Part shown: in pieces, positions 1-40,742 of the stretch
How positions within the stretch are numbered: the stretch's first letter is position 1
Layout of the letters: the number at the start of each line of letters is the position of its first letter
Assembly: GCA_041688535.1 (NCBI GenBank)
Contig: JBDNIB010000297.1
Span: 1 to 40,742 of the forward strand
DNA length: 40,742 bases
Direction of reading: 5' to 3'
Source: Prosthecobacter sp.
Lineage (GTDB): Bacteria > Verrucomicrobiota > Verrucomicrobiia > Verrucomicrobiales > Verrucomicrobiaceae
Translations under genes and position numbers: made by a program
Notes under the pieces: model-generated
What the model was told of the DNA's origin: nothing
Database searches by the model: none
Seen by the model: the letters and a program-made list of their open reading frames with translations, nothing else

Positions 1-14
1 CGGACGGCGATCCC

Positions 15-581
15 GGCCCCACCGGCGAAACCGGCCCCGCTGGCATCAGCACCTTTGGTGCCGACGGCCCCACCGGCCCCGCCTGGCCGTTCGATCCCAC
101 CTATCAGACCTTTCCCCAGGGCGACGGCGCGCCCGGCCCCACCGGCCCCACCGGCCCCGATGGCGACCCCACCAAAACCGCCCTCCTGCCCACCACGCGC
201 GGCATCGTCGCGCTGCACGCGCTCGAAGGCGAGGAAGCACTTTTCAAGGACGTCATCACTCTACCGATTCCGCCGCACGGCTTCGCCAGCGCCGACGTCT
301 GCCACATCTTCCGCGAGTGCTGCGAGCCCGGCTCCCTCTTCGTTCAGTTCGCCCACCTCCCCGGCTGCCCCGCGTTGATTGGCACCAGCATCCGCGCCAC
401 CGCCGGCCGCCTCTGCGTGGACGTCCGCCTCCATCCCGCCCCCCGCCGCGAAGTCCTCGCCACCCTCACGATCTGCGGCATCCGCAAGGGCTTCGCCACC
501 GCCAAACTCATGCCCTGCACCCGCGCGCAAATGACCGCCAACAACCAATTCTACACCCGCGCCCATGTTCCGAGTTTGTAG
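15..581 (+). CDS. Collagen-like tail protein 1, 3' part (joins 40251..40742; about 352 aa total)
   Basis: Gly-X-Y repeats continue in frame from 40742 to position 15; C-terminus TRAQMTANNQFY matches paralogs 2 and 3; its stop TAG is part of a REP GTAG. Confidence 0.85.
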   Translation, partial: GPTGETGPAGISTFGADGPTGPAWPFDPTYQTFPQGDGAPGPTGPTGPDGDPTKTALLPTTRGIVALHALEGEEALFKDVITLPIPPHGFASADVCHIFRECCEPGSLFVQFAHLPGCPALIGTSIRATAGRLCVDVRLHPAPRREVLATLTICGIRKGFATAKLMPCTRAQMTANNQFYTRAHVPSL

Positions 582-641
582 TCCCGGCTTCAGCCGGTCC
601 GGTTCCGCCCGTGAAATCCACCGACGGCGCGGAGCTTGCAC

Positions 642-869
642 TCAGCGCTGTGGTCTGGGGGGGGTGGGCGGAGTCTTCGCCTTTGCGATTTTTAGCCGGT
701 CAATCACTCCCTCCATTGTTACAGCGAGGGTGTCACCAGCGTTATTTTCCCATTTCCAAAGGGCGCGTGGAGAGACATCGAGGATGTTTGCCGCCTCGGC
801 TTGCGTCAGGCCGAGGCGGGCGCGGTGCATTTTGAGCGCGGCTGCAAATGATAGGCGGTCGAGCGACAT
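642..869 (-). CDS. XRE-family HTH transcriptional regulator
   Basis: LKMHRARLGLTQAEAANILDVSPRALWKWE motif; ATG 869 abuts the upstream stop. Confidence 0.8.
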   Translation of the reverse strand: MSLDRLSFAAALKMHRARLGLTQAEAANILDVSPRALWKWENNAGDTLAVTMEGVIDRLKIAKAKTPPTPPRPQR

Positions 870-870
870 G

Positions 871-1074
871 TCAGTGACGCAGGCCGACGTGGGCTGGTGT
901 GCAGGCAGGGGTGTTTTTTTCGGCATCCATTACCTCGGCCTGCGTGTAGGAACTGCCGCATCCGTCACACTCATACATTTCGCGGGCGCAAAAGGTCAGG
1001 TGTTTGTTGCCGTCGTGGTTTTTTCCGCAGGTGACTGCGGTGGTGGGCGTGGTTGCGTTTTTCGGTGTGTTCAT
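871..1074 (-). CDS. Small Cys-rich hypothetical protein
   Basis: ORF with CxxC; middle gene of a minus-strand trio. Confidence 0.55.
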   Translation of the reverse strand: MNTPKNATTPTTAVTCGKNHDGNKHLTFCAREMYECDGCGSSYTQAEVMDAEKNTPACTPAHVGLRH

Positions 1075-1098
1075 TGGTTTTTTTTGTGTGGGGTGTTA

Positions 1099-1359
1099 TT
1101 AGCGGGTGCGGAGTTGGTATTGGCGGCCGGCGGCGGGGCACATCGGAGCATCTTCGATCCAGCCCTCGGACTGCGCCGCTTCGGCTTGCCCGTCTTCGGT
1201 TGCGGCGAAGCGGGACTGGAGTTCATCGAGGACGCTATCAGCGCGCGAGTCGCTCATGTTGATCGGCATCTTGCCGAGGACCGCTTTGACGCCATGGCTC
1301 GCGTGGCTGCCGAGTCCGAGTTTGCGAGTGAGTTGGGTGATTTGTGCTTCGTTCTTCAT
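1099..1359 (-). CDS. Hypothetical protein (moron, probably leaderless)
   Basis: ATG 1359 lies 6 nt after a -10-like hexamer. Confidence 0.6.
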   Translation of the reverse strand: MKNEAQITQLTRKLGLGSHASHGVKAVLGKMPINMSDSRADSVLDELQSRFAATEDGQAEAAQSEGWIEDAPMCPAAGRQYQLRTR

Positions 1360-1365
1360 GGGTTG

Positions 1366-1418
1366 ACATTCGCGCATTGTGCGAAGCGGCGCAAGAACTA
1401 TTTTCGCACAATGTGCGA
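1366..1418 (-). promoter_or_regulatory. Promoter with two palindromic operators
   Basis: TCGCGCA-T-TGTGCGA (1370-1384) and TCGCACA-A-TGTGCGA (1404-1418); minus-strand TTGCGC-17-GAATGT. Confidence 0.65.
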
Positions 1419-1425
1419 TTTGCCT

Positions 1426-1481
1426 CCCAGCTCCCCGCCCCAAGCCCCAAGCTCCCTGCCCCATGCCCCATGCCCCATGCC
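1426..1481 (+). repeat. Heptamer tandem repeat (CCA[A/T]GC[C/T]-like, 8 units)
   Basis: Direct reading; same family at 7608-7649 and 33591-33611. Confidence 0.85.
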
Positions 1482-1514
1482 CGCCCCGGCGGCCGCGCAT
1501 AACCCCACCCCACC

Positions 1515-2591
1515 GTGCCCCTAGCCCCGCCCAGCCCCAGCTACCGTTTTCGCCGCACGCGCGGACTGCTGCGCATGCGCGACCTCGCGGCCTTCCTCAC
1601 CTGGCTCGCCCCTCGCCTCGGCTTCCGCCTCGCCTCCGACGAATTCACCCGCGTCTCAGAGAGCGGCGGCCGCCTCACCATCTCCCGCGACCGCCCCGGC
1701 CCCATCGGTCCGCGTGGCCTCACCGGCCTCACCGGCGCGGACGGCCTCACCGGCGCGGACGGCCCCCCCGGTGCCAACGGCGGCGTTTTCCCCGGCCCCG
1801 CCGGCCCCGCCGGCCCCGCTGGCCCGCTCGGTCCCACCGGCGAGCGCGGAGATCGTGGCCCCAAGGGTCCCAAGGGGCCGCAGGGGCTGCTCAAAGGTCC
1901 GCAGGGACCCATCGGCCCCGCGCAAACAGCCCCCGGCCCCGACGGCCCCATCGGCGATCCCGGCCCGAATAAAGGCCCGCCTGGCAACCTCGGCCCAAAC
2001 GGTCCCCCTGGAGCCGATGCCGGACCAGCCCCCGCTGGCCCCCCCGGCGATTACGGCGATTCAAACTACACCTATTTCGGCGACGAATACGCCGCCCCCG
2101 GCGCCCCCGGCCCCACCGGCGAACCCGGCGACAAATTCGCCATCATGCCCGTCTCGTCTTCGTTCGTAGTCCCGCCTTCAGGCGGTCCGGCTTCTTCGTT
2201 CGTAGTTCCGCCTTCAGGCGGTCCGGCCTCCGCGTTCGTCGGCCTCTACGCCATCGAGGCCCCCGATGTGATCTTCGAGTCCGTCCTCCGCCTCACCCTC
2301 CCGCCCCGCACCCGGCAGCACATCCTCCTCCTCGATCCCCGCTACCTCCACGCCGTCGAGTGCGACACCCTCCACCTCACCAGCGTCGTCAGCTCCCTGC
2401 CCATCCCCATCCGCGCCACGCTCAACGCCGCCGGCATCGTCCTGGCTCTCCCCTCGCAGCGGCTGCCCATCACCATCTGTCTCACCGTGCAGGCCATCCG
2501 GCGCGGCATGCGTGATCGCCGTTGGCAGACCTTCACGCCCGCGCAAATGCACGCCAACAACCAATTTTACGCCTGCGCCACTGCTGCCTGA
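1515..2591 (+). CDS. Collagen-like tail protein 2 (in-frame REP dimer)
   Basis: [10 protein letters not shown]-motif, GXY repeats, C-terminal [12 protein letters not shown]. Confidence 0.85.
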
Positions 2592-2593
2592 TC

Positions 2594-3670
2594 ATGCTCA
2601 TTTCGCCCAAGCCCAAGCCGTACAGACTGCGCAGCACGCGCGGTCTCGCGCTCATGAGTGATGCCATCGCCTACGTCCGGCATTTGTCGCAGCACCTCGG
2701 CACCTTCCGCATCGATTCCAGCGAAATCACCGCCAGCTCCGCCAGCGAATTCGGCGGCAGCATGGACATCACGCGCACCACTGATCGCCCCGGTCCCGTC
2801 GGCCCCCCCGGCCCCGCCGGCCCCCCCGGCCCCGCCGGCGATCCCGGTTTTTCCGGCCTCGGCGGTGCCGATTTTTTCGGCCCGGCCGGAGAAGCGGGAG
2901 AAGCCGGTCCAGCCGGCACTCTCCCCGGCGACAAGGGCCCCCTCGGCGCTACCGGCATCATCGGCGAAGACGGCGGCGCAGGCCCCATCGGTGCCGACGG
3001 CCCTATCGGCCCGCTCACCCCCGGCCCCACCGGCTATCCCGGTCCCAATTCCGGCGCGCTCGGCCCCGATGGCCTCACCGGCCCCACCGGCGCGGATGGC
3101 ATCGAGACCCCCGGAGCACCTGGCCCCCCCGGCCCCGCCCGCGATGTGTACGTCACGTACTCCCCCCTCGGCTCCAGCCCCGACGGCCCCCCCGGCCCCG
3201 CCGGCGCCAAACTAGCCATCATCGAAATCCCCGCGTTCGTAGTTCCGGCTTCAGCCGGTCCGGCCTCCCAGTTCGTAGTCCCGGCTTCAGCCGGTCCGGC
3301 CTCCCAGTTCGTCGCCTTCCACGTCGCCGAAAGCCCCCGCTGCATGTGGCTAGACCACCTCCACGCCGTCCTCCCCGCGCATCGCACGAGCCTCGAAATC
3401 CCCATCGATCCGCTCTGGCTCGAATGCCTCGACAGCGCCGAGTCCATCGAAATCCTCAGCCTCCACATCCACGGCGGCGACGTCACCGCAGAGCTCCGCG
3501 ATTCCTCCCGCATCATCCTGCACGCCACCTCTGCCACGCGCCATTCACGCGCCGCCGTCATCACCGTCGCCGGTATCGCGCGCGCTCACAGCGGCCGCCG
3601 CTTCCCGCAGTTCACCGCCGCGCAAGCGGCCCGCAACGCCGCTTTCTGGTCATCCTCACTCAACCATTAA
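2594..3670 (+). CDS. Collagen-like tail protein 3 (in-frame REP dimer)
   Basis: ATG 2594; [10 protein letters not shown]-motif, GXY repeats, C-terminal TAAQAARNAAFW. Confidence 0.85.
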   Translation: MLISPKPKPYRLRSTRGLALMSDAIAYVRHLSQHLGTFRIDSSEITASSASEFGGSMDITRTTDRPGPVGPPGPAGPPGPAGDPGFSGLGGADFFGPAGEAGEAGPAGTLPGDKGPLGATGIIGEDGGAGPIGADGPIGPLTPGPTGYPGPNSGALGPDGLTGPTGADGIETPGAPGPPGPARDVYVTYSPLGSSPDGPPGPAGAKLAIIEIPAFVVPASAGPASQFVVPASAGPASQFVAFHVAESPRCMWLDHLHAVLPAHRTSLEIPIDPLWLECLDSAESIEILSLHIHGGDVTAELRDSSRIILHATSATRHSRAAVITVAGIARAHSGRRFPQFTAAQAARNAAFWSSSLNH

Positions 3671-3686
3671 ATCCTTCCATCCTTCC

Positions 3687-4253
3687 ATGCACTACCATTG
3701 GTTCAACCTCCCCGCATTGCTCACCCCCGCCGAATGCAACCGCGTGATCAAGCACGCGAAAAAAAACTACCCCGCGCAAGACGCAGTAGTCGGGCATGGA
3801 GCCTCCGCCCGCAGCGATAAAATGCGCACCAGCACCATCCGCTGGCTCAGCTACGGCGACCTCGATCTACTCTGGCTGCGCCTGCGTATCGAAGAAAAAA
3901 TCCTCATCGCCAACCGCGAAGGTTTCGGTTTCAACTTGCAGCCTTCATTCACCGAAATCCAATTCACCGAATACCACGGCGCATCCGGCGGCCATTACGA
4001 TTGGCACGAAGACAATTCCGCGCAAATCCGCAAGCCGATGGATCGCAAGCTCAGCTTCGTCATGCAACTTTCCGCCCCCAAAGACTACACCGGCGGCACC
4101 TTCGAATTGCAAGCCGATCCCCTCCCCGCCGCTGCCTACACGCAGCAGGGCGATGCCCTGCTCTTCCGCAGCGGTCTCAAACACCGCGTGCTCCCCGTCA
4201 CCAGCGGCACCCGCTACAGCCTCGTCACCTGGGTCCACGGCCCCCGTTCGTGA
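3687..4253 (+). CDS. 2OG-Fe(II) oxygenase (prolyl-4-hydroxylase/PKHD-like)
   Basis: YDWHED (HxD), RKLS, GG, HRVLPVTSGTRYSLVTW (distal His and RxS). Confidence 0.9.
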   Translation: MHYHWFNLPALLTPAECNRVIKHAKKNYPAQDAVVGHGASARSDKMRTSTIRWLSYGDLDLLWLRLRIEEKILIANREGFGFNLQPSFTEIQFTEYHGASGGHYDWHEDNSAQIRKPMDRKLSFVMQLSAPKDYTGGTFELQADPLPAAAYTQQGDALLFRSGLKHRVLPVTSGTRYSLVTWVHGPRS

Positions 4254-4272
4254 TTCATCGCATTTTCCCACC

Positions 4273-4536
4273 ATGCACCACACCACCAAAATTTGCCCCC
4301 ATTGTCACGGCCCTTGCCAATCCACCACCGCCGAAGGCTGCAATGGCCCCCCCGGCCTCCCCGGCCCGCATGCTCACACCATCGATCCCACGCCAACCAG
4401 CGTCACCACCATCGAATGCATCCAGCTGCGCTGGAAATACATCGCCGCCGACGAGCACCGCGAGCGCGTAGAAATCTGGCAAAACAATAAGCTCCTAGCA
4501 GTGCGCGATCGCAGCCTCGGCATCATGGGGCTGTAG
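4273..4536 (+). CDS. Small hypothetical protein (CxxC, short GXY)
   Basis: ATG 4273; CPHC and GPPGLPGP. Confidence 0.55.
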   Translation: MHHTTKICPHCHGPCQSTTAEGCNGPPGLPGPHAHTIDPTPTSVTTIECIQLRWKYIAADEHRERVEIWQNNKLLAVRDRSLGIMGL

Positions 4537-4644
4537 CTGCACGAGCGGCCCCTCATGAGTTCGTAGTTCCGGCTTCAGCCGGTCCGGCCTGAAAAATCCT
4601 TCCCAATCCCCTCCCAATCTGCGGATTGACACCAGCACCACCCC

Positions 4645-5286
4645 GTGACCCACACCGTCTATATCGACCTCCCATCGGAGGCAGCACTCGCCGCCACCAC
4701 TGGCACCGCCCTCCCCACGGTCACACTCAAGCTGCGCAGCGCGCAATCTCTCGCCTTCGCCTTCATGACCTCCGGCGTCGTCGCCGCCGTCACCGGCTTC
4801 ATCTCCGGCAAATGCGTCATTAAAGAGTATCCCGGCGACACCCCATTCCTGCTCGACACCAGCCTCGCCGTCACCGGCTCCACCACCACCACGCGCTACA
4901 CCGCCACCTGGGCCGCCGTCGATTGCGACAGCGACGCGCTGCGCACCTTCCTCGGCACCGCCACGCTCAGCCAAGAGTGCTTTTGCGAAGTCGAATGGAT
5001 CGATGCCAACGGCACCCACAGCGTCGCGTTTGCCATTCGCTTCGCTCCGACTTTTTTGGACCCCGATGACGGCGCGCCCGACCTCACCGCCGCCCTCACC
5101 GAAGGCTGGCTCACCGCCCGCGCCCTGCGTTTCGATGCCGCGCAATCGCTCACCACGGCGCAAAAAACGCAGGCGCTGGCGAACCTCGGCATCTCGATTA
5201 CCGCCTTCGGCTATCTCCGCCTCGTCGCCCCCGACGGCACCATCTACCACGCCGGACTTAACACCGGCGAACCCCCCGCCTCATGA
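4645..5286 (+). CDS. Putative baseplate/tail-fibre attachment protein
   Basis: Position; LRFDAAQSLTTAQKTQALANLG motif typical of phage fibre proteins; TTGACA-N13-GTG start. Confidence 0.6.
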   Translation: MTHTVYIDLPSEAALAATTGTALPTVTLKLRSAQSLAFAFMTSGVVAAVTGFISGKCVIKEYPGDTPFLLDTSLAVTGSTTTTRYTATWAAVDCDSDALRTFLGTATLSQECFCEVEWIDANGTHSVAFAIRFAPTFLDPDDGAPDLTAALTEGWLTARALRFDAAQSLTTAQKTQALANLGISITAFGYLRLVAPDGTIYHAGLNTGEPPAS

Positions 5287-6599
5287 TCAAGCACCTCCTC
5301 ATCCTCGCCTTTTTCTGCGGCACCTGTACCGCGCAAACCATCGGGCAATACGAGCTCCGCAAACGCACCGCGACCGGCTTCGATGCCTTCGGCGTCACGC
5401 TTGCCGACGGGCAAGCATTCGGCCAAACCGCCGGCATCCCAGCGGCCATCACTCTCGGCGGCAGCGGCCTCACCATCGGCACCACGACGATCACCAGCGG
5501 CACGTCAGGCCGCGTGATCTACAACAACGCCGGCACCGTCGGTGATCTCGCCACGACCGGCAGCGGCAGCGTGGTCCTGGGGACCAGTCCGACCATCAGC
5601 GGCCTTGCTCCATCCAGCATCACGGGCACCGCCGCAGTGCTGGGAGCGAACACCTTCACCGCGCGGCAAACGATCACGCAAGGCACTGCCAACGCGGGCA
5701 TCATCGCCAGCACAGGCTACTCCCTCACCGGCAGCAATGCCACGTCCATGCTCGACCTCGCCGGCACGTGGAATACGTCCGGCACGCCCACGGCGATCAA
5801 GATTAACATCACAGACACCGCGAGCAATGCGGCGAGCCTACTGCTGGACGTGCAAAGTGACGGAAAATCGATGCTGAAGCTCGGTAAACCTATCGGCGGC
5901 TCTGTTATCCTGGGGCACAGTGAAAGCTGGGATGTTGGCACGCAAAGCTGGATTTTTCGCGGTCGCTACGGCAGCCGCACTTTCACGATGGGTGGAAACA
6001 ACTTGCGCCTTGAGTCCAATTTTATTGCGACATCGTTTCAGTGTTATCGGAACGTCGATGGCAGTGATTATTTGACTTTTGGAAACGAAAACGGCACCGT
6101 GGCCTACTGTGCGCTCGGCTCCGATGGCGAGGGCATTCTTCGCCTCGGCCGGCTGCACGCCACTGTTGCCATTCCTCAATACCTTGTTTCGCACTCAGTC
6201 ACCACCGGCACCGGTGCAAATCTTTTTCTCGGAGCTGGCACGGGCAGTGTTGCCGGCGGTTCAGTGATCCTCGCCACCCGCGCGACCACAGGGGCGCTGG
6301 TCGCACGCTTGACCGCGACCCCAACGGGCGTCGTTATCGGCCCCAACGGCACCGCGCAAAAACTCGTCAAACACGGTACCGCCGTCCTCATCGCGGGCGC
6401 GGTAACAGTCAGTGATTCCGACACCGCCGCGACCGGCACGCCGGCGACAACTAGCCGCATCCTCGTCACGCGCATGAGCGACGGCGGCACCCTCGGCACC
6501 GGCTATTCCATCACGCGCGTCAACACGACCTCATTTACGATCACGTCAAGTAACGCCGCCGAAACCAGCACCGTGAGCTGGTTCATGATCAACCCTTAA
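5283..6599 (+). CDS. Putative tail fibre/receptor-binding protein with signal-peptide-like N-terminus
   Basis: G/T/S-rich beta-type sequence, lower-GC central segment, ATGA coupling. Confidence 0.65.
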   Translation: MIKHLLILAFFCGTCTAQTIGQYELRKRTATGFDAFGVTLADGQAFGQTAGIPAAITLGGSGLTIGTTTITSGTSGRVIYNNAGTVGDLATTGSGSVVLGTSPTISGLAPSSITGTAAVLGANTFTARQTITQGTANAGIIASTGYSLTGSNATSMLDLAGTWNTSGTPTAIKINITDTASNAASLLLDVQSDGKSMLKLGKPIGGSVILGHSESWDVGTQSWIFRGRYGSRTFTMGGNNLRLESNFIATSFQCYRNVDGSDYLTFGNENGTVAYCALGSDGEGILRLGRLHATVAIPQYLVSHSVTTGTGANLFLGAGTGSVAGGSVILATRATTGALVARLTATPTGVVIGPNGTAQKLVKHGTAVLIAGAVTVSDSDTAATGTPATTSRILVTRMSDGGTLGTGYSITRVNTTSFTITSSNAAETSTVSWFMINP

Positions 6600-6640
6600 G
6601 TCCGCAGATTCCGCCGATTAAAACCGATTCCCAAACTCCC

Positions 6641-7075
6641 ATGAAACGCATCCTCCTCCTGCTTTGTTTTGTAGTCCCGGCTTTAGCCGGTCTGTCTCCC
6701 GCCGCCGACATCCAGCTCGGCGACAACGGCACCGTCACGCGCGATAGCATCGCACTCAACAACGTCTCTGATGCCCTCCTCAATCAGCAGCTCACCAGCC
6801 GCGAGTTCATGGATGCCATCAAAGCAAAATTCACCGCGCATGCCGCCGCCCTGGCCGCTGCGCAAACCGCGCAAACCAACGCCGAAGCAAAGCTCGAAAC
6901 TCTCATCGCAGGAGCCAAGCTAGCGATCAGCAAAAATACCAGCGCCGAACGCCTCGCCGCCGCTGCCGAAATGCTCGCGAAAGTTCAGGCCACCGCCGCC
7001 GACGCAGAGCGCGATGAACTGGAAAAACAAGCCGCTGAAATCGCCGCAAAAATCCAAGCCCTCCCCCGCCCATGA
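6641..7075 (+). CDS. Exported coiled-coil protein (possible i-spanin)
   Basis: Hydrophobic N-terminus (includes an in-frame REP), Ala-rich coil, in lysis cluster. Confidence 0.5.
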   Translation: MKRILLLLCFVVPALAGLSPAADIQLGDNGTVTRDSIALNNVSDALLNQQLTSREFMDAIKAKFTAHAAALAAAQTAQTNAEAKLETLIAGAKLAISKNTSAERLAAAAEMLAKVQATAADAERDELEKQAAEIAAKIQALPRP

Positions 7076-7560
7076 ATCCGCACTTCTCCAGCGTCCTCGA
7101 CTCCTGCATCATCGTCGCCACCGCCGCGATCACCGCCGCCTCCACCCTCGTCCTCACCACCACCGAAGCCGCGCATCCCGCGCAACTCGCAGAGCTCTAT
7201 CTCCTCCTTCTCCCATTCCTTGGTGCCCTGGTTTTGAGCGGCGGCATGATCATGCTCAACCCCAACCCCGAAGCCCGCCGCATCGTCATCGGTCGCTCTA
7301 TTATTGCGCTTTTTTTCGGTGTCACCCTCCCGCAAATCGTCGGCATGTTTCACCCCAGTCTTGCCGCGCTCTCACTCAAGCCGATCGTGCTCATTCTCAT
7401 CGGCGGTCTCTCCGCCGCACTGGCGTACGTCATGAGCAAACCATTTACCTCTGAAATGTACCAGCGCGCCGATGCCATCGCCCGCCGCGAAGCCGCAAAA
7501 CTCGAAAAGAAATTCTCCGGCAAAGACGAAGACGAAGAAGAAACCCGCAAGCTCCCCTAG
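7072..7560 (+). CDS. Putative holin
   Basis: 3-4 hydrophobic segments, charged C-tail, upstream of endolysin. Confidence 0.6.
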   Translation: MNPHFSSVLDSCIIVATAAITAASTLVLTTTEAAHPAQLAELYLLLLPFLGALVLSGGMIMLNPNPEARRIVIGRSIIALFFGVTLPQIVGMFHPSLAALSLKPIVLILIGGLSAALAYVMSKPFTSEMYQRADAIARREAAKLEKKFSGKDEDEEETRKLP

Positions 7561-7607
7561 CCCCCCGTCTCCGTTCGTAGTTCGGGCTTCAGCCCGTCCG
7601 CTCCGCC

Positions 7608-7649
7608 CCAAGCTCCAAGCTCCAAGCTCCAAGCTCCAAGCCCCAAGCT
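7608..7649 (+). repeat. CCAAGCT heptamer tandem repeat x6
   Basis: Direct reading. Confidence 0.9.
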
Positions 7650-7652
7650 ATC

Positions 7653-7877
7653 ATGAAACGCACCAAACGCCTCTCCCTCTCCCTCGTCCTTGCCGCCGCC
7701 ACCCTCACCAGTTGCCAATCCCCCGCCGACACCGCCCGCCTCGGCACCCTCGCCGACCTCGCGATCACCTACAGCGCGCGCCGTGGCATCCTCACCGCCG
7801 CCGATGTCGAAGCCCTCCGCGCCGCCCAAGTCATCCTCCTCCCGCCCGTCACAGCCATGACCATCAGCGGCAAATAA
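7653..7877 (+). CDS. Small lipoprotein (possible o-spanin)
   Basis: Signal peptide with lipobox LTSC. Confidence 0.6.
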   Translation: MKRTKRLSLSLVLAAATLTSCQSPADTARLGTLADLAITYSARRGILTAADVEALRAAQVILLPPVTAMTISGK

Positions 7878-7980
7878 TCCGCCTTCCCCCGTTCGTAGTC
7901 CCGGCTTCAGCCGGTCCGAATTCCGAACTCCCAATCTGCGCCAATCTGCGAAATCTGCGGATTGACAATTGCCCTCCAGC

Positions 7981-8523
7981 ATGCGCGCAATCCTCCCCGC
8001 CGGCCGCCCCCTTTTATCACGCAGCGCAGTCGAGCAAATGCTCCGCCGCGCAAAAGTCACCGCCACCGTCGCCATCCTCGGCATCCGTGGCTACTACCGC
8101 GACACCATGGGCAAGCCCGGCACCAATGATCGCGGCATCTACGACGACGCCATATTCGTGCTCTCGCCGTCCGCGTTTGTCGCCTTCAACGCCAACGTCG
8201 ATCCCAGCACCTTCCGCCCCGGCATCGCGGTCCTGCAACCCGGAGTGTGGCAATACCGTCTCGGCATCCACGGTCTCAGCAAGCCCGCCGCGAAGCGCTA
8301 CAAAGCCCTCGTGCAAGCAGACCCCGTCACCGTCTGGCGCGACGACCTTGGCGACGACACCGGCATGTTCGGCATCAACATCCATCGCGGCAGCAACCGC
8401 ACCACCAGCTCTCTCGGCTGCCAAACACTCCCCCCGCCCCAGTGGCCTGCCTTCATCAACCTCGTCGAGTCCGAGCTCAAACGCGCCGCGCAAAAAATCG
8501 TGCCCTACGTCCTCACCGAATAA
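7981..8523 (+). CDS. Putative endolysin, L,D-transpeptidase-like catalytic motif
   Basis: GINIHRG...SLGCQ His/Cys motif; lysis-cluster position; TTGACA-N13-ATG. Confidence 0.7.
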   Translation: MRAILPAGRPLLSRSAVEQMLRRAKVTATVAILGIRGYYRDTMGKPGTNDRGIYDDAIFVLSPSAFVAFNANVDPSTFRPGIAVLQPGVWQYRLGIHGLSKPAAKRYKALVQADPVTVWRDDLGDDTGMFGINIHRGSNRTTSSLGCQTLPPPQWPAFINLVESELKRAAQKIVPYVLTE

Positions 8524-8542
8524 GCACTCCAAGTTTGCGCCA

Positions 8543-8714
8543 CGTCACTCAGCCGTCACTCGCGCCCCCGGCCACTTGTTTTTCCAAGCAACAACTCGCC
8601 TTCGATTCTCGTAGGGGTCGCCACTGCTTGCTGGGTGGCTGCGGTGCGGATGGAGACTCGGAGAGGCTGGAAAAGACCTGAAAAGACTTGTTGAGCGTCA
8701 CTCAAACGGCACTC
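8543..8714. other. attP: core 8601-8623 is a tRNA 3' end (likely tRNA-Glu) with arm-type repeats
   Basis: TTCGATT-CTCGT-AGGGGTC-G-CCA; CG[T/G]CACTC pairs at 8543/8554 and 8696/8707 (11-nt spacing); GAAAAGAC x2 at 8670/8680; adjacent to integrase. Confidence 0.8.
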
Positions 8715-8724
8715 AGTTTGCTGG

Positions 8725-9846
8725 ATGAAATTGCGGATGCGAACGAACAAAGGGGGATCGACGTCCTGGCAGCTCGACTATGGGGTGATCGATGGGGAGC
8801 GGCGGCGGGTGGCTTTTTTGGATCGAGCAGCAGGCGAGCGGGCGCTGGCGGGGGCACGGGATGCGCGGCGGCGGCTGGGGACGATGGGCGTGGCGGCTTC
8901 GCCGCTGGAGATGGCGGAATTCCTGGCTGTCAAGGAAAGATTGCGGGCGTCGGGGACGTCGATTTTGGAGGCGACGGAATTTTTCATGCGGCAGGGCTTG
9001 CGGGTGAAAAATCCTGTGCTGGTGCCGGTGCTGGTGGAGGATTTTATCTGGAGCCGGATCGAGCTGGGGCGGGATGCGCGGACGATCCAGACGTATCGGC
9101 ATGTGCTGCGGTCGCTGGCGAGGGCGTTTCCTTTGCGCATGGCGCACGATTTAACGCGCGATGACATCAAGGTGTGGCGACGGGGGCAGGGCTGGTCTGC
9201 GACGACGCAGAACAAGGCGCTGGGGCATGTGCGGGGCTTGATGAAATGGGCAGTGGCGGAACGGCAGGTGGGGCAGGATCCGTGTGCGGGGATGGAGGCG
9301 GTGTCGGTGATGAGAGAGGAGATCGCGGTGCTGTCGCTGCGGGCGTGTGAGTCGCTGCTGAAGACGGCGTTGGTGGTGCCGCGTTTTATGCCTTTTTTGT
9401 GCCTCGGATTGTTTCGCGGAATGCGGCGGGCTGAGCTGGAGCGGCTGCGATGGGAGGAGGTCGATTTTGCAAGCGGCGAGGTGATCGCGGCGGCGAAAAA
9501 AGTGAAGACAAGGCGGCGGCGCGTGGTGGAGATCTCGCCGCAGATGCGGGCATGGATCACTGCGGCGGGATGGACGGTGGAGATGATGCGGTCGGGGCCG
9601 GTGGCACCGGCGAACCTGAAGGTGAGGTGGCCGCAGTTTTGGCGGCTGGCGAAGCTGTCTGCCTGGCCGCACAATGGGCTGCGGCATACGTTCGCGAGTA
9701 TGCATTATGCGGCCTATGGCGATGAGGCGGCGCTGCAGGCGATTTTGGGGCAGAAATCGGCGGATGTGCTGCACACGAATTATCGGGCGTTGAAGACGAA
9801 ACGGGAGGCGGAAAAGTTTTTTGGTTTGATGCCGCCGGGGAAGTAG
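8725..9846 (+). CDS. int: Tyrosine integrase
   Basis: GMRRAEL, K, HNGLRHTFAS, LGQ...TNY catalytic motifs. Confidence 0.95.
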   Translation: MKLRMRTNKGGSTSWQLDYGVIDGERRRVAFLDRAAGERALAGARDARRRLGTMGVAASPLEMAEFLAVKERLRASGTSILEATEFFMRQGLRVKNPVLVPVLVEDFIWSRIELGRDARTIQTYRHVLRSLARAFPLRMAHDLTRDDIKVWRRGQGWSATTQNKALGHVRGLMKWAVAERQVGQDPCAGMEAVSVMREEIAVLSLRACESLLKTALVVPRFMPFLCLGLFRGMRRAELERLRWEEVDFASGEVIAAAKKVKTRRRRVVEISPQMRAWITAAGWTVEMMRSGPVAPANLKVRWPQFWRLAKLSAWPHNGLRHTFASMHYAAYGDEAALQAILGQKSADVLHTNYRALKTKREAEKFFGLMPPGK

Positions 9847-9851
9847 ATTTG

Positions 9852-9876
9852 AACTGTCAAGGATTACTTGACAGTT
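9852..9876. repeat. Perfect 10-bp inverted repeat with 5-nt spacer
   Basis: AACTGTCAAG-GATTA-CTTGACAGTT. Confidence 0.85.
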
Positions 9877-9887
9877 GCTGGGGAGGC

Positions 9888-10095
9888 CGGACGGGCTGAA
9901 GCCGGGACTACGAACGGGGGAGGCGGACGGGCTAAAGCCCGAACTACGAACGAAGAAGCGGACCGGCTGAAGCCGGGACTACGAACGGGGGAGGCGGACG
10001 GGCTAAAGCCCGAACTACGAACGAAGAAGCGGACCGGCTGAAGCCGGGACTACAAACGGGGGAGCCGGACCGGCTGAAGCCGGGACTACGAACTC
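9888..10095 (-). repeat. Tandem array of six GTAG-REP hairpins (35/36-nt period)
   Basis: CTAC at 9908, 9944, 9979, 10015, 10050, 10086, between convergent genes. Confidence 0.95.
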
Positions 10096-10109
10096 GGCAG
10101 GGGGCCGTT

Positions 10110-10394
10110 TTAGCGGCGGGGCTCTGTGGCTAAATCGGCGCGGCAGGTGGGGCACAGGGTGCAGGTATGTACGACGACGTTGCCGCACTGGCCGCAGAGC
10201 GAGACGCGGGCGTGTTTGGTGTCGGTGGCATAGGCTACTGCGAGCAGAAGGAAGCCTGCGGGGACGCCGGCGATCATGGGGACGAGTGCGAAGCAGGCGA
10301 CGGCGGCTAAGGTGAAGAAGCCGCTGACGAAGGTGCTGCCGCCGGTGCGGACTTTCCGCGTGATGCGGTAGGTGTAGATGGGGTCTGTATTCAT
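10110..10394 (-). CDS. Two-TM membrane protein with double zinc ribbon
   Basis: Hydrophobic pair followed by CGQC and CPTC; downstream of the repressor. Confidence 0.7.
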   Translation of the reverse strand: MNTDPIYTYRITRKVRTGGSTFVSGFFTLAAVACFALVPMIAGVPAGFLLLAVAYATDTKHARVSLCGQCGNVVVHTCTLCPTCRADLATEPRR

Positions 10395-10483
10395 CCGCAG
10401 ATTGGGAGTGGATTTGGAAGGATTTGTTGAGTGGCGGAGTGTATTTTAACCGGTGAAGGCGGCGGTGGCGTCGATGATGTTGG

Positions 10484-10933
10484 TTAGTCCTCGGTGCCGT
10501 TTTTGCTGGGGCGACGGTTTTTCTTGACAAATTGATAAGTGACATCTTTCCTCGGCGGTAGCGGCACGATATTGGCGGCGGGCGAGTAGTCCTCGGCAAC
10601 GAGGGCAATCTGCGATTCGTGCGTGTTTTTTAAAACACGAGAGGCGGCTAGACCTTCGCGCAGAGTGTTGGTGATCCATTCCTGCAGGCTGATGGCTTGA
10701 GATTTTGCGAGCGCGTCCATGCGCTGGTAGTCATCGATTGACAGCTCTGGCTTGAGGCTGATTTGACCGCGCATCATGTCGCTGATGATTTTTTCGGCGC
10801 TGCCGGTGATGGGGCGATTGGCGCTTAGCCAGCCCTTGACGGTGCTGAGTGAGACGTTGCAGCGGCTGGCGAGCCAGGCGCGAGGGTGATCGTGTTTATC
10901 GAGCCAGTCTTGGACATTTTCGGCGGTGAGCAT
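10484..10933 (-). CDS. CI-like HTH repressor
   Basis: PRAWLASRCNVSLSTVKGWLS HTH; divergent from the early operon; no LexA-type peptidase domain seen. Confidence 0.75.
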   Translation of the reverse strand: MLTAENVQDWLDKHDHPRAWLASRCNVSLSTVKGWLSANRPITGSAEKIISDMMRGQISLKPELSIDDYQRMDALAKSQAISLQEWITNTLREGLAASRVLKNTHESQIALVAEDYSPAANIVPLPPRKDVTYQFVKKNRRPSKNGTED

Positions 10934-11019
10934 GGCGGAGATTCGCGGGAAAGTAGCAAAATGCAAATTTTTTGGTTGCATGGTTGCAAAATGCATCCAA
11001 GTTGGTATCACAACATACC
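10934..11019. promoter_or_regulatory. Divergent lysis/lysogeny switch with operator repeats
   Basis: AT-rich; GTAGCAAAATGCAA (10953) and GTTGCAAAATGCAT (10983). Confidence 0.65.
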
Positions 11020-11175
11020 ATGACAGTCCAAATCACCATCACCCCAAACGATAGCCTGACGCAAGCGGAGCTGGAAGAGCTCTGCGAGAGAGCCGCAGAA
11101 AAAGGCAGAACGCCGGCCGAGTGGGCGGCGGCGGTGCTGAGAGCGGCCCTGATCGAGGAGCCGAAGGCTGCGTGA
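11020..11175 (+). CDS. Cro-position small DNA-binding protein (RHH-like)
   Basis: First early gene; beta-helix-helix pattern. Confidence 0.6.
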   Translation: MTVQITITPNDSLTQAELEELCERAAEKGRTPAEWAAAVLRAALIEEPKAA

Positions 11176-11247
11176 ATTTCAGACGGGCTGAAGCCCGAAC
11201 TACGAGCAACGAACCAACCAACCAACCAACACACGGAGGCAAACCGC

Positions 11248-11457
11248 ATGAGTTACCAAAATCAGAACACCGAGAGAAGAAGACGAGGCGTTGTCGCGGC
11301 ACTGCGGTCCGGTGAGGGACCGGCGACAACGATGCCCATAGTCCCAGTGCGCGTGCTGGATCTGCCGGGGGAGACGGTGCAGCAGGCCGCGATCGCGGCG
11401 CTGCTGCACGGTCAGGCGGTGGGGCGGCGAGAGAGATTTCCGTGCCTGCCGGGCTGA
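11248..11457 (+). CDS. Hypothetical protein
   Basis: GGAGG RBS upstream. Confidence 0.6.
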   Translation: MSYQNQNTERRRRGVVAALRSGEGPATTMPIVPVRVLDLPGETVQQAAIAALLHGQAVGRRERFPCLPG

Positions 11458-11541
11458 CGGCGGGGTCGAGTAGCCAGGACGCGGACACAGCGGCCGGATG
11501 ATACGCGGGACGAGACCCCGCGAGGCCAGGCAGAGCCAGAT

Positions 11542-11599
11542 AACACCTACCCCCCGGCGGGGAAGCGCCGGGAAAATTTTAACCAACCGAAGGAGACAA
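11542..11599 (+). repeat. 58-bp direct repeat copy 1 (hairpin plus RBS)
   Basis: 56/58 identical to 12476-12533. Confidence 0.9.
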
Positions 11600-11603
11600 T
11601 GAG

Positions 11604-12467
11604 ATGAACATACTGAATAAAACCAATAAAGCACTAGCCCCCGTTTTTGGGAGTTTGACCAACCAAGTCCTGAAGCGGGAAAAATATTCGTGGGCGAAGC
11701 CTTGCCAGCCGGGCACCTTCCTGATGGTGCGGAAGGCTGATCTGAACATCGATGGGACTTACCAGCGCGAAAAAATATCAGAGACGAAGGTCCAAGAAAT
11801 AGCAACCGCATGGGACTGGAAGCTGTACGGCGTGCTGTCAGTGATCCTCCGCGCTGATGGCACCCTGTGGGTCTATGATGGGGGGCACCGCTGCCGTGCA
11901 GCCTTCATGCGTGATGACATCGATGAGCTACCATGCATGGTGTTTGAGGTGGTCGAACGGATCGACGAAGCGCGCGCTTTTTTGGGCGCTAACTTGATAA
12001 AGTCGAACGTGAGTGCATACCACAGGCACCGCGCGTCCGTCATCACTGGCGAGCCGGTGGCCCTGGCAGCGCAAGCGATCTTGGATAAATACGGTTATGT
12101 GAACGCCTCGGCGGCCAGCAAAACCGGCTTCGCGGCAATCGGCACGCTGCTGTCAGTCGTGAAAGAAGATGCGACGACAGCGGAGCGAGTATTCGAGGCC
12201 TGCGTGGCCGTGGCTGGTACCCACCAAGATCCGATCTCCGGCGAGGTCATCGACGGGCTTTTCCGGTGCCAAAGGAAGCTCGGTGGGAAGGCAGACATCT
12301 TGACGAGCGGGCATCTGGAAAAGCTGAAGAAGGAGACGCTGGCGGGGATCGAAGCGGCGATCCGCCGGGAGAAGCACATCGTCGGCCGGGGCGGCGCGGT
12401 GATCGCAGCCAAGGCAATATTGGACCTGCTCAATAAGGGGAAACAACGCAGACTCACCTGGTCTTAA
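11604..12467 (+). CDS. ParB/Srx-like N-terminal domain protein (DUF6551-like)
   Basis: LNIDGTYQR...YDGGHR motif; AAGGAG RBS. Confidence 0.7.
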   Translation: MNILNKTNKALAPVFGSLTNQVLKREKYSWAKPCQPGTFLMVRKADLNIDGTYQREKISETKVQEIATAWDWKLYGVLSVILRADGTLWVYDGGHRCRAAFMRDDIDELPCMVFEVVERIDEARAFLGANLIKSNVSAYHRHRASVITGEPVALAAQAILDKYGYVNASAASKTGFAAIGTLLSVVKEDATTAERVFEACVAVAGTHQDPISGEVIDGLFRCQRKLGGKADILTSGHLEKLKKETLAGIEAAIRREKHIVGRGGAVIAAKAILDLLNKGKQRRLTWS

Positions 12468-12475
12468 TCCCGCAA

Positions 12476-12533
12476 AACACCTACCACCCGGCGGGGAAGC
12501 GCCGGGAAATTTTTAACCAACCGAAGGAGACAA
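12476..12533 (+). repeat. 58-bp direct repeat copy 2
   Basis: See 11542-11599. Confidence 0.9.
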
Positions 12534-12537
12534 CCTG

Positions 12538-12756
12538 ATGAGATTAAATCGATTGACGAGACAATTGCTGCTGGTGGGCCTGCTGCGCAGGCAGGCGGCG
12601 CGCACCCTGGTGTTAGCGCGGAGGTGGCTGGGTGCTGGTGGGCGGCGAGGGAGAGGACTGCGGGGCATGTCTGCGTATCGGCTGCTCAAGGAGCATGCAG
12701 AGCAGGTGAGGGAATGGTGTGCAGCGCAGCTGCAGGACGAAGGGAGGGCGGTATGA
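12538..12756 (+). CDS. Hypothetical protein
   Basis: RBS; starts the ATGA-coupled chain. Confidence 0.55.
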   Translation: MRLNRLTRQLLLVGLLRRQAARTLVLARRWLGAGGRRGRGLRGMSAYRLLKEHAEQVREWCAAQLQDEGRAV

Positions 12757-13025
12757 AGCTTGTACCTTTGCCTGGGATCGCGATGGTGTTCCGCACGGAG
12801 GTGCAGGCGGGGCTGGCGCGCGACATCGAGCGGACTGCGTGGATGGATCAACACCTACCGTTTGAGCTGACGCGTGGGATGGGGCGGATTGCAGCGAACT
12901 GGGACCGCATCGCGGCGCAGTGGGCTGCCCAATTTGATCCGCAGATGCCGCAGATTGGGAAGGATTTTCGGAGGCATCAATCGGCGAAATCTGCGAAATC
13001 TGCGGACGAAAGGAGGGCGGTATGA
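12753..13025 (+). CDS. Hypothetical protein (C-terminus built from an AATCTGCG repeat)
   Basis: GGAGG RBS and ATGA overlaps at both ends. Confidence 0.6.
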   Translation: MKLVPLPGIAMVFRTEVQAGLARDIERTAWMDQHLPFELTRGMGRIAANWDRIAAQWAAQFDPQMPQIGKDFRRHQSAKSAKSADERRAV

Positions 13026-13693
13026 GCAATCGACTTTTTCGGGTGTCGTGCCCGGTGGAGCGGACGGTGCCGCGCCGGGTGCCGAGGTCGTGGAGACGGA
13101 CGGTGCTGGATGTGCTGGTGCTGCTGGCGCTGCTGCTGCTGGTGGCCTGGCTGTGCCGCTGCGTGGGAGCGGCGGCGGGGGCGAGTGGAGGCCAGCGGCT
13201 GGGGGCTGGCGGCTATGTGGTGGCGACGCTGGATCTGCGGCCGCTGATCGCGGCGGCGGTGGAGCATTGGTGGGGCTGGCTGGCGGCGGCGGGGCTGCTG
13301 GCGGTGCTGGTGGGGCTGGCGGAATGGCAGCAGCGGCGGCAGGCGGCGTTCGAGCTGGAGCTGGCAGCTTATGTGCGGCGGATCCGTGGGGGCGGTGCGC
13401 GGGGAGTCGGACCGGCTGAAGCCGGGACTACGAACGCGGAGGGAGTGCCGGCGGAGGATGTGGGGCGCATTTTGCGCGCGTGTGCAGAGGAGTCGAGGGC
13501 GGTGGTGGAGCTGGTGAGACGGGCGGCGGTGGCGATGTCGGAGGATTATTATGGGTCGCTCCAGCAGGCTGAGCGGAAGACTGCGGCGGTGATTTTGTGC
13601 ATTGAGAATTTGCTGGTGCGGCTGGATGCTGATCCGGACCGCCTGAAGGCGGGACTACGAACACGGCAGCCGGACGGGGAGGTGGTGTCGTGA
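13022..13693 (+). CDS. Membrane protein with two in-frame REPs
   Basis: Two TM segments; GPAEAGTTN and [10 protein letters not shown] peptides. Confidence 0.65.
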   Translation: MSNRLFRVSCPVERTVPRRVPRSWRRTVLDVLVLLALLLLVAWLCRCVGAAAGASGGQRLGAGGYVVATLDLRPLIAAAVEHWWGWLAAAGLLAVLVGLAEWQQRRQAAFELELAAYVRRIRGGGARGVGPAEAGTTNAEGVPAEDVGRILRACAEESRAVVELVRRAAVAMSEDYYGSLQQAERKTAAVILCIENLLVRLDADPDRLKAGLRTRQPDGEVVS

Positions 13694-14016
13694 AGGTGAA
13701 ATCTCCATATGCGGTGTACGCTGGCGTGGAGAGGCATTATCCGGGGATGCGCGTGATCGCGGGGCCGTTTGCGGCGGAGCAGTCGGGCGAGCGCGCGATG
13801 GCGGTGCGGGCACTGCAGGACCAGATGAAGGCGGGGCATGAGTGCAAGCTGGTGACGCATGGAGCGAAGGCGTTTGTGCTGCGCACCGTGGCGGGCTGGA
13901 TGGATATGGAGCATACGCGGCAGGTGCATATGCGGAGCACGCGTGACCTGGGCAGTGGGCGGCTGACGCCGAAGCAACTGGCGCGGGCGAAAAAGGAAGG
14001 GAGGGCGGAAGCATGA
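13690..14016 (+). CDS. Hypothetical protein
   Basis: GTGA coupling, GGAGG RBS. Confidence 0.65.
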   Translation: MKVKSPYAVYAGVERHYPGMRVIAGPFAAEQSGERAMAVRALQDQMKAGHECKLVTHGAKAFVLRTVAGWMDMEHTRQVHMRSTRDLGSGRLTPKQLARAKKEGRAEA

Positions 14017-14345
14017 GCGGCATGAAGCGGCTGGATGAGTGCCTGAGGCTGGTGCTGGCGAAGCTGGAGGGGATCGAGCAGCGGCTGCCGCAGGCGGCTG
14101 CGGCAACTACGTCAGCGGAGGATATGACGCGGCCGCTGTCGGCGTCTGAGCTGTGCGAGCGGTGGCATGTGACGGCGACGAATGCGGAACTGCAACTGCT
14201 GTATCTCGCGCGGCGGTGCCGCCAGTGGGGGCTGCGGCCGCTGCAGGGCGCGCGCTGCTGGAATGCGCTGTATGGCCGCGCGGAGGTGCTGCATGCGGAG
14301 AGTTTTGCGAGTGGGAAAATCAACCGGAGGAAACACGCGAGATGA
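14013..14345 (+). CDS. Possible excisionase-like winged-helix protein
   Basis: RPLSASELCERWHV motif; ATGA coupling. Confidence 0.45.
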   Translation: MSGMKRLDECLRLVLAKLEGIEQRLPQAAAATTSAEDMTRPLSASELCERWHVTATNAELQLLYLARRCRQWGLRPLQGARCWNALYGRAEVLHAESFASGKINRRKHAR

Positions 14346-14635
14346 ATTATAATGATGAGGCTGGAATGAAGCATGAGCCGGCCGGGCGGACGCGGCTGCG
14401 GCCGGGGAAATATCGGCTGTATTGTGCGGGGCCGACGGGTGTGATCATGGATCTGTGCATCGAGATCGCGACGCGGACGACGTTTGAACTGTCGCTGGAT
14501 GATGAGCTGCTGGCGGAGCTGCTGGTGGTGACGAGCCTGGGCTGCGGGGTGGTGGAGGGCGAGTTGCACAAGGCACAGCGCCCGGACCGCCTGAAGGCGG
14601 AACTACGAACACGGATGGGAGGGCCGGAGTTATGA
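14342..14635 (+). CDS. Hypothetical protein (in-frame REP)
   Basis: ATGA coupling, GGAGG RBS. Confidence 0.6.
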   Translation: MNYNDEAGMKHEPAGRTRLRPGKYRLYCAGPTGVIMDLCIEIATRTTFELSLDDELLAELLVVTSLGCGVVEGELHKAQRPDRLKAELRTRMGGPEL

Positions 14636-14967
14636 TGCTGCGTGCGCAGGTGGAGGTGGAGATCGCGGGGGTGGTGTGCGAGCACGAGGCGATGCGCGAA
14701 GCGCTGCATGAGATCGAGCGGCTGTTCCCTGGGGCGCATGAGCTGACGCTGGGAGTGCGGCAGGCGATGATCGGCGCGATGTCGCGGGTGAGTGGGATCC
14801 GGGTGCTGCTGGGGGCGGCGACGATGTGCGGGGAGCCGGACCGGCTGAAGCCGGGACTACAAAACGAAGAAGCGGACCGGCTGAAGCCGGGACTACGAAC
14901 GGCGATGCGGCTGTCGCTGCATCGGGCTGGGGATGATTTTTTGGATGAGAAGGAGGGCTATGAATGA
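14632..14967 (+). CDS. Hypothetical protein (in-frame REP dimer)
   Basis: ATGA coupling; PDRLKPGLQNEEADRLKPGLRT. Confidence 0.6.
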   Translation: MMLRAQVEVEIAGVVCEHEAMREALHEIERLFPGAHELTLGVRQAMIGAMSRVSGIRVLLGAATMCGEPDRLKPGLQNEEADRLKPGLRTAMRLSLHRAGDDFLDEKEGYE

Positions 14968-15997
14968 GCTGGCATTATTCGCGGGCGCTGGTGGAGGAAT
15001 ACTTGGCGGGCAATTGCTCGGCTGGAAAACCATCTGCGCCGTCGAGTGGGATGCCGGCGCACGGGACGATTTGGTCGCCCGGCAAAACGATGGATGCCTC
15101 CCGCCATTCCCGATCTGGGATGATGTACGAACCTTTGACGGACGCCCTTGGCGCGGACGTGTTGACGTGGTGTCTGGCGGGTTCCCGTGCCAAGACATTT
15201 CAGCAGCCGGAAAAGGTGCTGGGATCGACGGGGAGCGAAGCGGAATGTGGATGGAAATGGCCCGCATCATCGGCGAAGTACGACCGCAATTCGCGTTCGT
15301 GGAAAACTCGCCAGTGCTCACTTCTCGAGGGCTTGGACGTGTTCTCGGGGACCTGGCCGCGCTGGGGTATGATGCGCGATGGGGAGTCGTGGGAGCTGTC
15401 CACGCCGGAGCTCCCCACAAGCGGGAACGAATCTGGATCCGAGCTGAACTGGCCGACGCCGAAAGCATCGGATGGGCTCATGGGAGATTGCCCGGCGGAG
15501 CGTCGACGAAACACTCCGGGGCTGCCGACGGCGGTGCATCTGTGGCCGACGCCCACAGCGGGAGAGGGGCGCAGGACAGACAGCCCGGCGGCGCGGCGGC
15601 GGAACACTCCGGGCCTGGCGTCAGCAGTGAATATGTGGCCGACGCCGAGGGCGTGCATGACTGGAGCAGCCACGCCAGAACGGCTGCACGACAAGAACCG
15701 CAACCTGGAAAGAGCGGTGGCGGAAACGATGTGGCCGACGCCGGACGCGCACATGGGCAGCGGGGGGCGCACCAGCGCGCGGCCGCCAACTGGCAAGCGG
15801 CCGAGCGGGACGAAGCAGCAAATTACAATCAACGACGCGGTGAAATGGCACGCCGAGACTCCTGCCAATGGTGGGCAACTGAACCCGAGGTGGGTCGAGT
15901 GGCTGATGGGGTGGCCGCTCGGGTGGACAGACTGCGCGCAATCGGCAACGGCCAGGTACCGGCAGTGGTGCGACTCGCATGGAATTTGCTCCGATGA
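14960..15997 (+). CDS. C5 DNA cytosine methyltransferase, alpha chain
   Basis: LFAGAGG (I), GGFPCQDIS (IV), ENS (VI), HKRERIW (VIII), RLRAIGNG (X). Confidence 0.9.
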   Translation: MNELALFAGAGGGILGGQLLGWKTICAVEWDAGARDDLVARQNDGCLPPFPIWDDVRTFDGRPWRGRVDVVSGGFPCQDISAAGKGAGIDGERSGMWMEMARIIGEVRPQFAFVENSPVLTSRGLGRVLGDLAALGYDARWGVVGAVHAGAPHKRERIWIRAELADAESIGWAHGRLPGGASTKHSGAADGGASVADAHSGRGAQDRQPGGAAAEHSGPGVSSEYVADAEGVHDWSSHARTAARQEPQPGKSGGGNDVADAGRAHGQRGAHQRAAANWQAAERDEAANYNQRRGEMARRDSCQWWATEPEVGRVADGVAARVDRLRAIGNGQVPAVVRLAWNLLR

Positions 15998-16049
15998 AAA
16001 CACTATGAAAAAGCCAACACAGAACGTGAATGGGGAGGGTGCGGAATGA
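14964..16049 (+). CDS. Overlapping +1-frame protein, probable methyltransferase beta chain
   Basis: 361-aa open frame; four WPTP repeats; LNPRWVEWLMGWP resembles motif IX; ATGA-coupled at both ends. Confidence 0.75.
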   Translation: MSWHYSRALVEEYLAGNCSAGKPSAPSSGMPAHGTIWSPGKTMDASRHSRSGMMYEPLTDALGADVLTWCLAGSRAKTFQQPEKVLGSTGSEAECGWKWPASSAKYDRNSRSWKTRQCSLLEGLDVFSGTWPRWGMMRDGESWELSTPELPTSGNESGSELNWPTPKASDGLMGDCPAERRRNTPGLPTAVHLWPTPTAGEGRRTDSPAARRRNTPGLASAVNMWPTPRACMTGAATPERLHDKNRNLERAVAETMWPTPDAHMGSGGRTSARPPTGKRPSGTKQQITINDAVKWHAETPANGGQLNPRWVEWLMGWPLGWTDCAQSATARYRQWCDSHGICSDENTMKKPTQNVNGEGAE

Positions 16050-16795
16050 GCCGGGCGCGGGCGGCCTATGAGGCGCAAGTCGGCGCGCTGTTGTCGAATG
16101 TGTGGCGGCGGGAAGGGGAGTTTTTGCTGGTGGACCCAGTGGAGCTGAACACGCCGCTGACTGCGGTGCTGGAGGAGGAGGCTGGCACACTGCGGATGGA
16201 TCCGGAGTGGCTGCCGAGTGATCTGAGTGCGCTAGCAGCGGCTCCGCGTGAAGAGCTGCTGGGGCTGATCTGCGCGCTGATGGAGGAGCGCGATAATATC
16301 CGCCAGCGGACGCAGCAGGTGACGAAAGATTATTTGTTTGGCGGCGGGCCGGAGCCGCTGGCGGTGCTGGAGCGGCTGTTCCTGCTGGCGTCGGCGGGGC
16401 ATGAGGGGTGTGTCTGGAATATGCGGCGCTGCGAAGTGGCGGCGCTGTTTGGGCACTCGAAACAAAATTGGCGGCACATTGAAGAGCGGCTGATTGAGGA
16501 TCTGGTGACGCGTTTTTCGCGAGTGGAATTTGTGAACTCGGGCGGCAAATCTGTGGCGGCGCGGGCGAAATATGCGCGCGACAAAAAAGGCAATGTGAGC
16601 CGGAAAAACGGCCGCAGACGTGGTGATGAAATGCCGCCGCTGCCAGCGGCGGAGCACGCGCATGAGCCGCTGTCTGCGCGGGCGAAAAAGCATGCGGAGC
16701 TGATGCGCGCCGAAGCTGAGCGGAAGCGGATGGCGGCGCTGTGCGGCTGTGATCCGGCGGACATCGATCTAGCAAAGATCACCCCGCATGACTGA
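16046..16795 (+). CDS. Putative transcription factor with sigma-region-4-like HTH
   Basis: EVAALFGHSKQNWRHIEERL resembles sigma70 4.2 [20 protein letters not shown]. Confidence 0.45.
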   Translation: MSRARAAYEAQVGALLSNVWRREGEFLLVDPVELNTPLTAVLEEEAGTLRMDPEWLPSDLSALAAAPREELLGLICALMEERDNIRQRTQQVTKDYLFGGGPEPLAVLERLFLLASAGHEGCVWNMRRCEVAALFGHSKQNWRHIEERLIEDLVTRFSRVEFVNSGGKSVAARAKYARDKKGNVSRKNGRRRGDEMPPLPAAEHAHEPLSARAKKHAELMRAEAERKRMAALCGCDPADIDLAKITPHD

Positions 16796-18725
16796 TTTTT
16801 TAAATGACAAACCAAAGACAAATATGAGCCAAGAACTATCGAAAACCGGGGACGTAAAAATCCAGTATATCAAGCAGGACGCGCTGCATGGCAGCCCGAC
16901 GAATCCGCGCAAACATTTCGCGGCGGAGCCGCTGGAGGAACTGAGCCGGAGCATCGAGGAGCATGGGATCCAGATGCCGCTGCTGTGCCGCGTGTCGCCG
17001 CATGAGGAAGGCAAATTTGAGATCGTGGCGGGTGAACGCCGCTGGCGTGCCAATGGGCTGCTGCTGGAGCGCCTGGCTAGCGCTGGGCGCGATGAGATGT
17101 ATGAGCGGCGGCTGCTGCTGCCGGTGATCCTGCGCGTGCTAGACGATGCAACGGTGCTGGAGCTGCAATTGATCGAGAATCTGCAACGGACGGACCTGAC
17201 TGCGTTGGAGGAGGCCGCTGGGTATCAGGCATTGCTGGACCTGCCAGGGAAGGCGTACACGCCAACGATCATCGCGCAAAGAGTGAGCAAAAACGTGCAA
17301 ACGGTGCGGAACAAACTCCGAATGCTCGGCGCGCCGCAGGTGCTGCAGGATGCGCTGGCGGATGCGCTGGCGGGGATCAGCCCGCTGCATCTGGTGCTGG
17401 TGTCCAAGGTCGCGGGTGCGCAAAATCGCGAGCAGTGCGCGCGCGAAATCATGCAGGGTGAGTTTGATTATGAGCTGCAAAAAAAAGTGCCGATGTCCGC
17501 CCGCGAAACTGCGGTGCATATCACGGAAAAATACCGGCGGCCGCTCAAGGGGGTGGCGTGGGATCTGGCGGATGCGGAGCTGGTGCCGGAAGCGGGGGCG
17601 TGTGTGACGTGTCCGCACTTCGCGCAGCACGCGGCGACGCAGGATGAAGAGCTGGCTGCAGAGCTGGGCGGTGCGCGCGGGCAAACACAACCGCTCACGT
17701 GTATGGATCCGGCGTGCCACCAGCGCAAGCAAGCGGCGGCATTTCGGCGGTGTGAAGCGGCGGCGAAAGAAGGGGTGGTGACAGTGATGAAACCGAAGGA
17801 GGCGGCGGCGATCATGAGCGCGTCGGGCATCATGCACTGGAACGCAAAATGGGTGAAGCTAGACGACAAGCCGGGCCATGCAGTGACCGGACACTACGAT
17901 GCCAGCAAGCTGCCGACCTGGCGCGTGCTGATAGGTGACAGGCTGCCGCCTGGCGCGCTTACAGTGGCGAACACAGAGCTGGGCGGGATCATCGAGCTGG
18001 TGCTGCTGGCGGATGCGATGACGGCGGCGCAGGGCGATGCGACACACGGCGAGCTGTTCCAAAAAATGCCGCCGAGCGGGAAGAAGGAGCTGACGGAAGA
18101 ACAGGCCAAACAGAAAGAAAAGGAAGTGTTTGCGGGGAAGGTGATGGCGCGGGAGAAAAACTGCCTGCTGCAGCATTTGTTCGATAGCGCGATGGCGAAG
18201 GGGCTGGATGCCGATGGCGGCCTGGCGGTGCTGGATTGCCTGCTGCATGAGGCGGGCATGGAGGGCAATCGGCTGATCTGTAGCTGGCAGAAGCTGGAGC
18301 CTGCGGCGGTCAAAAAAGGCGACGAGCTGAGCCAGGGACACTATCGCGCGGCGATCATGACGAGCCTGCGGGCGCGTGATGCAGGCAAGCCGGAGATCGA
18401 CGCGATGATCATGATCGCTGGTCTGGCCAAATGGGTGAAGGTCTATGGTCAAAGCATCAGCAGCCTGGGATCGCTGCAGGAGTATTTCGGCTTTGATAAG
18501 CGCACGATCACGGCGCTGGCGACGGCTGAGGTGCGGGCTGAAATGGCGGCGAAGGCGGCGAAGAAAAAGCCAGCGGTAGCGGTGAAAAATAACAGCGTGG
18601 ACCCGGTGGAGGTGAGTGCGGAGAAGGAGGCGGGAAAAACGGCGGCGGCGGATGCACGAGCGAAAGATGGGGACGGGCTGAAGCCCGAACTACGAACGAA
18701 GAAAACGAAAGTAACACAATCATGA
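16788..18725 (+). CDS. ParB/RepB/Spo0J-family protein
   Basis: NPRKHF, GERRWRA, ENLQRTDL, HTH, Cys cluster; in-frame REP at C-terminus. Confidence 0.9.
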   Translation: MTDFLNDKPKTNMSQELSKTGDVKIQYIKQDALHGSPTNPRKHFAAEPLEELSRSIEEHGIQMPLLCRVSPHEEGKFEIVAGERRWRANGLLLERLASAGRDEMYERRLLLPVILRVLDDATVLELQLIENLQRTDLTALEEAAGYQALLDLPGKAYTPTIIAQRVSKNVQTVRNKLRMLGAPQVLQDALADALAGISPLHLVLVSKVAGAQNREQCAREIMQGEFDYELQKKVPMSARETAVHITEKYRRPLKGVAWDLADAELVPEAGACVTCPHFAQHAATQDEELAAELGGARGQTQPLTCMDPACHQRKQAAAFRRCEAAAKEGVVTVMKPKEAAAIMSASGIMHWNAKWVKLDDKPGHAVTGHYDASKLPTWRVLIGDRLPPGALTVANTELGGIIELVLLADAMTAAQGDATHGELFQKMPPSGKKELTEEQAKQKEKEVFAGKVMAREKNCLLQHLFDSAMAKGLDADGGLAVLDCLLHEAGMEGNRLICSWQKLEPAAVKKGDELSQGHYRAAIMTSLRARDAGKPEIDAMIMIAGLAKWVKVYGQSISSLGSLQEYFGFDKRTITALATAEVRAEMAAKAAKKKPAVAVKNNSVDPVEVSAEKEAGKTAAADARAKDGDGLKPELRTKKTKVTQS

Positions 18726-19246
18726 AAACGCAAATTATGCTGGATTTAGAAACGCTGGGCGCACGTCCCGGCTCGGTGGTGGTGGCTATCGGCGCAGTGA
18801 AATTTGATGGTGAAAAAATCACTGATGAATTCTATGTGCGCATCAATGCGGCGAGCTGCGTGCAGCTCGGTCTGCAGATGGATCCTGAAACCGTGATGTG
18901 GTGGCTGCAGCAAGCCGATGGGCCGCGCCTGGAGATCACCAAGCCGGCGGCTAATTTGTCCGTAGCGTTGTTACAATTTAGCGCGTGGGTGGGCACTGAC
19001 GAGGCGGAGATGTGGGGGAATGGTGCGGCGTTCGACAATGTGCTGCTGGTCGAGGCGTATAGCGCGGCGGGGCAAAAGCCGCCGTGGGATTTTTGGAATG
19101 ATCGGTGCTATCGCACAATGAAGAATTTATGTCCGCAGGTGATTATGCAACGCGAGGGGGTGCATCATCACGCGCAGTATGATGCGCGCGATCAAGCGCT
19201 GCATCTGATGGCTATTTTCCGCCGCGCGAGATGCGCAGACGTTTGA
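18722..19246 (+). CDS. DEDDh 3'-5' exonuclease
   Basis: MLDLETLG, WGNGAAFD, HHAQYDA. Confidence 0.85.
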   Translation: MKTQIMLDLETLGARPGSVVVAIGAVKFDGEKITDEFYVRINAASCVQLGLQMDPETVMWWLQQADGPRLEITKPAANLSVALLQFSAWVGTDEAEMWGNGAAFDNVLLVEAYSAAGQKPPWDFWNDRCYRTMKNLCPQVIMQREGVHHHAQYDARDQALHLMAIFRRARCADV

Positions 19247-19291
19247 GGCTGATGCCAGCAATTAATTTGTTTAGTTTTTCACTCCCCAACC

Positions 19292-20386
19292 ATGGACATT
19301 ATCGACCGAGCACGGGCCTGTGTGGCTACGCGACCGCCTGCCATCCAAGGCAGCGGTGGGAACGCGACGACGTTTAGCGTGGCGTGCCTGCTAGTGTGGG
19401 GCTTTGGTCTGGAGCCTGATCAAGCGCTGCCGCTGCTGATGGAGTACAGCGCACGATGCGCGCCGCCGTGGGCGGAGAAGGAGATGGCGCGGATGTGCAG
19501 GAACGCGCTGAATTTTGCGCATGACAAACCGCGTGGCTATATGCTGGGCGAGGGGACGCATGAGATGGGGAGCAGCCGACCAATCGCAATCGCTGCACCG
19601 AGCTACCAGCCGCCGTCGCGCATGACGTTTGATCTGGACTCGCTGCGGACGGTGCAACCTCCGCAACCTATTGATGAGGCGTGGCTGGCACAGCGATCGC
19701 CGATCATGCTGGAGGGCTGTGATGCGGCGGGTTTTTTGCGGCACGCGTTTGAGTTTGAAGACAAGGTTCTCGTCTTCACGAAATTCGCGTCGCAAGGGCA
19801 ATATATGTTTTGGCGGGGGCAGTCGTATCGACTGGCTGAGCGCCCTGGCGTGGCAGCGGTGCGTGCTCCGCTGCCACGGGGCGGACCGGATGGCGTGTGG
19901 TATCTGTCGCAGCCGACAACGGGCAAGTGGGAGACTAATCCGCGCGCGGCTGGTGGACCGAAAGCAAGCCGAAGATCGCAGGAGAGTATCGCGTGCTGGA
20001 GGCACCTGGTGATCGAGGCGGACCCGGTGGAGGAGCTAAAAAAAGACCCGGTGAAGCTAGCTGAATTTGAGCGGCTGTGGCTGGGATTTTTGGCGGCGTT
20101 GGAACTGCCGGTGAAGGCCATCTATACGAGCGGAGGGAAGTCTACACACGCGCTGGTGCTGCTGCCGTGCTCGCACAAGGGAATGTTTGACTCGATGATG
20201 AAAATGGTGGTGCCGTTGTTCTCGAAACTGGGGGCTGATCCGCGTGCGCTGCGGGCGGTGCAGCTCACGCGGCTGCCGGTGTGCATGCGCGGCGATAGGA
20301 GGCAGCGATTGCTGTACCTAAATCCAGCGCCAGAACTCGGTGTGAGTATCTATAACATGCCGCCCGTCGAGAGGAGACGGGCGTGA
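19292..20386 (+). CDS. Putative DNA primase (AEP/RepB-like)
   Basis: PAIQGSGG N-domain, IEAD, YTSGGKSTH, LTRLP; upstream of helicase. Confidence 0.7.
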   Translation: MDIIDRARACVATRPPAIQGSGGNATTFSVACLLVWGFGLEPDQALPLLMEYSARCAPPWAEKEMARMCRNALNFAHDKPRGYMLGEGTHEMGSSRPIAIAAPSYQPPSRMTFDLDSLRTVQPPQPIDEAWLAQRSPIMLEGCDAAGFLRHAFEFEDKVLVFTKFASQGQYMFWRGQSYRLAERPGVAAVRAPLPRGGPDGVWYLSQPTTGKWETNPRAAGGPKASRRSQESIACWRHLVIEADPVEELKKDPVKLAEFERLWLGFLAALELPVKAIYTSGGKSTHALVLLPCSHKGMFDSMMKMVVPLFSKLGADPRALRAVQLTRLPVCMRGDRRQRLLYLNPAPELGVSIYNMPPVERRRA

Positions 20387-22242
20387 AGGTGGATGCTATC
20401 GACGACGTGGCGGCGGTGCTGCGATCTGCATTTGAGGCGGCGGATGTGCCGGTGCCGGATGAGGCGGCACTGACAGTGCCGATGCTAAATGTGAATCTGC
20501 CGATTGACGATCTGGCGAATCGCGTGGCGGATTTGCTCAAGGCCAGCGATGGCAGATGGGGACTGTTTCGGGCTGACGATACGATAGTGACGGTGGATGA
20601 AGCGCGGGGCGGGAAAAAGGCGATGACGGCGCGTGGGTTTCGCACCTGGCTGCCAGGGGTGCGCGGCGTTTTTCCAGTCGCGAAATGGTATGAGAGCGGT
20701 GAGACGGATGAGCATGGCAACAAGGTCAAGAAACCGATCAAGGGCGAGCTGACGAAGGATCAAGCGGAGACCATGCTGGATGTGAATGGCGTGCTGATGG
20801 CGAAGCTGCCGCGGCTGAATGCGATCAATGCGGTGCGGCTGCCGGTGCTGGATGCGGTAGAGCTGGATGAGCGAGGCAATGCGCGGATGCGACTGCTGCA
20901 GCATGGCTACGATGCGCCGACGGGCATCTATACCTGCCGGGGTGGCGTGGACTACAGCGACGCGATGGATTTTGACGAGGCGGTGAATTACTTCTGGGAG
21001 CTTTTTCGCTGGTTCGGCTGGCGGACGCCGCAGCGTGATTTTGCGATTCATTTGTCGGCGATTCTGACCATGTATGGGCGGGGGATTTATGCCGGGAAAG
21101 CGCCGATGCATTTCTACAACGCGAATATTCAGGAGTCGGGCAAAACGACGCTGGCGAGCTATGTGACCTGGCTGACGCATGGTTCGATGCAGACGCGGCC
21201 GCTGCTGCCGGATGCGGAGGACAAGCTCATGGAGGTGCTGAATACAGCAGCGCTGCATGGCAGCCCGTATGTGTTTTTCGACAATGTTGACTGGGGGAGT
21301 GACCCGGTGAAAACAGTGCTGCTCGATGAATGGCTCTCCAACAGAGAGCGTGTGTTTCGCAAGCTGGGCGGCAACAACGAAGGGGCAGTGAAACTGCGAG
21401 CGATGACGCTGGGGACAGGCAACAACACGACGCTGAGCGCCGATTTGCAGCGGCGTTCTTTGATCGTGGATCTGCTCAATCGGCAGGCTGGTGCGGATCG
21501 CGAATTGCCTAAAAGCGTGCGGCTGCTCGATGATGCGTTTTTCGAGAGTGAGAAGAATCGGAGCGAGGGGCTGGCGGCCGCCTGGGCGTTGATCCGCGAC
21601 TGGGACACAGATGGCCGGCCGGCGTGGCCGCACAAGGAACTTGGCAGTTTCAACATGTGGTCTCGCGTGATTCCTGCCGTGGTTTTGCACGCGGGAAAAA
21701 AGGGCGCGAGCGCGAATTGGAACTGCATGGTGGTGAGCCCGAATGAGAATATTGGCGACAAGGACAGCGTGGAGTTTCGGAAGCTGGCGGAGCTGGCGCT
21801 GGCGGAGTTTGGTCCTGGAGAGGATCGCGTGATGCGCGATACATTTGAAATCACGGTGGCGCAGTTTGCTGGCGTGGCGCGGCGGCATGCGGTAGCGACG
21901 CATGCGCTTTGGCCCCAGAAAGATATCGAGTCCGTGATGCAGACTGAGGGGCAGTCGGGGGGATGGAAGGCGGCGGCGACAACGCTGCCGATGGCGGATG
22001 CGCTGGAGGACGTGGACGCTTGGGCAGGCGGGTCCACGGGCGATGAGATGGGGCGGAAGAGGAGCGCTAGCGAATGGATGTCGCCAAAGTCGCGAAGTGC
22101 CTTTGGGAACGCGCTCAAGAGCAAACTGAACGAGCTTTATTTTCACGGGCCAGATGGGCGGGAGTATGAGCTCCAGCATTGCGGCCAGGTGACTCCGGCG
22201 CGATACAATGTCGAGCGGGTCAAGGTGGCGAAGCGGGCCTGA
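20383..22242 (+). CDS. Putative replicative helicase/P-loop NTPase
   Basis: Walker A ESGKTT, Walker B VFFDN, GTGNN, DLQRR. Confidence 0.7.
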   Translation: MKVDAIDDVAAVLRSAFEAADVPVPDEAALTVPMLNVNLPIDDLANRVADLLKASDGRWGLFRADDTIVTVDEARGGKKAMTARGFRTWLPGVRGVFPVAKWYESGETDEHGNKVKKPIKGELTKDQAETMLDVNGVLMAKLPRLNAINAVRLPVLDAVELDERGNARMRLLQHGYDAPTGIYTCRGGVDYSDAMDFDEAVNYFWELFRWFGWRTPQRDFAIHLSAILTMYGRGIYAGKAPMHFYNANIQESGKTTLASYVTWLTHGSMQTRPLLPDAEDKLMEVLNTAALHGSPYVFFDNVDWGSDPVKTVLLDEWLSNRERVFRKLGGNNEGAVKLRAMTLGTGNNTTLSADLQRRSLIVDLLNRQAGADRELPKSVRLLDDAFFESEKNRSEGLAAAWALIRDWDTDGRPAWPHKELGSFNMWSRVIPAVVLHAGKKGASANWNCMVVSPNENIGDKDSVEFRKLAELALAEFGPGEDRVMRDTFEITVAQFAGVARRHAVATHALWPQKDIESVMQTEGQSGGWKAAATTLPMADALEDVDAWAGGSTGDEMGRKRSASEWMSPKSRSAFGNALKSKLNELYFHGPDGREYELQHCGQVTPARYNVERVKVAKRA

Positions 22243-22412
22243 TAGCGAGCGCGGCCGCCGAAGCAAGGCGTGGACCAATCACGGGCCGTGCTCTGGCCGC
22301 GTGATGCGGTCGCGGGCCGTAGCGTGTAGCGCGGCCGCCTCTGCTCTAGGAGCACGGCATGTGCGGCAGCATCAGCGCATCGCGCTGGACAGATCTCCGG
22401 TTCGGGGTGCGC

Positions 22413-22620
22413 CCTCCCGCGCCCTCCCGACCTCCTGTTTTTGTTAGGTCAGGGGGCGCAACCTCCCCGACCTATGGGGGAAATTGAGGAATTGACCGCG
22501 TTTAGATTTCGGCGGATGCCATTGACCTCCCCGACCTATGGGCAAGAGGATAGCACCTGTAGCGGCTGGAAGCCTTGATTTACCAAGGATTTTGGGAGGT
22601 AAGGGAGGTAAGGGAGGTAT
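22413..22620. other. Candidate replication origin (iterons)
   Basis: ACCTCCCCGACCTATGGG at 22461 and 22525; inverted GGGAGGTA x3 at 22594-22620; non-coding, directly after primase/helicase; near skew switch. Confidence 0.65.
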
Positions 22621-22814
22621 TTGGAAGTCCGGTCTTTTGCTCTGTCGGTGGTGATAGCTAGCCGAGTGGCTGGAAATGTCCCATGCACCTCCAAAAGCTA
22701 GCTGCTGGCGGCGAAAAAAAGGAATCTTTTAGCCTCGTTCTGAGTCTCAGGCGGGATTATCGTCCCTGCCCCTTTTTTTGAGCGCGCCCCCAAATTGCAA
22801 AATGACACTTTGAA

Positions 22815-22836
22815 TTGACACTTGCCAAGATTGATG
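22815..22836 (+). promoter_or_regulatory. TTGACA-N13-start motif (representative of 10 late copies)
   Basis: Also at 4626, 7962, 25663, 25910, 31097 (13 nt to ATG/GTG) and 28899, 29528, 33624, 37337 (longer leaders). Confidence 0.75.
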
Positions 22837-23736
22837 GCCGAAAGCATCTCTACCCCCCTCGCTCAAGCTGTGCCTTCGGAATTCGCAAGCGCGCGATGCG
22901 CGGCACTCATGCGGCGCTACGCGCTCGGCCATGTGCTGACGGCGGCGCACAAAAAAGAGCTGGACAGCGTGCTCCCCGTTGGCAAGCCAATGGCGAAACG
23001 CGCCACCAGCGAGACCTATCGATTCAAGCTCGCTTACTACGCCAAATTTTTTAAGCTGGCGGGCAAAGATCCTGAGCGAAAATTAAAGCGCTGGATTGCA
23101 AAAGGGCGCGAGGTTTCGCCGGCAGACATGCCGCCCTTTGATTCGCCCGGCCTCATGGCTGACTGGTGGCGGCGGCACATGGAATGGCGTGTGCCGCTTT
23201 ATTTGCTGCGCCACGAGCAGCCGGACGCGGCAATTGACCCGCCTGGCGCGCCGCCTACCACGCCCGCACCATCCCCCGCGTCGATGGGTGACCCGACGGG
23301 GGATCCCGTCGTGCTCGATATGAGCATGGATATTGCGACAGACATGGGCTTGCAGCAAATTCGCGCGCTCGTTGTCGCCACATTTCAACAGCTCCAGCGC
23401 TGCATGGCGAGCGGTCATCTGGCCCAAGCCAATAATTTTCGGCGCGAATGGCAAAGCCTCGTCGGCACCCTCCGCCAGTGGGAAAAAGACATCGTAAAAA
23501 TCCAGGAGGGCAAAGGCGAAGTGATGCGCACGCGCGTCATCAATACGGAGCTGGTGCGGATATTCGGAGTCTTGCGGCAAAGCTTCACCAATGAGCTGCT
23601 TGATCTCGCTGAACAACTCGCGCCGGAAATGCCGCCGCCTGAACGGCGCGAGATAGTCTTGCGCAGGCGTGACAAATGTTTCGTGCATCTCAAATCAACG
23701 CGCTTTGTATCTAGCTATCAACCGACCAATGAGTGA
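22834..23736 (+). CDS. terS: Terminase small subunit
   Basis: Overlaps start of the large terminase; HTH-like N-terminus and coiled C-terminus. Confidence 0.7.
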   Translation: MAESISTPLAQAVPSEFASARCAALMRRYALGHVLTAAHKKELDSVLPVGKPMAKRATSETYRFKLAYYAKFFKLAGKDPERKLKRWIAKGREVSPADMPPFDSPGLMADWWRRHMEWRVPLYLLRHEQPDAAIDPPGAPPTTPAPSPASMGDPTGDPVVLDMSMDIATDMGLQQIRALVVATFQQLQRCMASGHLAQANNFRREWQSLVGTLRQWEKDIVKIQEGKGEVMRTRVINTELVRIFGVLRQSFTNELLDLAEQLAPEMPPPERREIVLRRRDKCFVHLKSTRFVSSYQPTNE

Positions 23737-25666
23737 CCTTTTTTCCGTCGCGCAAGCCAAGCAGTTCATCGGCACGCCGGAGAGTGATTTCTTGCTCGAT
23801 CTTGTCGCCTCTGTGATGCAGACCCAACCTACAGAGCCGGTGTGGAAATGGGCGGAGCGGCATGTGTGGCTAGATGAAAAAATGAGCGCCAAGCCCGGCC
23901 AGTATAATTCGAGTTTTACCCCGTGGACGCGCGAATGGCAAGAGCTGCCACTGCGCCCGGAAGTGCGCGAAGGCGTGTTCATGAAATCATCGCGTACCGG
24001 CGTGTCCGAGGCCGCGCTGAACATACTTCGCTGGATGCCTGACAATTGGCCTGGCAATGCGTTGTACTCGATCAACTCAGACAAAAAAGCGCGCGAAGTC
24101 GGCGAGCGCCGTATTCTGCCATCAGTGCAAAAAATCGCCGGTGCGCAAATGACCGATGATGAAAACGACGCCACGCTTTCGCGCATCTCGCTAAAAAACA
24201 TGGACATCATGATCTCCGGCTCTGGCTCCGATGGGCCGTTCATGGAAATCTGGTACCGCTTGATCATCCTCGACGAGTTAGAAAAACACATTGTGTCGCA
24301 GGGCACCACGACGTACGACCGCGCCAAGTCGCGCCAGACCGATGTCACCGATGGTCTGCTGCTCGCGCTATCAAAGCCAGAAGATGCGGGCGGCGTCATC
24401 GATCTCAAATACATCAACGGCACACAAAAAAAGTTCCTTGTGCCGTGTCCTCGCTGTGATCAGCGCATTGAATTCCTGACAAAATTTCTCGTCGCAAATC
24501 ATTGCAAAGAAGACTCCGGCTGGAACCTCCAGCGCGTGGTGGCGGAGACGTACTATCAATGCCAGCTTTGCCAGCAGCCTATCCACGAACACGAAAAACG
24601 CGCAATGGTCAACGCTGGCGTTTGGGTGCCAACCCCGGAAGCACAACGCCGCCGTCCGCCGAATGGAAACTATGTGCCACCCGAGCCAGGCGTCGAGTCA
24701 TACCAGATTTCAGACCTTTACTCGCTCTTTGAGCGCGTCAACTGGGGCAACCTCATGAAGATGTGGCTACAGTCGAATGTCATCAATCCGACCGAGGAAG
24801 CGAAAAAGTATTTTCGCATGAACCACGAAGGTATGCCCTGGGAAAATGAAACCTATAGCATCACGAAAGAAACGGTGCAGGCATTGCAGGCCGGGCGTGT
24901 TGAGGAGCAGATGATCAAGGCCGCCGACGGCACCGAAAGCCGAGTGCGGGTGCAGCTTGGCGAGTCTTTCCGGCTCGCCTATCGCCATGGCCAGTTCAGC
25001 TCACCGCTGCCGTTCCGTCCGGCGATGCTTTTCGTGACTATCGACAAACAGTGGGACCATCTAAAGTACATGGTGTGCGCGTGGAACTCGGATGCAGAAA
25101 ATTTCCTTGTCGATCTCGGCCGTCTAAGTGACGAGGATCAGCTCAATGATTTGCGCACGCGACCTTATTACGTCGCCGGTAGATCGCAGCCGGAGTACAT
25201 CTTCTCCGGCCTGCTCGATTCGGGGCATCGTCGCGATGAAGTGTATCGCGCCTGCATCAAACATCAGACCACCGCCTGCGCAATCCACCCTGCCGGCTGG
25301 CAGCTCCACCCGTGTCGTGGCGAGGGCAAACATGAGGAGTATCGTGGGCGGCTCTCGCGCCTCATGACAGATTACATCGACGGCCAAGAAATTGCCGTGC
25401 GCATGTTTTTCGATCACGGCCTCAAAAACGAAATCTACATCGGCCAAATGCAAAAGCGCAAAGCGCCGCGCCTTTGGTTGCCGCTCGATTATCCGGCAGA
25501 GCTGGAAAACGAACTCACCGCTGAAATTTACGACAAGTCCGCGAATAAATGGGTGCATGAAAAAATCAAACGCGGCCCGAATGACTGGGGCGATTGCCTG
25601 AAGTATCAATACGGCGGCCTGCAGGAGTTTCGCGAAGAGCTCAAGTCGCTGCCGTTGCCAGATTGA
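23729..25666 (+). CDS. terL: Terminase large subunit, lambda gpA family
   Basis: FTPWTRE, MKSSRTGVSE, ILDELE, VPCPRC, YQCQLC, PNDWGDC. Confidence 0.9.
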   Translation: MSDLFSVAQAKQFIGTPESDFLLDLVASVMQTQPTEPVWKWAERHVWLDEKMSAKPGQYNSSFTPWTREWQELPLRPEVREGVFMKSSRTGVSEAALNILRWMPDNWPGNALYSINSDKKAREVGERRILPSVQKIAGAQMTDDENDATLSRISLKNMDIMISGSGSDGPFMEIWYRLIILDELEKHIVSQGTTTYDRAKSRQTDVTDGLLLALSKPEDAGGVIDLKYINGTQKKFLVPCPRCDQRIEFLTKFLVANHCKEDSGWNLQRVVAETYYQCQLCQQPIHEHEKRAMVNAGVWVPTPEAQRRRPPNGNYVPPEPGVESYQISDLYSLFERVNWGNLMKMWLQSNVINPTEEAKKYFRMNHEGMPWENETYSITKETVQALQAGRVEEQMIKAADGTESRVRVQLGESFRLAYRHGQFSSPLPFRPAMLFVTIDKQWDHLKYMVCAWNSDAENFLVDLGRLSDEDQLNDLRTRPYYVAGRSQPEYIFSGLLDSGHRRDEVYRACIKHQTTACAIHPAGWQLHPCRGEGKHEEYRGRLSRLMTDYIDGQEIAVRMFFDHGLKNEIYIGQMQKRKAPRLWLPLDYPAELENELTAEIYDKSANKWVHEKIKRGPNDWGDCLKYQYGGLQEFREELKSLPLPD

Positions 25667-25700
25667 CATCCCTGCTCTCGCATGCGCCACCGCATCGCCC

Positions 25701-25901
25701 TTGATGATCACCGACATCCAACGCCACCAGCTCGCCATCCTCGACCGCGCTAAAGTCATGTGCGAGGCCGAGGGCATCGTCGCAAAAATCGTCGGCTACG
25801 GCACGCTGCTATTGGTCCTCCCCGTCTATGGCGACGCTGGTGCCGAGCAGCTTATGCTTGATGCCACCGCGCCTGCCGCTCAGCTACCCGCACCGACTTA
25901 G
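25701..25901 (+). CDS. Hypothetical protein
   Basis: Fills the gap between terL and the next gene. Confidence 0.5.
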   Translation: MMITDIQRHQLAILDRAKVMCEAEGIVAKIVGYGTLLLVLPVYGDAGAEQLMLDATAPAAQLPAPT

Positions 25902-25928
25902 CCCGGACTTTGACACGCGTCGCGCCTT

Positions 25929-26252
25929 GTGGCTGCCACCGTCCTAAATTCCGAACTTCTCATCGCGGGCATCTTGCGGCGCGCGCGCGCCATGCCGGAT
26001 CCCGCCGCGTATCTTGGCGGGCTGCATGATGCCGCTTTTACCGCCGTGATGGCGGGTGATGAGTACGTTACCAATATCAGCGCCGACGGCGGGTCGAGCA
26101 CGGCGGAGCGCAGCCTGCCCGCCACCGTTCTCCTGCAGCTCTACGAGGCCGCATTGCAGAGCTATGAGGCCACCGCCGCTGCCGGCACTCGCGTCGGCGA
26201 TGGCTCCGTTCGGCACGGCGATTTCAGTCAATCTCCCAGCATTCTCGGATGA
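25929..26252 (+). CDS. Head-tail joining protein (gpW position)
   Basis: Synteny before the portal; TTGACA-N13-GTG. Confidence 0.6.
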   Translation: MAATVLNSELLIAGILRRARAMPDPAAYLGGLHDAAFTAVMAGDEYVTNISADGGSSTAERSLPATVLLQLYEAALQSYEATAAAGTRVGDGSVRHGDFSQSPSILG

Positions 26253-27862
26253 GTTCACGCCACAAAAAAAATCGCAAACACGCCGCGTCGATGATTGGCG
26301 TGGATTCGTCCACGCCCTTCATGCCGACCCCATCCGCCGCATGGGGCTCGTTTCAGGGAGCGGACACCACTTCGCGCGATCGCGGCTATATCTATATCCC
26401 GACGTTGGACACGCTGAAAGAGGTTGATGCCTATTCGCGCACAGAGCTGCTTCGCCGCGCCAGATATATTTACAATTCGGGCGGCGGCTTGATTCATCGC
26501 GGCGTCGATGGCGTCGCCCGCATGATCTGCGGCACCGGTCTTTTTCCGTATCCGCTCGGCAAAAACAAAGCTCGAAATCAGCGCCTGCGGCAGCTCTGGA
26601 ATGCGCGCGCCGAAGCCGCTGGCACCTTCGATCTCTCCCGAAAATTCACCTGCGGCATGGCGCAGCAGGCCATCGTGCGCGGCAAAATTAAAGATGGCGA
26701 CGTCGCCCCAGTGCTTGCCCGCAACGAAGCCGGCCGCTTGCGCGTCATGTTTTACGAGTCGCATCAGATCGGGCAAAGCACTACCCGGGTAGTACTTGGA
26801 GAGCGCTGGCATGATGGGGTTCAGCTCGATCAGCACAATGGCCCGCTTGCCTATCGCCTGCTCAGCACTGACGCTGCCACCGGCCGCGAAACCAGCGTCG
26901 ATGTGCCAGCGCAAAACGTCCTATTTTGCGCGAACTACGAGCGCTTCGGGCAGGTGCGTGGACTTACCCGCTTCTATCCCGTCCTGAACAAAGTTCTCGA
27001 TCGCGGCGAGATCATGCACGCCATTACTAAAGGCATCAAAATGCGCGAACAGATCGCCTATGCCCTGGAGCAGCAGCAGCAGCCGCTCCCCGGTGCCGTG
27101 CAGGCCGGCGCGCGCGGCGTGCTGTCGCCCCGCCCCACCACGGAAGTCGAAATTGCCACGGGCAAGTTTGTGACGATGGAGCAATTTTTCGGCAGTGGAC
27201 AAACGCAGGACCTCAAGCCGGGCCAGTCGTTCAAAGTCATCGAGTCAGCGCACCCTGATGCCAATGTGCAATCCCATCTCGAAAATCTCGTGCGTGATGT
27301 CGCTTGGGCGCTCAAGTTTTCGCCAGAACTGCTGTGGAATATCACACAGCTCGGTGGTGCCAATACGCGCTTCATCATGGCTGATGCACAGTCACAGATT
27401 GAGGTCGAGCAGCAGGAGCTCGTCGAGCAGTTCCTCGGCCCCTATTTTCTTGCGTGGCAGCGCGATATGATCGAGGCGGGCGAGATCGAAGACGCGCCCG
27501 ATTGGGAGCTGCACACCTGGCTGCTGCCCAAGCGCCTTACTGTAGATTTTGGTCGCGATGGCAGGCTGCACATCGAGCAGGCAAAGCGCGGCATGATCAC
27601 GCTGAAAAGTCTTTACGGCTTCGTCGGTGACGACTGGCAGATTGAGATTGATCAATACCTCGACGAGCGCCAATACATCAAGGAAGGTATCGCCGCGCGC
27701 GGCCTTACTTATGCCGAAGCTTACCCCGAAATCGGCACCGGTACCACTGCCAGTCAGGAGCAGGCAGATGCCGCTGCTGAAAGCTCCACGACTACCCAAC
27801 AAATCGCCGAAATGCATGAGTCCATCATGCGCGCCGCAGATCACCGCCCCCACCGCTCATGA
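26249..27862 (+). CDS. Portal protein, lambda gpB family
   Basis: LLRRARYIYNS, DGVQLD..G.PLAY, GQVRGL motifs; size and position. Confidence 0.9.
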   Translation: MSSRHKKNRKHAASMIGVDSSTPFMPTPSAAWGSFQGADTTSRDRGYIYIPTLDTLKEVDAYSRTELLRRARYIYNSGGGLIHRGVDGVARMICGTGLFPYPLGKNKARNQRLRQLWNARAEAAGTFDLSRKFTCGMAQQAIVRGKIKDGDVAPVLARNEAGRLRVMFYESHQIGQSTTRVVLGERWHDGVQLDQHNGPLAYRLLSTDAATGRETSVDVPAQNVLFCANYERFGQVRGLTRFYPVLNKVLDRGEIMHAITKGIKMREQIAYALEQQQQPLPGAVQAGARGVLSPRPTTEVEIATGKFVTMEQFFGSGQTQDLKPGQSFKVIESAHPDANVQSHLENLVRDVAWALKFSPELLWNITQLGGANTRFIMADAQSQIEVEQQELVEQFLGPYFLAWQRDMIEAGEIEDAPDWELHTWLLPKRLTVDFGRDGRLHIEQAKRGMITLKSLYGFVGDDWQIEIDQYLDERQYIKEGIAARGLTYAEAYPEIGTGTTASQEQADAAAESSTTTQQIAEMHESIMRAADHRPHRS

Positions 27863-28818
27863 ATGAGACCATTAATTTCCATCACGTCGCTCGCGCCTTT
27901 TATTTCGAGCCGCTGGCGCTTGAGCAGAGCGCCATGCTTGCTTGCCACATGTATCTCTGGCCGCGCATCACCGGCCAGGTGCAGGACTCCGCGCCATTAA
28001 CCGCCAGCGCCGCCGATGGTCCCACCAGCCCCCAGCACGTTAAGGCCACTGGCGGATCGGCGCACATGCGCAAACAGATCGCCATGCCCGCGATGCAATC
28101 GAATGGTCCGTTTGCCCCCACCACCATCTTAGACCCTAGCTATTACTGGACCATTGATGGCAAGCCCGGCATCGCCGTCATTCCGCTCAATGGCATGATC
28201 AGCAAGGGTGCATCCCCCTTCGCCGAGGCGTGCATGGGCGCGTTGAATCCCGACCGCATCTCGCACGCGCTCAATCAAGCCCTCGCCGCGAAGGATATTA
28301 AAACCATTGTGCTCGACATCGGCTCTCCCGGTGGTCGCACCACCGCCACCCCTGAACTCGCCGCCCTGGTGAAGCAGGCTACGCAGACGCGCGGCAAGAC
28401 GGTCTATGCGTTCACCGACACTCACATTGCATCCGCTGCCGAGTGGATCGCCAGCCAGTGCGATGAGGTTATCATGACCGGCTCCGCCTCGCTTGGCAGC
28501 ATCGGTACTTATTTAGCTTTCTTGAATCCTAAAGTCGCCATGCAGATGCAAGGCTACGCGCTGGAGCTTTTCAGCCAGGGCACGCACAAAGCCCTTGGCA
28601 TGCCCGGTCGCGATCTCACGCAGGCAGACCGCGAATACCTCCAGGGCACCGTGGACAAATGCAATGCTGAGTTCATCGCCGCCGTCAAATCCGGCCGCCC
28701 CAAAGCCAGCGAAGAATCCTTGCGCGATGCAAAAATGTACGCAGCCGACGACGCCATCCGCCACGGCCTCGCCGACGGCATCGTCTCCTCTTGGGACGAA
28801 TTCGTCAGCCTCCTCTAG
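27859..28818 (+). CDS. S49-family head maturation protease
   Basis: DIGSPGG, ASAAEWIASQCD, GSIG, GLADG. Confidence 0.9.
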   Translation: MNETINFHHVARAFYFEPLALEQSAMLACHMYLWPRITGQVQDSAPLTASAADGPTSPQHVKATGGSAHMRKQIAMPAMQSNGPFAPTTILDPSYYWTIDGKPGIAVIPLNGMISKGASPFAEACMGALNPDRISHALNQALAAKDIKTIVLDIGSPGGRTTATPELAALVKQATQTRGKTVYAFTDTHIASAAEWIASQCDEVIMTGSASLGSIGTYLAFLNPKVAMQMQGYALELFSQGTHKALGMPGRDLTQADREYLQGTVDKCNAEFIAAVKSGRPKASEESLRDAKMYAADDAIRHGLADGIVSSWDEFVSLL

Positions 28819-28945
28819 CCGTTCGTAGTTCCGGCTTCAGCCGGTCCGGTTTCCCCGTTCGTAGTTCGGGCTTCAGCCCGTCCGCCTCCCCCGTTCGTTT
28901 GACACCCCGCCCCCATCGCCGCAGTCACCTCTACCTCCCCTCTCC

Positions 28946-29512
28946 ATGCTCAAACCTCGCCACGCCCTCTTCCTCCTCACCGCCGCCAGCGAGCACGCCA
29001 GCGCCGGTGGTGGTGACACCCCCATCGTCGATGCCGCCGCCGCCATCGCCGCCATTGAAGACAAAACTTTGCCGATGTCGCAGCGTCTCGGTGTCGCGCT
29101 CAAGGCTCTGCAGGGCATCGCTCCCGCGGCACAATTCACCGCCGTCCAGGCCGATCTCGCCGCCGCTCAGGCCGCCCTCGTCACGCGCACGGCCGAGCTC
29201 GCCACCGCGCAGGCCAGTCTCTCCGCGTTGCAGACCGATTTCACCGCGCTGGAAGGCGAAAAAACCACGCTCGCCAAAGAGCACGCCACCCTCTGCGCGC
29301 AAGAGCGCGATGTCGAAAAACGCGCCGCTGCAAAGAGCGCGGAGCACATCGCCGCTCTCGGTTTTGCCGCTGGCAAATTGCCCGCCCCCAGTGCCGACTT
29401 GCCTGCCGATATTCCTGCCAACCGCGTCGAGTTGGAGACCGCCCTGGGCAAGCTCAAAACCGCCGACGAGCGCCGCGCCCTGCTCAAACAATTCAACAAC
29501 CGCGCCGCCTAA
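28946..29512 (+). CDS. Putative scaffold protein
   Basis: Coiled coil between protease and capsid genes. Confidence 0.55.
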   Translation: MLKPRHALFLLTAASEHASAGGGDTPIVDAAAAIAAIEDKTLPMSQRLGVALKALQGIAPAAQFTAVQADLAAAQAALVTRTAELATAQASLSALQTDFTALEGEKTTLAKEHATLCAQERDVEKRAAAKSAEHIAALGFAAGKLPAPSADLPADIPANRVELETALGKLKTADERRALLKQFNNRAA

Positions 29513-29567
29513 AACTAAGCCGCGTTTTTGACATTCAGCATCTCCCGAATCCGCACCCTCTCTTATT

Positions 29568-30740
29568 ATGGCAAACACTATCGACTCCAATCTGCAGCTC
29601 ACCGAAGTCCTCGACTCTGCGATGCAGGCCATCAAGCGCCGCCTCCTGCCGCTCCTGGCTTTCAGCACGGTTTACCGTAACGTCCAGCTCAAGGGCGATG
29701 ACCAAATGGCCGTCCCATTTTATCCGCTTGCCACCAGCGACAGCGTGACGCGCACCCCCAGCGGTTCGCGCATCGCGCTCGCTACCGCCACTGCCACAGA
29801 GTCGCGCACAATTGAAAATTTCACCAACAAGGTGCAGGCGCTCAGTTTCACCGGCACCGAGCGCGCCCGCCAGCCGATGTTCAATCCCGTTAAACACGGT
29901 GAAATGAAAGGCCGCAAACTTGCCGAAGACATCCTCGCGGACATCTTCGGCATCGTCAAAGCCAAGACCTTCACAGGTGCCACGATTGCCGCCACTACCG
30001 CTGCCAACTTTGATGAAAACGACGTCGCCGATCTGCGCACCTTGTGCGTCGATAGCTACTGGCCCGAAGGCGATCGCGCCCTCATTCTCAATCCGAGTTA
30101 CGCTGGCAACCTGCTGAAGCAGGCTCAAATCATTGATGCCGCCAAGCGCGCCGATGGCGGGTCGAATTTCACCGATGGCGTCCTCTCCCGCATCCTCGGC
30201 TTTGATGTGTACGAGTCCGCTGGCGTGCCGACCAACAACGTCGCCGCGCTCACCATCACTGGTGGTGTCTCCGCCACCGATGTCATCACCACCAGTGCCG
30301 CGCACGGTCTGGCCGTTGGAGATCGCCTCATCTTCCCGACGCTCTCAGGTGGCTCAGGCATCACTGCTGCCACCACCGCTTACTTCGTGGCGGCCGTGCC
30401 GAGCACCACGACTTTCACCGTCTCCGCCACCCTCGGCGGTGCCGTACTGGACTTCACCACCACCATCACCGCCGGCACGGTGCGCGAGTACGAAAACATC
30501 GCCGGGTTCGCGGTCATGCCATCCGCCATCCTCATCGGCTTCGCCCCGGTGCCACCTACCCCCGCTATCCGTGGCGATCTCTTCGACTACCAGGAGCTCG
30601 TCGATGACTCAGGTCTCGTGCTGCAATACTATCACGGTGCCGATGCCAACACTGATCAGGAGTATCAGACTATCGAATGCCACTACGGCTTCGGCCTTGG
30701 CGATGCCGCGCAGCTCAAGCTCATCACCACCCCGATCTAA
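29568..30740 (+). CDS. Major capsid protein with inserted beta domain
   Basis: MANT start, RALILNP, GVLSRILGFDVYES, YGFG C-terminus; synteny. Confidence 0.8.
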   Translation: MANTIDSNLQLTEVLDSAMQAIKRRLLPLLAFSTVYRNVQLKGDDQMAVPFYPLATSDSVTRTPSGSRIALATATATESRTIENFTNKVQALSFTGTERARQPMFNPVKHGEMKGRKLAEDILADIFGIVKAKTFTGATIAATTAANFDENDVADLRTLCVDSYWPEGDRALILNPSYAGNLLKQAQIIDAAKRADGGSNFTDGVLSRILGFDVYESAGVPTNNVAALTITGGVSATDVITTSAAHGLAVGDRLIFPTLSGGSGITAATTAYFVAAVPSTTTFTVSATLGGAVLDFTTTITAGTVREYENIAGFAVMPSAILIGFAPVPPTPAIRGDLFDYQELVDDSGLVLQYYHGADANTDQEYQTIECHYGFGLGDAAQLKLITTPI

Positions 30741-30745
30741 GCCCC

Positions 30746-31012
30746 ATGAAGCTCGCCCTCCTCATCGCCCTGTCCGCCGACCGGCGGCAGGGCACGCCCC
30801 TCGGCGACGCCATGCCTTACGATCAGGCGCTCAACGAGTTCAAGCGCGCCACCACCCTCGGCCTCGCGCCCGCGCCAGATCGGCCCGTGCTCGAATTGTG
30901 GGCTGGCAACTCCCCCGCCAAGTCACATCGTTTCAAAGCGCCCGCTCCGAAGGCCAAGCCCGCGAAAAAAGCCCCGGACGCCGTTGCCGCAGACGCCGCA
31001 CTGCTCTCGTAA
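30746..31012 (+). CDS. Hypothetical virion protein
   Basis: ATG 30746 right after the capsid gene; K/A/P tail. Confidence 0.6.
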   Translation: MKLALLIALSADRRQGTPLGDAMPYDQALNEFKRATTLGLAPAPDRPVLELWAGNSPAKSHRFKAPAPKAKPAKKAPDAVAADAALLS

Positions 31013-31115
31013 AAATCTCCGGTCGCGCAGACCGGCTTTCATGCAAGCTCGCCGTGGTCTTTTGGTTGGGGACCACGGCGTCCTTGTGTTGTCAGATTGA
31101 CAACGGCTCTCCCCC

Positions 31116-31481
31116 ATGACCCTCTCCGCCGTCCTCAGCGCCCGCCAGCGGCATCAGACTGGTGTCATGACTACCAGCGGCCTCGCGGGCGGCAAAGAGC
31201 AGCTACAGCCCGGCAGCATCAGCATCGGCGGCACCAGCTATGTCGCCGCTGTGCATCTCGGTGAAGTCCAGCACCGCATGGACACCACCACCGGCCTCTG
31301 GCGTCGGCTGCAGCCCCTCGTCGCCACCGTGCGCAAGGTCTTACTCGCCACCGCCCCCGCGAAAAAAAGCGTTATCACTTTCGGCACCGTGATCTACCAG
31401 ATCGACGACGTTGCCGGGCACAATGCCACCGATCTTGTCTGGACGCTCAAGGCCGAGCGCCTACTCCCCGCCCCCGCATGA
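31116..31481 (+). CDS. Head-tail adaptor (gpFII position)
   Basis: Synteny, size; TTGACA-N13-ATG. Confidence 0.55.
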   Translation: MTLSAVLSARQRHQTGVMTTSGLAGGKEQLQPGSISIGGTSYVAAVHLGEVQHRMDTTTGLWRRLQPLVATVRKVLLATAPAKKSVITFGTVIYQIDDVAGHNATDLVWTLKAERLLPAPA

Positions 31482-32287
31482 GCCAGCTCGCCCGCATCAA
31501 GGGTATGCCGAAGCTGCTTAGCCAGCTCCGCGCCTATCCGCACTTTGTCAGCGCGCAGGCCACCGTGCTCCTGCACAAGCACGCGCGCGTGCTCATCAGC
31601 TCCAGCGGAAAAAACAAGGGCCTCGTGCAGATCGTCCCGCCCGTCAGCATGGACCGCGACATCACTGGCCCCGCTGCCCGAAAGCAGGGCGCGAGCAAAG
31701 TTCAAACGGACATCTGGAAAGTCTATGGCACCCCGGGCGATGTGTACAAGCAACTCAAAGCGAAAAATCCGGCTGTCGCCGCAGGCTATTGGGCGGCCGT
31801 GCAGCGGCGGGACTGGACTGCCGCGAATGCCCTCGCCCGCCGACTCGGTGTACCGCAGATCGTGGACTTCACTGGCGACGACGGAGCGGAGCACAAACTC
31901 CGCAGGCGCAACGGTGTCGTGACTGGTAAGGCCAAGACACTCTTCGTCACGGATGCCCGTTATGTCCGCTCCTATATCAAGCTAAAGCAGGGCAACGTCG
32001 GCCTCCTCGCCGCCGCATTAGTAAACAGTTACAGCGGGGCTTTCGGCCCCCTGCGTGGCGTCCCCGCGTGGGTCGCGCGGCACTCCGGCTCCTGGGGTGC
32101 GGCGCAGATCGCCGAGACGCAGCAGGGCGCGAGTACCAGCGTGCGCATCAGCCTTGAGGCCGGTGCATTGAATAGTCACCTCCAGCGCTTTTTCACGCTC
32201 GCGGATATGCACCGCCAGCGTGCCATGGCGCGCGAAGCCCCCTTTGCCATCCGCGCCGCCGCCAAGGCCGCTGGCCTCCTCCACTAA
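31478..32287 (+). CDS. Neck/tail completion protein
   Basis: Basic protein, synteny, ATGA coupling. Confidence 0.5.
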   Translation: MSQLARIKGMPKLLSQLRAYPHFVSAQATVLLHKHARVLISSSGKNKGLVQIVPPVSMDRDITGPAARKQGASKVQTDIWKVYGTPGDVYKQLKAKNPAVAAGYWAAVQRRDWTAANALARRLGVPQIVDFTGDDGAEHKLRRRNGVVTGKAKTLFVTDARYVRSYIKLKQGNVGLLAAALVNSYSGAFGPLRGVPAWVARHSGSWGAAQIAETQQGASTSVRISLEAGALNSHLQRFFTLADMHRQRAMAREAPFAIRAAAKAAGLLH

Positions 32288-32298
32288 CACCTCCGCTC

Positions 32299-32724
32299 AT
32301 GCGCGATCTCATCTTCACCAACTTTATCCACGGCTACCTCGACACCGCCGCATCTCGCGCCGTCGGCATCCCCGCCGCTGCCGTTTGCGCGCTCCTCAAA
32401 ATGGACGCAGACACCGACGACCTCGACCCGCGCATCTGCATCACCGCCGAAGAGCAGGGCACCAATCGTTCGCGCCAGCTCACCGTCACCATCAGCGCGC
32501 GCGGCACCGTCGCTCGCGCCACCACCGATCCCTGGCTGGACGCCATCGCCCTCCGCCTGGCCGATCACCACCAGCTCGCCCTCCACCTCGCCGCGCAAAA
32601 CTACAGCACCCGCCTCGGCTACCAAATCGAGCACGTCACACCCCCCGCCGCCGTCCGCGTCCAACGCACCGAAACCGGCCCCATCGAATCCGCCGTCGCC
32701 ATCACCTTCCACCTCACCGTCTAA
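32299..32724 (+). CDS. Putative tail terminator
   Basis: Size and synteny. Confidence 0.5.
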   Translation: MRDLIFTNFIHGYLDTAASRAVGIPAAAVCALLKMDADTDDLDPRICITAEEQGTNRSRQLTVTISARGTVARATTDPWLDAIALRLADHHQLALHLAAQNYSTRLGYQIEHVTPPAAVRVQRTETGPIESAVAITFHLTV

Positions 32725-32810
32725 CCCTGTTCGTAGTTCGGGCTTCAGCCCGTCCGCCTCCCCCGTTCGTAGTCCCGGCTTCAGCCGGTCCGGTCAGCCC
32801 CTTCCACCGC

Positions 32811-33563
32811 ATGAAACAACTTCCACCCGCGCCGTATTATGACCGCGACGGCATCACTCTTTACCACGGCAACTGCCGCGAGATACTACCGCACCTGCAG
32901 CCCGTTGACGCCGCCGTCACCGACCCGCCCTACAACGAAACTAATCTTGAATGGGACACCTGGCCTGTCGGCTGGCCTTCGCTGCTCGCGCCACTGACCA
33001 ACTCGTTTTGGTGTTTCGGCTCGTTGCGGATGTTCTGGGATCGGCGCGATGAGTTTGGCGCGTGGAAACTTGCGCAGGACATCGTTTGGGAAAAACACAA
33101 TGGCAGCGGGATTGCCTCAGATCGGTTCCGCCGCGTGCATGAACTGGCGGTTCATCTTTATCAGGGGGATTGGGCGGCGCTCCATAAGGCCGTCCCGCGC
33201 GTTGGCGAGCATCGCGCCACAAAGATGATGCAACGCGGCAAGACGCCCCACCTCGGAACAAAAGGACAACTTGGAATACAAGAGGGCCAAAAGCTCATGC
33301 GCTCAGTCATCTACGCCAACAGTTGTCAGGGCTACGCAGTCAACGAAACGCAAAAACCGGAGGCGCTGATTTCGCCCCTGCTGGAATATTGCGTTCCTCC
33401 CGGCGGCAGCGTGCTGGATTGCTTTGCTGGTAGTGGCACCGTGCTCGCCGTCGCGCGCGCTCAGGGGAAGCGCGCCATCGGCATTGAGCAGCGCGAAAGC
33501 CAATGCATCGAGATCGTCAAGCGGCTCTCACAAGGCGATCTTTTTCAGGATCCCCGTTCGTAG
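32811..33563 (+). CDS. Beta-class N6-A/N4-C DNA methyltransferase
   Basis: TDPPY, TQKP, VLDCFAGSGT; bounded by 41-bp REP direct repeats. Confidence 0.9.
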   Translation: MKQLPPAPYYDRDGITLYHGNCREILPHLQPVDAAVTDPPYNETNLEWDTWPVGWPSLLAPLTNSFWCFGSLRMFWDRRDEFGAWKLAQDIVWEKHNGSGIASDRFRRVHELAVHLYQGDWAALHKAVPRVGEHRATKMMQRGKTPHLGTKGQLGIQEGQKLMRSVIYANSCQGYAVNETQKPEALISPLLEYCVPPGGSVLDCFAGSGTVLAVARAQGKRAIGIEQRESQCIEIVKRLSQGDLFQDPRS

Positions 33564-33659
33564 TCCCGGCTTCAGCCGGTCCGGTCAGCCCCATGCCCCA
33601 CGCCCCATGCCCCCCGCCCTCATTTGACACGCCCCCTCCATCGTCACACCGCCTCACCC

Positions 33660-34145
33660 ATGAAACACCTCCTCCTCCTCTCGCTCCTCCTCTGGCTCCC
33701 TGTCCTGCCCGCCCTCGCCGCTGATCTCACCGTCACGCCAGCGAATTTCCTCCCCGGTGCTGGCGCAAAATTCCACACCGGCATTGCCGGTGCCACGATC
33801 ACCGCCGGCCAGCTCATCGCGATCTCCGCCAGCACGGGAAAATTCGTCCTCGCCGATGCCAATGACGCCGCGCTCAGCCAAGTCATCGGCATCAGTGCGC
33901 ACGCCGCGCTGAACACGCAGCCTCTCGCCGTCGTGTGGTATGCCGATGACCTCACCCCTGGTGCCACGCTCGTCATGAGCACCATGGTCTATGTCTGCTC
34001 CGCCACTCCCGGCGGCATCGCCCCCGCCGCCGATCTCTCCGCTGGCGGCCTCTATCCGAACGTCCTCATGATCGCCATCTCGACCACGAAATGCGTCTTC
34101 CGCGCCCCCGGCCTGCTCGGTTCGGCGCTCTCGGTCGCGCCTTAA
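33660..34145 (+). CDS. Decoration/cement-like protein with signal-peptide-like N-terminus
   Basis: MKHLLLLSLLLWLPVLPALA-A followed by AGATITAGQ...LADAN...GI motif. Confidence 0.55.
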   Translation: MKHLLLLSLLLWLPVLPALAADLTVTPANFLPGAGAKFHTGIAGATITAGQLIAISASTGKFVLADANDAALSQVIGISAHAALNTQPLAVVWYADDLTPGATLVMSTMVYVCSATPGGIAPAADLSAGGLYPNVLMIAISTTKCVFRAPGLLGSALSVAP

Positions 34146-34182
34146 TTTTTCGCCGCAATCCTCACCTCTCACTCTCACTCCC

Positions 34183-34623
34183 ATGCCTGACACCCCCGAT
34201 CCATTTGTTGAGCCAATCATCGAGCACGGCGTCAAGGTCTCCGACCTCGCAGATGAGGACGGCGCGCTCATTCTCAGCCTCGACCTCTCTCCGATGCGTG
34301 ATGCCGTCATGCAAAAAGGCGCCTCCCGCGCGACCGAATACGTCCGCTACGAAGACCCGCGCATCGAAGGCGAAATGAGCTTGCGCCCGCGCCGCAACGC
34401 GCTGGGCCTCCCCTACGGCCTTGGCAATGCCCATCCCGGCAGTGCCGTCACCGATCTCGTCAATCTGCCGGTCAACAGCAACATCCACGGCTTCCGCATC
34501 AGCGAGTCCGCCACCATCTGCCTGAACAACCCCAAGCAAACGCGCGGCGACGACGGGCTGCAGATCACTCAGCCGTTCGTCTATTATCCGTTCGTCCTTT
34601 CGGCCGCTGCCCTGGCCGCATAA
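34183..34623 (+). CDS. Putative tail tube protein
   Basis: Size, synteny before chaperone/TMP, followed by a terminator. Confidence 0.45.
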   Translation: MPDTPDPFVEPIIEHGVKVSDLADEDGALILSLDLSPMRDAVMQKGASRATEYVRYEDPRIEGEMSLRPRRNALGLPYGLGNAHPGSAVTDLVNLPVNSNIHGFRISESATICLNNPKQTRGDDGLQITQPFVYYPFVLSAAALAA

Positions 34624-34744
34624 AAGCTACCCAACAAAATAGGCCCGCGCTGGACGGGCACCAGCCGCAAGGCTAGCTCGCGCGCGAGCATCCAGCACCC
34701 CCTTCCATCCATCTCTATGTCCCCGTGTCGTGTTGCACGTTCCG

Positions 34745-34791
34745 CGTCGCATGCCTGCCTCTCCCCTGGCAGCGCATGCGGCGTTTTTTTT
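34745..34791 (+). terminator. Intrinsic terminator
   Basis: CGTCGCATGC...GCATGCGGCG stem followed by T8. Confidence 0.8.
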
Positions 34792-34849
34792 CGTCTCCCC
34801 CGTATTGTAGTCCCGGCTTCAGCCGGTCCGACTCTCCCCGCCTAACACC

Positions 34850-35629
34850 ATGAGCTGGACCACCAACAATCACAAAATTGCCGCCACGTTCTCCGGTTTA
34901 GGCTTCCGCGTCACCATCAACGAAACCGAAATCGTCGAGCTTGATAACTGGAAAAACCTTCGCTTCGAGGTCAGCGATAAATCGCTGCTGCATCCGCAGC
35001 TACCCTCGCGCGACGATCTCTATCGCGGCTGGAAAGAAGGCACGCTTAACAAGCTGGATCCCGATCATCCCTTCCTCTGCGGCTTCGCCGCCTGCCACAA
35101 TTTCGAGCAGATCATGCACATGCAGGCCACTGCCACCAGCTACCGCCTGCAGCGCGCAGCAGGCTCGCCGCTCTATCGCTACGAGGTCGGCATCGAAGAC
35201 TCGCGCTTGCAGCTCGCCCCCGCGCTACATGCCACCGTGGATCTCCCGCTCGCCGCCGCCGTCGCCGTCGCTGGTTTGCCCGTCATCAACATCGACGGCA
35301 ACCCCGGCCGCCGCCGCTATTTATTCCCCGACATGACGCTCGAATATCTGGACAACCCCACTGCCGCCGCCCTGCTTCCTGTCGCGCAATTCTTCCCCCG
35401 CATCTACCCGCGCAAACCAAACTTGCAGCTCGGCCTCACCCATCCGCAGCACCCCGTCGTGCAGGGCTACAACGCCGCGTACCACTACGCATCCATCCTC
35501 GGCCAGCTCAAACAAATCAACAAGCGCCTGCTCATCAAAGATCCTTTCAGCAACCGCCGCGCCCTCATCCCCGAAAACCCCAGCGCAAAACTAGAAAACG
35601 AAGTCCGCGACCACTTCCGCATCCCCTGA
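34850..35629 (+). CDS. Hypothetical protein (REP-bounded)
   Basis: 259-aa ORF with phage-like codon usage. Confidence 0.75.
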   Translation: MSWTTNNHKIAATFSGLGFRVTINETEIVELDNWKNLRFEVSDKSLLHPQLPSRDDLYRGWKEGTLNKLDPDHPFLCGFAACHNFEQIMHMQATATSYRLQRAAGSPLYRYEVGIEDSRLQLAPALHATVDLPLAAAVAVAGLPVINIDGNPGRRRYLFPDMTLEYLDNPTAAALLPVAQFFPRIYPRKPNLQLGLTHPQHPVVQGYNAAYHYASILGQLKQINKRLLIKDPFSNRRALIPENPSAKLENEVRDHFRIP

Positions 35630-35690
35630 TCCCCGTATTGTAGTCCCGGCTTCAGCCGGTCCGGTTCCCTCTTTTTGTGACCACCAACCA

Positions 35691-35954
35691 ATGCCGAAAA
35701 TGATCGAAATTTTACACAACTTCTTCGCCGGAATCACATTCGCGTTGGGCGTAACAGTCGGTGCAGTCCTCTGCCGCATCGCCAGCAAGGAAGGCCGCAC
35801 CGAAATGGTGGATACTGTGAAATCCAGCCATGAGCGAATCGAAGAACGGCTACGCATGAGCTTGAAATGCCATGAGCGGATAGCCGGTGCAATGGAGGCC
35901 ATAGCGCAAAAATCTGCTGGGAAGAACGCCGCTACCTGCGACGACCAACTTTAA
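35691..35954 (+). CDS. Small single-TM protein
   Basis: N-terminal TM; lower GC than flanks. Confidence 0.6.
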   Translation: MPKMIEILHNFFAGITFALGVTVGAVLCRIASKEGRTEMVDTVKSSHERIEERLRMSLKCHERIAGAMEAIAQKSAGKNAATCDDQL

Positions 35955-35958
35955 TTCC

Positions 35959-36198
35959 ATGTCCGCCAAACACTCCGCCCCGCCTTCTTCGTTCGTAGTT
36001 CCGGCTTCAGCCGGTCCGCTTCCCCTCACACTCCCATCTGGTTCTGCCTTCTGGCTGCTCTTCGAGCACATGAGCCGGCAGCACAATTTATCGCTGCTCG
36101 ACTCCGAGCTCGCCGATGTCTGCGCCGCCGTCGATCAGATGCGCGCGGCATGGGAGGCTAACGCGCTGCACAACCAACTCCCCGCCGCGCCCCTTTAA
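35959..36198 (+). CDS. Hypothetical protein (in-frame REP)
   Basis: SSFVVPASAGP peptide. Confidence 0.55.
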   Translation: MSAKHSAPPSSFVVPASAGPLPLTLPSGSAFWLLFEHMSRQHNLSLLDSELADVCAAVDQMRAAWEANALHNQLPAAPL

Positions 36199-36211
36199 TT
36201 CCACCCTCCTC

Positions 36212-36451
36212 ATGCTCACCTGGCACGACAACCACGCCACCATCATCCGCCTCACGGATGCCACCGAGCGCACCTGCGAGCTCGGTCATTTCGCCGGGCG
36301 CGGTCTGTGCTTTTTGAACATCCCCCGCTGTGATCATTCTGAGTTGCGCATCGACCCCCGCCTCGCCCGCGAACTCGCCACAATCCTCTCCCACTTCGCC
36401 GACTTCCGACAACTCCCCCATCGCCCCACCGCCCCCGACTACAGCATCTGA
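36212..36451 (+). CDS. Hypothetical protein
   Basis: ATG 36212; ends at a REP dimer. Confidence 0.55.
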   Translation: MLTWHDNHATIIRLTDATERTCELGHFAGRGLCFLNIPRCDHSELRIDPRLARELATILSHFADFRQLPHRPTAPDYSI

Positions 36452-36546
36452 GTTCGTAGTCCCGGCTTTAGCCGGTCCGCCTCCCCGTATTGTAGTCCCG
36501 GCTTGAGCCGGTCCGGTTCCCCTCACCCACACACCCCCACCCCACT

Positions 36547-37080
36547 ATGTCACCCACTCTCCTCACTGACGACTCCGCCGATCACCTCGCCGATCACACC
36601 GCCGCCCAAGCCCGCACCGCCGCCGTCATCGGCAGCATCACCTGGCATGGCAAACCCCTGCTCTGGACGTCCTCACGCGCCGCCCTCTACGATTACCTGC
36701 GCATTCCCTCGCCCATGCTTTCCGCCGCTGCCATCGCCGCGATCAAGGCCGCGCGCGAGGCCGAAGGCACTCCCGCGCAGGCCGCGCTACAGGACCACGC
36801 CAATGAAATTTACATGAGCGAAACCGGCGGCAGCACCGGCCATGTGCGCAATGCGCAGATCATCCTCTGGCTTGCCGCTCATGTGCCTGGCGACTGGCGC
36901 GCGCTCGTCCATGATCGCGGCCGTTTGCTAGAGTCCATCGATGCATGGACTGATGAAAACGTCGGCATCGATGAGCTGCAAAAGCTCGCCGATGTCACCA
37001 ACGAACTCCTCACCGCTGCCGACGCCACCCGCGCCATCGCCCGCCCCCGCCACGTCAACGCTGACGAATCGGGAAACTAG
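36547..37080 (+). CDS. Tail assembly chaperone (gpG-like)
   Basis: Upstream of TMP; ends in slippery G GGA AAC TAG. Confidence 0.75.
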   Translation: MSPTLLTDDSADHLADHTAAQARTAAVIGSITWHGKPLLWTSSRAALYDYLRIPSPMLSAAAIAAIKAAREAEGTPAQAALQDHANEIYMSETGGSTGHVRNAQIILWLAAHVPGDWRALVHDRGRLLESIDAWTDENVGIDELQKLADVTNELLTAADATRAIARPRHVNADESGN

Positions 37081-37340
37081 CCCAGCCTTCGGAGGAGGCA
37101 TGCTATGTCATCCTCCTCGCGAAGGCTTGTCACGGGCTGTTCGATCACGCTGCCGATGCAGCGGGCCAGCCCCTCACACCCTACGATTACATTCGGGACT
37201 ACCTGCCACTCGCGCAGGGCCGCGCGCTGCTGCACGCCGCTGCCATCCTCGACGGCCAGGTCATGGTCTGGCCCGATCCCCAGCTCAGTCGGCGCGGCCG
37301 CTGGTGGCTCAAAGTCCGGCAACTTTTTCGCCCGCATTGA
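37071..37340 (+). CDS. gpT-like extension via -1 ribosomal frameshift
   Basis: The -1 frame is open 37071-37340 with no start at its 5' end; hairpin 37084-37127. Confidence 0.75.
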   Translation, partial: GKLAQPSEEACYVILLAKACHGLFDHAADAAGQPLTPYDYIRDYLPLAQGRALLHAAAILDGQVMVWPDPQLSRRGRWWLKVRQLFRPH

Positions 37341-37378
37341 CACCGCCACGCTCTCGCTAGCTCACCCTTCCATCCATC

Positions 37379-39340
37379 ATGCCCGCCGTCGTCGAATTCG
37401 GATTTAATGCCGCCCCGGTTTTCGCCGGCGTGTCCCGCATGGATCAGCAGTTGCAGGGGCTGGATGCCAAACAGGCCCGCCGCTCGCAACGCATGGCCGC
37501 CGATGGCCGCATGCAGCTCTCGCTACTTGAGGCGCAAATCAGCGGCAACAAAAAAGAAGCCGCCTCCATTCAGCAGCGCATCAGCCTGCTGGAGCGCATG
37601 CGCACCGTCCAGCAGCAGACCAATGTCTCGCAGCGCGAGGCATACTCACTCGCCCAGCGCTCGATGCCGCGCGGCGGCGCGATGTCCGGCGGTAGCAAAT
37701 GGGCCGTCGGGAATGCCGCCATGCAGGCGCAGGACATCGCCGTGCAGATGCAGATGGGCACCAAGGCCAGCACCATCATTGCGCAGCAGGGTTCACAGCT
37801 CCTCTCTGTGTTCGGGCCTGCCGGCATGATCGTCGGCGGTCTCGTCGCCGTCGGCGGCCTGTTCTACGGCATGCAGCAAAAAGGCGTCGAAGCTCTCCAG
37901 GCGCTGCAAAAAGAAGCCGGTGGTTTCGATCAATCCCTTCGCGTTTTGAAAGTGGGCGGCATCATGGAGATGATCAGTGGCATGGAAAAAATGCAAGAGC
38001 GCGCCGATGAACTCAAGCTCGACGCCAGCAGCCGCACCGGCAGCGGTATGTTCGAAGGTGCCGCCCGCGCGCTGTCGTGGACCACGTTTGATGAGACTGG
38101 CAAAGGCACCAAGAACTACGATCTCCGCCGCGACGCCTCCGCCGAGCTCGCCGCAAAGCATGAGCAAGGTCGCAAGGACTTGATGGAGCAAATCGTCAAG
38201 ACTGCGGAAGAAGAACTCAGCATCGCGCAAGCCCGCGCCGCAGGCCGCGATGCCGAGGCTGATCAGCTCACTCGCGAGGTCGCAATGCGCCGCGAGTTGG
38301 CGAAATTCGACACCGCCCCGACCGAGATCAAGGGCAAAATGCAGGACAACGTGCGCGCAAAATTCGCCGCTGAACAGCAGATGGCAGATGCCACTGCCGC
38401 GAAAGAAAAACAGTCCGAGATGGACAAAATCGCCGCCGCGCAAACGCAGCTCGATGAACAGAAAAAAGATGCCGCGCTTGATCAAATGACGCTGGCCCAG
38501 CGCATCGCGATCATGAGCGTCGATGCACAAAAAGCGCTCGCCGAAGAGAATCAACTCAAAGGCGCTTCCAAGCTGGACACACTGGCAATCATCGACGCCG
38601 AATCCCGCCGCGTCTCCATTCAATCCCAGCTCCTCAATTCGCAACGGCAGATCTCAACGGAAAAAGAACGCGAAGCCGAGGCCACCCGACGCGCTGCCGA
38701 GCAAGCCGAGGCTGCGGCCAAACAAGCCGCCACGGCCGCTGCCGCAGCCGCCACTGCACGGCGTGGTAGCGTGATGGACACCGCGCTCGAGTACAAGCTC
38801 CTGCAGGCCAAGGCATCCGGTCGCACGCGCGAAGTCGATGAAATCGAAAAGCAGCAGCGCATCCTGCAGCGGTCGCAAAGCCTGGAGCAACAAAACGGCC
38901 TCAGCAAACACGATGCACTCAGCCTCGCGATAAAAATGAGCGATCTCGAAGATCGCGCGAATGGCAAGCGCGGCAAAATCCGCCGCGTGATCAAAGACGA
39001 TCTCGATCCCGATTCTCGCTTCGGCCTCGGCGGCCCCAGCGGTCCCCTGTCTCCGCCCAGCCGCTCGCTCGCGCGCGGTGGCCCAATGAGCAAAAACGGC
39101 GGTCTCGCAGGCTTCTGGGATTTGCAGGCAGGGAACATCGGCAGTAGTGGCGGCATGTCGGACTTTTACACACAAAACGCCTTCAATTCCGGCCAATCAA
39201 TGCAGGATCATCACGCCGCCAATGCTGCCGCGCAAGGTGCGCCTGCAGGCGGCAACTCTACCCTTGTTGATAGCTTCCTCGACAAGCTATTAGCCCGCCT
39301 CCCCGTCGCGCTCGCTAGTGCCATCCTCACCGAATCCTAA
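37379..39340 (+). CDS. Tape measure protein
   Basis: MQAQDIAVQMQMG...AQQGSQL lambda-type TMP motif; long helical Ala/Gln/Glu-rich sequence. Confidence 0.85.
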   Translation: MPAVVEFGFNAAPVFAGVSRMDQQLQGLDAKQARRSQRMAADGRMQLSLLEAQISGNKKEAASIQQRISLLERMRTVQQQTNVSQREAYSLAQRSMPRGGAMSGGSKWAVGNAAMQAQDIAVQMQMGTKASTIIAQQGSQLLSVFGPAGMIVGGLVAVGGLFYGMQQKGVEALQALQKEAGGFDQSLRVLKVGGIMEMISGMEKMQERADELKLDASSRTGSGMFEGAARALSWTTFDETGKGTKNYDLRRDASAELAAKHEQGRKDLMEQIVKTAEEELSIAQARAAGRDAEADQLTREVAMRRELAKFDTAPTEIKGKMQDNVRAKFAAEQQMADATAAKEKQSEMDKIAAAQTQLDEQKKDAALDQMTLAQRIAIMSVDAQKALAEENQLKGASKLDTLAIIDAESRRVSIQSQLLNSQRQISTEKEREAEATRRAAEQAEAAAKQAATAAAAAATARRGSVMDTALEYKLLQAKASGRTREVDEIEKQQRILQRSQSLEQQNGLSKHDALSLAIKMSDLEDRANGKRGKIRRVIKDDLDPDSRFGLGGPSGPLSPPSRSLARGGPMSKNGGLAGFWDLQAGNIGSSGGMSDFYTQNAFNSGQSMQDHHAANAAAQGAPAGGNSTLVDSFLDKLLARLPVALASAILTES

Positions 39341-40254
39341 TGGACCCCTACATTCAGCACGGCAGCCCCAATCTCGCATTGCCAGACCAGCGTTTTGCCC
39401 AGCGCTCGCGCGAGCTCGACACCATCGCAATCTCCTTCCAAGATGAGAGCGCGACTGTCTATCCCGTCGGCTCTATCCTCGCCGACTACCCCGGCATGCC
39501 CATCGTCGAACGCGAACGCAACAAAGAGGGGCCGGTCTATCAATACCGCCTGCAGCTCGAAGGTATCGCCGATCCCGCTCAGATTTATGTCGAGACTGAC
39601 TACGGCGAGTCGTCGCCCGAAGAAGGCTTCGATGAAATCCGCCGCTCCATCATCACGCAGCAGCCATCCCACGCCTGGTTCATCAAGGGTGCGCAGTTGC
39701 GCAGCGAGCTGACGAATCTCGTGTTGCCAGGCTATGAAAATATGTATGTCGTTGACCGCGATCAGCACAAGCATCGCGCCGCTGGCTACTACGAGGTCGG
39801 GCTTGCGCTCAAGGGCATGCTTGGCACCAAGGTAGCCAAGCGCCGCATCAATACCAGCGGTCAGGCCGTCTCCGCCCGCGTGCAGGGGCTGCACAACATC
39901 GGCGGCACTGTTTACCTCGGCTATCCTCCCGTTGCGATTGGCAGCGCCAATCTCGCTACAGTAGATGAGCAGCAGATCGAATACGACATCCCCGGTATCT
40001 CAGTGTCAGATTCTCTCTTGACCACGGTCGAGCCGCCGAATGTGATGATCGGGCAATTTTGGAACCCATCGAATCCGCCCGCCGTTGGCGGTATCACTCT
40101 GCTCGGCGAGGCGTACACCTATCACATCCCGTACGGCTGGAAATGCACCAGCCTGCAGTCTGAAAAGCTGGCCGGAGCAGACGTTTGGTTCGTGAATATC
40201 ACCTGGGCCTATCAGCGCGAAACCACCCCGCGCGATGCCGATCCTGCGCCATGA
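39340..40254 (+). CDS. Distal tail/baseplate hub protein
   Basis: Directly after TMP (TAATG overlap). Confidence 0.55.
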
Positions 40255-40742
40255 TCGCCGCCCGCCCGCCGCAGACCTATCGCCTGCGCAGCACGCGCGG
40301 GCTGGCGACGCTGCGCGACCTCTGGCGGCTCGTCACCTGGCTCGCCGATCGCACCGGTCAGGAGGTCAGTGCGGATGGCGTCACGCGCATGCGCGAGACC
40401 AACACTGGCGTCCATCTGGTGTGGTCCGACTCCGGCCCCATCGGCCCCATTGGCCCCATCGGCCTCTCTGGCGGCGCTGGCGTGCTCGGTCCCACCGGGA
40501 GCAGCGGCGTGCCTGGCACCCCCGCGTCTGGCCCTGCGCCGGTCGGCCCGCCCGGCCCCGCCGGTCCCACTGGCGGCAAGGGCGTCACCGGCAATCCCGG
40601 AGCCGATGGCCTGCAGGGTGATCAAGGCGATGCCTCTATCGTCGTCGGCGATCCCGGCGATCCCGGCGCGCCCGGCCCCGCTGGCCCGCGTGGTCCCGAT
40701 GGCCCGACGGGCAGCCCCAACCCCGGCGCGGACGGCGATCCC
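40251..40742 (+). CDS. Collagen-like tail protein 1, 5' part (continues at 15)
   Basis: ATGA coupling; YRLRSTRGL motif; GXY repeats running off the end. Confidence 0.85.

What the first reader, a model, noticed from the sequence alone, without database searches (positions are those of the whole stretch)
578..36515. 32 GTAG-REP hairpins with covarying stems and perfect strand polarity, no transposase on the phage
Seen: GTAG-T[C/T]-stem-TC-stem-TCCG with three compensatory stems (CCGGCT/AGCCGG, CGGGCT/AGCCCG, CCGCCT/AGGCGG). 19 copies are on + (GTAG at 578, 2166, 2202, 3239, 3275, 4563, 6671, 7577, 7895, 28825, 28861, 32733, 32769, 33560, 34807, 35640, 35995, 36456, 36492) and 13 on - (all within 9888-18693), although most genes in both arcs are on +. 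None form inverted REPIN pairs. Known: GTAG plus hairpin is the substrate of RAYT/TnpA-REP HUH enzymes, which act on ssDNA. Inference: a host RAYT colonises the phage in trans. With an origin near 22.5 kb, every GTAG strand lies on the lagging-strand template.
Basis: partly seen in the sequence, partly recalled or inferred. Interest (0 to 1): 0.85.

Follow-up and report, generated by a model that had tools for sequence, protein, structure and literature searches.

The report
Strand-polar host REP hairpins on phage
A temperate phage carries 32 copies of its bacterial host's small repeat hairpin, all unpaired and flipping strand exactly where the phage's base skew flips (integration site and predicted replication origin), likely because the host's repeat-moving enzyme works on the strand left single-stranded during phage replication, which would give a natural read-out of how these repeats spread.

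Summary
Confirmed: 32 copies (19 +, 13 -) at 21 sites, none reversed. The window is a complete circular temperate phage in a Verrucomicrobiota MAG whose other contigs hold the same REP, mostly as inverted pairs. The cognate RAYT was found: it passes NCBIfam's cut-off, is flanked by this REP in relatives, and is partly present in the same MAG; it is not on the phage.

The GTAG strand is always the C-rich strand. Skew flips at attP (8.61 kb) and at a SaPI-like iteron origin candidate (22.4-22.6 kb). The rule recurs in other viral records (60 of 62 unpaired copies in skewed DNA) and in a sister REP with its own RAYT (61 of 65). Transcription, element composition and candidate target motifs do not explain it.

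Best reading (0.55): host RAYT copies single REPs on the lagging-strand template, with forks running from origin to att. Caveats: the skew sign is opposite to the host's; sites are shared with a 95%-identical relative; loss of one partner from inserted pairs remains a rival. New variant of a known kind.

The parts
578..601 (+). REP, single (overlaps the end of a collagen-type tail gene)
2166..2225 (+). two REPs head-to-tail (36 nt), in frame in collagen tail gene 1575-2591; a 24-aa insertion against G047
3239..3298 (+). two REPs head-to-tail, in frame in collagen tail gene 2594-3670; one copy in the 95% relative
4563..4586 (+). REP, single, intergenic
6671..6694 (+). REP, single, in frame near the start of ORF 6641-7075
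7577..7600 (+). REP, single, intergenic
7895..7918 (+). REP, single, intergenic; last + copy before att
8601..8623 (+). attP core matching the 3' end of host tRNA-Glu(TTC); cumulative GC skew minimum at 8610; REP polarity flips here
   Evidence: (17-mer in 80 of 104 other genus genomes)
8725..9846 (+). tyrosine integrase
9888..10089 (-). six REPs head-to-tail, period 35-36 nt, downstream of the integrase
11180..11203 (-). REP, single, in the repressor/early divergence region
13408..13431 (-). REP, single, inside a + strand ORF
13635..13658 (-). REP, single, near the 3' end of the same + strand ORF
14583..14606 (-). REP, single, at the 3' end of a + strand ORF
14837..14896 (-). two REPs head-to-tail, inside ORF 14632-14967
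18670..18693 (-). REP, single, at the 3' end of the ParB-like gene
19292..20386 (+). primase-like gene (PHROG DNA primase E 1e-6; atlas look-alikes RepB_primase/PriCT_1, a lead only)
20383..22242 (+). predicted D5/SF3-type helicase (Walker A conserved; model pLDDT 77; matches D5 and SaPI PriRep structures)
22430..22618 (.). origin candidate: ACCTCC at 22430, 22461, 22525 and inverted GGAGGT at 22595, 22604, 22613 around an A/T-richer core; skew maximum at 22678
28825..28884 (+). two REPs head-to-tail; the second has a different, compensated stem in the 95% relative
32733..32792 (+). two REPs head-to-tail; left border of a swapped methyltransferase cassette
33560..33583 (+). REP, single; near the right border of that cassette
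34807..34830 (+). REP, single, intergenic; empty site in G047
35640..35663 (+). REP, single, intergenic
35995..36018 (+). REP, single; two copies (+36 nt) in the 95% relative
36456..36515 (+). two REPs head-to-tail, intergenic

Best explanation
The 32 hairpins are the host's RAYT-associated REP, present on the phage only as single or head-to-tail copies on the C-rich strand, likely because the chromosomal RAYT, acting in trans, binds, cuts and re-joins them on the strand left single-stranded when predicted forks run from the 22.5-kb origin out to att (the lagging-strand template). Shown: REP identity, RAYT linkage, no RAYT on the phage, polarity, flip points, recurrence in other phages and in a sister REP-RAYT pair, and insertions against empty sites. 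Inferred: origin use, forks bounded by att (replication in place before excision, or a block at attP), a roughly 36-nt unit bounded by C|T cuts, and spread within the phage from a few founders. Turnover is slow; most copies are now tolerated residents of linkers and gene ends.
For: (1) Same REP in the host MAG: 83 exact copies outside the phage contig. Of 69 host clusters, 38 are inverted pairs and 2 are mixed triplets. (2) Cognate RAYT: NF047646 at 83 bits against a cut-off of 80; similar to E. coli TnpA-REP 4ER8. 23 of 30 RAYT loci are flanked by this REP and the other 7 by a sister REP. Its first 50 aa (74% identical) sit at a contig end beside a REP pair in this MAG. (3) Polarity recurs: G041 13 of 13, G131 12 of 12, G132 15 of 15 on the C-rich strand; 60 of 62 unpaired copies at |skew| >= 0.1 over 47 records; sister GTTG-CACGC REP 61 of 65, with none of 78 copies paired. 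(4) Not transcription: both arcs are mostly + genes, and G131/G132 have genes on both strands with uniform REP orientation. (5) Not composition: element odds between strands 1.02; candidate target motifs about equal on both strands (274 vs 313); host pair flanks not C-rich. (6) CT lies 7-12 nt upstream at 14 of 21 sites (background 25%) and 5-10 nt downstream at 13 of 21 (background 32%); RAYTs cut at C|T and recognise only the GTAG strand (PMC8266576). (7) Skew flips 9-43 nt from the start of the att core in 8 of 8 lambda-like phages; similar inverted repeats at the other flip in G042, G043, G047 (by eye). (8) IS200/IS605 relatives insert into the lagging template (PMC6006769, PMC3971601 passages).
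Against: (1) In host genome G117 the G-richer strand carries all 3 16S genes, so G-rich is likely the leading strand there. By that rule the phage's GTAG strand would be the leading template. The objection is softened because the phage's G-rich strand lacks the host's T excess (vs 60). (2) Host singles lean to the C-rich-type strand in this MAG (20 of 26) but not in two relatives (9 of 17 each). (3) No new insertion against the 95% relative; most G131/G132 sites that could be aligned are shared. (4) PMC3116915 argues that doublets are the mobile unit and singlets are dead remnants. (5) Inverted pairs occur in some viral records, e.g. G135. There are 2 and 4 exceptions in the two tallies, plus a G043 sister copy 350 nt past att. 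(6) Nothing here explains the roughly 50-fold density over the fragmented host assembly when kin carry 0-2 copies. (7) The records are related and were picked by the motif, so the counts are not independent trials.
Confidence: 0.55

Rival explanations
1. Purging rather than targeting: REPs arrive as inverted pairs, and the partner whose GTAG strand lies on the exposed (G-rich) strand is cut by RAYT or a hairpin nuclease and lost. The survivors lie on the protected strand.
For: Fits the usual chemistry in which the exposed strand becomes G-rich, and the host MAG lean of singles to the C-rich strand (20 of 26). Fits the lack of pairs on this phage and the stable positions, and the doublet model of PMC3116915.
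Against: No decayed partner at any of 21 sites at up to 5 mismatches. Head-to-tail arrays and phage-specific 3' ends (TCCG in 29 of 32) need copying of singles anyway. Intact pairs persist in some skewed viral records. It does not explain enrichment.
Confidence: 0.22
2. Co-option: the phage keeps the hairpins as polar signals on displaced or lagging ssDNA, for example priming sites for its own primase, like the ssi hairpins used by RSF1010 RepB'.
For: Primase look-alikes include RepB_primase clusters (score 0.96). 31 of 32 stems are perfect and compensated at shared sites. High density. RepB' recognises stem-loops (PMC4234260 passage).
Against: Kin with about 51% identical primase carry 1-2 copies of this REP (G042, G043), though G043 has 8 sister copies. 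The rule holds in G131/G132, where no homolog of this primase was found, and for two REP sequences tied to two RAYTs. Pfam gave no RepB_primase hit in 9 of 9 members.
Confidence: 0.12
3. The repeats are kept as direct-repeat crossover points for swapping gene cassettes; same-arc orientation avoids inversions.
For: A different methyltransferase lies between the 32733 and 33560 sites in the 95% relative, whose left REP is a hybrid of two stems.
Against: One case only. It does not explain the flip at att and origin, copies inside genes, or polarity in phages with 1-2 copies.
Confidence: 0.06
4. A by-product of transcription direction, base composition or assembly.
For: Orientation tracks GC skew exactly.
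Against: Gene direction is the same in both arcs; element odds 1.02; target motifs balanced; contigs of three runs bridge copies and attP; a separately assembled relative has the same orientations.
Confidence: 0.05

Closest known systems
Group-3-type REP/RAYT systems (Marinomonas REPtron Mb, Stenotrophomonas REPtron Sm; PMC8266576)
   Same: GTAG, 2 nt, a 5-bp perfect stem and a TTNA loop; a chromosomal RAYT flanked by inverted REP pairs; many copies across the host genome.
   Different: Here the REPs sit on a phage about 50-fold denser than on the host contigs, are never inverted pairs, and are strand-polar. RAYT group membership was not tested by a tree.
REPINs/BIMEs (PMC3116915)
   Same: Host copies are mostly inverted doublets.
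   Different: Phage copies are singles and head-to-tail arrays that stay intact rather than decaying.
IS200/IS605 single-strand transposons (IS608, ISDra2)
   Same: HUH chemistry on ssDNA hairpins with a guide tetranucleotide; replication-linked orientation bias (PMC3971601, PMC6006769 passages).
   Different: No transposase in the element and only one hairpin; the bias is on a phage replicon and is near-complete.
Intragenic GTAG repeats of Opitutus terrae and Rickettsia RPEs (PMC3733652)
   Same: In-frame insertions in genes of a verrucomicrobial host.
   Different: The word 'phage' does not occur in that paper's main text, and no passage seen treats strand polarity. Its consensus figure could not be seen, so identity with one of GTAG-1 to 24 is untested.
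SaPI pri-rep-ori module (PMC9371898)
   Same: Primase, a helicase modelled as SF3-type, then opposed iterons around an A/T-richer core directly downstream.
   Different: Found in a full lambda-like phage; origin activity untested; GC skew bounded by att.

Membership tests
REP (GTAG class) | Guide tetranucleotide 5' of a short hairpin | tested here: met
   32 of 32 GTAG; 31 of 32 perfect stems; folding
REP (GTAG class) | Multicopy in the host genome | tested here: met
   83 exact copies outside the phage; 72 of 104 other genus genomes match
REP (GTAG class) | Flanks a cognate RAYT gene | tested here: met
   23 of 30 RAYT loci; NF047646 above cut-off; partial gene beside a REP pair in this MAG
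REP (GTAG class) | Mostly extragenic | tested here: inconclusive
   21 of 32 intergenic on the phage; about half of host copies fall in long ORFs by a home-made gene caller
REP (GTAG class) | Cut by RAYT at C|T or C|A on ssDNA | not testable with these tools
   Only CT enrichment at the flanks
RAYT group 3 | Phylogenetic placement in group 3 | not tested
   No tree built; only the REP architecture matches
REPIN/BIME | Inverted REP pair | tested here: not met
   0 of 21 phage sites; met for host copies
IS200/IS605 element | Own tnpA between two hairpin ends | tested here: not met
   No RAYT hit on the window or the other phage records held at that point; Y1_Tnp hits in the MAG lie on other contigs
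IS200/IS605 element | Active strand on the lagging template | tested here: inconclusive
   True if forks run from the 22.5-kb iterons to att; skew sign opposite to host
ssi priming signal (RSF1010 type) | Hairpin recognised by the replicon's primase | not testable with these tools
   Atlas look-alike only
SaPI-type origin | At least two opposed iterons each side of an A/T-rich core, directly after rep | tested here: met
   3 + 3 hexamers starting 190-370 nt after the helicase stop; criterion from PMC9371898

The most novel reading that the evidence does not exclude
Verrucomicrobial temperate phages record in vivo that single REPs, not doublets, are copied by the host RAYT on the lagging template, and that these phages replicate outward from their origin to the att ends before excision. 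Their extreme att-bounded skew and polar REPs would then be a sequence signature of in-place prophage replication.
Probability: 0.35. Interest if true: 0.85.

Novelty: new variant of a known kind. Interest (0 to 1): 0.72.

Why it matters
How REPs spread is stated as unresolved in PMC8266576. On chromosomes the inverted pairs hide any strand preference. Phage-borne singles expose one, for two REP-RAYT pairs, and name the enzyme, substrate and strand to test. The REPs also link uncultured phages to a host genus. The skew flip at att in 8 of 8 related phages points to an unusual replication route. Ten full-text searches listed no title or abstract on polar REPs in phages or att-bounded skew; subscription papers are mostly outside that library.

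Tried and rejected
Y1_Tnp (PF01797) search: none of 4 own and 30 genus loci was flanked by this REP; the cognate RAYT was found instead from gaps between REP pairs. G115 REP clusters suspected to be prophages showed no homologs of this phage's genes apart from a collagen hit. Searches for close relatives by integrase, ParB and a tail gene gave only the 95% relative, present as both L025 and L157. Phage P4 and Akkermansia phage Moulinsart showed no usable skew, so they did not settle the sign. An RSF1010 record was not in the collections. A single-sequence helicase model failed (pLDDT 35) and was redone with an alignment. PDB sequence searches for primase and helicase found nothing meaningful. 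A third REP family had only 7 viral stretches in 3 contigs, in unskewed DNA, and was uninformative. No RNA holder was listed and all runs were contigs, so there is no coverage gradient. Earlier scan notes held nothing relevant. The 'paired' flag is loose and also removes some tandem copies, so counts of singles are conservative. Ten duplicate or near-identical records were dropped before the tally. Protelomerase and Mu-like readings were dropped: the tRNA-Glu att core and lambda-type terminase and portal fit an ordinary integrating phage.
Full report
Observation. Allowing 5 mismatches adds nothing in either direction. Stems are CCGGC 20, CGGGC 7, CCGCC 4 and one hybrid, folding as a 5-bp stem. 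The copies form 21 sites: 14 singles, six head-to-tail pairs and one six-copy array, period 35-36 nt. Eleven copies are inside reading frames.

The replicon. The window is the whole of contig C759 of a 72%-complete MAG and has a 14-nt terminal overlap that a relative spans. It encodes an integrase, ParB-like protein, primase, lambda-type terminase and portal, capsid and collagen tail proteins. Cumulative GC skew has its minimum at 8610 and maximum at 22678. Four-fold sites of + genes are 66% G and 16% C in the early arc, 20% G and 62% C in the late arc. Two - strand ORFs in the early arc follow the DNA strand, not the gene. The minimum falls in a core equal to the 3' end of tRNA-Glu(TTC), found in 80 of 104 other genus genomes: attP, and a host link. 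The maximum follows three ACCTCC and three inverted GGAGGT hexamers behind a gene whose model matches D5/SF3 and SaPI PriRep helicases. PMC9371898 (passages) describes SaPI origins with this layout. Every GTAG strand is the C-rich strand.

Host and enzyme. The other contigs hold 83 exact copies. With one mismatch allowed there are 69 clusters: 38 inverted pairs, 2 mixed triplets, 27 singles and 2 direct pairs. A RAYT lies between REP pairs in complete genome G117; it passes NF047646 and resembles E. coli TnpA-REP. Homologs occur in 43 of 104 genus genomes. Median REP count is 37 with the gene and 1 without (kin are not independent). Twenty-three of 30 fetched RAYT loci carry this REP and the remaining 7 carry a sister, GTTG-TT-CACGC. 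The MAG has the first 50 aa of the gene at a contig end beside a REP pair. None was found on the window or the other phage records then held.

Generality. Scans of IMG/VR gave 18 and 111 stretches (flanks fetched for 80 of the latter). G041 has 13 of 13 copies on the C-rich strand, all in its early arc. G131 and G132, related to each other but sharing almost no genes with this phage, have 12 of 12 and 15 of 15, with genes on both strands and nearly uniform skew. Over 47 records, after dropping 10 duplicates, 60 of 62 unpaired copies at |skew| >= 0.1 are on the C-rich strand. The two exceptions are in contigs of 39-41% GC; weakly skewed sites split 15 to 8. The sister REP gave 77 stretches: 78 copies in 44 contigs, none paired, 61 of 65 on the C-rich strand in skewed DNA and 6 of 13 in weak skew. 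In G043 it flips near att, with one exception 350 nt past it. Three of 7 phage-like MAG contigs carried 4 copies, all on the C-rich side. The skew minimum lies 9-43 nt from the start of an att-like core in 8 of 8 lambda-like phages, including G043 where the core is inverted. Prophages in G117, G051, G046 and G053 have no copy at up to 1 mismatch and little late-arc skew. True inverted pairs do occur in some viral records.

What does not explain it. Transcription. Composition of the element, odds 1.02. Candidate target motifs, 274 vs 313. Host flank bias. Assembly: contigs from three runs bridge attP and three copies, one run possibly being the source.

Filled and empty sites. Against G047 the pair at 2166 is a clean 24-aa insertion, and the 34807 site is empty. 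Against the 95% relative all shared sites are filled; copy number moves by about one unit at three sites, one stem is exchanged with compensation, and a methyltransferase between two REP sites is replaced. G131 and G132 share most alignable sites, often with swapped stems. The phage copies have their own 3' end, TCCG in 29 of 32, which suggests copying within the phage (inference). CT is enriched at both flanks (shared flanks make the sites not fully independent), in line with C|T cleavage in PMC8266576 (Introduction and passages).

Mechanism. RAYTs recognise only the GTAG strand as ssDNA (PMC8266576), and related IS200/IS605 enzymes use the lagging template (PMC6006769 and PMC3971601, passages). 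With forks from 22.5 kb to att on both sides, all 32 GTAG strands are lagging templates. With symmetric replication of the circle, 8 copies would break the rule, so the model needs forks bounded by att. Against it: in G117 all three 16S genes lie on the G-richer strand, the opposite sign, although the phage skew lacks the host's T excess. Host singles lean C-rich in this MAG (20 of 26) and not in two relatives (9 of 17 each). PMC3116915 (passages) treats singlets as remnants. I therefore give targeting 0.55, purging of the exposed partner 0.22, co-option as priming sites 0.12, cassette swapping 0.06 and artefact 0.05.

Comparison and novelty. The element meets the testable REP criteria, fails REPIN and IS200/IS605 membership, and works like the strand-specific IS200/IS605 system. 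In-frame GTAG repeats are known in O. terrae (PMC3733652, passages); its consensus figure and supplements were not seen and may list this family. RAYTs are rare on plasmids (PMC5581495, passages). bioRxiv 10.1101/2024.07.17.603846 (passages) cites a REPIN duplication rate of once per 100 million generations, which fits slow turnover. PMC4234260 (passages) supplied the RSF1010 comparison. Ten searches listed no report of polar REPs on phages. Verdict: a real feature, a new variant of a known kind, interest 0.72.

Noticed in passing
window 8601-8623 and 22430-22678; G041, G042, G043, G047, G133, G134, G135: Extreme two-arc GC skew that flips within 9-43 nt of the start of the att core in 8 of 8 related phages; purine/pyrimidine-like and opposite in sign to the host. 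May mark replication in place before excision.
   Followed up: partly
G043 (L043/L044), G132, and L361-L437: Sister REP GTTG-TT-CACGC-TTNA-GCGTG with its own RAYT paralog; 78 unpaired copies in 44 viral contigs, 61 of 65 on the C-rich strand in skewed DNA. Absent from this window.
   Followed up: yes
G131 and G132 (L262-L268): Related 57-62 kb phages with an integrase, a giant gene (4544 aa in G131) and nearly uniform skew; they carry further hairpin repeats, all on the same strand, clustered in hypervariable patches.
   Followed up: partly
window 32733-33583 vs L025:9986-11100: DNA methyltransferase cassette replaced by a different methyltransferase between two REP sites; the left REP of the relative is a hybrid.
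   Followed up: partly
window 18700-28800: 10 kb without REPs; the terminase region has almost no skew and is 77-82% identical to unskewed prophages (G117, G051, G046), suggesting a recent module swap.
   Followed up: partly
G000 contigs C33, C75, C632, C642: About half of host REP copies sit in frame inside long ORFs, for example a UvrA-like gene on C33 (name recalled from the translation).
   Followed up: partly
window 19292-20386: Primase with no Pfam hit; atlas look-alikes carry RepB_primase and PriCT_1.
   Followed up: partly
window 9852-9876: Perfect 10-bp inverted repeat just after the integrase stop, with TTGACA on both strands; possible operator or promoter.
   Followed up: no
window 1437-1476: C-rich heptamer tandem repeats on the C-rich strand in the late arc.
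   Followed up: no
window 3687-4253 and 5283-6599: 2OG-Fe(II) oxygenase beside the collagen tail genes (possible prolyl hydroxylase, inference) and a tail protein with a K1-lyase C-terminal domain.
   Followed up: no
G117:C1:1.89 Mb: dnaA lies in the middle of a skew arc, far from either switch.
   Followed up: no
G115 C2 and C3 (L133, L136, L139, L141): Repeated small collagen-like genes flanked by directly repeated REPs in a host chromosome.
   Followed up: no

What the first reader, a model, noticed from the sequence alone, without database searches (positions are those of the whole stretch)
2155..3312. REP units insert in frame in proteins, independently at the same loop of two collagen paralogs
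Seen: paralog 1 reads KTALLPTTRGIVALHALE. At the same position paralog 2 carries 2x36 nt of the CCGCCT variant ([11 protein letters not shown]) and paralog 3 carries 2x36 nt of the CCGGCT variant (FVVPASAGPAS), each ending in a duplicated GTTCGT. Twelve copies are in frame genome-wide (also 6671, 13408, 13635, 14583, 14837, 14873, 18670, 35995) and two supply stop codons (579, 33561). Coding dimers always have a 36-nt period, while the intergenic array also has 35. Inference: a roughly 36-nt unit targeting TTCGT/TTGT adds 12-aa peptides, analogous to Rickettsia palindromic elements but in a phage.
Basis: partly seen in the sequence, partly recalled or inferred. Interest (0 to 1): 0.78.

Follow-up and report, generated by a model that had tools for sequence, protein, structure and literature searches.

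The report
Host REP repeats colonising phage genes
A temperate phage carries 32 copies of its host's tiny hairpin repeat, all with the same strand polarity and twelve of them in frame in protein loops and ends, likely pasted in by a host transposase: a known kind of repeat in an unusual place.

Summary
Collagen paralogs 2 and 3 each carry two in-frame copies at the same predicted beta-hairpin turn, and homologs show 0, 1 and 2 copies in both paralogs. The repeat is a GTAG-tagged REP of the host (a Verrucomicrobiaceae bin): 114 copies lie outside the phage, and the cognate RAYT transposase sits beside alaS. Half of the host clusters (36 of 71) also lie in long ORFs, and coding GTAG REPs were described in Verrucomicrobia in 2013, so the kind is known. 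What is unusual: 37 times the host density, no inverted doublets (0 of 21 against 39 of 71), and strict polarity. All 21 clusters put the GTAG strand on the C-rich strand whatever the gene direction, as do 64 of 70 clusters in other phage contigs. This scan noted coding REPs, and one REP-laden prophage, on other DNA before.

The parts
1515..2591 (+). Collagen fibre-like paralog 2 (358 aa); REP dimer in the first turn of the C-terminal domain
2166..2221 (+). Head-to-tail REP dimer (cores 2166-2185, 2202-2221), CCGCC/GGCGG stem, +24 aa against empty orthologs
2594..3670 (+). Collagen fibre-like paralog 3 (358 aa)
3239..3294 (+). Head-to-tail REP dimer (cores 3239-3258, 3275-3294), CCGGC/GCCGG stem, +23 aa against the G153 ortholog
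1..581 (+). 3' part of paralog 1, empty at the turn; its 5' part is 40212-40742 across the circular join; the REP at 578-597 supplies its TAG stop
6671..6690 (+). Single REP coding part of a signal-peptide-like N-terminus (ORF 6641-7075); empty homolog P0157, about +5 aa
9892..10089 (-). Intergenic array of six head-to-tail REPs, periods 36/35/36/35/36
13412..13658 (-). Two single REPs (13412, 13639) read antisense in frame in ORF 13022-13693, which has REP-free homologs in four related phages
14587..14606 (-). Single REP; 36-nt (12-aa) gain near the C-terminus of ORF 14342-14635 against the G095 phage, no flanking TTCGT repeat
14841..14896 (-). REP dimer in frame in ORF 14632-14967 (ORF without a found relative)
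18674..18693 (-). Single REP in the ParB tail; replaces a look-alike peptide with about +2 aa
35995..36014 (+). Single REP in ORF 35959-36198; two copies in the sister phage G155
33560..33579 (+). REP supplying the TAG stop of a DNA methyltransferase gene
28825..28880 (+). Intergenic dimer after the head protease gene; the second stem is another variant in sister phage G155
32733..32788 (+). Intergenic dimer; collapsed to one hybrid copy in sister phage G155
4563..4582 (+). Intergenic single REP at a site that also holds a REP in the distant G095 phage
11184..11203 (-). Single REP at a site probably shared with the G095 phage
7577..7914 (+). Two intergenic singles (7577, 7895), 17 and 18 nt after stop codons; further non-coding copies at 34807, 35640 and 36456/36492
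8601..8624 (+). attP core, identical to the 3' end of tRNA-Glu(TTC) of same-genus genomes; G/C skew and REP polarity flip here (skew minimum 8610)
22243..22821 (.). Non-coding stretch with short direct repeats after the replication genes; skew maximum 22678, the second polarity switch; origin-like by inference

Best explanation
The repeats are copies of the host's GTAG-tagged REP family that have accumulated in a temperate phage, likely pasted in trans by the host's RAYT transposase, and the peptides they encode are probably tolerated passengers. Shown: same repeat in host and phage, a RAYT gene flanked by it beside alaS, no such gene in the phage, an attP matching the host genus, empty/one/two-copy alleles. 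Inferred steps: (1) RAYT cuts and rejoins single-stranded REP DNA and delivers single units, with variable flanks, on one strand only, so that the GTAG strand ends on the C-rich strand; (2) selection removes copies that break frames or folds, leaving those in intergenic gaps, stop codons, termini, signal peptides and turns, which is why both collagen paralogs show them at the family's most indel-tolerant turn; (3) head-to-tail copies then expand, collapse and swap stem variants by slippage or recombination in steps of about 36 nt.
For: Host origin: 114 copies outside the phage contig, 6 of 12 same-genus genomes and 0 of 8 other genera of the order, PVC-labelled records. Transposase: a 199-205 aa HUH protein flanked by these REPs downstream of alaS in 4 of 5 loci fetched, a GGAG-variant locus in the fifth; NF047646 at 77-83 bits, 2 of 4 scanned above the cut-off of 80; its first 49 codons follow alaS and a REP pair in the own bin, cut by the contig end; no NF047646 or PF01797 match on the phage contig. 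Host link: 23-nt attP equals the tRNA-Glu 3' end in 3 of 3 same-genus genomes. Alleles: paralog 2 empty (P0003, P0004, G153, G154, G095), single (P0002), double (P0001, window); paralog 3 empty (G153, G095, P0008), single (P0055), double (window); nesting in separate clades. Tolerance: two-residue turn between strands 5-10 and 13-18 in the empty model, low-confidence loop in the filled one; 19 and 29 of 155 rows have insertions of 3 aa or more at model positions 10 and 14; only 9 of 21 clusters are coding against 87.5% coding DNA (P 1.4e-6) and none is in eight core genes (P 8e-4). Turnover: exact 36-nt gain, hybrid collapse and stem swap in sister phage G155. Polarity: 21 of 21 phage, 26 of 32 host, 64 of 70 other phage clusters.
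Against: No activity of this RAYT was tested and the own copy is truncated by the assembly. No pre-insertion DNA close enough to fix a junction was obtained for paralogs 2 and 3. No consistent cleavage or duplication register was found. Published work holds that inverted doublets are the mobile unit and singlets are remnants (PMC3116915, passages), which conflicts with step 1. The polarity could come from a preference for C-rich target sequence (CCCCG 154 against 11 between the strands) and not from replication. Two sites shared with the distant G095 phage and the REP kept in a 70% identical signal peptide show long persistence, which neutrality does not predict outright.
Confidence: 0.65

Rival explanations
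1. Inverted doublets (REPINs) insert as in the host, and in the phage the arm of the disfavoured polarity is then removed (strand-specific RAYT cutting or hairpin instability during phage replication), leaving singles of one polarity.
For: 39 of 71 host clusters and 15 of 88 clusters in other viral contigs are inverted; doublets as the replicative unit and singlets as remnants in PMC3116915 (passages); only the REP strand, not its complement, is bound and cut (PMC8266576, passages); variable net gains fit imprecise loss.
Against: No decayed partner within 120 nt of any of the 32 copies (best chance matches 5-7 mismatches); phage singles are not decayed (31 of 32 perfect stems); no doublet allele among the homologs of any coding site examined.
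Confidence: 0.25
2. The two collagen insertions are one event: a REP entered one paralog and was copied to the matching site of the other by short ectopic recombination.
For: Same turn, same frame, similar 3' flank (27 of 36 nt by eye); stem variants swap easily between sister phages, so the different stems do not prove independence.
Against: Flanks stay paralog-specific up to both junctions; the turn is the family's main indel site; the same domain took REPs at two other sites in other phages (G154 p3, P0006, P0031).
Confidence: 0.3
3. One reading: a fixed 36-nt unit targets TTCGT/TTGT, duplicates it and adds 12 aa each time.
For: GTTCGT at exactly +36 after three dimers; +12 aa in P0002 and at 14587; the nearest empty paralog 2 allele already has Phe at the junction (P0004).
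Against: 18 of 21 phage clusters and 32 of 32 host unpaired clusters lack the repeat at +36; gains of 2, 5 and 13 aa; TTCGT (35 against 27) and TTGT (70 against 104) cannot give the 21 of 21 polarity; the trailing GTTCGT is also the common leader of every unit.
Confidence: 0.12
4. The copies are kept for a function: RNA hairpins after stop codons that tune late transcripts, or peptides that alter the fibre tips.
For: Eight non-coding clusters begin 5-46 nt after a stop and two supply it; other palindromes fill the same intergenic slot in related phages; old shared sites.
Against: Closely organised relatives carry 0-2 copies; orientation follows the skew and not the gene direction; the stem is weak (z -1.1 to -2.2 for single units); copy number differs between near-identical phages.
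Confidence: 0.12

Closest known systems
GTAG-tagged REPs with RAYT/TnpA-REP, including the intragenic GTAG-17/18/19 REPs of Opitutus terrae (Di Nocera 2013, PMC3733652)
   Same: GTAG at the foot of a short hairpin, a flanking RAYT, in-frame copies in genes (UvrA in both), TAG stops supplied by the tag, head-tail dimers, same phylum.
   Different: Another sequence family (its peptides were not found in the four supplementary files searched; the consensus figure could not be seen); here in a phage, at 37 times host density, never as inverted doublets, with strict strand polarity. The word phage does not occur in that paper's main text.
REPINs of Pseudomonas fluorescens (Bertels and Rainey 2011, PMC3116915)
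   Same: The host clusters are mostly inverted doublets beside a RAYT.
   Different: The phage has 0 of 21 inverted clusters, and its singles are intact and polymorphic.
E. coli REP/BIME and TnpA-REP (Ton-Hoang 2012, PMC3333891; Corneloup 2021, PMC8266576)
   Same: Single-strand cutting and joining offers a route to tandem amplification and variable linkers; the Marinomonas group 3 REP has the same build (5-bp stem, 2 nt from GTAG).
   Different: BIME units are REP plus inverted REP; here the unit is one REP plus spacer, and no CT register was found.
Rickettsia palindromic elements (RPE)
   Same: Repeat-coded peptides inside proteins.
   Different: RPE-4 and RPE-6 are CGTC-tagged and RPE-1 is longer (PMC3733652); this is a 20-nt GTAG core with a RAYT. 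An analogy, not membership.
IS200/IS605 single-strand transposition (IS608)
   Same: HUH transposase family; a strand-polarised distribution.
   Different: No autonomous element here; which strand is the lagging template in this phage is unresolved.

Membership tests
GTAG-tagged REP | 5' GTAG tetranucleotide at the foot of a short palindrome | tested here: met
   32 of 32 copies; 31 of 32 perfect 5-bp stems with compensatory changes
GTAG-tagged REP | Many dispersed copies in a bacterial genome | tested here: met
   114 copies outside the phage contig; 6 of 12 same-genus genomes
GTAG-tagged REP | Copies flank a RAYT gene | tested here: met
   (2 of 4 above the NF047646 cut-off, 2 just below); 5' end of the same gene in the own bin
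GTAG-tagged REP | Bound and cut by the cognate RAYT on single-stranded DNA | not testable with these tools
   needs an in vitro assay
GTAG-tagged REP | Mostly extragenic | tested here: inconclusive
   12 of 21 phage clusters are non-coding or at a stop, but 36 of 71 host clusters lie in long open frames
REPIN | Two REPs in inverted orientation forming one hairpin | tested here: not met
   0 of 21 phage clusters against 39 of 71 host clusters, P 1.5e-6; no decayed partner
BIME | Tandem arrays of REP plus inverted REP | tested here: not met
   the six-copy array and all dimers are head-to-tail
O. terrae GTAG-17/18/19 | Same repeat sequence or coded peptides | tested here: inconclusive
   VVPPSG, VVRASAR and GTAGTCCCG absent from four supplementary files; GTAG-18 codes the look-alike VGPALAAG; Figure 1 not visible
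Rickettsia palindromic elements | In-frame insertion into protein genes with empty homologs | tested here: met
Rickettsia palindromic elements | CGTC tag (RPE-4/6) or long palindrome (RPE-1) | tested here: not met
   20-nt GTAG-tagged core; RPE description from PMC3733652
MITE-type element with target duplication | Constant target-site duplication | tested here: not met
   3 of 21 phage clusters, 0 of 32 host unpaired clusters at +36
IS200/IS605-type single-strand element | Active strand on the lagging-strand template | tested here: inconclusive
   polarity is strict, but the origin (attP side or 22.2-22.8 kb) and so the fork direction are not fixed

The most novel reading that the evidence does not exclude
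In these Verrucomicrobia phages the single REP, not the inverted doublet, is the live mobile unit: the host RAYT writes it onto one defined strand of replicating phage DNA, sometimes inserting and sometimes overwriting look-alike coding sequence, so that REP-laden phages diversify fibre tips, signal peptides and linkers, carry the repeat family across the PVC phyla, and give a fast in vivo assay for REP movement.
Probability: 0.3. Interest if true: 0.8.

Novelty: new variant of a known kind. Interest (0 to 1): 0.52.

Why it matters
How REPs spread is described as unresolved in the 2021 biochemical paper (PMC8266576, passages). A 41-kb replicon with 32 copies, a known cognate transposase, 0/1/2-copy alleles and a strict strand rule gives sharp predictions (which strand, which unit, which junction) that a bacterial chromosome blurs. 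It also shows a host repeat writing peptides into predicted virion proteins. The coding insertions alone are a known phenomenon; the polarity and the lack of doublets are what a specialist would notice.

Tried and rejected
Rfam and tRNA scans of the window: no match. Cultured phage records: no match to the array. Host PF01797 hits and 30 such loci from five relatives: no REP beside them; the two best own hits are IS200-type; the cognate gene was found only by looking between REP clusters. Paralog 2 profile against GTDB contigs: nothing. Relatives of ORF 14632-14967 in viral contigs: none. Sequencing runs: no RNA holder listed, which says nothing on expression. A more distant contig in run X5 differs around the paralog 3 spacer, but the copy number could not be read. 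Fold searches for the C-terminal domain: no Foldseek match at E 0.001 and best Z 6.5 (tailspike domains, within the common range), no Pfam family, so no function is assigned. A fixed direct-repeat period around the clusters: 3-5 of 21 at each of 35-39 nt, no peak. The ParB homolog's look-alike peptide as a decayed REP: not favoured, since it has no hairpin and runs on into its own tail, but not excluded. Fork direction from a complete relative: two rRNA operons lie on the G-rich strand, the third is at an unsampled switch and dnaA is not at a switch, so undecided. The MAFFT pair alignment of the 14587 site misplaced the gap; the 36-nt gain is read from the printed sequences. Six literature searches listed no paper on REPs in phage genomes or on REP polarity against skew; the library lacks most subscription papers.

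Full report
WHAT THE WINDOW IS. The window is contig C759 of a 5.37-Mb, 72% complete bin. Its ends overlap by 14 nt, and a sister phage holds the split collagen gene as one frame, so it is a circular genome. It encodes an integrase, two ParB-like proteins, primase, terminase, portal, head protease, major head protein, tape measure and three collagen fibre-like paralogs. A 23-nt stretch at 8601 equals the 3' end of tRNA-Glu in 3 of 3 same-genus genomes, so the phage is temperate in this genus. The bin's best protein identities to labelled records (80-94%) are mostly to Verrucomicrobiales, Verrucomicrobiaceae and Prosthecobacter records; the genus name is my inference.

THE OBSERVATION. There are 32 copies in 21 clusters of a 20-nt core: GTAG, two bases, a 5-bp stem and a 4-nt loop. 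Shuffles give 0 matches in 100, and 31 of 32 stems are perfect with both-arm changes at two positions. Contigs of runs X3 and X4 bridge the paralog 2 dimer without a difference (X3 may belong to the source campaign).

EMPTY ALLELES AND THE LOOP. Paralog 2 has empty (P0003, P0004, G153, G154, G095), single (P0002) and double (P0001, window) alleles; paralog 3 has empty (G153, G095, P0008), single (P0055) and double (window) alleles. In a tree of 43 domains built without the loop (P0014 skipped), the three filled paralog 2 rows nest among 12 rows and the two filled paralog 3 rows among 14, each with full support, so the paralogs split long before the insertions and at least two events are needed. 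An empty allele folds with a two-residue turn between strands 5-10 and 13-18 (mean pLDDT 91); the filled allele keeps both strands and adds a low-confidence loop. The domain family has 1,290 clusters. Among 115 rows that cover the loop, 72 have the short form, and insertions of 3 aa or more fall at model positions 10 and 14 in 19 and 29 of 155 rows, the next site having 21. The shared site is thus the most tolerant place in the domain. Four of the best 150 hits carry REP peptides, two of them at other sites, as does G154 paralog 3. One insertion copied between paralogs is not excluded.

THE UNIT IS NOT A FIXED 12-AA CASSETTE. GTTCGT recurs one period downstream in 3 of 21 phage clusters, all dimers, and 0 of 32 unpaired host clusters. 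Gains are 12 aa (P0002; site 14587 against G095, read from the printed sequences), 13 aa (P0055), about 5 aa (signal peptide, P0157 against the window) and about 2 aa in ParB, where DGLKPELRTK stands opposite the REP-free GLTPDQRTK. The 36-nt period is the default (6 of 8 non-coding intervals). The sister phage G155 has one more exact unit at 35995, one hybrid copy in place of the 32733 dimer and a swapped stem at 28861, which points to slippage or recombination between neighbours.

SOURCE. The rest of the bin has 114 copies in 71 clusters; 36 of 71 lie in frames open for 100 codons on both sides (a mechanical count, some may be shadow frames), including two doublets in UvrA. The pattern occurs in 6 of 12 same-genus genomes and none of 8 from other genera, and in Verrucomicrobiota, Planctomycetota and Lentisphaerae records (80 of 91 loci listed). 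Looking between REP clusters found a RAYT gene after alaS in four relatives and a variant locus in a fifth; in the own bin its first 49 codons follow alaS and a REP pair at a contig end. The phage encodes no such protein.

WHAT IS UNUSUAL. Density is 0.79 per kb against 0.021 in the host, 37-fold; related phages carry 0 (G153, G049 first 60 kb, L020), 1 (G154), 2 (G095) or, in the sister, 11 in 19.7 kb. No phage cluster is inverted, against 39 of 71 in the host (P 1.5e-6). All 21 clusters put the GTAG strand on the C-rich strand: plus from 28.8 kb round to 7.9 kb, minus from 9.9 to 18.7 kb, although the genes there all run on the plus strand. The skew flips at attP (8610) and at 22678, with fourfold sites 67% G in early genes and 49-68% C in late genes. 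Host unpaired clusters follow the rule in 26 of 32. In IMG/VR, 80 of 103 stretches were fetched: 88 clusters on 41 contigs, 15 inverted; after dropping three contigs related to this phage, 64 of 70 unpaired clusters and 28 of 32 contigs follow it, and three contigs carry ten clusters each (several contigs are near duplicates, so these are not independent). TTCGT and TTGT cannot explain the polarity, but C-rich words such as CCCCG (154 against 11) could, so replication and target preference remain rivals. Selection is visible: 9 of 21 clusters are coding against 87.5% coding DNA, none in eight core genes.

MECHANISM. Most likely the host RAYT, an HUH enzyme that cuts and rejoins single-stranded REP DNA in a strand-specific way (PMC3333891, PMC8266576, passages), deposits single units on one strand of the phage; selection keeps those in gaps, stops, termini and turns; neighbours then duplicate and collapse. 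The transposase step and neutrality are inferred; source, alleles, polarity and turnover are shown. The main rival is insertion of doublets followed by loss of one arm.

WHAT IS KNOWN. PMC3733652 (passages, section 15 whole, part 1 of 3 of supplementary file 3, a search of four files; figures not seen) reports many intragenic GTAG REPs in Opitutus terrae, including both uvrA genes, and TAG stops supplied by REPs; this family's peptides were not found there. PMC6006769 (passages) reports in-frame REPs inside RAYT genes. PMC3116915 (passages) treats singlets as remnants. PMC3686654 (passages) describes stem-variant switches. Six searches listed no paper on REPs in phage genomes or their polarity. 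Earlier notes of this scan report coding REPs in other Verrucomicrobia and one REP-bearing prophage; none covers this genome or sequence.

VERDICT. Real, and a new variant of a known kind. The coding insertions are ordinary for this host group; the density, the lack of doublets and the strand rule in phages are the part worth following.

Noticed in passing
window 8610 and 22678; G095, G153, G154, G049 phage contigs: Extreme G/C strand asymmetry that flips at attP and after the replication genes although all genes run one way (fourfold sites 67% G early, up to 68% C late). Related phages show the same G-rich early and C-rich late pattern, and G095 has the same attP at its minimum. Could reflect replication in place from an origin near 22.2-22.8 kb.
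   Followed up: partly
window 165-578, 2124-2588, 3200-3667: The C-terminal domain of the collagen paralogs is a confidently predicted beta domain with a C-terminal helix, has 1,290 clusters, no Pfam family and no clear solved match (best Z 6.5 to tailspike domains).
   Followed up: partly
L247, L208, L200 (IMGVR 3300032315_001592); L274, L276 (3300006805_000034); L268 (3300020036_006038): Other REP-laden phage contigs: several in-frame copies in the linkers of giant proteins, beside other recurring peptides that look repeat-coded, and a four-copy 36-nt array.
   Followed up: partly
G153 after the protease gene; G049 after the integrase and after the portal gene: A different perfect palindrome with a CGACACGTGTCG core fills intergenic slots that hold REPs in the window; it may be the short cross-phylum palindrome of earlier notes, not checked.
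   Followed up: no
window 1429-1482, 7608-7649, 33588-33619: Heptamer tandem repeats on the C-rich strand, two of them directly behind REP copies.
   Followed up: no
window 32814-33563 and L171 about 10100-11080: The sister phage has a different methyltransferase (38% identity over 76 aa) in the same slot between the same two REP sites, suggesting cassette exchange at REPs.
   Followed up: no
window 642-1500: A small reverse-strand insert with an HTH regulator separates paralogs 1 and 2; in the related phages the two genes are adjacent.
   Followed up: no
window 3687-4253: 2OG-Fe(II) oxygenase directly after paralog 3, conserved at 47-84% in five relatives; a candidate prolyl hydroxylase for the collagen repeats by inference.
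   Followed up: no
L303 150-260 (G000:C943): In the host a REP supplies the stop codon of alaS, just ahead of the RAYT gene.
   Followed up: yes

Follow-up and report, generated by a model that had tools for sequence, protein, structure and literature searches.

Bacterial promoters are taught as a -35 element combined with a -10 element, or as a -10 element alone. The locus considered here raises the question of what a lone -35 word can do when it stands 13 nt before a start codon. The window, a stretch of 40,742 nt from Prosthecobacter sp. (contig JBDNIB010000297.1), contains a predicted late arc of phage genes, along which copies of TTGACA are placed at gene boundaries. An initial annotation had read these copies as a single-element late promoter, and the reading can be followed from the window to its relatives, and from there to the protein that may act on it.

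Copies of TTGACA in the window

The ten hexamers reported by the initial annotation, each preceded by A or T, were all verified in the forward strand. Five of them lie exactly 13 nt before a start codon: 4626..4631 before GTG 4645 of the gene that precedes the fibre gene, 7962..7967 before ATG 7981 of the lysin-position gene (phrog_3000), 22815..22820 before ATG 22834 of the gene that precedes terL, 25910..25915 before GTG 25929 of the gene that precedes the portal (gpW-like by position), and 31097..31102 before ATG 31116 of the adaptor-position gene. The gene at 22834, small terminase by position, is conserved in relatives, and its start is predicted to be leaderless. Four further copies stand at measured distances of 30-41 nt from their genes, as had been described, and have a C|G step at the predicted +1 position. 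These are 28899..28904 (41 nt before the scaffold-position gene 28946, step at 28918), 29528..29533 (34 nt before the major capsid gene 29568, step at 29547), 33624..33629 (30 nt before ATG 33660, step at 33643), and 37337..37342 (36 nt before the tape-measure gene 37379, step at 37356).

The copy at 25663..25668 overlaps the terL stop, so that the TGA within the hexamer doubles as the terminase stop codon, and its predicted transcription start is at 25682. It had been assigned a 13-nt spacing to a 23-codon ORF beginning at that position, an assignment that has to be given up. The ATG of this ORF is ACG in a 99%-identical relative (L009), and the ORF is probably not a gene. The copy serves instead the conserved 65-aa ORF 25704-25901, which lies 35 nt away and whose homologues in related loci are 40-95% identical to it. 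The corrected tally is therefore five copies at 13 nt from a start and five at 30-41 nt.

The forward strand of the late arc holds 11 copies (the ten and one at 1363) versus 2.5-3.7 expected, and the opposite strand holds none versus 3.2 expected. ATG or GTG occurs at one shared offset in 6 of the 11 copies, with a P of about 1e-7, or 6e-6 after 60 offsets, in a count that includes the ATG at 25682. A purine is found 14 nt after the hexamer in 10/10 window copies and is preceded by a pyrimidine in 9/10. A -10 box of the form TANNNT is absent 16-18 bp downstream of all ten.

Spacing, initiator step and strand bias in related loci

For the family analysis, 135 loci were collapsed to 75 at 90% DNA identity, L009 was left out of the counts, and L350 and L351 lie outside the analysed set. 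The loci are related by descent, so P values across them overstate. In the 74 non-redundant loci (portal identity 24-77%), the coding strand holds 375 copies of TTGACA and the opposite one 34. The initial annotation had set a spacing peak in relatives as a check, and the peak is present: ATG stands at 12/13/14/15/16/17/18 nt from the hexamer in 2/43/35/33/24/10/1 cases, and GTG at 13 nt in 43, with 5 at 12 nt and 3 at 14 nt. The onset at 13 nt is sharp, ATG occupying 13-17 nt and GTG almost only 13 nt. The wording "exactly 13 nt" holds for the five window starts but has to be widened to 13-17 nt for start codons across the family. Starts at 6-10 nt were found at 9/377 sites, the nearest ones otherwise being 13 nt away. 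No comparable peak was given by 16 of 18 control hexamers; the exceptions are TTGACG, which peaks at 14-16 nt, and TTGACT, whose peak is faint.

The hexamer is confined to the heads of modules, and one conserved element is found at every late module. The gpW-position orthologues have it at 13-15 nt in 23/23 loci, and it is missing from the coupled genes S49 (29/29) and terL (43/44). Copies before capsid- and 33660-type starts are likewise conserved, at 26-65 nt. The absence of a -10 box extends to the family: over the 375 sites pooled, A at -11 and T at -7 each reach 13%, and no conservation is seen 17 nt downstream. A second conserved motif was found neither in the relatives pooled nor in 22 genomes taken one by one. 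Part of the conservation has another source, which counts against the promoter interpretation, since the TGA of the hexamer ends a long open frame at 106/375 family sites. As the whole cause such a stop-codon artefact was rejected, the TGA being a real gene stop in 1/10 window copies and a long-frame end in those 106.

According to PMC4782308, start sites carry a pyrimidine-purine (YR) step in each of the four gut species studied, one of which is Akkermansia. Among related sites without a start codon at 13-17 nt, the step occurs at the predicted +1 in 90/163, compared with 13-33% at other offsets, and it is found in 75% of the 67 leadered sites of the closer clade. The 12 nt before the start codon contain 36% G at near starts versus 10% for leadered genes. 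This difference would be expected under a promoter model, because the near spacer then lies outside the mRNA. Alignments of the gpW N-termini begin at the codon that the motif defines, and 2/22 offer another in-frame start at 26-37 nt; judged by these alignments, the motif-defined start codons are real. The claim that late genes lack Shine-Dalgarno sites stood, as 0/25 late starts pair better than -2.1 kcal. Its counterpart for early genes stood for 8/12, which pair at -8 or better, but not for int, parB2, exonuclease and primase; this scoring used a generic anti-Shine-Dalgarno sequence. The hexamer itself does not resemble a Shine-Dalgarno-like ribosome site, given its 13-17 nt spacing and the lack of a peak in the host.

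The opposite strand is almost purged of the hexamer in the closest loci. In the 42 closest loci (portal identity at least 33%), antisense TTGACA occurs 3 times versus 86 expected and is the most depleted of 3598 hexamers; under synonymous shuffling, the figures are 2 versus 41.6. In 15 whole records bearing the protein described below they are 6 versus 39.9, a test that replaced a count of 22 versus 48 with ORFs taken on both strands, whose weaker deficit was attributed to spurious antisense ORFs. The deficit is partly general, since 250 host contigs have 52 versus 108 (ratio 0.48). The phages P8625 and Moulinsart together show 7 versus 8.6, and the window alone, with 1 versus 1.6, is uninformative. 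Such a purge favours a DNA promoter over a ribosome signal.

A candidate activator that accompanies the motif

An early gene with a strong Shine-Dalgarno site, at 16046..16795 of the forward strand, encodes the candidate late activator. The 249-aa protein is a helical bundle with a helix-turn-helix (HTH) at about residues 126-157 and a basic GKS..AR..Y....GN tail. Its HTH matches Tfx (E 6e-4). The protein has no Pfam or PHROG family, and Pfam assigned none among 44 members of its own family, in which there was no hit to Q and a single weak match to Sigma70_r4 (1/44, E 0.011). Pfam gave no sigma region 2 match in the protein itself, and the fold search covered mostly residues 55-166. The best fold matches, to residues 198-284 of sigma32 (Z 5.5, rmsd 4.2, 87 aligned), to AlpA 7xyb (Z 5.3-5.5, rmsd 3.6, 75 aligned; tied with the sigma factors) and to 9n9q_C of dCas12f-sigmaE (Z 5.5, rmsd 5.0, 82 aligned), include two, sigma32 and AlpA, placed below the tool's trust level. 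Foldseek against the PDB and viral models gave no match at E 0.001, the Atlas matches were all under 0.9 and without a name, and tblastn against GenBank phages gave no match. When the core of the protein was modelled in complex with the host beta flap, the score was 0.00, with the partner fold itself uncertain. The unnamed family comprises 532 clusters at 50% identity (E up to 1e-10). Its recognition helix varies widely (HSKQNWRH, ETRAAVSAR, VVRATVDA; 9-28% identity) while the hexamer stays constant, which makes direct reading by the protein awkward.

The protein and the motif occur together. Compact TTGACA starts are present in 15/15 whole records with the protein (2-9 each) and in none of the 6 without it, although the profile took in weak members as it was iterated, and that part of the co-occurrence was not blind. 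In a forward test, 12 of 301 genomes matched the protein profile, and compact sites were present in 6/6 new head-module loci found from the protein alone (4/6, 8/21, 10/18, 2/6, 5/5 and 6/10). The gene shifts its position, from before parB in the window to next to terS in distant records, and still tracks the motif to 24% portal identity. Locus L163, from Thalassobacterium maritimum SDUM461003, has sites at 13-17 nt as well as a protein match at E 2e-27, and close homologues of the portal are present in Verrucomicrobium spinosum and Prosthecobacter algae. A protein homologue was not found in P8625 or Moulinsart, neither of which has compact sites at gene starts; Moulinsart, an Akkermansia phage, was also set aside for testing the model, the five TTGACG sites that it has at 13-17 nt falling inside annotated genes. 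Four records (G325, G327, G331 and G334) have 3-4 TTGACG sites each at 14-16 nt and no detectable homologue, the 127-aa HTH-like gene before terS of this clade aligning to the protein only at E 0.067. One locus (G623 C34) counts against the association, with two protein matches, no head genes found and 0/5 compact sites downstream. The co-occurrence may reflect shared ancestry.

Readings of the compact element

Taken together, WTTGACA is probably a single-element late promoter, located at -19..-14 and switched on by the 16046-16795 protein. The early HTH protein would redirect the host RNA polymerase to the late promoters, each late module carrying its own copy, and transcription would start 14 nt after the hexamer. 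A start codon at +1 to +5 would then yield a leaderless or nearly leaderless message, and the other sites a G-poor leader of 17-28 nt without a Shine-Dalgarno site. The original proposal of leaderless or short-leader late transcripts from such an element gains support, at the level of sequence, from the YR step, the antisense purge, the G-rich spacers and the placement at module heads. A tentative sub-model, preferred although short of an even chance, is that the sigma-region-4-like HTH of the protein reads TTGAC(A) and positions the polymerase to open the DNA without a -10 element. The same promoter and activator could also work with the host sigma-70 region 4, set beside region 2, reading the hexamer while the phage protein holds this conformation, which is possible but unlikely. 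The hexamer is the exact -35 consensus, regions 2 and 4.2 of the host RpoD look canonical, regions 2 and 4 resembling those of E. coli, and the hexamer stays fixed while the phage recognition helix drifts. Work on lambda Q (PMC9388147) describes a similar control of late genes by a phage protein, in which sigma region 4 detaches from the flap tip and sits on a -35-like site just upstream of region 2 on a -10-like site; an element at -19..-14 followed by -12..-7 is this arrangement. The Q complex, however, is a paused rather than initiating one, acts at one promoter to antiterminate, and requires a -10-like pause sequence and a separate Q-binding element, whereas about ten dispersed sites here have neither, and the phage HTH would be left without a sequence to read.

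It is rather improbable that a real compact promoter responds to some other factor, of phage or host, with the HTH gene as an inherited companion. The kinship of all records, the TTGACG clade and the locus with the protein and no compact sites would fit this, but the HTH gene tracks the motif while changing position, and both phages in which it was not found lack compact sites at gene starts. A still more doubtful reading takes UUGACA as a translation or processing signal in the mRNA: it might assist the ribosome without Shine-Dalgarno pairing, be bound by an RNA-binding protein of the phage, or guide a cleavage that leaves a 5' end 13 nt further on. In favour of this, a spread of 13-17 nt is like that of a ribosome-binding window, Shine-Dalgarno sites are missing from late genes, the motif is on the sense strand only, and a processing cut could likewise fix a downstream position. 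Such a signal does not predict the antisense purge, the restriction of GTG to exactly 13 nt, the YR step or the conservation of copies that stand 26-65 nt ahead of capsid- and 33660-type starts, and the host shows none, with 1/814 at 13 nt. The onset of TTGACA in the host is at 29-32 nt, and both the host and P8625 use it canonically, about 29-32 nt upstream of leaderless starts. These distances and the five window copies at 30-41 nt speak for ordinary -35 boxes with a degenerate -10; transcription would then begin about 30 nt after the hexamer, and the codons at 13 nt would be miscalls or coincidences. This explanation is largely refuted and very improbable: N-termini are conserved from the codon at 13-15 nt with almost no downstream alternative, no -10 bias appears 17 nt downstream, and the YR step stands at 13 nt even in leadered copies.

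Small phage proteins that redirect the host polymerase to a phage promoter class are known, as in sigma appropriation by T4 AsiA/MotA and in staphylococcal RinA; these use their own binding boxes, while the 16046 protein has no named family. The AsiA/MotA and RinA promoters keep a -10 element. T4 late promoters are single-element late promoters with a -10-type element. The late promoters of the Thermus phage Lalka27a (bioRxiv 10.64898/2026.04.20.719267) are likewise many, one per module, mostly leaderless, with one short element and a presumed phage factor, but the element there, TAGGGT, is of the -10 kind (class -12..-7) with the start 6 bp further on, and here it is a -35 word at -19..-14. 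In dCas12f-sigmaE (PMC13472631), the start is similarly fixed by distance from one upstream anchor without a -10 motif; the anchor there is an RNA guide 45-48 bp upstream with a dedicated sigma, and here a DNA hexamer 13 nt upstream, with no phage sigma region 2 recognised. The Verrucomicrobia sigma-70 promoters of the host, P8625 and the Akkermansia map (PMC4782308) share the hexamer, messages often starting at the start codon, and YR at +1, but have the hexamer 29-32 nt ahead of +1 and a -10-like box in the gap. The compact element has the canonical -35 hexamer about 16 bp closer, without the -10 box or the start at about 30 nt, its start being placed by sequence. A description of it was not found by full-text literature searches, which reach neither subscription journals nor bioRxiv supplements.

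The compact TTGACA likely marks an undescribed mode of bacterial transcription start, as far as sequence can indicate. It is about evenly poised whether, in this widespread Verrucomicrobia phage family, a 130-residue sigma-4-like module makes the host polymerase begin transcription 13 bases beyond a single TTGACA in the absence of a -10, so that six bases form a complete inducible leaderless promoter and a third initiation geometry. If true, the open complex at a -35 word lying 16 bp closer without a -10 would have to be of another kind, and it would reveal how DNA melts without the bases usually captured. The large protein family, which has no name, would gain a function that can be tested, and gene starts in these phages could be called by rule. 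The control of late genes would be explained for one prophage family from a little-studied phylum, and Verrucomicrobia genetics might obtain a six-base inducible promoter.

Distribution of TTGACA along the phage genome

The window is one entire contig (C759) from a genome that is 72% complete. It encodes an integrase, a replication module, a gpA-type terminase, a lambda-type portal, an S49 protease, a capsid, a tape measure protein and collagen-like fibres, and the named homologues of the portal belong to Prosthecobacter, Verrucomicrobium and other Verrucomicrobia. Because the two window ends share 14 bases, the late genes form a single arc, which runs from 22.8 kb across the junction to 8.5 kb. 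The coding strand of this arc contains 11 copies of TTGACA, where about 3 are expected, and the opposite strand contains 0.

The ten copies described in the initial annotation (22815, 25663, 25910, 28899, 29528, 31097, 33624, 37337, 4626 and 7962) were all found, and in each the 14th base past the hexamer is a purine. The 13-nt spacing to a start codon is correct for five of them but not for the copy at 25663, which had been counted with a 23-codon ORF. This copy overlaps the terminase stop codon, a conserved 65-aa gene lies 35 nt away, and the ATG at 13 nt reads ACG in a 99%-identical relative. Judged from these comparisons, the copy at 25663 serves the 65-aa gene downstream and not the 13-nt ATG. 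After this reassignment, the distance to a start is 13 nt for five copies and 30-41 nt for the other five. The reported contrast in Shine-Dalgarno sites is borne out: when scored with a generic anti-Shine-Dalgarno sequence, such sites are lacking at 25 late starts and present at 8 of 12 early starts.

Shine-Dalgarno use splits along the same line as the GC skew, which switches from C-rich in the late arc to G-rich in the early arc (window 8600-22500), though both are coded on the plus strand. A palindromic, REP-like repeat about 36 nt long is present some 30 times in the phage and also in host contigs (examples at window 569-606, 2157-2201, 9876-10110, 28816-28896, 32724-32804 and 36447-36527). 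Its orientation is uniform within each arc and reverses between the late and the early one; some copies lie in frame within genes, and several just upstream of TTGACA sites. The eleventh late-arc TTGACA (window 1363-1420) has no pyrimidine-purine (YR) step. Its neighbours are a repeated palindrome and what is probably the start of a minus-strand gene, an arrangement resembling the regulatory region of an accessory module that has been inserted. Directly 3′ of the integrase stop, an inverted repeat with 10-base arms (window 9851-9877) carries TTGACA on both strands and is possibly an att core, an operator or a hairpin.

Spacing and strand bias in related loci

The 135 portal-centred loci gathered were reduced to 75 by collapse at 90% identity, and to 74 without a near-identical one. 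These 74 loci (1.17 Mb) contain 375 sense and 34 antisense copies of TTGACA. The spacing peak anticipated for relatives is present: ATG follows at 13, 14, 15, 16 and 17 nt in 43, 35, 33, 24 and 10 cases, with 2 at 12 nt and 1 at 18 nt, and GTG occurs almost only at 13 nt (43). W directly precedes the hexamer in 87% of family sites, and the lack of a -10 box extends to the relatives, since no -10-like bias was found across the 74 loci. Among 18 control hexamers, TTGACG peaks at 14-16 nt and TTGACT shows a faint peak. In 23/23 loci the gene upstream of the portal is preceded by the motif at 13-15 nt; the N-termini of its products align from the motif-defined codon, and only 2/22 offer an in-frame alternative at the position expected from a canonical start site. 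The motif is lacking in front of the coupled S49 and terL genes of related loci, and 106 of the 375 family sites overlap a stop codon. In the pooled family, A reaches 29-39% at +9 to +12 (background 21%), in near-start and other sites alike. The first compact site in several relatives precedes an ORF of about 450 codons that is situated upstream of terS and has a GTG start at 12-13 nt (L174:4011, L177:4343, L186:17134, L188:4187, L192:16480, L201:2544).

Four tests favour a putative DNA promoter, with the 14th base as +1, over a signal acting in RNA. The predicted +1 falls on a YR step in 90 of 163 sites without a start codon at 13-17 nt (13-33% at other offsets) and in 75% of 67 leadered sites, whose start lies further off. 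G makes up 36% of the 12 bases preceding near starts and 10% of the last 12 preceding leadered starts, so the near spacer seems to lie outside the message. In 42 closer loci antisense TTGACA occurs 3 times against 86 expected, the most depleted of 3598 hexamers, and synonymous shuffles give 2 against 41.6. The 15 whole records contain 6 against 39.9, the control phages P8625 and Moulinsart 7 against 8.6, and 250 host contigs 52 against 108. An earlier whole-record count, with ORFs chosen on both strands, gave 22 against 48, and the strand counts suggest inflation by spurious antisense ORFs. The 13-nt peak is absent in the host (1/814), where starts follow TTGACA from 29-32 nt onward; P8625 has four sites with starts at 29-30 nt. 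As the loci are kin, family-locus probabilities are overstated. On this sequence evidence, TTGACA is likely to be a promoter element in the DNA whose +1 is the 14th base after the hexamer.

A candidate activator and its possible mode of action

The early-gene ORF 16046-16795 encodes a protein with a conserved helix-turn-helix (HTH) followed by a basic tail, for which no Pfam or PHROG family was found. Its family comprises 532 clusters (E up to 1e-10), and the family profile hits the Tfx HTH with E 6e-4. Three folds tie at Z 5.5, below the tool's trust level, as matches to the core model, whose pLDDT is 83: AlpA, one chain from the dCas12f-sigmaE complex, and sigma32 over residues 198-284. Some members carry two tandem HTH-core copies (L204:2322-3191, many of P0157-P0305).

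A homologue is present in 26 of the 50 records containing the collected loci, many of which are fragments. Among 21 whole records, compact TTGACA starts occur in 15/15 with the protein and 0/6 without it, a co-occurrence affected by weak members that joined the profile during iteration. As a forward test, the protein profile by itself was run against 301 genomes and gave 12 hits, G000 included. Compact sites are present in each of the six new loci that have a head module. A locus lacking head genes has 0 downstream, a partial hit likewise has none, and one hit contig was too short to assess. Four of the six whole records without the protein (G325, L269-L270; G327, L248-L249; G331, L253-L254; G334, L271-L272) group as a clade in which TTGACG stands at 14-16 nt. 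A 127-aa HTH-like gene lies directly before terS in this clade, and its alignment to the activator family (E 0.067) gives no statistical link. CAAA/CAGA/AGAC recurs downstream, at the predicted start. The G193 prophage combines an activator homologue with TTGACG at 14-15 nt. The HTH protein may well be what switches the compact sites on.

In the proposed mechanism, this early protein would redirect host polymerase to every WTTGACA, transcription would start 13 bases past it, and start codons at +1 to +5 would be translated as leaderless messages, a type known from this phylum and accounting for 10% of start sites in Akkermansia (PMC4782308). Direct reading of the hexamer by the phage HTH fits, and agrees with the absence of any second conserved motif near pooled family sites or per genome. 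Reading by host sigma region 4, shifted beside region 2 by analogy with lambda Q, would fit as well: the hexamer is the exact -35 word, the host RpoD is canonical and the phage recognition helix is variable. In the lambda Q loading complex, region 4 is moved adjacent to region 2 (PMC9388147), and dCas12f-sigmaE provides a precedent for initiation without a -10 motif (PMC13472631).

On the features tested, the element is neither a Shine-Dalgarno site nor a Q cassette, nor is it a canonical sigma-70 promoter. Thermus phage Lalka27a is similar in its dense single-element leaderless late promoters; TTGACA does not lie at -10 and therefore falls outside that class. Targeted literature searches found no description of the compact element. 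TTGACA is a real, family-wide and strongly selected element, and would represent a variant type of phage late promoter.

What the first reader, a model, noticed from the sequence alone, without database searches (positions are those of the whole stretch)
32761..33592. Methyltransferase moron bounded by a perfect 41-bp REP direct repeat
Seen: 32761-32801 equals 33552-33592 (CCCCGTTCGTAGTCCCGGCTTCAGCCGGTCCGGTCAGCCCC), including flanks beyond the REP core. The right copy supplies the stop codon, and the gene interrupts the neck/tail module. Inference: the gene entered as a REP-bearing circle, so REPs may serve as attC-like cassette sites.
Basis: partly seen in the sequence, partly recalled or inferred. 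Interest (0 to 1): 0.72.

Follow-up and report, generated by a model that had tools for sequence, protein, structure and literature searches.

The report
Swappable methyltransferase slot between phage REPs
A freshwater bacterial virus carries an extra DNA-methylase gene between two identical copies of a short host hairpin repeat, and a near-identical sister virus carries a different methylase in the same spot; the repeat likely served as the landing site that was copied when the gene came in, rather than as a dedicated cassette-exchange signal.

Summary
The repeat is real: 32761-32801 equals 33552-33592 (44 bp against a sister phage). The window is a circular temperate phage from a Prosthecobacter-related genome bin, with 31-32 copies of the host's GTAG REP, about 55 times the bin's density. 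The gene is an N6/N4 methyltransferase moron. Of 26 related loci, 25 have this spacer empty, four of them (three distinct) with a REP or REP-like hairpin but no gene. A sister phage, 95-98% identical, holds an unrelated methyltransferase between the same repeats, its only gene-sized difference in 19.7 kb.

The attC-like circle reading is only partly supported. Both flanks are shared, which points to duplication of the target. The swap boundary lies inside the gene's 3' tail. No attC structure, integron integrase, cassette array or excess circle was found. The REP supplies the stop codon only in this allele.

Best reading: insertion at a REP doublet with a 43-44-bp target duplication, then allele exchange by short-homology recombination (0.58). 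A nick by the host REP transposase (RAYT) is a plausible but unproven trigger (about 0.2). An earlier scan note on other DNA saw REP repeats around a methyltransferase cassette and called them a dead transposase relic.

The parts
32299..32724 (+). Upstream core gene, predicted tail terminator (lambda gpU fold)
   Evidence: AlphaFold model pLDDT 87.7; Foldseek top hits lambda gpU; 21 homologs
32733..32756 (+). REP-a, first unit of the left tandem doublet. In the sister phage it is fused with REP-b through loss of 36 bp.
32758..32801 (+). Left copy of the duplicated segment: linker, REP-b (GTAG, 2 nt, 5-bp stem) and the 9-nt unique 3' flank. 41 bp are identical to the window's right copy and 44 bp to the sister's right copy.
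32802..32810 (+). Short leader; no sigma-70 promoter match upstream of the gene
32811..33563 (+). Orphan N6/N4 DNA methyltransferase, allele A (250 aa; DPPY at 38, FAGSG motif at 203-210); lower GC than its flanks. The sister holds unrelated allele B here.
33521..33546 (+). 3' tail (LSQGDLF codons) shared at DNA level between alleles A and B; inferred right crossover of the swap
33552..33592 (+). Right copy of the repeat; its GTAG gives allele A's stop codon
33588..33608 (+). 7-mer tandem array that continues the unique flank only on the right copy (native 3' context of the target)
33623..33630 (+). TTTGACA motif found in this spacer in all 26 related loci examined; likely a late promoter or activator box, untested
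33660..34145 (+). Downstream core gene, gpD-like decoration fold with an N-terminal hydrophobic stretch

Best explanation
An orphan DNA methyltransferase gene sits in an otherwise empty tail-module spacer and likely entered at a pre-existing REP doublet in one event that duplicated 43-44 bp of the target, after which its coding body was likely swapped for an unrelated methyltransferase by short-homology recombination. Shown: empty spacer in relatives, REP-only intermediates, the duplication, and two alleles. Inferred: the order of events, and a nick-and-copy route in which a break just 5' of REP-b primes synthesis across the hairpin and 9 nt beyond, switches to foreign DNA, and reseals onto the displaced original. 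The nick could come from the host RAYT (about one third of this reading) or from a fork stalled at the hairpin. Also inferred: the gene is read from the late operon and would methylate progeny DNA against host restriction, so exchanging alleles would change the protected motif. The REP acts as landing pad and portable homology, not as a dedicated cassette site.
For: Empty ancestral spacer: 25 of 26 loci; REP or REP-like hairpin without a gene in L064, L083 and L082/L115. The left copy has the native 5' context, because the REP-a/linker unit recurs at 9947, 10018 and 28861. The right copy has the native 3' context, because the 7-mer array continues only there. One insertion with target duplication explains both. 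The sister differs in gene content only here over 19.7 kb. Allele B's tail matches A's codons, and S in LSQGDLF is native to A's family (P0264, 87% identical) but rare in B's (14 A, 1 S, 1 D, 1 G among the 17 of 119 homologs that have the motif). REP-by-REP exchange is active: a 36-bp unit is missing at 32741 and extra at 35989 in the sister. Both alleles occur in public runs: A-type contigs in X1-X4; contigs with the sister's flank changes and B-type tail in X5 and X7. A cognate RAYT flanked by this REP exists in the genus and as a contig-end fragment in the bin. In the reconstructed target the duplicated segment runs from a C|T to a C|A step, the two cut sites of the same-shaped group 3 REP (PMC8266576, passages). 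A nick-prime-rejoin duplication model is in PMC3333891 (passages).
Against: No close relative with the exact 41-mer once and no gene was found; the REP-only relatives are distant (about 45-60% amino-acid identity in the neighbouring genes) and may be independent colonisations. A second near-perfect two-flank REP repeat (35630-35669 versus 36482-36521, 39 of 40) brackets a gene that REP-free relatives also have there, so such repeats can arise without insertion. The C|T and C|A fit is post hoc (naive 1/12 x 4/35), the strand is C-rich, allele A's right junction is A|T, and allele B's left junction is C|G. None of 86 same-orientation REP pairs in 36 host loci showed a short two-sided duplication. 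Four of five complete IMG/VR relatives have no PF01555 gene at all, so the gene is not generally needed. Methylation activity and target were not tested.
Confidence: 0.58

Rival explanations
1. The gene came in first without duplication, for example into the linker of the REP doublet. A REP copy with its flanks was then copied locally, or converted, to the other side, so the direct repeat is a by-product of REP spread.
For: Neighbouring copies at 34807, 35640 and 36492 share a rare 5' variant, and the 34807/35640 pair brackets a core gene with 33 identical bp. The 35640/36492 pair shares both flanks. REPs occupy 7 of the 20 late-gene junctions listed.
Against: It needs a second event exactly at the insertion junction that recreates the doublet found elsewhere in the phage. 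The 9-nt flank ranks first of 210 pairs and falls on the one slot that is swapped.
Confidence: 0.2
2. One reading: REPs work as attC-like cassette sites, and methyltransferases arrive and leave as REP-bearing circles moved by a dedicated recombinase.
For: Two different genes occupy the same repeat-bounded slot. The sister's left REP is an a/b hybrid, so a crossover did occur inside the hairpin at the slot's left edge. A cognate HUH transposase is at hand. Allele A's closest viral homologs travel between true attC-like sites.
Against: Identical flanks on both sides cannot come from a crossover with an independent REP. The right swap boundary is inside the gene. No array was seen. The REP pattern was absent from all 46 loci around allele A's viral homologs and from 20 of 20 around allele B's non-self homologs. 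Contig depth over the gene equals that of the flanks in X1-X4, though contigs cannot show rare circles. Loop-out between the 41-44-bp repeats could spread an existing slot but does not explain its origin.
Confidence: 0.12
3. The repeat is chance: two unrelated REP insertions of a rare subtype on either side of a gene gained by ordinary illegitimate recombination.
For: The phage has 32 copies, and other pairs share 40-46 exact bases.
Against: The long matches elsewhere come from tandem linkers. The 9-nt flank is unique to this pair in the bin, in IMG/VR and nearly so in 144 genomes.
Confidence: 0.06

Closest known systems
Group 3 GTAG REP / TnpA_REP (RAYT), REPtron Mb of Marinomonas (PMC8266576, passages read); BIME amplification models of E. 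coli (PMC3333891, passages read)
   Same: GTAG, 2 nt, then a perfect 5-bp stem; a RAYT gene flanked by the same REP in the host genus; tandem gain and loss of units; duplication ends fit C|T and C|A.
   Different: Here the REPs have colonised a phage, as singles and head-to-tail units only (0 of 32 inverted, against 46 of 88 in the host bin), with no RAYT in the phage. The passages read describe no capture of a foreign gene.
Orphan methyltransferases acquired by lactococcal 936 phages (PMC4190342 and PMC4759559, passages read)
   Same: Extra methyltransferase genes without a restriction partner, inserted between late genes at a variable site; protection against restriction was shown there.
   Different: Different module; the passages read mention no repeat-bounded slot; activity is untested here.
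Phage-borne attC cassette clusters (CALINs) carrying N6_N4 methyltransferases (PMC9892861, passages read)
   Same: Same cargo family; allele A's nearest viral homologs (L002-L004, 61-63%) lie beside attC-like sites.
   Different: This slot has no attC; the gene is trimmed to its core and bounded by REP copies.
Mosaic exchange between temperate phages by relaxed homologous recombination (PMC3945230, passages read); moron concept (recalled, no call)
   Same: Allele swap with crossover in short conserved ends; flanks are a patchwork of 100% and about 94% tracts.
   Different: No Rad52-like recombinase was identified among the 38 phage proteins scanned; one edge of the swap is a host REP.

Membership tests
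Integron attC cassette system | Integron integrase (IntI) available | tested here: inconclusive
   Phage integrase is phrog_1/PF00589. No TIGR02249 match over the cut-off among 11 matches in the bin, which is 72% complete.
Integron attC cassette system | attC architecture (paired R and L boxes, extrahelical bases, long imperfect hairpin) | tested here: not met
   The repeat folds as a 5-bp stem. My attC pattern scan found nothing at the slot but found such sites in L002-L004.
Integron attC cassette system | Each cassette brings its own site and exchange occurs at the site | tested here: not met
   Both copies share both flanks; the right swap boundary is inside the gene.
Integron attC cassette system | Arrays of several cassettes | tested here: not met
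   One gene in each of the two filled alleles, none in 25 of 26 related loci.
Integron attC cassette system | Excised circular intermediate | not testable with these tools
   Only assembled contigs were available; they break at the repeat.
GTAG REP (group 3) / RAYT | GTAG tetranucleotide before a short perfect stem with compensated variants | tested here: met
   present in 70 of 104 other genus genomes
GTAG REP (group 3) / RAYT | Cognate RAYT gene flanked by the REP | tested here: met
   L208, L209 and L216 match NF047646 at 82.7, 77.4 and 70.4 bits against a cut-off of 80 (1 of 3 over). A 78%-identical N-terminal fragment beside a REP pair ends contig C943 of the bin.
GTAG REP (group 3) / RAYT | Cleavage and strand transfer at CT/CA by the cognate enzyme | not testable with these tools
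   Only a post hoc fit of the duplication ends.
REPIN (inverted REP doublet) | Two REPs in inverted orientation | tested here: not met
   0 of 32 phage copies are in inverted pairs.
Phage moron | Extra gene absent from syntenic relatives | tested here: met
Phage moron | Own promoter and terminator (definition recalled) | tested here: inconclusive
   No sigma-70 match upstream of the start and no terminator match at its end; the consensus scan may not fit this host.
Orphan N6/N4 amino-methyltransferase | PF01555 fold with DPPY before the SAM-binding motif, no adjacent endonuclease | tested here: met
   neighbours are structural genes
Orphan N6/N4 amino-methyltransferase | Methylates a specific motif | not testable with these tools
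   Needs a methylome.

The most novel reading that the evidence does not exclude
A host RAYT transposase acting in trans on a REP-laden phage captures foreign genes. It nicks at C|T just 5' of a REP; the freed end copies the REP to a C|A site, switches to foreign DNA and is resealed by the transposase. This leaves a REP-centred 43-bp duplication and a reusable slot in which methyltransferase specificities are exchanged. REPs would then be gene-capture platforms for phages, a function for a domesticated transposase whose role is still open.
Probability: 0.2. Interest if true: 0.82.

Novelty: new variant of a known kind. Interest (0 to 1): 0.5.

Why it matters
How morons first enter phage genomes, and what RAYT/REP systems are for, are both open questions. 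This locus offers a natural series: empty spacer, REP only, allele A, allele B, plus a cognate transposase in the host genus. That makes REP-directed gene capture directly testable. Even under the plain reading it documents a temperate phage colonised by host REPs at about 55 times the host bin's density, in a strand pattern that follows GC skew, with a methyltransferase slot that differs between near-identical sisters. My literature searches (listings and abstract starts only) returned no report of a REP-bounded moron or a REP-rich phage. Subscription journals are mostly missing from that library.

Tried and rejected
1) Joints in the contig layings that appear to skip the gene or go back have sides of 23-32 nt and loose ends from other REP copies of this phage. 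I treated them as assembly-graph artefacts, not as evidence of an empty site or circle. One run in each group may be the source of the assembled record, and same-year freshwater studies may be one campaign.

2) Idea that the slot replaces the ParB-methyltransferase that four prophage relatives carry before the small terminase: weak, because 4 of 5 complete IMG/VR relatives have no PF01555 gene.

3) Search for a donor: neither allele has a match at E <= 1e-40 in 144 other family genomes. The family-wide PF01555 search was uninformative. The nearest homolog of allele A (P0264) and of allele B (P0145 onward) could not be seen in DNA context.

4) Y1_Tnp Pfam search for the transposase returned loci with no REP nearby (0 of 4 and 0 of 30). 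The cognate RAYT was found instead by reading REP-flanked loci.

5) Other REP-rich phages: none in the annotated phage collection, only the sister for a tandem pattern in IMG/VR, 0 copies in 5 complete relatives.

6) The rest of the sister genome was not recovered, so the comparison covers 19.7 of 40.7 kb.

7) Host control: 36 loci hand-picked from pattern lists of 12 genus genomes; 0 of 86 pairs had a short two-sided duplication. The two rows that passed the flank filter lie in one duplication of at least 500 bp.

8) Rows left out of the slot census: duplicates of listed loci (L057, L059, L062, L065, L069, L070, L073, L074, L076, L080, L081, L084, L105, L106, L108), L085-L104 where no upstream homolog was detected, and L113, L114, L116 where the downstream gene was not found. 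Several kept loci are near-identical, so 25 is not 25 independent lineages. No supplements were read.

Full report
What the window is. The window is a whole contig of a 72%-complete genome bin. It encodes an integrase, terminase, portal, protease, capsid and tail genes, and a sister record runs across its end into its start, so it is a circular temperate phage. Named relatives are Prosthecobacter and other Verrucomicrobiales prophages.

The observation. The two 41-bp copies are exact and 791 bp apart. The gene between them is an N6/N4 methyltransferase whose stop is the TAG of the right GTAG, with lower GC than its neighbours. The upstream gene models as a lambda gpU-like tail terminator and the downstream gene resembles gpD-type decoration proteins, weakly. 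The 24-nt core is a GTAG REP with a 5-bp stem. The phage holds 31 of the bin's 105 strict copies, 0.76 per kb against 0.014 elsewhere. What is special is only the 9-nt 3' flank: first of 210 pairs, unique in the bin, found only in the sister in IMG/VR, and with its first 5 nt once more in 144 genomes.

The slot across relatives. In 25 of 26 related loci the two neighbours are adjacent, the spacer starting at or near a conserved TTTGACA (some loci are near-duplicates). In L064, L083 and L082/L115 a REP or REP-like hairpin sits between the stop codon and that motif with no gene. The 26th locus is a sister phage, 95-98% identical in the flanks, which carries an unrelated methyltransferase (35% identity over 75 residues) between the same repeats. 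Over 19.7 kb this is the only gene-sized difference; the other large indels are a 36-bp REP unit missing at 32741, one extra at 35989 and an 18-bp difference in a collagen-like repeat. A-type contigs cover the gene in runs X1-X4. X5 and X7 carry the sister's flank changes and a contig with allele B's tail, including the extra base that makes it read through the REP; a further assembly has the same read-through (P0269).

How the repeat arose. The sister's right copy matches the window's left copy over 44 bp. The left copy has the native upstream context, since the REP-a/linker unit recurs three times elsewhere in the phage. The right copy has the native downstream context, since the flank runs on into a 7-mer array only there. 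One insertion that duplicated the target explains both (inference). Integration of a circle carrying an independent REP would leave different flanks on the two sides, so it does not explain the origin, although loop-out between the repeats could act afterwards. Against my reading, a 39-of-40 two-flank REP repeat at 35630/36482 brackets a gene that REP-free relatives share, so local copying with flanks happens, and the exact empty site was not found.

How the alleles were swapped. Identity with the sister breaks just after the left repeat and resumes about 30-35 bp inside the gene's 3' end. Both families end in a similar peptide, but the serine form with identical codons is native to A's family and rare in B's. 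B therefore likely replaced an A-like resident by a crossover in the tail (inference). The sister's left REP is an a/b hybrid, so a REP-by-REP crossover or slip occurred at the other edge. This fits short-homology exchange among temperate phages (PMC3945230, passages) better than exchange at cassette sites.

Role of RAYT. The REP belongs to the host genus (70 of 104 genomes). RAYT genes flanked by it were found, and the bin has a fragment of one; the phage has none among the proteins scanned. The REP has the shape of the Marinomonas group 3 REP, whose enzyme cuts at CT and CA on both sides (PMC8266576, passages), and a nick-prime-rejoin route to duplication has been proposed (PMC3333891, passages). 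The duplicated segment in the reconstructed target ends at C|T and C|A. The naive chance is about 0.01, but the test is post hoc, the strand is C-rich and two of the four present-day junctions do not fit. No short two-sided duplication was seen in 86 host REP pairs. I give the RAYT route about 0.2.

The attC question. This slot fails the attC tests. Allele A's three closest viral homologs do lie beside attC-like hairpins; five such sites fold with 11 of 21 pairs compensated. Phage attC clusters carrying this enzyme family are published (PMC9892861, passages). So the cargo family uses real cassettes elsewhere, but here the gene has lost those arms.

Function. From known orphan phage methyltransferases in late modules (PMC4190342, passages), the gene likely protects progeny DNA from restriction. 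No promoter match precedes it, so it is likely read from the late operon. Neither point was tested.

Verdict. Observation confirmed; interpretation partly supported; a new variant of a known kind (methyltransferase moron), with a testable minority case for RAYT-driven gene capture. Passages of PMC3733652 show that GTAG REPs, including intragenic ones, are known in Verrucomicrobia, and passages of bioRxiv 2021.07.10.451892 state that RAYT genes are absent from mobile elements. The moron definition is recalled.

Noticed in passing
window 578-36515 (32 copies): REP orientation follows GC skew: all 19 plus-strand copies lie in the C-rich arm and all 13 minus-strand copies in the G-rich arm (about 9-22 kb), although the annotated genes are all on the plus strand. 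This suggests replication-strand-biased insertion; tandem copies are not independent.
   Followed up: partly
window, whole phage: REP density is about 55 times that of the rest of the bin; phage copies are single or head-to-tail, never inverted, unlike the host's. Five complete relatives have none.
   Followed up: partly
window 2166-2240, 3239-3312, 6671, 13431, 13658, 14606, 14860-14896, 18693: REP units lie inside open reading frames, including tail-fibre, ParB-like and small early genes; several are 36-bp in-frame units with a short terminal duplication.
   Followed up: partly
window 35630-36521: Second near-perfect two-flank REP repeat (39 of 40 bp) around a variable region; the 87-aa gene at 35691 had no hit in the 21 related sequences compared.
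   Followed up: partly
window 25909, 28898, 33623: TTTGACAC motif before late genes, conserved in the slot spacer of all 26 related loci and often followed about 12 nt later by GTCA; candidate late promoter or activator site.
   Followed up: partly
L002:990-5100, L003:714-774, L004:2863-2983: Phage contigs with several attC-like sites around small genes, including the methyltransferase homolog.
   Followed up: partly
window 14933-16049: Two long overlapping ORFs on the plus strand in different frames; one matches a PHROG DNA methyltransferase family.
   Followed up: no
window 33660-34145: Decoration-fold protein with a hydrophobic N-terminal stretch resembling a signal peptide, placed in the tail module rather than the head module.
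   Followed up: partly
window 1437-1478, 7605-7646, 33588-33608: 7-mer tandem arrays; two of them start 4 nt after a REP.
   Followed up: no
L219 (G033:C18:23100-27400): Host locus where a 37-bp REP repeat and an adjoining 420-bp repeat bracket a three-to-four-gene cluster.
   Followed up: partly
L001:6130-6200: Allele B has a 21-bp tandem repeat in its coding sequence whose copy number differs between assemblies (404 versus 390 aa).
   Followed up: no
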